NCBI RefSeq assembly: GCF_006345805.1
Contig: NC_043011.1
Span: forward strand, 25,494,464 to 25,558,463
DNA from: Octopus sinensis
Taxonomy: Eukaryota
Reading direction: 5' to 3'
Length of the DNA: 64,000 nucleotides
Positions 1-64,000 of this stretch are shown here, in pieces. Position 1 is the first letter of the stretch. Each line of letters opens with the position of its first letter. The translations under genes were made by a program, and so were the position numbers. Under the pieces are notes generated by a model, which searched no databases, was not told where the DNA came from, and was given only the letters and a program-made list of their open reading frames with translations.

Positions 1-457
1 AAAGATAATGTGATTGTGTGTGTTTGTCTGTGTGAATCCCTAAAACTCGAGAACTACACAACTGATTCCATTCAAATTTTACACATGCCTTACTTAGGGT
101 CTATACAGTGTCATGGGCCAAAGAAGAATTTTCAACTTCTTACCTAATATGAGCCCAGAGCAATCTCTTATATCTTACAGTATTTCAGTATTACATGTCA
201 AAAGTGAAATAATATCTCTCTATTGTAATGTGAGATGCTTTCAGTTTAATACTTTCATTATTGATACTGAAACTATTATCTCACATATATACACGCATAC
301 ATACATACATATATATATATGTGTGCCCCAGCATGCCGCGGCCTTCGGGCTAAAACATTTTAAAGGATCTATATATATATACATCTGCACATATGTATAT
401 ATATATATATATATATATAAATGTAGATGTATATATCTCACATGTATACACGCATAG

Positions 458-500
<43 letters not shown>

Positions 501-612
501 GTATATATATATATATATATATATATAATGTATATATATATATGTATGTATACATCTGCACATATGTATATATATATGTATGTATACATCTGCACATATG
601 TATATATATAAA

Positions 613-656
<44 letters not shown>

Positions 657-884
657 CTATGTTTATATATGTAATATACATATATATGTATGTAAGTATG
701 CATATATATATGTGATATAATAGTTTCACTTAAATAATAGTGAGACTATATAAACTGAAAGTATCTCACATTACAATAGAGAGATGTTATTGTTTCACTT
801 TTGACATGTAATACTGAAATAGTGTAAGAGATAAGAAATTGCTCTGGGATTGCATTAGGCAAGATAGTTAAAAAAAATAAGATC

Positions 885-1341
885 CCCCAAGGTCAGAGAA
901 CTCGAGTTAGGGAGAGCAACCATCAGTTGGAGAACGGACAGCTAGTCAGGGCCACAAACAGGCAGCTAATACAGACAAACGGTCAGAGGGGGAAAGAAGT
1001 TTACAATCAGCAACTATAAGACCCAACTTCTCTCGACTCTACAACTTTCACTAGCTCAATTTCTTTTTTACAACATAATTCTATATGAATATGTACACAA
1101 ACTATACAAGGAAAATCTATCTTTACTTCGCATACTTTTCTATTTACTAATTAAACATACCAAGCCGTCGTGGTTTGGGATTTTTTTGACAATGTAACGA
1201 TAAATAAATATTTTCTTCACAACTTCAATCACTGTTCTTTCATCTTTACATAATGGCAATCAACGAAGAACCAATCCTTACAAACTGATTACCACTCCGA
1301 CGTTCCATACTATTGTTTACAAATTAATTTCAAGCGATACA
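885..1341 (+). mobile_element. Partial solo LTR (same family as 5015-5772)
   Basis: Reverse complement of about 5015-5520; AATAAA at about 1205; ends CCGTTACG. Confidence 0.65.
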
Positions 1342-1439
1342 AAAAAACTTCTACCGTTACGTATAAATACACACACACACACATATATACACAAGAATTA
1401 GATTCAAGTTAAAATGCTAAGATCAAGAAAGAGAATAAA

Positions 1440-1678
1440 TTTTATATTTTCACTCATTTGTTTCAATCATTTTGACTGCGGCCATGCTGGAGCATCGCCT
1501 TTAAGTCGAGCAAATCGACCCAAGAACTTATTCTTTGTCAGCCTAGTACTTATTCTATCGATCTCTTTTGCCGAACTGCTAGGTTACGGAGACGTAAATA
1601 CACCAGCATCGGTTGTCAAGCGATGTTGGGTGGGTGGGGGGACAAACACAGACACACAAACATATACACACACACACG

Positions 1679-1717
<39 letters not shown>

Positions 1718-1770
1718 CACAACGAGCTTTCAGCTTCCGTCTACCAAATCCACACACAAGGCTTTAATCC
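1440..1770 (-). mobile_element. Bipartite tRNA-derived SINE family 1 with internal (TA)/(TG) microsatellite (other copies at about 9205-9670, 22610-23045, 25685-26090, 27320-27970, 31590-31990, 48040-48500, 50515-50925)
   Basis: Recurrent GGCTGTGTGGTAAGAAGCTTGCTTCCCAACC head and CCAGCATGGCCGCAGTCAAATGACTGAAACAAG tail. Confidence 0.8.
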
Positions 1771-2579
1771 CCCACCCCATAAATCCTAAAATTTTCACTC
1801 TTTTTCGAAGACTGTGCTTTGAAATCATGGTGTTAAAATACAGATAGTTCAAATCCGCAATTTGCTTCTATTTATATGGCGGAAACCTGAATCAAACAAT
1901 ATTTTGCGAAAATTCCCCAAAATAAAATAAGTTATCAAGGGTTGTATGGTGTGCTTGGATCAGACTTCCATGGAAAATAATTTTGGAACCGTTGTTTTGT
2001 TGTTTCATTTGGCGTTTTAAAACCTTTCATATTTATAGGCGAGAGAAAGATAATGATTTCTATTAATGACTAAGAATAGAAAAAAGGTCTTTCGTGTTTT
2101 TTTCTTTTTCTCAATAACATTTCGTTAGGTTAACAAACTTTACTAAAAAGTGTCTGAGAATAAATTAGTCAAATTAATAAGCTCTACAAAAAAAGTTCGG
2201 AAATATTTGATACAAATAAATCATCTATAATTGTGTGTTAAATTTCATACTAAATTTTACATTAAAAAGAGGTACGTAAGAAAATGAAGAAATAACGAAA
2301 TCCCTCTTACATTTCAACCCACTTCCTAAGTAAACAACATGTTAAATATGGGACGATGTAAGAGTTTAGCGTACCGAGATAATAAAACAGCAGTTTCACT
2401 CTTATTGTGGATTTTCCGATCTGGAATTTATTATTTTTTTATGCTGTGTTCGTAAAAATAAGAATTTTGTAGCGATAATTATTTGTTTAACTTTACTAGA
2501 ACATTATTAGGCAAGACTTACTTTTGTACCCCCTCAACCGCACCCTTTTTTTGACAGGAGGAAGTCTTTCCCATTATTT

Positions 2580-3240
2580 GCCGGGCGAAATGCTTAGTGG
2601 TATTTCGTCTGCCGTTACGTTGTGAGTTCAAATTCCGCCGAGGTCGACTTTGCCTTTCACCCTTTCGGGGTCGATAAATTAAGTACCAGTTACGCACTGG
2701 GGCCGATGTAATCGACTTAATACCTATGTATGTCCTTGTTTGTCCACTCTATGTTTAGCCCCTAGTGGGTAATAAAGAAATAGGTATTTCGTCTGCCATT
2801 ACGTTCTGAGTTCAAATTCCGCTGAGGTCGACTTTGCCTTTCATCCTTTCGGGGTCGATGTAATCGACTAAATCCGTTTGTCTGTCCTTGTTTGCCCTCT
2901 CTGTGGGTAGTAAAGAAATAGGTATTTCGTCTGCCGGTACGTTCTGAGTTCAATTTCGGCGAGGTCGACTTAGCCTTTCATCTTTTCGGGGTCGATTAAA
3001 TAAGTACCAGTTACGCACTGGGGTCGATATAATCTACTTAATCCGTTTGTCTGTCCTCTCTGTGTTTAGCCCCTTGTGGGTAGTGAAGAAATAGGTATTT
3101 CGTCTGCTGCTACGTTCCAAGTTCAAATTCCGCCGAGGTCGACTTTGCCTTCCATCCCTTTCGGGGTCGATGAATCAAGTACAAGTGAAACACAGGAGTC
3201 AATGTAATTAATTAGTCCCCTCCCCACCAAATTTGAGGCC
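2580..3240 (+). repeat. Four head-to-tail partial copies of SINE family 2 (other copies at 46910-47645 x3, 61185-61420 and elsewhere)
   Basis: GGTATTTCGTCTGCC..GAGTTCAAATTCCGCCGAGGTCGACTTTGCCTTTCATCCTTTCGGGGTCGAT recurs at about 2599, 2783, 2922 and 3094. Confidence 0.85.
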
Positions 3241-4404
3241 TTGTGCCTTTAGTAGAAAGGATTATTAGTATTAGTGGCATTCTTTCGAAAGAATGCCGCA
3301 TAATGAATATAGAACAAGACCCAGAATATTAAGGCGAAGAATCAATCAATATCACTAATTGTAGTACTTGACTGGCACTTTATTTCACCGTCCTTCGAAA
3401 GGGTGTATGACAAAGTTGATCTCGGCAGATCAAATGGTACGCTATAGTCAAAGATCACGAAAGAATGTGAGTGAAATCAGAAAGGCTGTGACGGAACACC
3501 TATTATTATAGAGCTGCTCCATTAGAGAGGGAAAATTAACAAACCAGAACAAGATGAAACAGAGATTAACCAACGTGAACGATGAACGAAGTGGTTTGAT
3601 GTAGATGTAACGAACAAGGTCAAGGAGACTAGTAAATAGTGAAAGGACTTTTACAGTGACCTCGCCACGCACGCTAGAAGAAGAAGAATATAGTATGGAG
3701 ATAAATATTAAAATAATTAATGTTTGTGTGTGTGCAGCAGTGCTATCATATATTATAACTGCAACTACAGCTGTGTTATTTATAAACAAGAAGCTTTTCA
3801 GCGAAAGTGATCAGATATAATAATATATGAAGGTCATAAAAACTGCAGATATCATTCTTATAGACACCGTACTTACAGAATCTAACAAGCATTTTTAGAA
3901 ATAATGACAAATTCTTATGTATACATATTTTAACTTTTAATAGATTGATCAAGTTCGAATTTTATCTATCTTTTTAAGATTTTTTTCTTTCCATATATCT
4001 TTTTCGGAATTGATTACGTTTCTTATGCACAAGAATCTGGGTGTAATTTCGCTTGTTTTTTTAAGGCAAAAAGAAGCGAAATTTTTAGTATCAAACCAAA
4101 GTGTACAATACTCAGCCACGTTCGGTATTTTAATTTTTTTAGAACAAAATAAAAAATAGAAGCAATACGTATATATAAACATGTGATCTTAAGACACCCA
4201 GGTTTTAAATGGAGTTGAACGATTTTCATGCCGTTTTCTCAAGGACAACTTGAATGAAAGGAAACAGCTCGAAACACTAGATGATCGAAACAAAATTCGC
4301 AAGGGATTTTGTGTGTATGTGTGTGGTGAAAGTAGAGCTTAGTAACTCGTCCTCAAACAGGAGAGAATATTATGCGTTAAAATTAGAAATACATGTATAC
4401 GAAC

Positions 4405-4516
4405 CACCGACACTGAGGTTAACTTTGTTGGGGTCAGGGTCTGCTCTGTAAGCAGCGCTAACAGCAAAAACTTCCACGGGGTCCGCTATCGGAACATCAG
4501 CGTATTTTGAAGACAT
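4405..4516 (-). CDS. GOT1: Aspartate aminotransferase, cytosolic type, first coding exon (remaining exons not found in window)
   Basis: Translates MSSKYADVPIADPVEVFAVSAAYRADPDPNKVNLSVG, matching the GOT1 N-terminus (VP-x-A-x-PV-x-VF...DPDP-x-KVNL-x-VG-AYR). The frame is cut in phase 1 by a GT donor (GTTCGT at 4404-4399) exactly where AYR should follow. The region is CpG-rich. Confidence 0.9.
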
Positions 4517-4942
4517 TTCACTATAAAAGCGTGAGGCAGTGTTGACAATTAAAAGGCGGGAGGGAAAGAGATAACGGGAGAAGGTTTTTATCTGTTTCGT
4601 GAACAACAGAAAACTAACAACTGAATGTTTGGCATCAACGCAACGCTGACGATATCGACTTCGGCTGCTTACGGAATTCTAACGGTATTTACCGAACAAG
4701 CCAACTCAAACTGGTTAAAGTACCTGAAGCTTGAGATTAAGAATGACGTTGCTCAGGGTCAGATATTGAACTCGTGTCAGGTCACTGGGGTCAATTTCTT
4801 GGTGAGGGTGGTAGTGGTGAAACCCAGAACAATGAATTAATAATTAAAAATACTTCAGACAAAAAGATTTATATTCTTCTTTTTCTTAATGCTAACGCTA
4901 ACCCTAAACACTGGGTGTGCGTATTCTTTACCGTCGCCTGGA

Positions 4943-4991
<49 letters not shown>

Positions 4992-5014
4992 ATCAAAATA
5001 AGCACCAGGATATC

Positions 5015-5772
5015 CGTAACGGTAGAAGTTTGTTTTTGTAACGGTTGAAATTAATTTGTAAACAATAGTATGGAACGTCGGAGTGGTAATCAGTTTGTAA
5101 GGATTGGTTCATCGTTGATTGCCATTATGTAAAGATGAAAGAACAGTGATTGAAGTTGTGAAGAAAATATTTATTTATCGTTACATTGTCAAAAAAAAAA
5201 AAAACCCAAACCACGACGGCTTGGTATGTATAATTAGTAAATAGAAAAGTATGCGAAGTGAAGATAGATGTCGTAGATTTTCCTTGTATAGTTTGTGTAC
5301 ACGTTCTCTTAGTAGTGATCCACAGATAGAGATAGAATTATGTTGTTTGAGAAAAGAAATTGAGCCAGTAAAAGTTGTAGAGTCGTGGAAAGTTGTCCCA
5401 TAGTTGCTGACTATAAACTTCTTTCTCCCACTGACCATTTGTCTATATTAGCTGCCCGCTTGTGGGCCTGACTAGATGTCCGTTCACTAACTGATTGTCG
5501 CTCTCCCTAACTCGGGTTCTTACTAACTCGTTGTCACTAATTGACTTTTGTTTGAGGGTTCTTGTTATCTTAATTCTAGATTTTGGTAAAATAGAAAAGG
5601 TTAGAAAGCTCAAGTGGCGAGACATTATTTTGCTTAGCTAAGGCATCTGGCAAACGTAAACAGCTGTCACAGGAAAACTATTGTTTTACCGTGAGAAAAG
5701 TACTGTTGAAATGTTAATGTAAATTTGGCTATCTAGGATCGAATCTACATCATGCCTGCAAGATCCACTACA
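5015..5772 (-). mobile_element. Solo LTR-like element
   Basis: Minus strand begins TGTAGTGG and ends CCGTTACG, with an internal AATAAA; related copies at 885-1341 and 56170-56905. Confidence 0.65.
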
Positions 5773-6083
5773 CACACACACATGTATGTATGTATGTATG
5801 TAGTTGTTTCATGCAGGCATAGCGTAGATTCGATCTTTGATAACTAAATTTCACTTAACAGTTCAACAGCACTTTTCTCACAGTAAAACAATAACTGTTG
5901 CACACACACACACACACATATATATACATACATGCATATATATACACATATATATACATATACATATACATATATGTAAGTTGTCTAAGAGACCATTAGT
6001 CAGGGAGAAAATGCAGTCGTATATCTGTCAGTAGAGTGGCTATATTATCCGAATTTTATGGTATTAAATAACCATCACGGCTG

Positions 6084-6166
6084 ATCTTACTAATCGGTTT
6101 CACATAAAGAATACAATGGAGTGTAAGGTAACAATCTGATTATATAACTTTACGCTCATCAGAGAT
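6084..6166 (-). ncRNA. Minimal type-I hammerhead ribozyme motif in Penelope-like pseudo-LTR
   Basis: ATCT-CTGATGA-GCGTAAAG...CTTTATGT-GAAAC-CGATTA-GTA-AGAT: 4-bp stem I, 8-bp stem II, 2-bp stem III, GUA triplet. Confidence 0.6.
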
Positions 6167-6494
6167 AGCGGATATGGAAGGGAATATGGCGACTACTCTC
6201 TATTGTTGGAGGTGGATTAGCACAACCAGTCAGTGGCTGCTGTGAAAAAGCGGTGAAATGAAAAAGGTCCAGGGGATTGGATTAGGAGTTATGTTCCTTG
6301 GTTGAGTATACTGTGAAGCTGGCAAGACTTATCTTGAATGGTGAAAGTGTATATTATTAATGTGGTATTCCTGCAGGGGTGGGGTGTGTGGTATGTGTAG
6401 CGGTGTCATAGGTATAATTTTTTCCTGGTGTGTAGGTATATATAGCTGTGTTCATTGGGCTGTTTTGTTTCTGTAAAGGATAAAATTGTGGGGT

Positions 6495-7470
6495 GGGGGC
6501 TAATGGCCAAATGCTGGATAGGCTCAGAAAGGACTACACAGGCACCATGAACTCTCTTGGACTGAAATGGTAGATTTCCTTGATGTGACCCTGGACCTGG
6601 AATCAGGTGCTTATAGGCCCTTTAGGAAACCAAATGAGAAGATGTCTTACATTAACACAGGCTCCTGCTATCCAGCCATAGTGTTCAGGAACCTGGTTAA
6701 GGGCATCAGCAGGAGAATCTCCAGCTTGTCTTCAAGCAAAGAAATCTTTGATGCTGCTGCTCAGTATTACAACCAGGCTCTGGCTGCCAGCAGTTTAAAG
6801 AATAGTAGTTACATGCCAGACCCTAGCCCCACCAAAAGAAAGTGCCACCAGATAGTACAGTGGTTCACACCGCCATTCTCTTTAAATGTTAGAACCAGAA
6901 TAGGTAAGATCTTCCTTAGTTTAGCTGATAGACACCTCCCCAGTACCAACAGATTTGTAGGAAGTAAGGTTGGCACTGGATGGGTGTCTCACAATTCCTT
7001 ACCTAGTCGTGGAAAGGAAAATAGCGGAAACAAGAATCTCCGAACAAATAACAATAATAATTATTTTGCCGAAATAAGCATTTCATCTCTGGGCATCGGT
7101 AGCCTGGATGCCAGGGAGTGGGGTGGAAACAGCAGAGTTGGTTTAATCACAATTGTGAAGGCATTCTTCACAGATTCGCCGAAGTCATGGGTCGCCTTCA
7201 GTTGCACCTGGCTCGGTCGGCAGCAGGGGGTGAAGAGAGAGAATAGCGGTCAAGCCTAGCTGCTGCTGATGACTGTGCATGCGCATAAGGGGCTTCTGGC
7301 AGGCCTTCCGGAAGACTGTAATCCCTGCGCATGCGTGGATGAAAATCCCAAAATGGCGTATGGAACCAGGCGTCACTACAGATTTAACAAAATATTTAAT
7401 AGACATACACTGAGATTATCCTTTAGCTGTGCACCTAGGGTAACAACGATTTTAGTAGGTAGACCTTGAC
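6495..7470 (+). mobile_element. Penelope-like element RT/thumb fragment, interrupted by a solo LTR
   Basis: VDFLDVTLDL...YRPFRKPN...RRISSLSS...WFTPPFS...IGKIFLSLADRHLP...NKIFNRHTLRLSFSC are motifs typical of PLE reverse transcriptases. Confidence 0.85.
6956..7380 (-). mobile_element. 425-bp solo LTR with 4-bp TSD (Gypsy-type)
   Basis: Termini TGTAG...CTACA; GATT duplicated at 6952-6955 and 7381-7384; removing it restores the Penelope frame (TNRFNKIF). Confidence 0.88.
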
Positions 7471-7990
7471 CAGGTTATAGAAGTTACAGAAAGAATCTAA
7501 TTAGGAAGAGAATTAACCTAGATGCGATGTAAGTTTGGTTTTGTACCAGGGAGAAGCACTACTGATGATATCTTTCTAGTTAGGCAATTGTAGTATTTTG
7601 CCAAAGGTTTAGTATATGCCCTACATTCTAGCCATTCTCACAAGCCATCTTCTAACATCCCTCCCTCCATCATTCATCTAACTATAGCACTCAGTCGCTG
7701 TAATTGTAATTACATGAGAGCAGAGATGCACATTTTTCACCCCCCACACTTTTGTGCAACCAGTTTCCCTTCCCCTAACTAGAAAGAGACCATCAATAGT
7801 GTTTCTCCCTGGCACAAAACCAAACTGCATCTCATCGAGGTTAATTCTCTTCCTAATTAAATGAGCTATAATTCTTACTGTAACTTTCATAACTTGGCCC
7901 AGCACTTTGATATCTCTATAATTACTCTTCTATAAGATATCTCCTTTATTCTCTATCCCCCTCAGCATTCTCAATATCATCCCATATCCC
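7470..7990. mobile_element. RTE-clade LINE RT fragments in inverted arrangement
   Basis: RKRINLDEMQFGFVPGR-type motif on plus at about 7500-7580 and on minus at about 7770-7900. Confidence 0.7.
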
Positions 7991-9395
7991 ACCCCAATTC
8001 CTTTCTGTTCTTGATCCACTCCTACTTCCATCACCTTCCCCTGCCAAACTGATATTCACCATTGATCATGCTCCCTCCCTCTGTTTGCCATTCACTGCAT
8101 CACTTATATCCCTCTCTATCACTCATCTCACTCTTATACGAACTTATCTGTTTCTCTGTCTCTATCCCCATCACATTCACTGTCTTGTACCTTGGGAGAA
8201 TTTCCTGACATCTCATCACTACCATCTTCTCTTCTTTTTTCAACTGGGGTACCCAAGTATCTCCTATACTGCTAGGCATGTGTTCCTGTCCCTCTATTAA
8301 ACTTTAACCTCTCATCACCTAACATAAAGCCACTTCCTTCATTATTACACTCCCTAATTGAGGGGTCTTATCTTGTGAGTTACTTAGTTGCCTCAATGGT
8401 GCCAGTGCTATGTAAAAAAAAAACACTCAATACTCTCTGTATAGTGGTTGACATTAGGAAGGGCAACCAGCTGTAGAAACCATGCCAAAGCAGATATTGG
8501 AGCTTGGCACAGTCCTCTAACTTACCAGCTCCTGTTGAGCCATCTGACTATGTTAGCATGGAAGATGGATGTTAAATGTTAATAATGATGATAATGATAA
8601 TAATGATGATGATGATGATGATATGGTGCACACTTTCTCATAGTTACACACCCTCCACACATTCATATTATTATTTCCAGTGGGTTTTTTTTTTAAATAT
8701 AGTTTTAAAATTTGCTGTTAATCAAGTGAAACAAAGTTAGCCAGCTGTTGTTATTCTGTAATTATCATGTTTCCTATTTGGATATTTATGTTACACACTC
8801 ACATACTGAATAACCAAACAGTGTCCTTAATATCAACTAGTATGACATTATTTATTGACAGCACTTAATAATTTAGGCCTTATTGCTTTTGGTGCTGTTG
8901 ATTAGCCTCAGTCAGCTCTTATTTAGCAGAACTATCAGGAAAGGCCTCCCCCATCACAAATGTGATTGACCTATTCCTTTTTTGTTTGTTTCAGATGTAG
9001 TTTATTTAGGATCACATTATCCAATGTGTCCTTCTCTTTTTCAAGACAGCAAGTTATAACTTGATGTAGTGTTGGTTGTTATTCCTAGTAGTTCATGTGA
9101 TCACCTAGAGGTCTCCATCATTAGCTTCAGGTAGTTGTCGTTTAATCTTTTTCATCATTGGTCAGTCCTGGTAGAGCATACTTAGGATGAAAAAGATTTC
9201 ATTTATGACTCATTTACTTGTTTCAGTCATTTTGACTGTGGCCATACTGGAGCACCACCTTTAGTCAAGCAAATTGACCCTAGGACTTATTCTTTGTAAG
9301 CCTGGTACTTATTCTGTCAGTCTCTTTTGCTGAACCGCTAAGTTATGGGGACGTAAACACACTAGCATCAGTTGTCAAGTGATGTTGGACACACA

Positions 9396-9465
<70 letters not shown>

Positions 9466-9477
9466 TATACACACACA

Positions 9478-9515
<38 letters not shown>

Positions 9516-9803
9516 ACAGGCTTCTTTCAGTTTCCATCTACTAAATCTGCTCACAAGGCTTTTGTTGGCCCGAGGCTATAGTAGAAGACACTTGTCCAAG
9601 GTGCCATGCAGTGGGACTGAACCTGGAACCATGTGGTTGGTAAGCAAGCTATTTACCACACAGCCACTCCTGTATTTGACTGTATATTTTTTTTATATGA
9701 GACATGCAACTGTTCTAGGAGGTGATATTTGCACACTTAATGATATTTGCACATATAATCTTGTATATAAACTGGTTAAAGTACTATCAGATCTATTGCT
9801 TAA

Positions 9804-10023
9804 CCCTTTAGCATTTAAACCAGCCATATCTAGCCAAAATATTCTACATGTTTTAGGTTCAAACTGGTCAGATCTAGCTTCTCATATCTACTATACAATA
9901 TCATTCTAAAGATAAAAAGTCATGTCATCAAAATCTCAAGGTTACAAGATATTACATGATTAATTCAAAACAGTGTGAATAAATAAGCATTACATTTGAC
10001 AGAGTATTCTGAATGCTATAGAG
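9804..10023. mobile_element. piggyBac-type MITE (related copies at about 23185-23412 and 40700-40915)
   Basis: TTAA flanks with TIR CCCTTTAGCATT / AATGCTATAGAG. Confidence 0.7.
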
Positions 10024-10758
10024 TTAATGCATGTTAGTGAAATATAAATGTAGTTTTCTTTCCTGTATATTTGGATCCAATGCTTGTTGAATCAAACTGA
10101 TCAGGTTGGCATACAATTCCTATTGGCATATAATAGAGTAAATGACATTTCTTCATTTACATTTGATATGTGGCTTTCAAAAACACAATTAGTCATTCAT
10201 TCAACAGGTATACCTATCTAAGGTGAAGCACTTATTGATGAATGCTGTAATTAGACCAAATGAATCTACTGGTTTCCTCCACACCCATCATGACTTTCAT
10301 ATGAAGATTATCTTCTCAGAGGTTTTTAAGATCAGTTATTTCACTAATAGATGTTTTAAATTTTGGCACAATGCCAATTATGTTTAACAACTCTATTTCC
10401 CAGACTTTTAACAACTCTATTTCCCTGACTTTTAACAACTCTATTTCCCTGACAATTATGCTTAACAACTCTATTTCCCTGCATTATATATTAACAATAT
10501 TTTGGAAATTTGGACTTAACTTTTTGCATGTGGCCATATAATTGCATGCGAAGATAAAGTAATGGATATACCTCTGCTCTTCACGAGTTTGATGCAGTTA
10601 TGACACACTTCTGTTTATTATAAAAAGGGCTTCCATTTTAGAAGTTTCTAACAAAGTAGAACTTTTCTTTATTACTTATAGATTCACCATAGTTTTTCTG
10701 AAATGTGAGTGAAGCATGCACGGTTTGGTTGTCCTGTTGAAAGTTATATTCTCTAAGC

Positions 10759-10807
<49 letters not shown>

Positions 10808-10818
<11 letters not shown>

Positions 10819-11150
10819 ACCCCCTTCGGTCATGAATGACCATGGGATTGCACCTAGAAAGTTACCCTCCTAGACACAAGTCCGGGCAAGGTTGTTTATG
10901 GAAGACCAGCAGTCGCCCATGCATACCAGCCTCCCCTCTCCACGCCACCAGTGTTATCCAAGGGAAAGACAAAGGTTGATACAGCTTGGCACCTGTGACG
11001 TCGCAACTCATTTCTACAGCTGAGTGAACTGGAGCAACGTGAAATAAAGTGCCTTGCTGAAGAACACAACACGCAGCCCGGTCCGGGATTTGAGCTCACA
11101 ACCTCACGATCGTAAGCTCGACGCTCTAACCACTGAGCCATGCGCCTTCA
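10808..11150 (-). mobile_element. tRNA-headed SINE (family 3)
   Basis: Head GTGAAGGCGCATGGCTCAGTGGTTAGAGCG with A-box and B-box-like motifs. Confidence 0.8.
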
Positions 11151-11195
<45 letters not shown>

Positions 11196-11197
<2 letters not shown>

Positions 11198-11505
11198 GAG
11201 GCGCAATGCCCAGTGGTTAGGGCAGTGGACTTGCGGTCGTAGGATCGTGGTTTTGATTCCCAGACTGAGCGTTGTGAGTGTTTATTGAGCGAAAACACCT
11301 AAAGCTCCACGAGGCTCTAGTAGGGGGTGGTGGCGATCCCTGCTGTACTCTTTCATCACAACTTTCTCTCGCTCTTGCTTCTGTTGGCTTGCTCGCCTAG
11401 CCAGTGGGGTGGCATCATTTGAAGGCTAAAACAATGCAAAGCGCATTTTGACCAGCGATGCGTAGCAACATCTGATAGCCTGGTCGGTCACAGTGATCAC
11501 GGTGA
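11196..11505 (+). mobile_element. tRNA-headed SINE (family 4 head, tail type i)
   Basis: Head GTGGAGGCGCAATGCCCAGTGGTTAGGGC; body shared with 46383-46692 and 38466-38850. Confidence 0.8.
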
Positions 11506-12623
11506 TATATATATAAATGTTTTAAATATATATTATGTTTTCATCCAAAATGTTTTAAATATATATTGTACTTTCATCCAAAATGGAGACGAACACCATT
11601 CCTCCATGTGGTCAGCTTGAAAAATTAAGATATCAAGATATTTCTGTTTACATGAAACCAATGGTAGCCTTAATGCACAAATAAAGAAATTTTATCCACC
11701 AGTGTGGTGCTGAGCACTCATTCTTGTTGTCTTCTTCTTCCTTCCAGCTGTCAGTGTAAAGAATCCTTTCAATTTCTTTCTAAATTTGGTACAAGGCCAG
11801 CAGTTTTGAAGGGAGGAAGTAAGTCGATTACATGAACCCAAGTACATGAGTGCTACCTTATTTTATTATCCCCTGAAAGCAGGAAATGCAAAGTTGACTT
11901 TGGTGGGATTAAACTCAGAATGTAAAGAGCTAGAAGAAATACCACAAAGCATTCTTCTGATTCACTAAGGATTCTGTCAGTTCACTGTTTGTGGATGAAT
12001 AATTTTAATAACGAGGTTAAAAACAAAGTTATTAAAATTCTTTGAGCAATGATTTTCTGACTTCCATGTATTGATTAGTATGGTAAACAAACAGAAACCT
12101 TAGATGTCATTTACGTGACAGATAAGCTATTTATCAGCTAAGCAGTTTACATTAGGAATGATGTCTGAGAACTATTTTTAGGGTCAATGAAACATGAGAC
12201 ATTACAGCAACTTCAGACAATCTATGCATTAAATTTTGCTATTGTCTTAAGCACCAACATTCTTTACAGATTTCAAAAACTTTGCCTTTTTCACCAGTCA
12301 TTATATTCCCCATCCCACTCTCTATCTACGCTTCTTTGGCAATGACCTGCCACTTATATTATGACCTCCACACCATGAGGGTATACCCTGGCACTTGCCA
12401 CCATCTACCTCTCACTTCCTTTATTCTACCATCCCATTTATATTCTCATCTCCATCCCTTATGAGTATGCCCAGCACTTCACCCCATCTCTCTCCTGCTC
12501 TCTCTTGCATACTTGCTGTCTCCCACTCTCTCTCTTCTTCACTTGCTCTTCCTTCAGACTGGGTAACTATGCATCTTCTTTGCAGCAGTACACCTGTTTC
12601 TGTCCTCATCCTTGATCACTCTT

Positions 12624-12662
<39 letters not shown>

Positions 12663-14504
12663 GGCTGGGTAACCATGTATTTCCTCCACAGCAAGACACC
12701 TGTTTCTGTCTCTCTGCCACAGTCTAACCTTTCATCATCTGACACAAAATCACCTCCTCCAATTCCCCCTCCCCTCTCAAATGGTCTTTGTCTTGCAAGT
12801 TACTCGGTGACTTTGCCAGTGCTGGTGCCACGTAAAAAGTACTCAGTCTACACTGTGAAGTAGTTGACATTTGGAAGGGCATCCAACTGTAAAAACCATG
12901 CCAAAACTGACCTCACCTGTGCTGGTGCCACATAAAAAGCACTCAGTCCACTCTTCTGAGTGGTTAGTGTTAGTAAGGGTATCCAGCTGTAAAAACTACA
13001 CCAAAACAGACACAGAAGTCTGGTGCTGTTTTCTACCTGGCCAACTCCTATCAAACTGTCCAACCCATGGAAAGTGGATCTTATATAATGTTGATGAGGA
13101 TGATGATGATGATGATGAAGTCAGCTGTTTTAAACTGCAAGAACATTTTATGTAACTCTATAAGCCATCTATATATTCAACTCATGTAAATACCTGCTCT
13201 TCCTCTTGGCAAAGAGAATTGGACCACTAATGAAGCTCACTAAATCATTTCAACCCAATAAACAATTGCCAGTCATAGATTAGGAGGCAAAATCCCTTGA
13301 AAATGTGGAATTGAGCCAATTTCAAATGGACCCAAATTATCCTAAGCAAAGCCAAGGTTGCTGTAGAACAAAGGTAAATATCTTAGCTCTGCATGGTAGG
13401 ATAACTGATTCAGTATTAATCCTTGAATTCTTTGATATAGTTGGATGTTGCTCCAGCAAATAAGTGCATATTGCTCTGAAATTGATGATGAATTATGTGA
13501 TTATTCCATTAACTTTATTTATTACGATTGTTTCTAATACAGGTGCAAGGCCTGAAATTTTGGGAGAGGTGAGAGGGTTAGTTGATTGCATTGATTCTAA
13601 GACTTGATTGGTACTTTGTTTTATTGATCTCCCGTTCCCTGGAAGGATAAAAGGCAAATTGGACCTCAGTAGGATTTGAACTCAGAACGTAAAGAGCCAG
13701 TAACACCAGGTCTTTTTTTCCAGTGATTTAATAATTCTGCTATGACGGTCCTTCTATGAAGCATTGATAAGTATAGGCTTGGCTGTGTGATTAAAAAGCT
13801 TGCTTCCCAGCCATGTGGTTTTAAGTTCAGTCTTACAGTGCTGCACCTTTATACCTGTTATTTCAGTACAATCTAATTAAATTGATATTATCATTGTTAG
13901 TTACACTTTCTTCCTAGAATTTTAATTGCTGCTTGACTAGTCAACTTCTTAAGTTTCATGTTGGATGACTTGCTATAATGTTATTCCCATAGTGTGACTT
14001 TCCTTAATCAATTCGTTATTGGTGTTGATATCACATTTATTAAAATTACATGTTTTTGTACTTGTTTTAGAGGAAGTAGTATAACTGGGTGATTTTTCTT
14101 TCAGATGAAATAGACCAGATCTTTGCGATCACCTCCGCTCTGGTTGACTTGAGTGCACTATTTCTAATAGAACACCTTCCTCTTGTTAGATAAGACTTTT
14201 CTGTGTGTGTGTGTGAATGGGTGCTAAAATAGGCTATCAATAAGTCTGTTGTCCTCATTTAAGTTGCTTTTGTAATTCATTATCGTTATCATCATAGTTG
14301 TTGTTGTTGTTGTTGTTTAATGTCCACTTTTCCATGCTTGTATGGGTCAGATAGAATTTGCCGCGGTAAAATTTTCACAGTTGGATGCCCTTTCTGTTGC
14401 CAACCTTCACTTGTTTCCAAGCAATGTAATATTTTCCCTGACCAGATATATTTTTCATGATATATTTTTCAGATATATTTTTCAGATATATTTTTTATAG
14501 AGCA

Positions 14505-14584
14505 TCATTTGTATGACGCTGCATTAAGTGTACTTACACACACACACACGCACACACACACACACACACACACGCACAGGCACG

Positions 14585-14646
<62 letters not shown>

Positions 14647-14984
14647 CCTTCATACATACAAGTTGTGAAATTTGTGTTTTTGTGATCACACATTTGCTGT
14701 AGTCTGCAATTTTGTCATGGATAGAAACACAGAAGCAATGTGAAATATTGTGTTAAACTTGAGAAGTCTGCTGCAGAGACATTGAGCATGCTCTGACAAG
14801 CTTATGGTGATAATGCAATGGGTTATATACAATGTTTTGAGTGGTATAGATGCTTCAAAAGCAGAAGAATGTCTCTGGAAGGAAATGAGCAATCTGGAAG
14901 ACCTGTCACAAGTGTCGCTCTCAGAAATGTGGTATTGTACATGGAGAATTTGTCCCCTAGGACAAATTCTCTATGCACAATATA

Positions 14985-15020
<36 letters not shown>

Positions 15021-15046
15021 TGTATGTATGTATGTATGTATGTATG

Positions 15047-15078
<32 letters not shown>

Positions 15079-15194
15079 TGTATGTGTATGTATGTATGTA
15101 TGTATGTATGTATGTATGTATGTATGCATGCATGTATGTATGTATGTATGTATGTATGTATGTATGTATGTATGTATGTATGTATGTATGTATG

Positions 15195-15226
<32 letters not shown>

Positions 15227-15252
15227 TGTATGTATGTATGTATGTATGTATG

Positions 15253-15284
<32 letters not shown>

Positions 15285-15290
15285 TGTATG

Positions 15291-15324
<34 letters not shown>

Positions 15325-15430
15325 TGTATGTATGTATGTATGTATGTGTATGTATGTATGTATGTATGTATGTATGTATGTATGTGTATGTATGTATGTA
15401 TGTATGTATGTATGTATGTATGTATGTATG

Positions 15431-15466
<36 letters not shown>

Positions 15467-15484
15467 TGTATGTATGTATGTATG

Positions 15485-15516
<32 letters not shown>

Positions 15517-15522
15517 TGTATG

Positions 15523-15554
<32 letters not shown>

Positions 15555-15560
15555 TGTATG

Positions 15561-15596
<36 letters not shown>

Positions 15597-15598
15597 TG

Positions 15599-15630
<32 letters not shown>

Positions 15631-15934
15631 TGTATGTATGTATGTATGTGTATGTATGTATGTATGTATGTATGTATGTATGTATGTATGTATGTGTATG
15701 TATGTGTATGTATGTATGTATGTATGTATGTATGTATGTATGTATGTATGTGTGTATGTATGTATGTGTGTGTATGTATGTATGTATGTATGTATGTATG
15801 TATGTATGTATGTATGTATGTATGTATGTATGTATATATATGTATGTATGTATATATATATATGTATGTATGAATGTATGTATGTATGTATGTATGTATG
15901 TATGTATGTATATATATATATGTATGTATGTATG

Positions 15935-15970
<36 letters not shown>

Positions 15971-16022
15971 TGTATGTATGTATGTATGTATGTATGTATG
16001 TATATATATATATGTATGTATG

Positions 16023-16066
<44 letters not shown>

Positions 16067-16733
16067 CATACACACACACAATGGGCCTCTTTCAGTTTTC
16101 TTCACAGAACTCTGGTCAACCCAGGGCTATAGTAAAAGACACTTGGCCAAGGTGCTGCACTGTAAGACTGAACCCAAAACCACATGGTTGGGAAGCAAGC
16201 TTTTTAATCACACAGCCAAGCCTGTACCTATCAATGCTTCATAGAAGGACCGCCATAGCAGAATTCTCCCCTAGGACAAATCAAGAGTTCTACTGCAACA
16301 TTTTGAAGCACTTGGGGGAGGACATTTGGCAAAAGTGACTGGATCTGTGGATTCTTCACAATGACAACGCACCTTGTCACAGAGCTCTTCTCACTCATGA
16401 GTTTCTTACCTGAAACATGGTATCACTTCCACATTCACCCTATTCACCAGATTTAGTACCTGTAGACTTCCGTCTCTTCCCTAAGATGAAAATGCAGCTC
16501 AAAGATCGCCGTTCTAACACTGTTGTTGAAATCAAGAGTGAATCGCAGAAGGTCCTCGACTCACTTACAGAAAATGACTTCCTGGCCGAAGTCCAAAAGT
16601 GGCAGGAACACTGGGACAGGTATATTGTTCTGCAAGGTGACTATTTCAAAGGAGATAACGTTAAAACTTAGGTAAATAAGTTATTTTTTGCTAAACATAA
16701 CTAGTCAGGGAACCTTTTAATACTGCTTCGTGT
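14505..16733 (+). mobile_element. Decayed mariner (Tc1/mariner) element with internal deletion, microsatellite and SINE insertions
   Basis: N-terminal [36 protein letters not shown] at 14730-14910; C-terminal WILHNDNAPCH and PHSPYSPDLVPVDFRLFPKMK..GDYFKG at 16345-16670; several stop codons; degenerate TIRs. Confidence 0.85.
14981..16060. repeat. About 1.05-kb (TATG)n microsatellite
   Basis: Read directly; it is the source of the long YVCM/HTYI pseudo-ORFs. Confidence 0.98.
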
Positions 16734-16843
16734 GTATATATAAATATATATATGTACAGGGTTCAAGGTTATGGTTCACCACAATTTATACACATGTATA
16801 TATACATATGTTCATATATGTGTGTGTGTGTATATATATATGT

Positions 16844-16902
<59 letters not shown>

Positions 16903-16934
16903 CGTGTGTGTGTGTACATATAATATGTATATAT

Positions 16935-16965
<31 letters not shown>

Positions 16966-16976
16966 TAATAATAATA

Positions 16977-18846
16977 TCACTGTCACCACTCCTCTTTTGT
17001 TTAGCCTTAATACCTCTCTCAAAACTGCTCAATGACGTGCAGTATGGGTATAAAATGTTTGATAAAAAATATAAATCATCTCATCTACATGGATGATTTA
17101 AAGCTTTTGCAAAAAATGACCAACAACTCAAGGGCTTACTAGCGATAGTCAAACAATTCAGTGACGACATCAGAATGCAATTTGGCTTCGATAAATGTGC
17201 AAAAGCTACCTTTATCAAAGGAAAAATGACAGAAACATCTAATGTTAACATTGACCAGCAAAATGTCATAAAAGAACTAGACCCAGCGGGGAACTACAAG
17301 TACCTAGGGGTAATTGAAGGGGACGGAATAAGGCATTCAGAGATGAAGGGAAAGGATCAGGAGAGGATCAGGAGAGAATGTTATCGAAGAGTGAGAGCAA
17401 TACTCAAGACAGAGCTGAATGCAAGAAACAGGATTGAAGCGATCAATGCATTAGCCATACCGGTCGTGACTTACAGTTTCAATATCGTAAACTGGTCAAT
17501 TACTGAAATATGTCAGCTTGACAGAAAAATACAAAAACTGTTGACAATGCATAGAATGCACCACCCTAAGGCAGATACAGAACAACTTTATCTGCCAAGA
17601 AAAGAGGGAGGCCGTGGTCTTTTACAACTGGCAATAACAATGAAGATTGCTACAATTGGCCAAGACACCTACCTGAAAAAGTCTGAGGACTGGATGTTAA
17701 AACTTGTCTCAAAACATGAAAACAAGAAAGCATCATACTCAGTAACAAAACAGGCAAAGGAATATCTAAGTGAATTCCGAATAGAACAAATTTCGGAATT
17801 AGAGATAGTCATACAAGAAACAAGCACATGAAAACCCGTGCCAAAACTGCGGCCTTAGATATTCTGAATAATAAATGGCAAGAAAAACCTCTCTATGGCA
17901 AATACCCAAAGAGAGCGAACAATGCAGATATTGACAAAGCCCTGACCCATCAATGGCTAATGGCCTCTGGCTTAAAATCTGAAACAGAAGGGTTTATCAT
18001 AGCAGCTCAAGATCAATACCTACCAACAAGAAACTACCAGGCCAACATATTAAAGAACGGCAGTAGCCCAACATGTCGTGTATGTCGACAACAAAATGAA
18101 ACCATTGATCATGTTGTCTCCAAGTGCAGTCTTCTAGCGCCTAGAGAGTACCTCAACAGGCATGATAGAGCTACACAATATATTCACTGGGTAATTTGCA
18201 AAAACCTGGATTTGTCCCATGAAAAAAACTGGTGGGAACACAATCAACCTCCAGTGCTTGAAAATGACCACATCTCACTCCTCTAGAACTTCACCATTCA
18301 AACTGACAGAAAAATAGATGCAAACAGGCCAGACATCATATTGAAAGACTTCAGACAAAGAACATGCCTCCTCATTGATATGACTGTCCCAATCGATATA
18401 AACGTATCTGTCAAGACCTACCAAAAACTGAGCAAATATAAAGATCTTGAAATAGAAATCAGCAAAATGTGGAACCTGAAGACTAAAACAATACCTGTTG
18501 TCATAGGTGCCCTGGGAATGATAGCGAAAGGGGCTGATTGCTACCTAACTCAGATACCAGGAAACCCCAAAATGGCAGAAATTCAAAAGATAGTGCTCAT
18601 GGGAACTGCTCATATCCTATGCAAAATACTCTCTATGTAATCTCAAGGTTTAAAACAAATTTTTTTTTTTTAAATTTATTTATTAGACATTCACTAGTAC
18701 AACACCAAAATAACCCCACCAAATATATGGCACACTAGGCATAACAACAACGTGAACTTCCAACCTGTTGAGTCTTGAGGTCTCTGGGTGAGACTTGGAG
18801 CCAACTTGTACAAACATAAAGCAAAAGTCAAACAAAGAATAATAAC

Positions 18847-18890
<44 letters not shown>
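16977..18890 (+). mobile_element. 5'-truncated R4/Dong-clade non-LTR retrotransposon (RT, CCHC knuckle, restriction-like endonuclease)
   Basis: LSPLLF..YMDDLK, FGFDKC, YKYLG, LYLPRKEGGRGL, CRVC-x8-H-x4-C, RPDII..IDMTVP..KLSKY; frameshifts at about 17070 and 17828, TAG at 18284-18286; (TAA)n on both sides. Confidence 0.9.
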
Positions 18891-18893
<3 letters not shown>

Positions 18894-19153
18894 TAAAGAG
18901 TAACAATAAAAGAATGAGACCTCGATATTAGATAAATAGAGGATTATTTATGTATGTTATAATTTAGTAAAAACAGTAAAAGGTTGTTATTATAGTACTC
19001 GGAGTTTCGAATGTTGGAGTGAAGAGCTACAATACATTCTGGTCGGCTATTAATGGTAACAGATGCTATAATGTAAATAATGTAATAAGCCTAGTGTAGA
19101 ACTCAATATACATATGCTTCTGAACAAAGTATTAGTCGAGTACAGAGCAGTAA

Positions 19154-19537
19154 TCTCTCTATATATAAACGGCAGTTTGTCTGTGCGTGTTTCTGTGTGT
19201 CTGTTTGCTTGTACCCTCACCCTGACCACGGCTTTCAACCGATTCTGATGAAACTTGACACACACATAGCCCAATGTCATAATTCAAAACTAACGCAGTG
19301 AAAATTTTGAAAAGTTCCTCCAGTTCTGAAAAAAATCGATAAATTCGACATGGGGTCGAGAATCAGAAACACGAACCACAAACTGTCTAGGGGACGCAAC
19401 TCCACCTTTTTTAAATCTCAAAAAAAATTTACCATCATTTTTTTCCATTTTTTTGCTATTTTTTGGCTATAACTCTCTAAAAATGCTTTATAGTTATTTC
19501 CCTTACAAACCTGAGCAACGCCGGGCGATACTGCTAG
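19154..19537 (+). mobile_element. Non-autonomous Helitron
   Basis: 5' TC, 3' GC-rich hairpin region (CTGAGCAACGCCGGG) followed by CTAG; inserted between A and T with no TSD. Confidence 0.75.
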
Positions 19538-20655
19538 TAATAAAATAAAATGACAAAGGAATAAACGATTATCTTATGAACTGCATTAGCTAACAGCTGT
19601 TTCTGCTATAAGATGCAGTGACATTTTTAAAAATTTAATTCTATAACTTTTTTTTTTTACCTTTCTCATGGCACTAACTTCAAATTATAATGGTGATTAT
19701 ATGGATAGTAATTATGATGAAATTTATTCTGGCATTGTTTAGGTAAAGATGGCTTTCATTTTTTCTTAGATGGACATAGCATACCCAAGACTGCATTATT
19801 CAATGTGTCTTTTCCCTTTTTATATTCCGACAATGAGAGTATGAATTGAAGGTTTGGCAGCTATTTCTAACAGCCCAGCTGTCATGAAATGGCTTCTTCT
19901 GATGATGATGGTGATGATGATAGTGAATGTGATAAAGATGAATAAATGATGATAATGACAATGACAGTGGTTGTAGTGGTGGTGATGGTGGTGGTGATGG
20001 TAGTCGTGTTGGTCAGTGGCAGACTGGGTCTAAAAATATTGGTTGCCAGGAGACTAAGAGGACCCACCCACAACTACAAGGGGGCCCACCTGCAACTACA
20101 ATGCAGTATTCTTTTCAACTGTCTACAAACACAGCCAGGCTGAAATAATTAATGCATTCTTCAGGAGTGAATAAAAAATTCTCAAACTTGAGCTCCTTAG
20201 ATACTAATATGGGCCTCCATATATGTATTCTAATTGCACAAGGGCCCACTTGCCATCGGGCAAGCTGGTAACCTGGCCAGTCCGCCAATGGTGTTGGTAT
20301 TGTTGTTGGTGGCAGTTGTGGCGATGGTGTTGTAGTGAAGGTGATAACGATGATGTTAATCATGATGTTGATGATGATGATGATGGTGGTGGTAGTGGTA
20401 GTGGTGGTGATGGTGGTGGTAGTGATGTTAGTGGCAGTGGAGTGATTGTGATTATGATGGCGGTGGTGGTGATAGTTACAAGGTGGTAGTGATGATGATG
20501 ATAATAATATAGATAGTGGTGGTGGTTGAGGTGATAGTGGTAGTGGTAATGGGGGTGATGGTGGTGGTGGTGGTGGTGGTGATGGTGGCAGTGGTGATGT
20601 TGATGATGATGATAGTGATGGTTTGTAGCGGTGGTGGTGGTGGTGGTGGTGGTAG

Positions 20656-20686
<31 letters not shown>

Positions 20687-21058
20687 AATGATGAGGGAGA
20701 AGAGGAAGAGGTTAATGTGGGTGGTGATGATGATGATGATGATGATGATGATATTGGTGCTTGTTTGCTGAGTTAGTATGGTTGGAAGTGTTGGAGTTCG
20801 TGGCAATGGTGGCCGTAATGGAAGTGAAGTTTGTGTTAGCTGACAAACAAGGGATGTGACAGTGATAATAATATCTAAATCATCTCTGCTACATACTTCC
20901 AAATATTTGCTTATAATACCAGACTGTGTTACCTGAACGTGTCTGTCAGCCACATAAATGGGTTTTTCACAAGGATTCTCGACTTCTCCAAAAATATCTT
21001 CAAACAAATCTACATATTTTTTAAAGTAAAAAATCATCATTACTCTCTTCTGTTATTA

Positions 21059-21105
<47 letters not shown>

Positions 21106-21240
21106 GTAACAACAAAGGTGTGTTAAGTGTTCCATTTGGTCACATCACCAATCTGTTTGATTACCTCTTCAGTACGGCGCTGCCATGAACCACCTCTACC
21201 TGTTTGCACCAAATTAAGGGGGTAAATCTTACAGACACAT

Positions 21241-21303
<63 letters not shown>

Positions 21304-21869
21304 TACATACACACACCTGTAACAAGTTTATTTTCTCCCTACAATTTGTTTTCTCCATTCGTCTTCTCCTCCATCCTCTTTCCTCCTTCACTACCAGCAC
21401 CACCACACACCACCACTACCACACATCACAACTGCCACCATCACCACCACTATTACTAGCACCTACACTACTACCACAACCACACCTGCCACCATTGCTG
21501 CCAGCACTAGCATCAGCAACAGCACCAGCACCACTACCAATACCACCACCACCACCTCTACTGCCACTGTCACTGCTACCACCACTACCACCACCACCAC
21601 CACCTCTACTGCCACTGTCACTGCCACCACCACCACCACCACCACTAAAACACAGTACAGTTATTGCAGTAGTCTAATGTATCATCTATACTGGACATCA
21701 CTTTAACAACACAGTGTATGTAGCTAGAGAAGTCAACACCCTCTTTTAAAGAATTGAGTATTACACCTTCCTTTAAGGAACCCTAAAATTTAAGGATCTG
21801 TACACCTTCTCAAAGGGATTGTACCTTTAACTACTGGAACACATAACCTCAACTCATTGAGCCCTCAAC

Positions 21870-21917
21870 ATGGCAGAAAAGATGTGGGATAATTTACTCC
21901 AATGTATATTTTTACAG
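21870..21917 (+). CDS. EB/EGF-like module protein, coding exon 1 (start of signal peptide)
   Basis: ATG at 21870, MAEKMWDNLLQCIFLQ, then a strong donor CAG|GTAATT in phase 0. Joins exon 2 to give a hydrophobic signal peptide. Confidence 0.65.
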
Positions 21918-24538
21918 GTAATTACTGCAATTATTGTACAGATAACACTGTAACAATTTTTTTTGTTACTCCCTATTTGCTTCTATCAAGAAATCAAAGG
22001 AAATGCTTTTGTGACCTGGACATCAATGCTTTGAAACTGACTTATTTTCTCATTATATTTCAGACAGATATTCAGTGCTGAGTTGCTGAAGCAAAAATAT
22101 TGATATAGCAAATATTCTGCTCAATACCACAAATTTGTTTGTAAGTTGCTTGACCGTAAACACTTGAGTATGTCCATTAGTGGCTGACAATATATGCTTC
22201 TCTTATCATGAGCAGGAGCAGTTGGGGAGCATCATAGTGATGTGTTGAGAGGGATTCTTTTGGATTTGAATAAATATCATAACAAAAGCAAAGTTTGAAG
22301 GAATATTAGCCATTTTTCATATTTTCTAGAGGTAAGCAAATAGGAAATAAGAGTTGCTACTCAAGGACAAAAATCGTGTTACACATTGTAATTATTTCTT
22401 AATCTTCTTTAAATTAGTGGCATAGTAAAAGTTTCCAGTGCCTGAGGGTTGGGTTGTAAAATCACTTCTAGTGCTCCCACCAAGACAGGTTTGATAGATC
22501 CAGAGGAAATGTTGTGTGCCTTTATACCTGAAGCTGGAGTTGCCTGACCTTTTCTCATTTTCTCACTTGTCCTCTGGTTTATATTCATAACAAATATATT
22601 TTTATCTTTTAATTGTTTTAGTGATTTAACTGTGGCCATACAAGGGCACCACCTTGAAGGGCTTGAGTCATGCAAATTGACCCTAAGCCTATTTTCATTT
22701 TGTTTTTAAAGCCTGGTACTTATTTTATTGAACTTTTTTGTCGAATTGCTAATTTACTGGGGCATAAACACACCAACACTGGTTGTCAAGTGGTGGTGGT
22801 GGGGGACAAACACAGACACAAAGACACACATACATAAAAATATACATATACATACATACATATACATATATATAAATACATATATATATATATATAATGG
22901 GCTTTCAGTTTCTATCTGCCAAATCCACTCACTAGACATTAGTTGCCTTGAGGCTATAGTAGACAACACTTGCCCAAGGTGCCACATAGTGGGGTTGAAC
23001 CCAGAACCATGTGGTTGGTAAGCAAGCTTCTTACCACACAGTCATGGTTATTTCTATTTTATGTTTTTTTTTATAAAATTTTTTCTGCCTTCCAGGGTGA
23101 CCATCACCCTGGGAGGAAACTTTTCCTTAGACCAGAGAATTGAACTGAAAAAGCTTGTAACAGGATCAAGGGCCAGGTGATAGAGTTAACCTTTTAGAAT
23201 TTAAACCAGCCACATCCAGCTCAAATATTCTGTTTTATGTTCACACTGACTAGATCTGGCTTCTTACACCTACCTTACAATGTCGTTATAAAAATAAACA
23301 ATCACATCATCAAATTATCAAAGTCATGAGATAATGCATGGTTAATCCAAAACAATGTGAATAGATAAGCATTATATTTGAGAGAGTAATCTGAATGCTA
23401 ATGGCTTAAACTAGGTAACAAAGTAAGTGTTAACAATAGTTATGGACTTATTTGTACAGATATAGTCCATACAATAAGCCTTTGCACAAATTTCATAATC
23501 TACACACTTTTATTGGCAAGGGTTGGGTTTATTTGAGATTTTCATTAAAGGCATTTCCACAAAATTCCACACAACTGGATCAAATCTTGAAACTGGAACT
23601 ACATATTCTGGAGCTAATTCCTTAATTAGCTGATCATATTTGCACTTAAGCTGAAACAACGGAAGAAAAAATGTAGATGAGTGATTTTTAATCAGGGTAC
23701 TGTTATATCTTAGTGATGGCATAAAGCATTTGCTAGATATTTTGTTCCTAATATATGCACTATGCCAGAAGTTGTGTGTGTGTGTGTTGAATAAATTGAC
23801 CCTGATTTTTGACTTGCATTTGTTTTATTGATCCCCGGAAGAAGGACAAAAGGCAAAGTTTATCTTGGCGGGATTTGAATTCTTTAGTTTCTAGAAAGAC
23901 TAAAGAATCCTCTCTGTTCCATGTTGTCTCCATTTGTTTAGAACAATGTAATTAAGAGAGCGAGAGTGTGTGAGATAGATACTTAGATAATAAATAGATA
24001 GATAGGTATAGAGAGAGGGAGGAAGAGAGAGAGAGAGAGAGAGATGAAAGAGAATAGAAATAGAAAAATGGCACAAGTGGTATGATAGGAGAATAGCAAT
24101 TGGAGTGAATGAGAATGATGGAAGAAGGAAGGATAGTGTGTGAGAGAGAGAGAGATAGAGAGCGAGGGAGAGAAATGGAGGCAAAGAAGTCTGTCATAAA
24201 CCCTAGGGCTCATAAAACTGGACCTTAACCTGGTTTCCATAGCATGGCATATCATATAAGGGATGAGATTACAACACTTACCCTGCACTGGACAAAAATC
24301 ATGTTACAGTGGGTAATTACCAAAACAAAACTAAAAAAACGCAACTAAAACAACTACCAAAACTGGTACCAAATGTTATTTTCTATATCTGACAAGATAA
24401 GGAGAATAGATTAGTTGTATGTCATCAGCCTTAGATTGGTAAACAGAATCGGAAAAGATCAGCATTTAATGTTTTTAATCATAATGCCTAATCTTTTTTT
24501 TCTTTTATAATTTATGTATGTGTTCCTTTTCTTTACAG

Positions 24539-24572
24539 GTTTTGTTACTATTTCCATTAATATCTGCTCAAG
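24539..24572 (+). CDS. EB/EGF-like module protein, exon 2 (end of signal peptide)
   Basis: Polypyrimidine acceptor CTTTTCTTTACAG, VLLLFPLISAQ(G), donor AAG|GTAAGA. Runs phase 0 to phase 1, matching the phase-1 start of the next exon. Confidence 0.7.
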
Positions 24573-26145
24573 GTAAGAGTCCTGTATACTAATAATTACA
24601 TATATAAAATACTGAATTCCTTCAATTGAGATTTCTTTCAATCTTTTTACACAAGTCTTTCCTCTACTCAGTACTTTTGAATGATATTCTGTGTAGACAG
24701 AGGCATTGTTGTGTGGTAAGAAGCTTGTAGGTGGTGGTGCTGGTGGTGAAAGAAAGAGAGTTCTTTCGAATAGTGGAGTCCTGTTCAGAAAAACATTACA
24801 ATTATATCTTTTGGTGCCCCGACTTGCGACTGAGGGATTGCCTGCAGGCGGCAAGAGAATTGATAGGGGATGATTGAAGAGACTTGGTGTCTCAGTCTGG
24901 GTAAGAGGTTATTGCCTCATTTTTGTGTGTTTTTCGTTGTAGAAAATAAAAAGAAAATTTGTAATGAAAACTAAAGAAAGAGGTTTAATACCTCATTTTG
25001 TTTTTTAAAAAGAATAATGTATTACAGAAGCAAAAAATCGGCTGGCGTTTTTTGTCTTCTCCCATCAACATCATTTTTTTCCTCTTTTTTCATCATTCAT
25101 CTCATTAATGTTTCTGTCCAATCCGCAAGCTACTCCTTGTAATGCTGTCATGGCAAATTTGATGAAATAAAGAAGCTTGCTTCCCAGCCACATGGTTACA
25201 AGTTCAGTCCTCCTGCATGGCACCTTTGGCAAGTGTCTTCTGCTGTAGCCTTTGGCCAACCAAAGTCTTGTGAGTGGATTTGGCGAAGAAAGAAACCTGT
25301 CATATATGTGTGTGTATGTGTGTGCGTGCATGTGTGTGTGTGTGTTTGTCCCCCTACCACTGCCTCCAATCTAGCGCAGTGGATTAACACAGCTCTTAGA
25401 GGGTTGGATGAGCAAGATGTTATATAATGTCTGTTCTAGCTCTTTCTTGTTTTCATGCTCAAATTCTGTCTTGGCCTGCTTACTTAACTGGTTAACATAA
25501 TCCATCAATTGGTTTGACACAACTGCCTGATACCTGGGTTGCTTTTAATGGAGCACATTTTGCTTTTTGCATTCAGGTCACACTTCTAGTGTGAGAATAC
25601 CTTTGTTTCTTCCACCATTCAGGGATGACTTGTAGAGGATCATGGGTACTGTCTTTTCACCTGAAAAATGGAAAAAAAAATTATGTGGGCATGGCTGTGT
25701 GGTTAAGAAGTTCACTTTGCAACCATATCATTTTGGGTTCAGTCCTACTGCATGGCACATTGGGCAAGTGTATTCCACTATCGCCCCCAGCCAGTAAAAG
25801 CCTTTTGAGTGGATTTGAGTGACAGAATCTGTTTGGAAGCCTGTTGTACACACACACACACACACACACATGTATATGTGTGTGTGTGCTTGCATGTGCC
25901 CCACTCCCACAGCTTGGCAACTGGTGTCGGTTTGTTTATGTCCCCGTAACTTAGCAGTTTCAGAAAAGAGACCAAGGAATAAATATCAGACTTACAAAAA
26001 AAAAAAAAATATTGGTTTTGATTTGTATGACTAAACCCTTCAGGATGATCCCCCCCCCTTCATAGCTGCAGTCCAAAGACAAACAAATAAAAGGTAAAAA
26101 AATGAAAGATGTATACTGTATGCCCTGAAACTATTATGAAGGGTT

Positions 26146-26413
26146 GAGTTCGATTCCCAGCGACGCGTTGTGTCCCTGAGCAAGACACTTTATTTCACGT
26201 TGCTCCAGTCCACTCAGCTGGCAAAAATGAGTTGTACTTGTATTTCAAAGGGTCAGCCTTGTCACTCTCTGTGTCACGCTGATTTTCCCCGAGAACTACG
26301 TTAAGGGTACACGTGTCTGTGGAATGCTCAGCCATTTGCACGTTAATTTCACGAGCAAGCTGTTCCGTTGATCGTATCAGCTGGGACCCTCGTCGTCGTA
26401 ACCGGCGGAGTCT
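26146..26413 (+). mobile_element. 5'-truncated SINE with 12-bp TSD
   Basis: TTATGAAGGGTT at 26134-26145 and 26414-26425. Confidence 0.85.
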
Positions 26414-27479
26414 TTATGAAGGGTTATATTTGGCACAAGTGTCACTGGTTGCCTATACCTGCTTTTGGTGACAGGTCTACTCAGTCAGGGTCGACCCTTT
26501 TTATATTTTTAGGCGACTAAGCAACAACAATTAAGAAAGCAGATTCACATAGAAATTGAGCATTTTTGGTGACCCACTCCTCAATCCTATCTTTCTATCC
26601 TCCCATAAGCTACTGAATTTTTTTTTGTCAGTTCTAGTTGATTTTCTTACTGAAGTTCATTTTATCAATTTGTGTCATTCCTAATTAATTTTCTTAACAA
26701 GAGTTCATTTTATCAAAGATCTAAACTTATTATTAATGAGCTTGTTCTGTAAATTTTATGATATCCCTTGTTCTGTTACACTTCTCACCCTCCTGCACAT
26801 ACCGCTGTTGGTATCTGAGTCAGCTGATTGTTACACAGCATGCACACACACACACACAAATAAATAAATATAAAATAAATAAGAGAAGAAATATAAACTA
26901 AATAATGGAGAAAGAGAAATCAGAAGTTAAGCACTGATCAAAAAAAAAAAAGAAAAGTTTAAAAAAACCAGAACTTAGGATACTAGTATATTAAGTTTTT
27001 GTTTGTATATATATTTATCGGTGGATTCTCTGTTGAAATAGTTTGTCTTTTACAAAACAACAACATTATCCATTTTCTATTTTTCTGTTTTTTTTATTAG
27101 TATTTTCTTACAATGTTTATCTGTGCGTTGTGAAATAAGTTGTTGACAAGTTTATAGACTGTGTCATCTTTACTGTACTTGACACCTTTAAGTGAATAAC
27201 ATACCACATGTCTGAACCAGCTCGTCTTTGGTGACCTTTATAAGCAAATAACACCTCACTCACTTTGTTGCATAAGGATTGAATTGGTGCTGGATTTTAT
27301 TTTCATTTTGCACTTATAGGCACAGGAGTGGCTGTGTGGTAAGAAGCTTGCTTCCCAACCTCATGGTTCTGGGTTCAGTCCCACTATGTGACACCTTGGT
27401 CAAATGTCTTCTACTGTAGCCTCAGGCCAACCAAAGCTTTGTGAGTCAATTTGGTAAACGGAAACTGAAAAAAACCTGT

Positions 27480-27522
<43 letters not shown>

Positions 27523-27613
27523 TTTTCTTCTTCTCTAGTTTCAGCTCAGAGCTGCGGCCATGCTGATGCACCGGCGTTTAAGAAAATATGTATGAAAAAT
27601 AAAGTAGCTAAAC

Positions 27614-27685
27614 TGCCGTGACCAGGATTCGAACCTGGGTTACCATGGCCACAACGTGGGGTCCTAACTACTAGACGATCACGGC
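27614..27685 (-). tRNA. tRNA-His-GTG: tRNA-His (anticodon GUG), variant or possible pseudogene
   Basis: GCCGTGATCGTCTAGTAGTTAGGACCCCACGTTGTGGCCATGGTAACCCAGGTTCGAATCCTGGTCACGGCA. Acceptor stem and T-arm are intact and a T5 terminator lies about 15 nt downstream. Deviations: G18 to A in the D-loop and a C30-A40 mismatch in the anticodon stem. Confidence 0.85.
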
Positions 27686-27716
27686 TGACAGATCGTATAT
27701 ATATATGTGTGTGTGT

Positions 27717-27754
<38 letters not shown>

Positions 27755-28759
27755 TTGTGTATGTGTGTGTGTTTGTTCACCCCCCTCCATCGCTTCACAA
27801 TCGATGTTGGTGTGTTTACGTACCTGTAACTTAATGGTTCAGCAAAAGACACTGACAGAACAAGAACCAGGCATACAAAGAATAAGTCCTGGGGCCGATT
27901 CGTTTGGCTAAAGGCAGTGCTCCAGCATGGCTGCAGTCAAATGTCTGAAACAAGTAAAAGAATAAAAGAATATTTTCATTATTGATTGTGAGAGATGAAG
28001 CAAGCTGCAGTGTGTGAATAGAAAGTAGATAACTCTGACTCTATGAAACAAATAAGATCCAATGAAAAACTTTTACTTTATGTAATGTGTGCAATTTTCG
28101 CTGATTAAAACCTTTATTTATTTGACACTCACTATGCTCAGTATAATAGCTTGCATTTAACTATACAACTTTTATGCAGTGTCAATGTCATTGCTTTGTA
28201 TAACAATATCATTGCTTAGCTTGTTATTGCTCTAGTTATTTTCAACAATATTAGAATAACTACCGAGATTTATATGTACTGTACCATATACCAGGCGTCC
28301 CCAACCACTGGGTTGTGGGCCAGTACTAGACTGTAGGCTGGTTCCTGGCTGTGGATCATTTGGTAGGAGGCTGCACAGAAAGAATGAATTTTTAAAATTT
28401 CATTCCTACATTACTGACTACCATAATCTGCAGGGTGTTTTTATATTATATATGTATTCTACATGCAATATATATATATATATATATATTATGTAGTATA
28501 TATGTATTATTACCTACATGTGTAAGGCAGTGAGCTAGCAGAATTGTTACCTCTCCAGGCAAAATGCATAGCAGTATTTCATTCCTCTTTATGATCTGAG
28601 GTCAAATTCCACTGAGGTCAACTTCGTCTTTCATCCTTTCAGGATCAGTGAAATGAGGATCAGTTGAACACTGGAATTAATGTAATCAACTATCCTTCTT
28701 CCACTAAATTTTAGGCTAAAAGAAATGAGTGCATAGATGGTCAGTATAATGTGCAATAT

Positions 28760-29631
28760 ATGCCACTGGTACACCTGTAAAAGATTTTCCTTCCCCCCCA
28801 CTTCACATCAAACTTGGTCACATGAAAGATTTCGTAAAAGCAATGACATACAATGATTGTGGCTTTCAGTACCCAAAAGTAAAATTTGGTGCAGAGAAAA
28901 GTGATGCAAAACTGAAAGCAGGCATTTTCATTGGACCCAAGATCAGAGAATTGATATCTGATTGCAAATTCAGAGGTAAACTGAATCCAGTTGAGCTGAT
29001 GGCATGGGATTCATCCGTGTTAGCTGTACAGAACTTTCTTGGAAATCATAGAGCTGGAAACTATGCTGATTTAATAAAAAACATGCTGATAGCATATGAA
29101 AGAATGGGATGCTGAATGTCCCTTTAAATGCACTTCTTGCATTCTTGTCTTGATCCTTTTCCAACTAATCATGGTGCCGTTAGTGTTGAGCATGGTGAGA
29201 GGTTCCACCAGGACATATTTGAGATGGAAACAAAGTATCAGGGCCAATTCAATCCGCACATGATGGGTGACTTGCAATGGGAGACCAGCATGATGCATAA
29301 GCACAAGAGCAAGTGTCTAAAACATTTCTGAGCTCAGCTTATCAAAAATAAAGTGAGTATTCCCTTAACATAAATATACTATGTACCATTATATTATGAT
29401 ACTATTTGCCTTAAACATGAATATACTATATACAGTACAAATATACTATTATAATAATTATTTACCTTGAGCTTAACTATTCCTGATATTAATATAGCAT
29501 TAATATAATTATGTTCATAACTCGAAATCCTGATGTGCTACTGCAATTCTGAGTTCAGATACAGAATCAGCGTATTTGATTTAGTACTTGATTGGGTAGC
29601 AGACAATAACTTTTTTTTTCATTTCCCAGTG
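28760..29631 (+). mobile_element. Decayed DNA transposon, Chapaev-like (Transib/RAG1-related DDE) transposase C-terminal half
   Basis: LPPLHIKLG-MKDFVKA..KLKAGIFIGP.IR..NFLGNH..GC*MSL*MHFLHS.LD.FP.N.GAVS.EHGERFHQDI..ME..YQG; 3' terminus ..CCCAGTG (CACTG TIR). The family assignment is from motif recall. Confidence 0.65.
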
Positions 29632-30769
29632 TAATTACATAAATAAATATGATTCCGCAACAGCGCTGTGCTAGTAGGGTACTTCATTGGATAGATTGCT
29701 CTTAATGCACTACTGGATCTCTTTGAATTCCCTCTCTTTTATACGTGCCTATATATTCACACACACATACTTACTTTTCTTTACATATTTTTTATTGGCT
29801 TCTGATTTTTGTCTTCTGACTTCACATATATCCTACTTTCCGCATTTGTAAAACTCATATACCTATCTACCTATATACATACAAACATACATACATACAT
29901 ACATACATACATACATACATACATACATACATACATACATACAATCAAACATACATACATACACACACATACACATACCTACCTACCATATGTATGTGTG
30001 TATGTATGTAATTGTGTGTGTGTGTGTGTGTGTGTGCATGTAATCATTAGATTATATACAATGCACTTTGTGTTTTTCTTGTGTGTAATTTCCTGGTCTG
30101 TGGAAAAATTGTCTTGCAAGAAACCAATCCGTAGTGCAATAAATGGCTGGAAACCATTGCCAGATATGATATTATGATTCAAGTTATTGTAAGAGTCTTG
30201 TACTTAATCTCTGGCAGTACAGTTTTATTGCTCAAATGAAACAGATTACCAAAAAGTAATTATTCACTGATTTCTATGCTTCTATTTCTTGGCTTAAAGA
30301 ATTAATCATGCAAGATCCTTTTTTTGATATAGAGGTCACTGTGATTAGGAAAAAAAAAATTTTTTGCCAGTGAGTCTTCATCTAATCTTTAAGTTTCTGA
30401 CATAAAGCAGTCATAATTCTTGAGCTAAGGCAGTCAATTGACTGAGTTGTGAGAACAACATATAGAATACCTTGTGGTGTTATTACTTCTGTGTCTCTGC
30501 ACTCTCAATTAAAAATCCCACCAAAGTCAACTTTGCCTTTCATTTTTGGGGGGTTCATTGCTATTGCTTCTTCTTCTTCTTCTTCTTCTTCTCCTCCCCT
30601 CCCCTCCTCTTGCTTCTCTTCCTCCTCTCCTCCCACTCACCCTACACTCCCACTCTCACTCTCACTTCACTTGCTACTCGCCTTCTATTCCTTCCTGCCT
30701 CTCCAATCTCCTCCCCACCCTTCCTCTCCCATTCACTCCATCTCCTCCTCCCATTGCACTCCCTCTACA

Positions 30770-31285
30770 TTTTCTCCTTATTGACAGCATCCCAGTACAG
30801 GGCCTGTATATCTCTTATTAACCACTTACCTATCCCTAGTTTTTGCATCGCCCACCAAATAAGGGATTGGGAGATCCTGTCAAAGGCTTTCTCCAAGTCA
30901 ATGAAACCCAAGTATAAGGGTTTATCTTTGGCTTGGTATTTCTCCTGCAGTAGCCTTACCAGAAATATAGCATCAGTGGTGCTTCTACCAGGCACAAAAC
31001 TGAACTTCATCTCATCTAAGCAAACTCTCTCCTTAATTAGTTGGGCTATGACCCTCTCTGTGACCTTCATCACCTGATCCAGCAGTTTGATACTCCTGTA
31101 GTTATTTCCATCTATAGCATCGCCTTTACCTTTGTAGCAGTTGACTATGGTGCTGCTAAGTCAGTTATTGGGTATGACTCCTTCATGAACTACCTGATTT
31201 ACAATATGAGTGACTAGGCCATGACCCACACCACCAGACTTCATATCCTTAATTGCTTTATCTACCAGGGTGCTATCTTTGGTTA
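30770..31285 (-). mobile_element. RTE-clade LINE RT fragment
   Basis: KVTERVIAQLI..DEMKFSFVPGRSTTDAIFLVRLLQEKY..LYLGFIDLEKAFDR. Confidence 0.85.
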
Positions 31286-31543
31286 TTGTGTTTCATGATA
31301 TATTTTATCTTTTCTTTTGCAATCATTGGATTGTGGACATGCTAGGGCATTGCCATGAAACAATTAATCAAGGAAAACTCCAATACTTTTTTTTTAAAGA
31401 TTGGTACTCATTCTATCAGTCTCTTTCACCAAAGTGGTGAGTTATGGGGATGTAAACAAACCAACTGCAGTTGCCAAGTGGTGGTTGACACAGATAGAGA
31501 TACAAATAGAGATACACAGACACAAACAAACACACATACCTTA

Positions 31544-31592
<49 letters not shown>

Positions 31593-32726
31593 GGTGCAGG
31601 AGTGGCTGTGTGGTAAGTAGCTTGCTAACCAACCACATGGTTCCGGGTTCAGTCCCACTGCATGGCATCTTGAGCAAATGTCTTCTGCTATAGCCCCAGG
31701 CTGACCAATGCCTTGTGAGTGGATTTGGTAGATGGAAACTGAAAGAAGCCTGTCGTATATATGCATATATATATGTGTTTGTGTGTCTGTCTTTGTCCCC
31801 TAGCATTGCTTGACAACCGATGCTGGTGTGTTTACATCCCTGTCACTTAGCGGTTTGGCAAAAAAGACCGATAGAATAAGTACTGGGCTTACAAAGAATA
31901 AGTCCCGGGGTTGATTTGCTCGACTAAAGGCGATGCTCCAGCATGGCCGCAGTCAAATGACTGAAACAAGTAAAAGAGAGAAAGAGAGAAAGAGATATAT
32001 ATACATATATACACATATAAAACAAAGGATGAAATCACTTTAATGATTTTATCAAGTGGTCAGCGCAAAATAAAACCTGTGCTATAGGACATTTAAGGCA
32101 GTTTTTAGCACCATTTGGTGTCTATTTTTAATGCATGGAGAGGCTCATCCGATCCCTTGATATAATTAAGTATATAATTATCAATATAGCATATATATGT
32201 ATTTAAAATTTTATGTCTATTAATTTATCTCTCTATTGACTGTCTCCTGTCTACCTATCTACCAATCTATCTCTCTATCTTTCCCTCACTCTCACCCTCT
32301 CTATGTATATATATATATATATCACACATACAATAGGACAAAATTTATATTATTTGCTCTCAACCGAAGCAAGGCTCTATAGCCTCACTACCTCCTCCTG
32401 GTCCCCCCCCCAAAAAAAGGTGTGTGATGGGGGTCTCTAATAATCAGCCTCTCAGTCCATGTTTCAAAGTCACTGACAAGGCATTGGTCAGTTCAAGCCT
32501 GTTGCAGAAGACACTTGTCCAAGGTGCTGTGCAAAGCAAGCTTCTTAACCATAAAGCCATACCTGTGCCAAATACATAATATAAGTATAAATTTCATGCA
32601 TACAAAACATACATATATTTAAAATATACCAATAGTTTTATATAAACTTAATATTGTTTCTTGTTATTTACTTATGGAATATGCATATCTTAGATATAAT
32701 GTGCCTTTTGTTGATTTTCTTTTCAG

Positions 32727-32867
32727 TTCCCTTAATATTTAATCGTTGCCGTCTCAGTTCAGAATGTCCACTGCATTCAACTTGCATGGCCAGATCATGT
32801 GATGGCTACATTTGCATATGTGACTCTGGCTTCAGACATTCTTTTGACAGGACAAGATGTGTTCCAG
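32727..32867 (+). CDS. EB/EGF-like module protein, exon A1 (7-Cys domain)
   Basis: TTTCAG acceptor, 141 nt, (V)PLIFNRCRLSSECPLHSTCMARSCDGYICICDSGFRHSFDRTRCVP, donor G|GTAATC. Confidence 0.9.
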
Positions 32868-34282
32868 GTAATCCTTTACTTTACAGTATTAGCAACAAAC
32901 ATATTTGTCATTTTAACTTGTGCATGTATGTATATATTTATGTATATATATATAAAACACGGAGTAGTCAAAGCAGGGGCAGCTGAAGAAGGGGAATATT
33001 CCTTGTGTTGTCTGTCTTGTACTCTGTTTTTTTGTTGTTTGGAAAAAGTCCGTTTCCATGGTTTTGATTTTATGTTTTCATTTCTAATTGTGTTCTACGT
33101 TTGTTTGGTGTCCTGTACCCATATATGCATGTATGTATACATATAGATGTAGGTATGTACATATATGTATGTATATATGCATATGTTTTATTTATTATTT
33201 TGTTATTATATATATATATAACACACATGCACACACACACATGCACATATATTTATATCTCATCATGATAATCATCATCATCATCATGATTTAATATCCA
33301 TTTTCCATGCTGTCATGAGTTGGACAGTTTGACAGGAGTTGGCCAACTAAAGAGCTACCCGGGCTCCAAGTCTGTTTCGGCATGGTTTCTACAGCTGGAT
33401 GCCCTTCCTAATGCCAACCACGTTACAAAGTGTACTGGGTGCTTTCACTCAGCACTAGCACAGGTGTTTTTATGTGGCGCTGCTATGGCTGTTTTGACAT
33501 GGTACCAGCCCCTACAAGATCACAAAATTAGGAATGCTCAGCTGAAGAGGGATGCAGAGTACATACCTGTATGCAAAGACAACCACAATCTTACTTAGCT
33601 TTTTCTTAAGCACAGCAAACTGCCAGGGGTCTTGGTCTCCTGTCATCCCCTCTGTGTGGCCCTATATCTGAAGATCCTTTCTTACTATTTTGTCCCATGT
33701 ATTCCATATATATATATATATATATATATGTAGAATCACTGCCAGATCAAACTGGAGACTGGTGCAGCCTCCTGGCTTCCTAGATTCCTGGTCGAACCGT
33801 CTAACCCATGCTAGCATGGAGAAAGGACGTTAAATGATGATGATGATGATGAAGATGATGATGATATATATATATATATATATATAACAAAACAGGAAAC
33901 TGGAGACTTTATTTTTTGGTATTATTTATTCACCATTACATGTGTTTCATTTGCTAATAAGAATTATAAAGTTTTGCATGTTAGATAGGCATGTAAGGAA
34001 TTTCCTATTAGAATTTCTTCAAAGAAATTGAATATTATTATTTGTAATGGTGAATAAATAATATGAAGAAATTTCCAATTTCCTGTTATGTTATACAATA
34101 ACTCTGTAAATAATATTTCCATAATTCTCAATTTTAGTATATATTTTGAACTAACATACGGCAGCAACTGAGACTGAATATTGGATTGTAATAATGAAAT
34201 AAGCAGACGTGCTTCAAGAGGAAAGAGCTGGGATATACCCCAACTACTCACACACAATATATATATACATATGCTTACATAC

Positions 34283-34364
<82 letters not shown>

Positions 34365-34394
34365 ATATATATATATAATATAATATATATATAT

Positions 34395-34449
<55 letters not shown>

Positions 34450-34623
34450 ATAAATATTAGGGAATATATCCAAATTTACAGGAAAAAAAAATCAGATTTA
34501 GGATTAAATCCAATTTTATAGTAAAAATATTATAAAATATATTTGAGACAAAACCACTATTTGCAAAACAAACAAGGAAAGACTTATCAATACATAAAAT
34601 TTAATAAATAGTCAAAAAAACCG

Positions 34624-34666
34624 CCACTACAATCGTTTCTTGTCTTGATCGACAATCTTCAGGTGG
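34624..34666 (-). ncRNA. Minimal type-I hammerhead motif (left arm of palindrome)
   Basis: Exact reverse complement of 34848-34890. Confidence 0.55.
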
Positions 34667-34847
34667 ACTTCCAATCTATGCCAGTGCTACTCAAAATGGT
34701 GGTCTGTGGACCAGTTGCCAGTACATGGTGAGTCAAAATAATGTAATAAGAACCAGTTACTGGTTCTTATTACATTATTTTGACTCACCATGTACTGGCA
34801 CTGGTCCACAGACCACCACTTGAGTAGCACTGGCATAGATTGGAAGT

Positions 34848-34890
34848 CCACCTGAAGATTGTCGATCAAGACAAGAAACGATTGTAGTGG
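34848..34890 (+). ncRNA. Minimal type-I hammerhead motif (right arm of palindrome, sense to EB gene intron)
   Basis: CCAC-CTGAAGA-TTGTC-GATCAA-GACAA-GAAAC-GATT-GTA-GTGG: 4-bp stem I, 5-bp stem II (non-canonical U10.1-A11.1), 2-bp stem III, GUA triplet. Confidence 0.55.
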
Positions 34891-34973
34891 CGGTTTTTTG
34901 ACTATTTATTAAATTTATGTATTGATTAAGTCTTTCCTTGTTGTTTTGCAAAATAGTGGTTTTGTCTCAAATA

Positions 34974-35036
<63 letters not shown>

Positions 35037-35138
35037 GTATGTATATATGAACGTATGCATATGTATAGCTTTGAAGTATATTGCATTTTTAACAGAATAT
35101 ATCTTTAAAGGGATTTTTCTAAAAAAAGAAAACTGCAG

Positions 35139-35173
<35 letters not shown>

Positions 35174-35402
35174 ATGTATGTATATATGAACGTATGCATA
35201 TGTATATATATATAAGCTGCAGTTTTCTTTTTTTAGAAAAATCCCTTTAAAGATATATTCTGTTAAAAATGCAATATACTTCAAAGCTAGGCAAAACAAA
35301 ATCAACCCAGAAATGATCATGAGAGTGACAGATTTGTATTTCACTACAAATTGTTTGTAACTATACCAAACATAAATGTATATATATATATATATATATA
35401 TA

Positions 35403-36021
35403 TGACCGTACGACAGGCACCCATGCCAACCCCCTTGCTTGCGAAGACAGGTTGGGCCAAGCGAAATCGAATTGAACCAGCCAGGATCCCTGGTCTGGTG
35501 GTACGTAAAAAGCACTATCCGACTCGTGGTCGATGCCAGCGCCGCCTCCACTGGCTTCCGTGCCGGTGGCACGTAAAATACACCAATCTGACCGTACGAC
35601 AGGCACCCATGCCAGCCCCCTTGCTTGTGAAGACATGTTGGGGCAAGTGAAATCGAAATCGAAATCGAATTGAACCAGCCAGGATCCCTGGTCTGGTGGT
35701 ACGTAAAAAGCACTATCCGACTCGTGGCGTAAAAAGCACTATCCGACTCGTGGCCGATGCCAGCTCCGCGTCGTCTGGCTTCCGTGCCGGTGGCACATAA
35801 AGTACACCAATCCGACCGTGGCCGTTGCCAGCCTCGCCTGGCACCTGTGCAGGTGGCACGTAAAAAGCACCCACTACACTCACGGAGTGGTTGGCGTTAG
35901 GAAGGGCATCCAGCTGTAGAAACACTGCCAGATAAGACTGGAGCCTGGTGCAGCCTTCTGGCTTCCCAGATCCCCGGTCGAACCGTCCAACCCATGCTAG
36001 CATGGACAACGGACGTTAAAC

Positions 36022-36055
<34 letters not shown>
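35403..36055 (+). mobile_element. RTE 3' UTR copy with internal duplication (other copies at about 8300-8620, 12730-13120, 14290-14430, 33260-33865, 36938-37085, 37394-37620, 49895-50297, 53030-53506)
   Basis: Shared 3' UTR sequence ending CGGACGTTAAAC(GAT)n. Confidence 0.8.
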
Positions 36056-36092
<37 letters not shown>

Positions 36093-36360
36093 ACAAGGGT
36101 AGAGGTACAAGTTATAGAAATTTATATAGGATCAAGAGATCACCAAATGACTGGTGTATACTAAAACCTAAGAAGCATAGTGGACAGAGATGATAACAAC
36201 AACAGGATTTTTCACTTAGCGTATAGGATAGTGTTCATATTAATTGTATACTCATGTCTGTGTTATACTATTTGCTTTCTCTGTTTTTGTTTTACTCTCT
36301 CTGTTTTCTTCCTCCATCTCTTTCCGTTTCTCTTATACAATTTAATATTTTTTCAAACAG

Positions 36361-36663
36361 CTTCCAACATCCTTGAGAAATGTGACTTTTCTGACAATTG
36401 CCCCCCAACATTCTCTGTTTGTTTGTTTCGTCAATGTGTTTGCCGTGATGGACTGGAAGCCACAGAGAACAAAACATGTAGGGGAAGAGCAGAGAGAGCA
36501 CTTGGATACAGGTGTAATATTGAGAATGGCTGTACCTACCCAAATCTTCAATGTGTGAGTGGCATTTGTCAGTGCAGAGCAGGCTATAGAAAGAAAACTG
36601 ACATTGAAATACAGGCTTTGCCTTATGATATGTTTGAGTGTATTACAACAAACTACAATCTGA
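36361..36663 (+). CDS. EB/EGF-like module protein, exon B1 (two 6-Cys EB modules)
   Basis: AACAG acceptor, 303 nt, SNILEKCDFSDNC...MFECITTNYNL, donor A|GTAAGT. C-x5-C-x6-C-x4-C-x-C spacing occurs twice. Confidence 0.92.
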
Positions 36664-37080
36664 GTAAGTTAGAGACACTGAGTCAAATTTCTATATTGCT
36701 ATGTGATTTTGTGTTCTATTGTATATCATCAGATGGTAGTATAATGTAAGAGTAAAGACTCTTAATGAAACAATTGTTGCAGTACTAGATAACATGTTCA
36801 TCTGTTTTTATTATACATACATACACACACACACGTATGCGTACAGATATGCACAACCACACATATACATACATACATACGTACATACGCACATACATAC
36901 AACAGGCTTATTTCACTTATATATATATATATATACATGAAGGGCATCCAGCCGTAGAAACACTGCCAGATTTGACTGGGCCTGATGAAGCCTTCTGGCT
37001 TCACAGACCCCAGTAGAACCGTCCAACCCATGCTAGCATGGAAAACGGACGCTAAACGATGATGATGATGATGATGATGA

Positions 37081-37147
<67 letters not shown>

Positions 37148-37189
37148 GAATAAAAAATGGAGTTAACGCAGGTGTAATCAAATATTTTT

Positions 37190-37275
37190 ACTTTCGACAC
37201 ATGTTTCGAAAATTCCACTGATACTATTCAAAAGAATAAATGGTATAAACAATGCAATCTTCTCCTCAGGAAAGT
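37190..37275 (-). ncRNA. Minimal type-I hammerhead ribozyme motif
   Basis: ACTTTC-CTGAGGA-GAAGATT...AATTTTC-GAAAC-ATGT-GTC-GAAAGT: perfect 6-bp stem I, 7-bp stem II with G10.1-C11.1, palindromic ACATGT in stem III, GUC triplet. Confidence 0.75.
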
Positions 37276-38420
37276 GAAAAAAACGATTTTGTGAGATTTT
37301 TGCTGCCCTGGTAACTATTTATTTATTTTTTCCATGTTAATTGTTAACAAGGTAAAAATACACTCATCTATTTAAATATATATATATATATATCATCATC
37401 ATCATCGTTTAACGTCCGTTTTCCCCGCGCTAGCACGGGTTGGACGGTTTCGACCGGGGTCTGGGGAGCTAGGGACTGCCCCAGGCTCCAGTCTAGTCTG
37501 GCAGTGTTTCTACAGCTGGATCCCTTCCTAACGCCAACCACTCCGCGAGTGTAGTGGGTGCTTTTTACGTGCCACCTGCACAGGTGCCAGAGGGGTCTGG
37601 CATTCTCCACGTTCGGATGGTGCTTTTTTTTTTATGTGGGGGGGGGGGCAGAAATATAGGGGAGCACCAGTGGGGAGGGGTGGTTCAGAGAAATGATGAC
37701 AGGTTCTTAGGCAAGTAGAACGTAGGATATCAAGAGGGTAATGCATGGTGAAATAGCGTATTGAGGAGGGGGGGTTCGAAGAGTAGACACCTATAATGGT
37801 GGTGGGAGAAACAACATCCGGTATAGATGGAGCAAAAATATAGAGATATCCGGTATTGGTGGTGGGGGTGGGCAGGGTGGGTGCACCGCGAATACGCGAA
37901 GGTTGAAAAAAGATGATAGAGCGAGACTTGGTCGGGCAGAATTAATAGAGGAGAAATTAGATACAATAGTTAGATAGATAAATAGGAAAACATGTATGAT
38001 TGGTCGAGAAGTGAAGTGAAAATAAATAAAATAAAATAAGCATTCAAACTTAGCTGTGCTTGAGATTATAGCTGCTAGGTGAATGAATGAGAGAGCACAT
38101 GTTGTTGCCTTAAGTAAAGAAATTGACCGGAAAGGAATTTTTGGACAAGGCGGAAGTGTATTAAGGGAACAGGCTTCAAAGATGGCGGAGATCGATAGAC
38201 AAATACGCGAGGGTTGAAAAAAGATGATAGAGCGAGACTTGGTCGGGCAGAATAATAGAGGAGAAATTAGATACAATAGTTAGATAGATAAATAACAACA
38301 GATAGGAAAACATGTATGATTGGTCGAGAAGTGAAGTGAAAATAAATAAAAATAAAATAAGCATTCAAACTTAGCTGTGCTCGAGATTATAGCTGCTAGG
38401 TGAATATATATATATATATA

Positions 38421-38465
<45 letters not shown>

Positions 38466-38468
<3 letters not shown>

Positions 38469-38850
38469 GGTACTCCGTTAGTTGCAATGACAAGGGTTCC
38501 AGTTGATCCAATCAACAGAACAGCCTGCTTGTGAAATTAATGTGCAAGTGGCTGAGCACTCCACAGACACGTGTACCCTTAACGTAGTTCTCGGGGAGAT
38601 TCAGTGTGACACAGAGTGAGACAAGGCCAGCCCTTTGAAATACAGGTACAACAGAAACAGGAAGAAAGAGTGAGAGAAAGTTATGGTGAAAGAGTACAGC
38701 AGGGTTTGCCACCACCCCTTGCTGGAGCCTTGTGGAGCTTTAAGGGTTTTCACTCAATAAACATTCACAACACCCAGTCTGGGACTTGAAACCATGATTC
38801 TATGGCCATGAGTCTACTGTCCTAACAACTGTGCCATTGCACCTCCACAC
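38466..38850 (-). mobile_element. SINE (family 4 head, tail type iii)
   Basis: 5' half matches 11196-11390; 3' half matches 26225-26410. Confidence 0.8.
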
Positions 38851-38949
38851 ATACACTCACAAGCATATATATATATACACACATACGTATATATCTATAC
38901 ATACATATATATACAGATATGTATATATCTATACATACATGTATAAGAG

Positions 38950-39245
38950 CAGGTACTCCTCAAAAGCGACTGGAAACATTCTCTGTAGCACAAGCTAATT
39001 GTAGTTCAGGTTTCTGCCACTAGAAGCCATTGATGTGACTCTCAGATTCTGGCATCATTCTGCTGACTGGCATCATCTACTGAGGTTGTACTGTTACATG
39101 GTGCATCTTTGTTTTGCAGTGCTTCTCCCCTGTTTGTTGATTTTTGCGATGGTTTAAAACGAAGGAACAGCATGCTTCTGAGAAATTCTGTTTTCTACTG
39201 GAGAAAATGGTGACTGAAACAGTTATCATGCTGCAAACAGCTACC
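38950..39245 (+). mobile_element. Mariner 5' fragment
   Basis: EQHASEKFCFLLEKMVTETVIMLQTA, resembling the mariner N-terminal HTH. Confidence 0.55.
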
Positions 39246-41000
39246 AAATCCTCCACTCACAAGGCTTTGGTCAGCCTGGGACTACAGTAGAAGACTCTCT
39301 TCCAAGGTGTCACACAGTTGGATTGAACCTGAGATCACAAGGTTAGGAAGCAAGCTCCTTAACCACACAGCAATCCCTGTGCCTATGAATTGTGCATAAA
39401 GTATTGATTTCAAAGTTTGGCACAAGGCCAGCAATTTCGGGGAAAAGAACAAGACAGTATTAGTGATTAACTGGTACTTATTTTATCAACCTTGAAAGGA
39501 TGAAAGGCAAAGTTGACCTTGGTGGAATTTGCACTCAGATTGTGAAGATAGATGAAATACCGTTAAGCATTTTGCTCAGTGTGCTAACGGTCCTGCCAGC
39601 TTGTCTCCTTAAATTATGCATAAACTATTAACAACTACAAGAGATAAAAGATAATTCACGATTCAGTATATGATCAAGATATTCTAGTTGTGGCCATTCC
39701 ACCTTTGAATGACATAATCTTATCTAAAGCATCTTTCCTTTCTTAGTGGTAGTATATAATTTGAAGTTGAACTAGCTGCTATTTCTAGAAGATTGAATGA
39801 CCACAATGTTGCTCTGTTTGTGTGTCTGACTTCAAATCTAGCGACGGGGCAGTGGATAGGTGGTGAAATGTCTGCTTTGTTATCTTTTTATCTTTGTTGT
39901 TGATAGAACCAAGTTTCACTTATACACAGTCATGTCAGTCAAACTATGTTTCTTGTACTATTTATGAAAGAAAGGGATTTTATAATTTTTTTTTTGTGTG
40001 GGCTAAGAAACAGACACTTGTCACTATATTAAAGACTGCACTATAGCAATGATAACAATGATGATGATGGCCCTGACGGTCCATATAAGATTTTTTGTGG
40101 GAGGAGTGTCGTTGCAACTAAATAGTAAATTGGGGATCCACAATAGAATTCTAAGGGTCCCCCACAAAAAAAAACTTGCTTTTGATCTATGTATTGGTAT
40201 GTATTACATGAAACAGCTAGGTTTCTTTTTCTAACATTTACAAAAAAGAAAATGAGAATTTTGAAAGGGGTTTCTATAAAATATGGGATCCACCAGAATA
40301 AAATAGTAATAAAAGGGGTCCATAGATAAAAAAAAATAGTCAAGAACCCTTGATGGTGATGATGATGATGATGATGATGATGATGGTGATGATGATCATT
40401 ACCATGACCACGACCATGACCACGACCATGACCACCACCACGACCACCACCATGACCACCACCACGACCACCACCATGACCACCACCATGACCACCACCA
40501 CGACCACCATCACCATCGCAATCTGGTCAACTTATCTTTTCATCATTGGTGGAGTGGTAGTCAATAAAGTAGTAGTCCTGCAATTGGTTTGATTCATCTT
40601 TAACCATTCTTTTTCTCCAGATATATTTCCTTTATGTTCTAGGATAAATCAGTTTTGCTGAGGTCTGGAAACAGATAGGCTGTGTTAGGTTTAACTCATT
40701 TGCATTCATATTACTCTGTCAAATGTAATGCTTATTTATTCACATTGTTTTGATTTAATCATGCATTATGTTGTAGCTTTGAGATTTTGATAACAAGATT
40801 GTTTACTTTATAGTACGACATACAGAAGTTGTAAGAGACTATATTTGGCCAGTTTGAACATTAAACAAATAGCATATTTTGGCCAGATATGGCTGGTTTA
40901 CATGCTAAAGGGGCAAATCCCTCAGACATGTGGTATGATTCTATCAGAAGATTAGGAGTTGAAAGCTCAAGAAAGGAAAGAAGTATATATGTATGTGTGA

Positions 41001-41087
<87 letters not shown>

Positions 41088-42976
41088 AAACTGAGAATGT
41101 AGTGTCATAGGCCCCCCAAAAAGTTTAACTTTGGTATCTCTGTTAGTATATATATTTATAACAACAGATGGCTTTCGACTGAGAACAAAGCAACTTGAGC
41201 TGGCATTTATGAAGTGAAAGCCTAAAGGCAGGAACATAGGAGATGGACATAAGAGGTGCTGGCAGTCGGCAGTCAGGCCATGAAAGAAAAACATGGCTGG
41301 CTGGACACTGGTCATGTGGAAGGAGGAGAAAGGGGTAGGGGGCGATTTTTTCCTGTCTTCCTTTTCTTTTGGACTTCCCTCTGTCTCCTGTTTCTGAAGA
41401 AGAGCTTTGCTTGTAACGTAAAACCCCCCTTTCTTTCCTCCCCTGAGCATCTTATTAATACTTTGCAAGTACCACGACCTCACATTTTTCTGTCTGTTTT
41501 TTTATAATTATATATATATATATAATATATATATATACACACACATACATATAATACACACACACATACAGACACGTGCGTGTGCGTGCACACACACACA
41601 CACACACACACACAAATAAGAACTGTTTCAGTTGCATTTTTTATTGATGAATAATTTGATAACATCATGAAAATAAATATTTTCTTCAGGTGAATTAAAA
41701 ATCTGAAATTTACCAAGAAAATACCAAGATGTGGAATATGGATTGACCCTCTCATTTTGGCACCAATGAAGAGAGTGAAAACATACTGAGATTTAAGCAT
41801 ATTTTATTGGCCTATGGGTTATAAAACAATGGACAATGTCACAGATGATTTTTTAAATGGAATTAGAGAGATAAAGATAGGAGGGAGACAGAGAGAATGA
41901 AATAGGAGGAGAAGGAAGCGAGGCTGGGTTAAGGGTTAATAATATAGTGTGGCCAAGACAAATGCCCTGGTGCCAGGGAACCTCTATTTTATTAAAAGTA
42001 GCACCTAAATCCCCTCACATCCTATCATTCTTAAAAGAAGAAAGGACACATTAGGCAAACTAGACATAAATAATGTCTACTTACACAGGATAGTCCAACA
42101 AGAACAACAATCATCATCATCGTTGCTGTTGTTGTCATCTCCCCCATCATCATCATCATCTTTAGTTGCAGCAGCAGTGGTAGGAATGATGTAAAGAGCT
42201 TAGGGTGTTGTTTACAGGTTTATTGTTATCTAGACTTCTGTTATCTATCTAATGCCATACAAAGACCATAGCTGAATAGTTTCCCTGATAATTTCATACA
42301 TGATTATATATGAAACTTAGAAAACATCTTTATCTATAATTTTCTCCTACAATTCAGTGCACTTCATAGTTCATGTGCCTAAATAAAATTGGTATAAAAT
42401 TGGTCATAATTTGTTCATCTTCATTGTTTATCATTTATTTACATCATGAAGTAGGTGTCTGAGGAGTTAACCATCTTGCTTTCTAACAATGTGGCTTCAA
42501 TTTCAATCCTACTGTATGACACCTTGGGCAAGTGTCTTCTATATTAATGGACTGACCAAAGCCTTGTGCATAGATTCGGTAGACGAAAACTAGAAAAAGC
42601 TCATTGTTTATATATAAATATATATATATTCATTCTTTTATTCTTTTATTTGTTTGAGTCATTTGACTGTGGTCAAGCTGGAGCACTGCCTTCAGGGGTT
42701 TTAGTCAAACAAATTGACCCCAGGACTTATATTTTAGTGTTGGTGTGTTTTAGCTGGTGTTGGTGTGTTTACATCCAAATAACTTAGCAGTTTGGCAAAA
42801 AGACAGATAGAATAAGTACTAGGCTTAAAATATAAGTCCTGGGGTCAATTTGTTTGACTAAAACCCCTGAAGGCAGTGCTCCAGCTTGACCACAGTCAAA
42901 TGACTCAAACAAATAAAAGAATAAAAGAATGAATATATATATTTATATATAAACAATGAGCTTTTTCTAGTTTTCG

Positions 42977-43035
<59 letters not shown>

Positions 43036-43059
43036 TCCCGGCCGACGCAGGTATTAATT

Positions 43060-44515
43060 TAGGCCGTTCGCCAGCCTCATCTGGCACCTGTGCCGGTGGC
43101 ACATAAAGACACCATCCGAAGACCCGGCGACGTAGTCAGTCCACCTGTGCATTCCTTCCCTCTTATGACACTTGTGAAGACCTGTTGAGGCAAGTGTGTG
43201 ACACTTGTGAAGACCTGTTGAGGCAGAGGCAAGTGTGTGACACTTGTGGAGACCTGTTGAGGCAATGTGTGACCCTTGTGAAGACCTGTTGAGGCAAGTG
43301 AAAATCAAACCAAATCAAAATAGATGAATATCAATGGAATTTGTATCTTTGTGGTTCCAAACCGGTGGCACACAAGAAAACCATCCGAACGTGGCCGTCG
43401 ACTGGCCTCCGTGCTGTGGGCACAACAAACACCATCTGATCGTGGCCGTTCGCCAGCCTCACCTGGCACCTGTGTCGGTGGCACATAAAAACACCACCAC
43501 CATCCAAAGACCCGGCGACGTAGTCAGTCCACCTGTGCTTACCTTCCCTCTTATGACACTTGTGAAGACCTGTTGAGGCAGAGGCAAGTGTGTGACACTT
43601 TGTGAAGACCTGTTGAGGCAGAGGCAAGTGTGGACACTTGTGGAGACCTGTTGAGGCAAGTGGTGACACTTTGTGAAGACCTGTTGAGGCAGAGGCAATG
43701 TGTGACACTTGTGGAGACCTGTTGAGGCAAGTGTGTGACACGCGGACACTTGTGAAGACCTGTTGAGGCAAGTGAAATCAAACCAAATCAAAATAGATGA
43801 ACATCAATGGAATTTGTATCTTTGTGGTTCCAGTACCGGTGGCACACACGAAAACCATCCGATCGTGGCCGTTCGCCAGCCACATCTGGCACCTGTGTCG
43901 GTGGCACATAAAGACACCATCCGAAGACCGGCGACGTAGACAGTCCACCTATGCATACCTTCCTTCTTGTGACACTTGTGAAGACCTGTTGAGGCAAGTG
44001 AAAATCAAATCAAATCAAATCAATCAAATCAAATCAAAACAAATCAAAATAGATTGAACATAAATGGAATTTGTATCTTTGTGGTACCAGTGCCGTGGCA
44101 CACAAGAAAATCATCCGAACGTGGCCGTAGCCAGTACCGCATAGACTGGCCTCCATGCTTTGGGGACGTAACAAATACCATCCGATCGTGGCCGTCCGCC
44201 AGCCTCATCTGGCACCTGTGTCGGTGGCACATAAAAACACCATCCGAGCGTGGCCGTCTGCCAGCCTCGTCTGGCACCTGTGTCGTGGCACATAAAACAC
44301 CATCCGAGCGTGGCCGTTCGCCAGCCTCGTCTGGCACCTGTGTCGGTGGCACATAAATCACCCACTACACTCTCGGAGTGGTTGGCGTTAGGAAGGGCAT
44401 CCAGCTGTAGAAACACTGCCAGATCTGACTGGCCTGGTGCAGCCTTCGGGTCCCCAGACCCCAGTTGAACCGTCCAACCCATGCTAGCATGGAAAACGGA
44501 CGCTAAATGATGATG

Positions 44516-44516
<1 letters not shown>
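43060..44516 (+). repeat. Composite RTE 3' UTR array with 30-39 bp minisatellite GACACTTGTGAAGACCTGTTGAGGCAAGTG
   Basis: Three successive 3' UTR segments carry 4, 6 and 1 copies of the unit. Confidence 0.8.
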
Positions 44517-44548
<32 letters not shown>

Positions 44549-44777
44549 ATACATACGACAGGCTTCTCTCAGTTTCTGTCTACCAAATCCACTCACAAGG
44601 TTTTGGTTGGCCCGAAGCTATAGAAAAAAGATACTTGCCCAAGGTACCATGCAGTGGGACTGAACCTGGAACCATATGGTTGAAAAGCAAGCTTCTTACC
44701 ACACAGGCACACCTGTGTCCATCCATATATACATACATATATATATATACAAATACACATTTATATATATATATATA

Positions 44778-44840
<63 letters not shown>

Positions 44841-44869
44841 CAAATATATACACATACAAATATATATCA

Positions 44870-45560
44870 TCATCATCATTATCGTTTAATGTCTGTTTTC
44901 CATGCTGGCATGTGTTTGATGGTTTAACTGGTGTCTGGGAAGCCAGTAGGCTGGACTAGGCTCCAGTCTAATCTGGCAGTGTTTCTACAGCTGGATGCCC
45001 TTTTTAACACCAACCAGTCTGAGAGTGTAGTGGTTGCTTTTTACGGGCCACCGGCACAGGGGCCAGAGAGGGCTGGCAACAATCACAATCGGTTGGTGCT
45101 TCTTATGTGCCCTCGGCATGGAAGCCAGTCAAGGCAGCACTGGTATCAGCCATGTTCAGATGGTGCTTCTTATGTGCCACTGGCACGGGGATCACAACTA
45201 CAATTTCCATATGATTTTGATGTACTTGACTCAATAGGTCTCCTCAAACATGGCATATTGCCCTATGATCCAAGGTACTTTTGAGTGGACTGGTTATGCA
45301 ACACTGGTGTAGGCTACAGCTGTGAACTCACTTTATTTGCCTGGTCTTCTCAGTCACAGCATATCTTCAGAGGTCTTGGTCTTTTGTTGTTGCCTCTGTG
45401 AGGCCCACCATTCGAAGGTCATGCTCCACCACCTCATCCCATGTTTTCCTGGGTCTCCCTCTACCCCAGATTCCTTCCACTGTTTGGGAGTGGCACTTCT
45501 TCACACAGCTCTCCTCATCCATCCATAGTACATGACCATACCAACGCAAACGTCTCTCTT
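44870..45560 (-). mobile_element. RTE-clade LINE 3' end: ORF2 C-terminus contiguous with 3' UTR and (GAT)n tail
   Basis: RRLRWYGHVLWMDEESCVKKC..GRGRPRKTWDEVVEHDL runs directly into the GGCACGTAAAAAGCAC..GGGCATCCAGCTGTAGAAAC..TAAAC(GAT)n segment seen in many truncated copies. Confidence 0.85.
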
Positions 45561-46382
45561 GCATGTGTGTGTGTGTATTTGTGTGTATGTGTGTATATAT
45601 GTTTTTGTATGGGTGTGTATGTGGGTGTGTTTGTATACTTGTGTACAAATGCATATATGAAGAGTGTGGATGTGGGTATGTTATTTGTTGTATGGATGTA
45701 CATGTTTGTGTATGCATATGCTTATGTTTGCGTGTATGTTGGTTGCTGGTGTCTTAGTGTTGGTTGCTTGTATGCTGGTTGGTGTTTTGCTGATATATAT
45801 TTTGGGTCATGCGTGTGTGTGCTGGTGCCTGCCATATCTGCATGCATGCACATATGCACACAACTTATATACTCACTGGCTTTACTTAAGCCATATTCAG
45901 ACACACTGATACTGCCAGTTTCCTGTCCAACAACCTCATGGTCAAGAAACTCCCTTTTTCTGATGCAATAGGTGTCACTTACCAAGTGACATAATTCACT
46001 GTAACACCATGTGACCCTCATTGACCAATAGTAGCCCATATTCTGGTAGCTATCTTGGACTTCCTGGAACTCTTCTTCATTTAGCCATTCCAGAAGCCTG
46101 AAGGAGATAAACCCCGTTAGGGGCCTTCAAAACTTGAAGTAGCATGGAAACCAAATCAAACTGTTTTAAATAAAACTTGTAACTCCTAGTAAATGTGTTA
46201 AGTGCCTTTTTCTTTCATTTGTTTGGTACCAAGTCAGTAGTGGAGGTGGATGCTCTGAGAGTGTAGCTGCAAAAAAAAAAAAAAAGAAAAACTTGAGCAA
46301 TATCATGATTTAGCATGAGTGCGCTGAAGAGATTGTGGAAGACCAAGACAGTGATTATTTCTGTAGTAATTGGTGCAATTGG

Positions 46383-46692
46383 TGGAAGCACAATGGCTCA
46401 GTGGTTAGGGAAGCGGACTTGCAGTCGGAGGATCATGGTTTTGATTCCCAGACCGGGTGTTGTGTGTGTTTATTGAGCAAAAACACCCAAAAGCTCCACG
46501 ATGCTCTGGCAGGGGTTGGTGGCAACCCCTGTTGTACTCTTTTGCCACAACTTTCTCTCACTCTCTCTTCCTGTTTCTTGAGTAATGCTGCCATGGACTG
46601 GCATCCCATTCAGCTGGGTGGAACACATACGCCACAGAAACCAGGAAACCGGGCCCATGAGCCTTGCTAGGCTTGAAAAGGGCGAAAAAAAA
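46383..46692 (+). mobile_element. Full-length SINE (family 4 head, tail type ii) with poly(A) and 15-bp TSD
   Basis: AATTGGTGCAATTGG at 46368-46382 and 46693-46707. Confidence 0.88.
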
Positions 46693-47128
46693 AATTGGTG
46701 CAATTGGCACAACCCCTAAAATGCTACCTGAAAGAAACTGAAAGGGATTTGAATTCAAACTTGCATTGTTGACCTGCAGAAAAGCACACTCCTATATTCT
46801 TCAAGTATCCTAAGGAAGATTCTTGAGATTTGAGGATACTTGTCACTAAATACCAAGATAAACTAAATTAGTATGCACTAGTGTAACAACATCAACAACA
46901 ACAACAGTCCTTTCTACTAAAAGCAAAAAGCCTGAAATTTGGTGGGAATGCACTAATCGATTACATTGACCCCAGTGTTTCACTGGTACTTAATTTATCA
47001 ACCCCACAAGGAGGAAAAGCAAAGTTGATTTTGGCAGAAGCTGAACTCAGAACACAGCAACAGATGAAATACCACTAAGCATTTCATCCTGTGTGCTAAT
47101 GATTCTGCCAGCTCACCACCTTAATAAA

Positions 47129-47174
<46 letters not shown>

Positions 47175-47705
47175 GTTTCGAATTTTGCCACAAGGGCAGC
47201 AATTTTGGGGGTGGGGGCTAGTCAACTATATTGACCCCAGTGTTTCACTGGTACTTAACTTATTGACTCTGAAAGAATGAATGACAAAGTTGACCTCGGC
47301 AGAATTTGAACGCAGAATGTAGTAATTGGTGAAATATCACTAAGCATTTCGTTCGGCATGCTAACAATTCTGCCAACTTGCTACCTTAATAATGATGATG
47401 ATGATGATGATGACAACGACGACAATGATGATTTCAAATTTTTGCACAAGGCCAGTAAGTTTGGGGAAGGGGTCTAGTTTGTTATATTGACCTTAGCACT
47501 CAACTGGTACTTATTTTATTGAGCCAGAAAGGATGAGAGCCAAAGTCAACCTTGGCAGAATTTGAACTCCGAATGTAAAGATGGACGAAATGTTGCTAAG
47601 CATATTACCTGGTGTGCTAATGATTCTGCTCGCTTGCCACCTTAATAATAATGAAATGACATAACATGAAATTACTAATTGCTTTGTATTTTTGTTGTTT
47701 TGCAG

Positions 47706-47999
47706 ATGAATGTAACCAAATTCCTTTACCAGCCATTCCTGGGTTAACCTCAACAGTTTCTCCTGTTTCTCAGTCAACAGTACAAAATAATTCAGTTTCT
47801 CGTGGTGTCCCTGTCCCACGGTCACCTAATCGGAAAACTATTCCAAATAACACTTTTATAACTCGTTTGTATGGAAACTGTACTACACATAAAGAATGTC
47901 CTGAATTTGCAGAATGTAGGCCATTAGCATGTGAAGGCTATGTCTGTATATGTATTGAAGACTTTGTGCCAGCCAGAAATTCTACAGTTTGTATTAAAA
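47706..47999 (+). CDS. EB/EGF-like module protein, exon A2 (orphan Cys + S/T/P linker + 7-Cys domain)
   Basis: TTGCAG acceptor, 294 nt, ECNQIPLPAIPG...CTTHKECPEFAECRPLACEGYVCICIEDFVPARNSTVCIK, donor A|GTGAGT. Confidence 0.92.
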
Positions 48000-50671
48000 G
48001 TGAGTACACATCCCTTTTTCTTTTTTTATTTCTTATCTTTTACATGCTTCAGTCATTGAATTGTGACCATGGTACTTATTCTCTCAGACTCTCTTACCGA
48101 ACTGCAAAGTTATTGGGACATAAACAAACCAGCAATGGTTGTCAAACAGTGGAATGGGGAAAGCACAAACAAAAACACACACATACACACATGCACATAT
48201 ACACACAAGCACACACACTCACATATATACATATATGCATGCATCACACACATACACACAAACACACACACATATATGCATGCATGCACACACACATATA
48301 TATACGCATGCACCCATGCACACACATGCATGTATATACATTGGGCTTTTACTCAGTTCCTGTCTACCAAATTCACTCACAAAGCATTGGTTAGCCTGGA
48401 GCTGTCATTGAATACACTTGCCCAAGATGTCACATAGTAGGACTGAACCTGAAACCATATGGTTGCTAAGAGAGCTTCTTAACCACGCAGTCATGCATGC
48501 AACTACCTGAAAAAAATCTTTAGTAAATTTTCTCACTGCTCCCTGTTGAGTTTAGAGAGTTGTTAGAATGTCAAATGGTATTCCTTGCTGTATTTGTTCT
48601 AGAACTCTCTGCCCTGAGTTCAAATCCTGCCAAGGTCAACTTTGCCTTCCATACTTATGAAGTTGTTAAATAAGGCATAAGTCCTTTTTTTCTTTACCTA
48701 AGTCCTTTGCCCTTTAGGGAATATACCATCATCATCATCATCATTTAATGTCCATTTTCCATGCTGTCGTAAGTCAGCCATCAGTAACTTTTTCCCCACT
48801 GTTCTGGGCCTATGACTGACTTTTCTGCTTCTCTGCAGTTGAATTCTCTCCTTTTCCCTTTCAGGTTTTGCTGCATTGCTTCAAATGTTTCCCCGAGAGA
48901 AGGACTTCCTCTCCCAGTTTTTCTAGTTCAATGCTTCTGTATTTTTGCTTTCTTTTGGTAGGGCTTTAAGCAAATCCATTTTTACCTCTGGGAATAGGTG
49001 GTTCTTATTAGCCTAGTATCTGTCCTTTCACTGATCCAGCATGTCATAGCTGGCATAACTCTCAGGGTCATCAAGGCATACGCTGCAACAAGGTCTTGAC
49101 CTTACAGTCCAGTACTGGAGTCAGTTCTTCTTTTCATCCCATCCTTCTGTCTGTCAATCTGTCTATCTCTGTCTGTCTGTCTCTATCTGTCTGTATGTCT
49201 GTCTCTATCTGTCTGTCTGTCTATCTGTCTATCTGTCTATCTGTGTCTGTCTGTCTCTATCTGTCTGTATGTCTGTCTCTATCTGTCTGTCTGTCTATCT
49301 GTCTGTTTGTCTCTCTCCCTTTCCCTCTCCCTCTCCCTCCCTCCCACTCTCCCTTTCTCTCTCTCCCATGACTGAAGTAGGATGGGCTCTGCCAACTTTA
49401 AAATGTTTGAAGTATTTTATATGACATGATGGTGCTCTTGTGACTTCATCAGTTGTTGATAGCCCACATAAACAACAAAGGATTAATACTGTATGTATCC
49501 TGAGTCAAGCAGTTCAAGATTTAGTGATGACAGTGGTGATTATTACACTTGTGAACCAAATATATCATGATTCATTCTACTCTTGTAATTGATCACTTAG
49601 AGACTGAAGTTTTGATTTTTTAAAAATCTGAAAGAAATATGTTTTTGTACAGCCATCAGTATCCTACTTAATATAAATACATTGTAAAAAAAACAAATTT
49701 ACTATGGTATTTGTCTAGAGATAGTATCTCTTACAGTATAAGCTGTTTAAAAACACAAATTATTTCAGTAGCCAATGAAGATCATCCTGAAGTGGAAGAT
49801 GAAAATGTTAGATATGCATTTCTGCCTTGTATAGCTTTGTCAGTAGCATGAAGCCATTGCCAACTACATGCAAAGATGAAATCCCTTGATCAGAGCGACA
49901 AACTGGCCTCCGTGCCGGTGGCACGTAAAAAGCACCATTCGAGCGTGATCGTTACCTGCGTCGCCTTACTGGCACTTGTGCTGGTGGCACATGAAAAAAC
50001 ATTCAAGTGAGGTCATTGCCAGTGCCACTAGACTGGCTCCTGTGCAGGTGGCACACATAAAGCACCATTTGAGCGTGGCCATTGCCAGTCCTACCTGACT
50101 GGCCCTCATGCCGGTGGCACGTAAAAGCACCCACTACACTCTCAGAGTGGTTGGCGCTAGGAAGGGCATCCAGCTGTAGAAACTCTGCCAGATCACACTG
50201 GAGTCTGGTGCAGCCATCTGGTTTGCCAGACCTCAGTCAAATTGTCCAACCCATGCTAGCATGGAAAGCGGATGTTAAACAATGATGATGATGATGACTG
50301 TTATAGGGAAACAAAGACTGAACAATCACTGAAGTTGCAATTAGCTGTCTTGTTGAATAAGAGTCCACTATATGAACAGAAACAGCATTATAGTTTTATC
50401 CATTACTGAAATAGTTTGTATTTATAAATACAGCATATCTATAAGAGATACTATTGCTAGATGAATACCACATGAAATTTGTCTTTTCATGTTATGTTTA
50501 CATTAAGTAAGTGCAGGCATGGCTGTGTGGCAAGAAGTTTACTTTCTAATCACATGGTTCTGGGTTTAGACCTCCTGTAAGGAAGCTTGAGTGAGTGTCT
50601 TATACTACAGCCTTGGGCCAATCAAAGCCTTTTGAGTGGATTTGGCAGACGGATACTGAAAGAAGACTGTC

Positions 50672-50722
<51 letters not shown>

Positions 50723-51008
50723 TGTGTGTTTGTGTCTATATTTGTCCGTCACCAGCATTTGACAATTGGTGTTGGTGTTGGTGTGTTTATGCCACATAAT
50801 TTAGCAGTTCGGCAAAAGTGACTCATAGAATAAATACTAGGCTTAAAAAAAAAAGTACTAAAGTCAATTTGTTCTACTAAAATTCTTCAAGGCAGTGCCC
50901 CAGCATGGCTGAAACAAGTAAAAGACACACAGATGGTTCTTTTAATCTAACACTACTTCTGTTGCATGTAATGGATACTTTTGTATATTTTACAAAATGC
51001 TTTTTCAG

Positions 51009-51311
51009 AATCAAGACTTTCCGAAATATGTGAAGTTGACGAGCAATGCCCAGGAGAATTTTCGTTTTGCACAAATGGTCTCTGCACATGCACAGCAGGT
51101 CTGGAAACAATTGATAATATCCATTGCAGTGTTCCAGGAACATCACTGCATGGTTACCAATGCAATAGTACAATAGTCTGTGCCATTCCAGATACAAGTT
51201 GTAGGAATGGGGTTTGTTCCTGCATCTCAGGTTTACGTCCCAAAACAATTGAAGAGTTTGCTGCATACCCAAATGAAATTTGGAGCTGCATTGAAGAAGG
51301 GTTTTCTTTGA
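51009..51311 (+). CDS. EB/EGF-like module protein, exon B2
   Basis: TTTCAG acceptor, 303 nt, SRLSEICEVDEQC...IWSCIEEGFSL, donor A|GTAAGT. Confidence 0.92.
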
Positions 51312-51399
51312 GTAAGTTTATCCCATTTTTCACTCATTATACTAAAGAAACTCCCTATAAAATAGAAAAAAATATGAAATAATCAAAATGCATTCTTAA

Positions 51400-51619
51400 C
51401 CCTTTCGTTACTGTATTTATTTTGAGATGCTCTGTGTTTCTTTCAATTACTTTAAATATAACAAAGAACTTAGTGAAATAACTTAGCTATCATTCAGCTA
51501 GTGTTAGGAACATAAATTGTGACTAAGGTTTGGTGGAAGATTTTAATTGAAAACTTATGAAAACAAGACATTTGTATTTAAAACCAGAGCCAGTTTCAGC
51601 CGGGTTGGTAATGAAAGGG
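51400..51619. mobile_element. piggyBac-type MITE (second family)
   Basis: TTAA|CCCTTTC...GAAAGGG|TTAA. Confidence 0.8.
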
Positions 51620-52307
51620 TTAAAGCATATATTTCTTATTTCATGAAATTATGGTGGTGGTGGTGATGGTGGTAGGGGTTGTTGAGTACACTACTACCAC
51701 CACCACCACCACCACCACCACCACCACCACCACTGGTTTCAAATTTTGGTACAAGGCCAGCAATTTTTAAAGAGAGGTGGGCAAGTTGATTACATCAACT
51801 CCAATGCTCAACTGGTTCTTATTTTATCAATCTCAAAAGGATAAAAGGTGATGTGGACCTCAGTGGAATTTGAACTCCTGGCCAGCCTGGTGAGGGTGCC
51901 AGTATAGTCAGCAAGGACCTGACCATGCAATAGTTTGTACTAGATTCCATATTACCTGCAGCAATCACGAGAGACTTCACAAGTGACCTGACATTGATGG
52001 AAATGATGATGAGGTTCAGAGACTCTTGTCCTGCAAAGCAAAATATCCACAGCATATAACTGTACAGAGAGCTGTCAGTTGTGCAGCAGAACCTAGCACT
52101 TACATATTATAAGAATACAAAATCTCTACTACAGTGATCACTCAGAGTACTTGGCAGGATGGTCCTGCTCATGATATTCAAGCTGCCATTAAGGCTCAAT
52201 AGTTACCAGCAGAGCCGCAAGTGTAAAATATAATTTTGTCTGAGTGCACAGTGTTCTTAGTGGTTAGTGATGGTCTTTCTTAGTCATGAGTGGACAACCA
52301 TCATCAT

Positions 52308-52680
52308 GTATGTATGTATATATGTATGTATGCATGTATGTATGTATGTATGTATGTATGTATGTATGTATGTATGTATGTATGTATGTATGTATGTATG
52401 TATGTATGTATGTATGTATGTATGCATGCATGCATGCATGTATGTATGTATTTATGAATGTATGTATGTATGTATGTATGTATGTATGTATGTATGTATG
52501 TATGTATGTATGTGTACGTATACGTAATATATATGAATGAATGCATGTATGTATGTGAGCATGTATGTATATATGTATGTGTGCATGTATGTATGTAATG
52601 TGTATGTATGCATGTATGTATGTATGTATGTATGTATGTATGTGTGCATGTATATAATATGTATGAATGTATGTATGTAT
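52308..52680. repeat. (TATG)n microsatellite just upstream of exon A3
   Basis: Read directly. Confidence 0.95.
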
Positions 52681-52741
52681 GTAGCACATAGACAGTTGTA
52701 TGCTAACATTTTAAATTGCTTTTTAATGTTTTATGTTTCAG

Positions 52742-52951
52742 ATGAATGCAATCATGTGGTGATTCCAATACCAAAACAATTAAATGGTTCACAACATCAG
52801 ACTTTTGGCAATACAAGTCTTGAAGATAGATGTTACAGCAATGACGATTGTCCTTTCCATGCTGACTGCCAACCTCGAAGTTGCGATCTTTTCATTTGTA
52901 TCTGTTCTGAAGGATATAGACAATCACCTGATAGGTCAAGATGTGTAAAAC
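52742..52951 (+). CDS. EB/EGF-like module protein, exon A3
   Basis: TTTCAG acceptor, 210 nt, ECNHVVIPIP...CYSNDDCPFHADCQPRSCDLFICICSEGYRQSPDRSRCVK, donor C|GTGAGA. Confidence 0.9.
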
Positions 52952-53866
52952 GTGAGAATATTTAAGATTAATTTTACAATTTGATATTAGAATGTTTCAT
53001 ATTGTTTGATGAAATCGAAATTGGAATCAAATTCGATGACTGGCATCCGAGCTAGTGGAGTGCTAAGAGCACCATACATACGTGGTCATTGCCAGAGCAA
53101 CAAGCTGGCCTCCGTGCCGATGGGCACGTAAAAAGCCCCATTCGAGTGTGATGGTTACCTGTGTCACCTTACTGGCACTTGTGCTGGTGGCACATGAAAA
53201 AACATTCGAGCGAGGTCGTTGCCAGTGCCACTGGACTGGTTCATGTGCAGGTGGCACATAAAAATCACCATTTGAGCGTGGCAGCTGCCACTATCACCTG
53301 TCTGGCCCTCGTGCCGGTGGCACATAAAAGCGCCCACTATACTCTCGGAGTGGTTGGCATTAGGAAGGGCATCCAGCTGTAGAAACTCTGCTTGATCAGA
53401 TTGGAGTCTAGTGCAGCCATCTGGTTCACCAGACCTCACTCAAAACGTCCAACCCATGCTAGCATGGAAGGCGGACGTTAAACGATGATGATGATGATGA
53501 TGATGATACCCCGCTATCTCAATAACTTGGTAATATTAATCTTATCTTTTTATCTTTCATTTTTTATTTGTTTTAGTCATTAGACTGTGGCCATGCAGGA
53601 GTACCACCTTGAAGGGTTTTAGTTGAAAAAAATTCACCCCAGTATTTATTTTTAAGTATAATAATCATTCTGTTCTTTCAGTCTCTTTTGCTGAACTGCT
53701 AAGTTACGTGTATGAAAACAATCCCACACCACTTGTTAAGTGGTGGGGGAGGGGGACAAACACAAACACAAAGATGCACACGCTTAGCAGTTCAGTAAAA
53801 GAGATCAGTGGAAAAAGTGCCAGACTTAAAGAAAACAAGTACTGGGACCTATTTGTTTGACTAAAC

Positions 53867-54231
53867 CAGGAGTCTCTCAACCATTTTCTATCTATGGACC
53901 CCTTTGATTACTATTTTATTCTGGTGGATCCCCATTGTCATTCAATGTTTAGAAACTAGTTTCAGAGAAACTTTTTTTCAAAATTCCTATTTTGTTCATC
54001 ACATATTAACTTGTTAAAATTGAACTAAATAAAATGTTAGAGAAAGAAACCTAACAATTCATACATCTAAAGCAAAAGAAACCTAACAATTCATAAAGCA
54101 ACATTTTTGAATATCATCAGGGGCCCTTAAAATACTATTGTGGATCCCCAATTTACTATTCCGTTGCATTGGCCTCCAAAAACCTTATATGGACCCTCAG
54201 GGAACATATGGACCCCAGTTGTGAACTACTA
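53867..54231. mobile_element. hAT-type MITE with 8-bp TSD, inserted in a SINE tail (partial copy at about 40070-40340)
   Basis: GACTAAAC at 53859-53866 and 54232-54239; termini resemble CAGG..TCTCAACC. Confidence 0.75.
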
Positions 54232-54498
54232 GACTAAACCCTTCAAAGTTTTACCCCAGTATGGTTGCTGCCCTATGACAGAAACAACTAAAAAGAAAAT
54301 AATTAAAAAGAAAATAAACAAATTCAAAAACAAAACATGTGCATTCCATTGCCAAAAGTGTACACAAAACATACCCCATCAAAATTACCACCCCCCAAAA
54401 AATAAACAGAAAACAAAATAAACTAAATATATAAAACATATATAGTAAGTATAGGAAACATAATAAAATGTGTTTTATTTATTTCTATGTCTTTTTAG

Positions 54499-54801
54499 TG
54501 TCCAAGCTTGGAGAGTCATGTAATAGTGACCTAAACTGTCCAAATGAATTTGCAGAGTGTACTTCTGGACAGTGTGTGTGCAAAGAGAATTTTTCACCAG
54601 TCTCAGACATGTATTGCAAGTATGCCGGAACTGTTGTTTATGGAGATGCTTGCAATGCCACTAATTCTTGTACTTACCCAGATACTGAATGTAATAATCG
54701 CTCATGTCAGTGCCAAGAAAACTTCCGAGAGAAAACTGCCCAAGAAAGTCGTTCTTTTCCCGAGTTGATGTTTAGTTGCATCAAGAAGAATTTTTCATTA
54801 A
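54499..54801 (+). CDS. EB/EGF-like module protein, exon B3
   Basis: TTTTAG acceptor, 303 nt, SKLGESCNSDLNC...LMFSCIKKNFSL, donor A|GTAAAT. Confidence 0.92.
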
Positions 54802-56045
54802 GTAAATATATCCTTAACAAATTTACAACAACAACAACAAGAATAATAATAATAAAAATAATCAATTCTTTTATTGGTCACAAGGGCTTACATAAAGTTA
54901 CATGAAGAGACAAAGACAGGATGATACAAATGAGTTTTAAAAGCGTGTAAACAAAAAATAACATAGAAAATTTGGTTTTGGTATGGTAGGTATTGTTGCT
55001 GCCATGGTTTATGTTGCTGATGTTGATGGTGCTGTTGTCGGTGTTGGGATGAGAGGCACCCTTTTTTCTTTCAGTTTAGGGAAGAAAGCTTTTAAGTGAG
55101 TGGTTGAAAGGCAAATGTGGCTCTTTGCCTTCATTCTATGCAGATGATGGTGGACTCTCCCATCAAAGACGACACATGAGTGTTCAGCTTTTGCTGAATG
55201 ACCTGCATAAGTGATTTGTTTACATTGATCAAATGTTCATGCTGTACATTAGCTCACTCCCTCCATCAAATCGACATTGCCTGAACAGATGCACTGTGTA
55301 CCCTGAATCAGGTGTTGAGGTGATCGCAGAGCAACATGAGATGAAGCATTTCGTTCAAGAACACAAGGCAGCAAGCTGGTAGAATTGTTAGTGCATGGTA
55401 CAAAATACTTACTGGCACTTCTTTCTGCTTTATGTACTGAGTTCAAATTCCTTCAAGGTCAGTTTTGCTTTTCATCCTTTTGGGGTTGATAAAATAATTA
55501 CTAGTTGAGCACCAAAGGTGATATTATTGACTCATCCCAACCTTCATAATTTCAGAGGAAAGAATTATGAATTATTGACGTAGACATGGTTGTGTTATTA
55601 CGAAGAATTTTTTTTTCTTTTTTGCAATCATGTAGTTTTAAGTTCTTTCCCATTGTGTGGCACCTTGGGCAAGTACTTTCTTTATTAGCCTTAAGTCAAC
55701 CAGTTTCTTGTGAGTGAAATTTGGTAGTTAGAAACTTCTTGAAAAGTCCTCAAATATCAGTCAAATGGTTAACTACCAGATCACTCTTGCATATCTCATT
55801 CTCATTTACAATTTTATCTGATGTTACATGTGTAGTCAACAACTACAATAATTTGACCGCCATATCTCTGAATTATATTCTGTTTCTACATTTTGTATTA
55901 TCAGCAATGTAATTGTTTTGTAACCATGTGGTTTTCACATCAATCCCTCTGCAAAGCACTGTGGACAAGTGCCTTCTACTACAGTTCCACACAGGCCATT
56001 GCCCTGTGAGTTAATTTGGCAGATGGAAACTATAATGAAACCCAT

Positions 56046-56999
<954 letters not shown>

Positions 57000-57325
57000 A
57001 TATAATATAGATAATATATTTATGTATACACACACACATATATATGCATATATGGGTACAGGACATCACCAACAGTAAATGACATGAAATAAGAAAACAA
57101 ATGAGTTAAATATGCAGATAATGAGAGAAATAAAAAGGACAAATAATACATAGAATGACCCTTCATCAGTCATCAGCTGTGTATCTACTCCCCATTTCGA
57201 GCAATCAACAAGTTCAAATAGAAAGGCATGGCTTATGTTGCAGCTGTCTTGATTCTGATTTGGCAGCTACCTTGGTCTTCTTTTTAGGCTCAAAATAGAC
57301 TGTCACATGACACTAATCTACAAGC

Positions 57326-58209
57326 GTAGGGGGAAACGCACAAAAGATTATAAATTTAATTACGTGTTCACTCTCTACAAACACTTTACAGAAAACATTC
57401 AGAGCATTGATTGTTTGGATATGCTCAGTGAACCATATCAGCCTTAACTTACAATGCCAAACATTGTCACTTGAACATAGCAATAAACCTACAAAAATTT
57501 CTAAGACCAGTTATGTGACTATCTTCTAACAATCAAATCCTATTCAAAACATATACTAATTTGAGCCATGAACTCCCTATGAAAATATGGCAAGCTTCAA
57601 ACACTAGTCAGAAGCAAGACAGCTGCAATATAAGCCACATCTTTCTATGTGAGCTTTTTGAAAATCAGTGTTAAACTCTGAAACCGGTTAAAGCTTTAAA
57701 TATATTAATAAAAAATAACTTAACTATTCTCAGTGCATTTTCAACCTGTGTCAAATAAAATAACTTTGTAGGGGGAAACGCACAAAAGATTATAAATTTA
57801 ATTACGTGTTCACTCTCTACAAACACTTTACAGAAAACATTCAGAGCATTGATTGTTTGGATATGCTCAGTGAACCATATCAGCCTTAACTTACAATGCC
57901 AAACATTGTCACTTGAACATAGCAATAAACCTACAAAAATTTCTAAGACCAGTTATGTGACTATCTTCTAACAATCAAATCCTATTCAAAACATATACTA
58001 ATTTGAGCCATGAACTCCCTATGAAAATAGGGCAAGCTTCAAACACTAGTCAGAAGCAAGACAGCTGCAATATAAGCCACATCTTTCTATGTGAGCTTTT
58101 TGAAAATCAGTGTTAAACTCTGAAACCGGTTAAAGCTTTAAATATATTAATAAAAAATAACTTAACTATTCTCAGTGCATTTTCAACCTGTGTCAAATAA
58201 AATAACTTT
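57326..58209 (+). repeat. 442-bp direct tandem duplication
   Basis: 57326-57767 versus 57768-58209; one substitution seen (AAAATATGGC vs AAAATAGGGC). Confidence 0.95.
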
Positions 58210-58214
58210 GTTTT

Positions 58215-58251
<37 letters not shown>

Positions 58252-58252
<1 letters not shown>

Positions 58253-58612
58253 TAGCAGTATTGCCCAGCGTTACTCGGGTTTGTTTTGACCCTTTAGAAT
58301 TGGAATTATTGAAAAGTAAAAATTTTGCATTATGTAGCTTGTTATTTTCTTTAAGTGAACATTTTTCTAGTTGAAATACATCAGAAAATGGCGACACAGC
58401 AGTCAAACAATCGTAAAAAATAGGGATTTTCATAGAAAAAAAGTACCTTTTTGATGTAAATAATTTTTGGTCTTAAAATTTTATTTTCTACGGAAGGAAG
58501 AGCAAGCCTTCTTCTATCATACTCTCAATTTTGGTCAACTTGCGCCGCAGGGTCACGGAGGAGATAGTGTAAGTTGAAGGCTACCAAACCTGCCATACAC
58601 AGACAACTTCAG

Positions 58613-58640
<28 letters not shown>
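58252..58640 (-). mobile_element. Non-autonomous Helitron
   Basis: Minus strand ends CCCGAGTAACGCTGGGCAATACTGCTAG, the same 3' end as 19154-19537; inserted in (TA)n. Confidence 0.7.
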
Positions 58641-58658
<18 letters not shown>

Positions 58659-59035
58659 GCACACATAAATATGTATATATGTGTGTGTGTGTTTTTTAGG
58701 TATGCACGTATGTGAGTGTTTTTGTTTCTTTGTCATGATATCATGTAATTGTACATGAACTTCAGTCATTTCCAATATTCCAGGAAAACTTATCTGGCCA
58801 TGGGGAAGTAATTGCTTTGCTTAGAAGCAGGTAAGGATTGGTGACAGGGTGGGCCACTGGCTATAGAAAACTACTCCAATAAAAACTCTGTTAGACCCAT
58901 GCTTGCATTAAAAAATGAAAGTTAAACTGATGATGATGATAATGATGATGATGATGATGATGATGATATTTCTTATTGAATTTACAGAATCTAGAGGATT
59001 ATAGACAGTTCTCTTGCTCTTTATTATTATGATAG

Positions 59036-59284
59036 ATATGTGCCAAGGAATTCCAGTCACAAACTTGTCTCAGTCACAAACGGAAGAAGTTAGCAGTGTG
59101 GTGTTCAGCAGATTTAAACGTGATGTCCCTACCATCCAACAGAAAGTTAAAATTTATGAAAACTGCAGCGAAGATACAGATTGCCCAGAAGATGCATCAT
59201 GTGTTGCACACAAATGCAATGATTACAGATGTGTGTGTAGTACAGGTTACCAACCATCAACTGATAAGAATACTTGCATACGAG
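59036..59284 (+). CDS. EB/EGF-like module protein, exon A4 (contains RFKR furin-type site)
   Basis: GATAG acceptor, 249 nt, MCQGIPVTN...SRFKRDVP...CSEDTDCPEDASCVAHKCNDYRCVCSTGYQPSTDKNTCIR, donor G|GTTGGT. Confidence 0.88.
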
Positions 59285-59895
59285 GTTGGTTAAATACTTA
59301 AATTAAAGAATTTTTGTCAGTCTAGGGGTGGAATTAAATATGAAGGAATGAAAAAAGTTAAAAAATAAAAATAAAATTAATGACTTGTAAGGATACAGTA
59401 TTTGGTTATGAAACCATTTGGTTATGTATTTGGTTATGCAACGATGATATTTTACAAAGTATATTAAATGCTTTTATAAGTCAATACAGTGTTCTACTGT
59501 GTTAGCAGTGCTATTACATCACTTCTTAAGGTTATCTCTACAGATTTTCTTTAGAAATTATATCCAGCACTGGTTTTGTTATGTTGTTTCATAAGGTTAA
59601 CTGGTAAAAATGAAATAGGATATTGTTCCTTTAAAGAAAGGTAAGTCTGAAGAAGAAATAATATCTATTAAAAAAAAAAGAAGAATTGGTTCCATTTGTA
59701 TGCCACTGTCGATTTATGACTTAATATTAAGGTGGAAGAAAATGATTAAGGGAAGCTGCTTAGATACTGACTGTTTGGCACCACTGAGTAGACATTTAGC
59801 CTATTTTGGCGATAGTACATTTTGAGCCTGGAGGTGGAAAATACATACACATGTATGAGGGTGCAGGAATGTACACATACAGATAAAAAGAGAGA

Positions 59896-59958
<63 letters not shown>

Positions 59959-60150
59959 TGAAACATCTGAGGTCAAATAAATTAGCATTGAATAATCAGT
60001 GGTACCAAACAAGTGGATTGAAAACAGTTGTGCCAAAGCGTCTCATCTCCTATTAAGAATAGTTAAACATGGTCAACTTGGAACATTTACTCATGAACAA
60101 AAACTGTAATAATCGTTTGAATTTCTTGTATTATCTAATACTTTTTTCAG

Positions 60151-60450
60151 TGGCCCAAATCGGTCAGCCATGTAATAGGACTGTGAAGTGTGATCCATCT
60201 ATAGCCGAATGTAGACCAAGTGGAAAGTGTGACTGCAAATTTCCTCTATTGCTTCAGAATAACTACTGCGCTCTTCCAAATAAGTTACTCTTAGGAGAAA
60301 ACTGCACCTATTCTAACCAATGTGATGTAAGTCACAGACTTTATTGCTTTGAGAGTTCCTGCCAGTGCTTGCCTGGATTAATCTCAGCACCTGAGATAGA
60401 GAAAGATTTTGTCTTCAACCATATGTGCCTTCCACAAAATAATTCTTTTG
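60151..60450 (+). CDS. EB/EGF-like module protein, exon B4
   Basis: TTTCAG acceptor, 300 nt, AQIGQPCNRTVKC...NHMCLPQNNSF, donor G|GTAAGT. Confidence 0.92.
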
Positions 60451-61782
60451 GTAAGTAAATGATAAGTCCTCCCATCAACCAATAAAATGTTTTAAACAGT
60501 TTTAATTGCATTTAATCTCATTTGTTGGTATTTTCTTTTTTTTTAAGAATAACAATAGCCTGGGCAAAGTTCAGAGAGCTCCTACCTCTGCTGGTGACAA
60601 AGTTGTATCCAGCCCAAATATTATATCTGTTTTATGCACAGATTGGCCATATTCAGTCTCTCATACCTACCCTACAATTCTAAAAATAAGCTATCACATC
60701 ATCGAAATTCCAAAACAAAAATATAATGCATGAATATTTCAAATAATGGGTTCATATTTTGGCATAAGGCCAGCAATTTCAGGGAGGGATCAATTTGATT
60801 ACATCAACCCCAGTACTCATCTGGTACTAATTTTATCAACTTCAAAAGGATGAAAGGCAAAGGTGGAATTTGAATCTGAACATAAAGATGGATGAGACGT
60901 TGTCAAGCATTTTGCCTGGCGTGATAACGATTTTGCCAGCTCACCACCTTTTGAGTAATTCAAAATAATGTGAATAAATAAGCATTACATTTGGTAAGGT
61001 AATATGAATGCTAAAGGGTTAATGTATGACAGGTGCAGGTGTGGCTGTGTAGGTTAGAAGTTTGCTTCCCAACTACATGATTTTGGGTTCAAACCTACTG
61101 TGTTGCATCTTGGGCAAGTGTCTTTTACTTATAATCCCAGGCCAGCCACTATCTTTTGACTAGATTTGGTCACTAGAAAGAGTGAGAGGCGAGCTGGCAG
61201 AAATGTTAGCACACTAGGCGAAATGCTTAGCAGTATTTTGTCTGCCATTACGTTCTGAGTTCAAATTCCGCCAAGGTCGACTTTGCCTTTCATCCTTTCG
61301 AGGTCGATAAATTAAGTACCAGTTACGCACTGTGGTCGATATAATCGACTTAATCCCTTTGTCTGTCCTTGTTTGTCCTCTCTATGTTTAGCCTCTTGTG
61401 GGCAATAAAGAAATAAGATAGAGTGAGAGGCTTTGGCTGACCCGACCCAGGACAATAGTAGAAGACACTTGCTTAAGGTGCCATACAATGGGATAGAACT
61501 TGAGATCACATTGTTGGGAAGCAAGCTTCTTAACCACACACCAAGGACTACTATAATGGACATTTGATGTTCAGGACATATGTTGGCCCACAATTCATTG
61601 AAAAAAAAAAAAACCCAGAAAAGAAGTTCTTGTAGAATAGTTTTGGAAGAAAACAAACAAGAACAAGACAGAAGTTTCTAGTTTATAAATTTTGTTTATA
61701 CAATTATTTTGTGTTTATTTGTTGCTTTCTTCAAGATTTTCCTTTACAAATAATCATGGACTGTTTATTTTATTCCTTTCAG

Positions 61783-62064
61783 ACCCATGCAGCAATGCTT
61801 CCTCAACAGAAGAACTGTTTGAGCCAACAAGAATTACATATTCAAAGTCAAATTATAGTGAATTAACAGGCTGGCGTAATGCCTCAAAGTTAAATTATAC
61901 TGAATTCTCACATTGGGTTAATACCTCAAAATTAAATAATAACAATGATAATGATGATAGTAATGATGATGATAATAACAATAATGATGATGATAATGGT
62001 GATGATGATGATAACGATGATGATAATAATAATAATGATAGCATTAATAACAGCACAAATAAAG
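61783..62064 (+). CDS. EB/EGF-like module protein, exon C (orphan Cys, N-glycosylation-rich and Asn/Asp low-complexity spacer)
   Basis: TTTCAG acceptor, 282 nt open frame PCSNASSTEELFEP...NNSTNK, donor G|GTAAGT; phase 1-1. Confidence 0.8.
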
Positions 62065-62880
62065 GTAAGTCATAAATGAAATTTAGTTTTAGGAAAATGA
62101 AAATTTCACATTTGAAAATGAGAATGAGTTATGTTTGGTAGTTTGTGTTATGAAATGGCATACTATGAAAAATATAATATTCATGTAATTGCTCTCAATG
62201 ACAACTAAAATCTATGGAAGTAAAATCTAATTCAGTAACTAACAAGTGTTAGTTACTGAATTAAAAAAAAATGGAAGTTGAAAATAAAAGCAGCTTTCCT
62301 ATTGCAAGGCCAAAAAATATTTTGATGGAAAATAGTTGTGGTCCTTGGTCCATAGGCAGGCTATTGATGTGCCTCTCCCAGGACTAGTTAGTTTTTAAAT
62401 GTTTCTGTAACTTTGATTTTCTTCTAAGTAGGGATGTTGGCTCTATGCAAACCCATTTTACCCCTGGGAAGAAGTGATCCATATTAGTTTGGCCTTTATC
62501 CTTTGATCTGACCTGCATGGGAGGCCCTACCTGGAACTGTAATTCAGAGTCACTGAGGTGCCCAGGCTACCATATTGCAACAAGAGCTTGACCTTCCATT
62601 TGACTGGTTTCTTTACAATTCCCCTCTATCTGAATTTACCTGCAATACCTTGGTTAACTGGATCTCAGATGTTTTAGATATATGTCCATTAAGCGTAACA
62701 TTAGGTTTTCTATAAGTCAGGACTGATATAAAGTTCACAAAAACATTGTATTATACAAAATCTGTTGGAAGACTTGTTTGTGTATCATTTATGTGTAATT
62801 TTTGTATATATTAATATTTGAAATATTTCATATTAATAATTGAATGAATTTAATAATATTGTATTATTTTATATTCATAG

Positions 62881-63093
62881 AATCTTCAATACAAATTGAA
62901 AGTTTACTGGAATATGATGAAAATATCACTATGGAAATAGCAGATATACAAGTATCAACACAAAATATTGGATCAAACTGCACAACAGACATTCATTGTT
63001 CCAGCAACAGTGTTTGTACTCAGAATTCTTGTGGCATATACTTGTGTACATGTCGTAAAGGTTTCTTTGAGATAGAAGGGCTTTGTAGAAAAG
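62881..63093 (+). CDS. EB/EGF-like module protein, exon A5 (gene continues beyond window)
   Basis: CATAG acceptor, 213 nt, SSIQIESLL...CTTDIHCSSNSVCTQNSCGIYLCTCRKGFFEIEGLCRK, donor G|GTATGT; no stop codon. Confidence 0.9.
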
Positions 63094-64000
63094 GTATGTA
63101 CATTAAGATATACATCTATCCTTGTTTATCATAGATGTTTGATTTAAAAGAAAACTGTGTTAAATGAATCAATGACAAATGAATAATAAAACAAATGAGA
63201 AAATTAGGTTTTGCTCCAAGATCCCAAGTTGCCCTAAGCTTGATGGATGGTCAGCAGGGTGTGCTTTTGTGGTTGAAGCAGAAATTTTGACTGGTTATTG
63301 ATCTGTGCTATCATGGTTCAATTTGTGACAAGCTTAATGCAGTTCACAATGAGTATGTCATGTTATCCCAGATCAGTGATGACTGAATTAATGTTAAACA
63401 AGGTTAGATTTATATCACTAAAAGATGAAATAATGAAACTATAGAAAATATATTTCATTTTTATTTCATCTAGTTTCAGCTCATGAGCTGTGGCCATGCT
63501 GGGGCACCGCCATTTAAATATGTGGCGGTTGTCCTGTAACATATCAGGATATTGGGCTGCAAGTGAAGGTTTGTTGTTGCTCTTTAGTTCTAGGTAATTT
63601 TTGATTGAGCAGAGCTATGATCAAATGCATTCAAATCATGACCACTCTATATTTTCTATTCAGCTATAGAGTATCTAAGGCTACACTCACTATACAAAGT
63701 GGTTGACTGGCAGAGCCATTAGAATGTTGGACAGAAAGTATTGTGACATTTATTCTGGCTCTCTGCCTTCTGAGTCCAAATTCTGCTGAGATCAAATGTG
63801 TTTTTCATCCTTTCAGGGTCAATATATAACATACTAGTCTAGTGCTGATGCAGTCCTTTCTCCTAGTTATCACATCCTGAATGTTCTGCACAATCAAAAG
63901 TGGGAGAGTTGTGATGGATTTTTGGATACTTGTAACATATATAGGTACCTAAAGCCTTTAGCAAAACATGGTACATGCCGATACCAAATCACCTATGATT

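What the first reader, a model, noticed from the sequence alone, without database searches (positions are those of the whole stretch)
21870..63093. Uncharacterised secreted protein built from a repeating two-exon supermodule (A+B)x4+
After a signal peptide the exons alternate A1-B1-A2-B2-A3-B3-A4-B4-C-A5. All are phase 1-1 and multiples of 3; the B exons are 303, 303, 303 and 300 nt. B holds two EB-type 6-Cys modules, the second with a long insert (R-x-KT-x2-E-x4-P in B1-B3). A holds a C-x5-C-x5-C-x4-C-x4-C-x-C-x10/13-C domain. The ~200-aa unit arose by tandem duplication of an exon pair and then diverged strongly. I recognise no named orthologue with this architecture, so it may be a mollusc or cephalopod lineage-specific matrix or surface protein family.
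Basis: partly seen in the sequence, partly recalled or inferred. Interest (0 to 1): 0.75.

Follow-up and report, generated by a model that had tools for sequence, protein, structure and literature searches.

The report
Octopus membrane protein of repeated EB modules
The exons are real and form one Octopus sinensis gene for a sugar-coated, cysteine-rich cell-surface protein, but it is membrane-anchored rather than simply secreted, is already a predicted database entry, and belongs to an unstudied family found across molluscs and in an annelid, so it is a fairly ordinary find.

Summary
My splice-site model on the + strand reproduces exactly the first 893 residues of the RefSeq prediction XP_036365453.1, "fibrillin-1-like", from Octopus sinensis (1095 aa). 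It has 12 exons in the window, at 21870-63093, and every exon from A1 onward is phase 1-1.

Five more exons lie 1.6-8.7 kb past the window. They encode B5, a Ser-rich stalk, a transmembrane helix and a short tail. The protein is therefore a type I membrane glycoprotein with five A+B units, not merely a secreted one.

Each B exon holds two EB modules above the Pfam threshold. Each A exon holds one divergent EB/EGF-like module with an extra cysteine.

The same A|B phase-1 exon pair occurs in Argonauta, a chiton, a scallop and the annelid Owenia. Protein relatives also occur in oyster, abalone and freshwater mussels. The unit is therefore old and not cephalopod-specific.

AlphaFold models the A+B core as one rigid unit (pLDDT 93, pTM 0.77). 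No solved structure resembles it beyond generic tandem EGF domains.

Two inferences are new: a disulfide staple from the extra cysteine in A to a cysteine just after B, and a conserved furin-type site before unit 4. Function is untested. "Fibrillin-like" is a misnomer. Interest is modest.

The parts
21870..21917 (+). Exon 1: start codon and first half of the signal peptide (MAEKMWDNLLQCIFLQ), phase 0-0
   Evidence: Exact match to residues 1-16 of XP_036365453.1; donor GTAATT
24539..24572 (+). Exon 2: second half of the signal peptide (VLLLFPLISAQ), 34 nt, phase 0-1.
   Evidence: Found by exact peptide match; AG/GTAAGA borders
32727..32867 (+). Exon A1: 7-Cys EB/EGF-like module, 141 nt, phase 1-1
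   Evidence: Pfam EB 16.6 bits, below threshold on its own
36361..36663 (+). Exon B1: two EB modules, 12 Cys, 303 nt, phase 1-1
   Evidence: Pfam EB 41.3 bits, 2 stretches
47706..47999 (+). Exon A2: staple Cys (codon at 47711), S/T/P-rich linker and A module; 294 nt, phase 1-1
51009..51311 (+). Exon B2: two EB modules, 303 nt, phase 1-1
   Evidence: Pfam EB 46.3 bits
52742..52951 (+). Exon A3: staple Cys (52747), linker and A module; 210 nt, phase 1-1
54499..54801 (+). Exon B3: two EB modules, 303 nt, phase 1-1
   Evidence: Pfam EB 44.2 bits. The A3 core plus B3 was modelled at pLDDT 93.4.
59036..59284 (+). Exon A4: staple Cys (59041), linker and A module; 249 nt, phase 1-1
59110..59121 (+). 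Codons for RFKR (residues 571-574): the only furin-type R-x-K/R-R site in the ectodomain, in the linker before unit 4
   Evidence: Conserved at the aligned position in Argonauta (RSRR|DV) and in an O. bimaculoides fragment (RFKR). About 0.18 sites are expected by composition. Cleavage itself is inferred.
60151..60450 (+). Exon B4: two EB modules of the second subtype (CKFP...LP.K), 300 nt, phase 1-1
   Evidence: Pfam EB 33.3 bits
61783..62064 (+). Exon C: staple Cys of unit 4 (61788) plus a long linker; 282 nt, phase 1-1. It corresponds to the N-terminal part of exons A2-A4 and to the separate staple exons of scallop and Owenia.
61935..62036 (+). Asn/Asp-rich low-complexity tract inside exon C, encoded by an imperfect trinucleotide repeat
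   Evidence: TRF array 61936-62039; translation. Argonauta has a longer, more Asn-rich tract here.
62881..63093 (+). Exon A5: rest of the linker plus an A module (7 Cys); 213 nt, phase 1-1. Last exon inside the window.
   Evidence: Pfam EB 24.3 bits, at the cutoff. The next exon (B5) lies about 2.5 kb downstream, outside the window.

Best explanation
What is shown: the region is the 5' three-quarters of a single 17-exon Octopus sinensis gene (RefSeq prediction XP_036365453.1, automatically named 'fibrillin-1-like').

The protein is a type I membrane glycoprotein laid out as follows:
- a signal peptide;
- five A+B units;
- a Ser-rich stalk with one small Cys pair;
- one transmembrane helix;
- a cytoplasmic tail of about 25 residues with no recognisable motif.

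Each unit has one 7-Cys EB/EGF-like module (A), two 6-Cys EB modules (B) and one further Cys 8-10 residues after B. That makes 20 Cys per unit.

The array arose by tandem duplication of a phase 1-1 exon set that predates the mollusc-annelid split. The octopod copies fall into two subtypes, units 1-3 and units 4-5.

What is inferred:
- The three modules of a unit pack into one rigid body.
- That body is closed by a long-range disulfide between the extra (4th) Cys of A and the Cys just after B.
- The rigid bodies are joined by flexible, N- and O-glycosylated linkers, so the ectodomain is a long beaded rod projecting from the cell surface.
- The most likely role is passive extracellular binding, adhesion or surface coating rather than signalling, because the tail is short and featureless.
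- A proprotein convertase probably cuts at RFKR574. This would release units 1-3 as a soluble fragment and leave units 4-5 on the membrane.
For: Gene model:
- The window exons match the RefSeq protein exactly, and the downstream exons were located in L002.
- An independent Argonauta hians annotation has the same 17-exon chain. It is 60% identical and keeps 103 of 104 Cys.

Domains: EB PF01683 scores 190 bits over 13 stretches.

Membrane anchor: there is a hydrophobic helix near residue 1046-1054, followed by RKK, in both octopods. Many relatives also have a C-terminal TM.

Conserved exon pair:
- Scallop B exons are 294-303 nt, phase 1-1.
- The first Owenia B exon is 345 nt, phase 1-1 (the second unit's B is split into 200 + 136 nt).
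- The chiton alternates exons of about 240 and about 315 nt.

Rigid unit: AlphaFold2 with 54 aligned units gives pLDDT 93.4 and pTM 0.77 for the 146-residue core.

Staple disulfide:
- Each unit has 20 Cys.
- A Cys lies within 12 residues after B in 37 of 59 units that have the extra A Cys. It does so in 0 of 10 units that lack it.
- 18 of 20 N-terminal first units carry the extra Cys with no upstream partner.

Glycosylation and linkers: there are 29 N-x-S/T sequons and S/T/P-rich linkers. Cores are 66% identical between the two octopods and linkers 43%.

Furin site.

Independent lineage expansions: NJ tree.
Against: - There are no expression, localisation, glycan, disulfide or cleavage data; function is pure inference.
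- The staple test is dominated by one chiton protein on the 'no extra Cys' side, so the units are not independent. Also, 22 of 59 units with the extra Cys have their next Cys further than 12 residues away.
- I could not inspect model coordinates, so the predicted disulfide pattern was not read from the model.
- Furin motifs in exposed linkers are not always used.
- RNA-seq junction support for the RefSeq model could not be checked here.
- Relatives combine A+B units with LDLa or Sushi domains and long tails, so function may differ between members.
Confidence: 0.6

Rival explanations
1. A purely secreted extracellular-matrix protein. It would leave the cell and be built into a matrix, like fibrillin microfibrils or shell and cuticle matrices.
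For: It has a signal peptide, EGF-like repeats and glycosylated linkers. RefSeq's automatic name is fibrillin-1-like. A furin site could release units 1-3. The best weak fold matches include fibrillin cbEGF.
Against: All six predicted isoforms and the Argonauta orthologue keep the TM helix and tail. There is no TB/8-Cys domain and no calcium-binding EGF consensus; EGF_CA scores only E = 0.15-0.5. Most full-length relatives also end in a TM.
Confidence: 0.12
2. A phagocytic or pattern-recognition receptor of blood cells. It would work like the EGF-repeat receptors Eater/NimC1, Draper/MEGF10 or SCARF1, binding microbes or debris through its repeats.
For: It is a type I protein with many EGF-like repeats, a stalk and a short tail, like Eater (my own knowledge of that family). 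Automatic names of relatives include MEGF6 and MEGF10. SCARF1 appears among the weak fold matches.
Against: No EMI domain or other defining domain was found by Pfam. The tail has no NPxY or YxxL-type motif (sequence). Fold matches are non-significant (E >= 0.018). There are no expression data.
Confidence: 0.12
3. A membrane-tethered mucin-like barrier or lubricant on epithelia. In this reading the glycosylated linkers do the work and the Cys modules are only spacers.
For: Relatives have long S/T/P-rich tracts, up to 39% of residues. One is auto-named 'integumentary mucin C.1-like'. The chiton linkers are pure PTS sequence. The octopus protein has 29 N-glycosylation sequons.
Against: Octopus linkers are short (26-123 aa) and only 22-39% S/T/P. 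The Cys modules are the conserved part and the linkers are not. No SEA domain was found.
Confidence: 0.15
4. A calcium-binding biomineralisation protein (statolith, stylet, or the Argonauta egg case) acting through the Asp/Asn-rich tract of exon C.
For: There is an acidic D/N-rich tract of about 34 residues. EGF-like proteins occur in mollusc shell matrices (my own knowledge).
Against: The tract is a trinucleotide-repeat product and is mostly Asn in Argonauta. A membrane anchor is atypical for matrix proteins. The tract is absent from relatives in other classes.
Confidence: 0.04
5. An annotation artefact: the exons belong to two or more separate genes that are wrongly joined.
For: Older O. bimaculoides models are fragments of 183-264 aa. 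RefSeq carries two names for isoforms that share these exons.
Against: All exons have compatible phase, and Cys parity holds only when units are joined. An independent Argonauta model is collinear. Only one gene is on record over this range. The O. bimaculoides fragments read through splice sites into introns, as seen by comparing.
Confidence: 0.03

Closest known systems
EB module proteins (Pfam PF01683), first defined in C. elegans; automatic names such as 'prion-like-(Q/N-rich) domain-bearing protein 25'
   Same: There are clear HMM matches (190 bits for the whole protein), with the same 6-Cys EGF-like spacing and an extracellular setting. A C. elegans ectodomain survey treats EB modules as not separable from EGF domains (bioRxiv 10.1101/2024.07.08.602367).
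   Different: Here the modules come in fixed triplets (A+B). Each triplet has an extra staple Cys pair, a conserved helical R-x-x-T-x-E insert before the last Cys of B, glycosylated linkers and a TM anchor. No Kunitz domains accompany them. Arthropod EB arrays found in the same search lack the signature at the end of B.
Unnamed A+B-unit proteins of other lophotrochozoans: Liolophura XP_064595761 and XP_064595758, Argopecten XP_069102134, Mizuhopecten XP_021340469, Magallana K1PRW9, Haliotis XP_046547180, Owenia CAH1788588
   Same: They share the same 19-20-Cys unit. Where genomic DNA was checked (Liolophura, Argopecten, Owenia), the A|B intron position and phase are the same. Most have the signal peptide, linkers and C-terminal TM layout.
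   Different: Unit number ranges from 1 to 13, and units cluster by lineage, so the arrays expanded independently. Some members add LDLa or Sushi domains or long tails with IPRP.V motifs. Some chiton units lack the staple pair. None is characterised.
Fibrillin (the RefSeq name)
   Same: It is an extracellular protein with many EGF-like repeats. Fold matches to cbEGF pairs are weak.
   Different: There are no TB/8-Cys domains and no calcium-binding EGF consensus. It is about 1100 aa rather than about 2900. It is membrane-anchored. The name is a similarity artefact.
EGF-repeat type I surface receptors (Drosophila Eater/Nimrod, Draper/MEGF10, SCARF1) and Dumpy
   Same: The overall plan is the same: signal peptide, many small disulfide-rich repeats, TM and a short tail. 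A exons give weak sub-threshold hits to the Dumpy DPY module (E = 0.007-0.015).
   Different: None of those families' defining domains (EMI, NIM consensus, ZP) was detected. The resemblance is architectural only.

Membership tests
EB module (Pfam PF01683) | HMM score at or above the gathering cutoff of 24.3 bits | tested here: met
   The whole protein scores 190.1 bits over 13 stretches. Each B exon alone scores 33-46 bits. A exons alone score 14.7-24.3 bits, so only A5 reaches the cutoff.
Fibrillin | TB (8-Cys) domains interspersed among the EGF repeats | tested here: not met
   No TB hit in Pfam scans at E <= 1
Fibrillin | Arrays of calcium-binding EGF (PF07645) | tested here: not met
   EGF_CA scores only E = 0.15-0.54, at most 12.8 bits against a cutoff of 27
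Draper/MEGF10-type receptors | N-terminal EMI domain and a signalling tail (NPxY / YxxL) | tested here: not met
   No EMI hit. The tail SRKKCNLFYFPSSRSNIERRNPSRL has neither motif.
Nimrod/Eater | NIM repeat consensus (CxPxCxxxCxNGxCxxPxxCxCxxGY) | not tested
   No model for it was available. The Cys spacing 5-5-4-4-1-12 / 5-6-4-1-11 does not look like NIM, judged by eye only.
Dumpy-like apical matrix proteins | DPY modules (PF21164) and a ZP domain | tested here: not met
   DPY scores 15.7-16.7 bits against a cutoff of 27. No ZP hit.
Membrane mucins | Long PTS tandem repeats and a SEA (or equivalent) domain | tested here: not met
   Linkers are 26-123 aa and 22-39% S/T/P. No SEA hit.
Lophotrochozoan A+B-unit family (unnamed, defined here) | Unit of a 7-Cys A module plus a 12-Cys B module, with the R-x-x-T-x-E...C end | tested here: met
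   A local HMM finds five near-full units in the octopus protein. The same unit occurs in chiton, bivalve, gastropod and annelid proteins.
Lophotrochozoan A+B-unit family (unnamed, defined here) | Phase-1 introns at the A|B border and after B | tested here: met
   Octopus, Argonauta, scallop and Owenia. For the chiton only exon positions were mapped, not phases.
Lophotrochozoan A+B-unit family (unnamed, defined here) | Disulfide between the 4th Cys of A and the Cys after B | tested here: inconclusive
   Co-occurrence is 37/59 against 0/10, and Cys parity is 20 per unit. There is no direct structural or chemical evidence.

The most novel reading that the evidence does not exclude
The A+B triple-EB unit defines an un-named family of cell-surface proteins that predates the mollusc-annelid split. 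The family is built from a conserved phase-1 exon set, and each unit is locked by a long-range staple disulfide. In octopods the protein would be cut by a furin-type protease into a shed three-unit fragment (subtype 1) and a membrane-bound two-unit fragment (subtype 2) with separate roles.
Probability: 0.3. Interest if true: 0.4.

Novelty: new variant of a known kind. Interest (0 to 1): 0.3.

Why it matters
**What is corrected**
- It corrects a misleading database name. The protein is not a fibrillin.
- It shows that a repeat that looked lineage-specific is an old, widely shared lophotrochozoan building block with a fixed exon structure.

**What it is useful for**
- Annotating mollusc and annelid genomes, where these proteins now carry a scatter of unrelated automatic names (MEGF6, MEGF10, fibrillin-2, integumentary mucin, prion-like protein 25).
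- Serving as a clean example of exon-set duplication.

**What becomes testable**
- The predicted staple disulfide.
- The conserved furin site.

**Limits**
- It does not open a long-standing question.
- Cysteine-rich EGF-like repeat surface proteins are common, and nothing here points to an unusual mechanism.

Tried and rejected
- **Word-indexed protein search.** The first search, with the 771-aa model, found only the Octopus and Argonauta clusters. The searches with the 54-unit alignment and with the C-terminal 245 aa returned nothing, not even the query's own cluster. Squid and Nautilus orthologues therefore remain untested. The exhaustive HMMER search supplied all the relatives instead.
- **Solved structures.** The PDB sequence search gave only marginal EGF-like hits (RIPR, E = 6e-4) and spurious RNase hits. 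Foldseek against the PDB with both models gave nothing below E = 0.018. No solved structure of this unit exists.
- **Literature.** Searches for the accessions, 'fibrillin-1-like' with octopus, 'domain-bearing protein 25', 'EB module' and 'EB domain-containing protein' found no functional study.
- **Extra exons.** I looked for further A or B exons or pseudo-exons in the introns and upstream 21 kb. None scores better than E = 0.003.
- **Arthropod hits.** I considered the arthropod hits (Cloeon, Darwinula) as family members and rejected them. They are generic EB arrays without the signature at the end of B, and one is an adhesion-GPCR-like protein.
- **Furin sites elsewhere.** I checked other family members for linker furin sites. 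None is comparable, so the site is octopod-specific.

Full report

The window is AT-rich animal DNA full of microsatellites.

I placed splice sites by AG/GT, polypyrimidine tract and reading phase. This gave:
- A1 32727-32867
- B1 36361-36663
- A2 47706-47999
- B2 51009-51311
- A3 52742-52951
- B3 54499-54801
- A4 59036-59284
- B4 60151-60450
- C 61783-62064
- A5 62881-63093

All are phase 1-1 and multiples of three.

In tblastn of the exon peptides against the whole window, the B exons hit one another at E = 3e-20 to 2e-27. B4 hits them at 0.04 to 4e-9. The A exons hit one another at 1e-15 down to 7e-4, though not every pair matches. Nothing else in the 64 kb scores better than E = 0.003.

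Cys spacings are nearly identical between copies.

Three small corrections apply. The signal peptide is split into two exons (21870-21917 and a 34-nt exon at 24539-24572). The last Cys gap in A is 12 residues (10 in A5), not 13. The array continues outside the window.

**2. What gene is it?**

A protein search returned an identical Octopus sinensis RefSeq prediction and one Argonauta hians protein. The cluster holds six O. sinensis isoforms, named 'fibrillin-1-like' or 'uncharacterized protein LOC115219958'. It also holds three short O. bimaculoides fragments.

The twelve window exons, joined, translate exactly to residues 1-893 of isoform X1 (XP_036365453.1, 1095 aa).

The public contig (CM016873.1) is identical to the window where they overlap. 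It shows five further exons 1.6-8.7 kb past the window end: B5 (300 nt), a Ser-rich linker, a stalk with two Cys, a transmembrane exon and a tail exon.

The last 202 residues contain LAPIAAAVLILLLFIAIMVY followed by SRKK and a tail of about 25 residues. This is therefore a type I membrane protein with five A+B units.

Only one gene is on record over this range, so the two RefSeq names refer to isoforms of one gene. The short O. bimaculoides models start or end in intron sequence (compare) and are fragments.

**3. Domains and structure**

Pfam finds only EB (PF01683): 190 bits over 13 stretches. Taken alone, each B exon scores 33-46 bits with two stretches. Each A exon scores 14.7-24.3 bits, at or below the cutoff of 24.3, with equally weak cEGF, MSP1-EGF and Dumpy-DPY hits. 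So B is two EB modules, and A is a divergent EB/EGF-like module with one extra Cys.

A published survey of C. elegans ectodomains concluded that EB modules cannot be cleanly separated from EGF domains (bioRxiv 10.1101/2024.07.08.602367).

AlphaFold2 was run twice:
- On A3+B3 with ten aligned units it gave pLDDT 79, with a disordered linker.
- On the 146-residue core with 54 aligned units from many species it gave pLDDT 93.4 and pTM 0.77.

The second result indicates a defined packing of the three modules rather than loose beads. The conserved R-x-K-T-x-x-E insert forms a short helix.

Foldseek against the PDB found nothing below E = 0.018. The best weak matches are tandem EGF proteins: NELL2, EMR2, MSP1, Pvs25/Pfs28 and fibrillin cbEGF. 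A PDB sequence search was equally empty.

**4. Relatives and age of the unit**

An exhaustive HMMER search of 1.84 billion representatives gave 110 hits, 11 of them below 1e-30.

The named top hits are all molluscs:
- the chiton Liolophura sinensis (2126 aa with 12-13 units; 1429 aa with 7-8 units)
- the scallops Argopecten and Mizuhopecten
- the freshwater mussels Potamilus and Sinanodonta
- the oyster Magallana
- the abalone Haliotis

The annelid Owenia fusiformis follows, with two units. All names are automatic and mutually inconsistent.

A local HMM of the unit shows 1-13 near-complete units per protein, S/T/P-rich linkers and usually a C-terminal TM. Some members add LDLa or Sushi domains. 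Arthropod hits are generic EB arrays without the signature at the end of B.

I then mapped gene structures:
- Argonauta has the same 17-exon chain as Octopus.
- In the scallop and in Owenia the A|B border and the end of B carry phase-1 introns at the same places. Scallop B exons are 294-303 nt. The first Owenia B exon is 345 nt, and the second unit's B is split in two.
- In the chiton, exons of about 240 nt (linker + A) alternate with exons of about 315 nt (B), exactly as in octopus.

The exon pair is thus ancestral to molluscs and shared with an annelid. It is not a cephalopod invention.

In a rough NJ tree, units group by lineage. Octopod units split into 1-3 and 4-5. The arrays therefore grew by independent tandem duplications.

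**5. Two inferences from the sequences**

*(a) A staple disulfide.* A has 7 Cys and B has 12. One more Cys always sits 8-10 residues after B. In octopus it is encoded at the very start of the next A exon, or of exon C. This gives 20 Cys per unit and an even total for the ectodomain.

Across relatives, 37 of 59 distinct units with the extra A Cys have a Cys within 12 residues after B. None of the 10 units lacking it do (Fisher p = 2e-4). Those ten come mostly from one chiton protein, so the test is weak. Eighteen of 20 first units, directly after the signal peptide, carry the extra Cys with no upstream partner. This favours pairing with the downstream Cys.

In scallop and Owenia this Cys lies on its own mini-exon (66-69 nt and 33 nt).

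*(b) A furin-type site.* The ectodomain has a single R-x-K/R-R motif, RFKR at residues 571-574 (window 59110-59121). About 0.18 such sites are expected by composition. It lies in the linker before unit 4.

Argonauta has RSRR followed by the same DV at the aligned position, and an O. bimaculoides fragment has RFKR. The surrounding linker is only about 45% identical. Cleavage there would separate units 1-3 from the membrane-bound units 4-5, which are also the two sequence subtypes. Neither inference was tested directly.

**6. How it most likely works**

*Shown:* one gene, type I topology by sequence, five rigid Cys-rich units, and variable glycosylatable linkers. There are 29 N-x-S/T sequons, and linkers are 43% identical between the octopods against 66% for the cores. 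The tail is short and has no known motif.

*Inferred:* a long beaded rod on the cell surface that binds, adheres or coats rather than signals, possibly processed by a furin-type protease.

I put the gene and protein description at about 0.95 and the functional reading at about 0.3.

The rivals are a purely secreted matrix protein, a phagocytic EGF-repeat receptor, a membrane mucin, a biomineralisation protein and an annotation artefact. They are weighed in their own sections. None has positive evidence beyond general resemblance.

**7. Comparison with known families, and novelty**

It is a member of the EB-module class by the Pfam test.

It fails the tests for:
- fibrillin (no TB domain, no cbEGF)
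- Draper/MEGF (no EMI, no tail motifs)
- Dumpy (sub-threshold DPY hits, no ZP)
- membrane mucins (no SEA, short linkers)

Its true relatives are uncharacterised lophotrochozoan proteins with the same unit.

The gene itself is already a public prediction. What has not been described, as far as my searches show, is the fixed A+B unit, its conserved exon set, the staple Cys pair and the furin site. I rate it a new variant of a known kind, of modest interest.

**8. Surroundings**

- Upstream of the gene the window holds only repeats and retroelement remnants.
- The introns hold microsatellites, a tRNA-His-like sequence and a 442-bp tandem duplication.
- Downstream, outside the window, lies a CRAL_TRIO gene on the minus strand. 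This neighbour is conserved in Argonauta.
- A 623-aa DUF4659 gene model spans the whole locus on the same strand. I did not examine it.

Noticed in passing
window 27614-27685 (-): A tRNA-His (GTG) sequence lies in intron 2 of the gene, next to a (TG)n microsatellite at 27706-27776. Rfam scores it 53 bits and ARAGORN agrees. It could be a real tRNA gene or the head of a tRNA-derived SINE.
   Followed up: partly
window 17175-18286 (+) and 6567-7259 (+): These are open reading frames of retroelement type upstream of the gene. The ORF at 17828-18286 has a sub-threshold match to zf-RVT, the zinc-binding region of reverse transcriptases (E = 6e-5). The other two have no Pfam hit.
   Followed up: partly
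window 57326-58211: A 442-bp unit is present as two tandem copies, 99% identical, in the intron between B3 and A4. It looks like a very recent duplication.
   Followed up: no
window 14980-16059: A microsatellite of about 1.08 kb, (TATGTATGTATG)n, creates long spurious Cys/Met/Tyr/Val 'ORFs' on both strands. A smaller one of the same kind at 52306-52683 abuts the acceptor region of exon A3.
   Followed up: no
window 44173-44362, 49902-50131, 53171-53329: Arrays of a related 60-66-nt unit (…GGCACATAAAA.CACCATTCGAGCG…) recur in several introns. This is probably a dispersed repeat family.
   Followed up: no
L002 1-70830 (= window 11870 onward), + strand: The public annotation has a 623-aa DUF4659 gene model that spans the whole locus on the same strand. 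The EB-repeat gene may therefore sit inside an intron of a larger gene, or that model may be wrong. Argonauta shows no such spanning gene in the stretch fetched.
   Followed up: no
L005 (Liolophura sinensis, XP_064595758 locus): The chiton gene consists of near-identical A+B exon pairs repeated about every 1.15 kb, with two alternating variants. This indicates very recent tandem amplification or ongoing homogenisation.
   Followed up: partly
P0013 (Argopecten) and P0015 (Magallana) cytoplasmic tails: Bivalve family members have long cytoplasmic tails that share an IPRP.V motif (FKIPRPNV, LRIPRPHV, CEIPRPMV). The short octopod tail lacks it.
   Followed up: no
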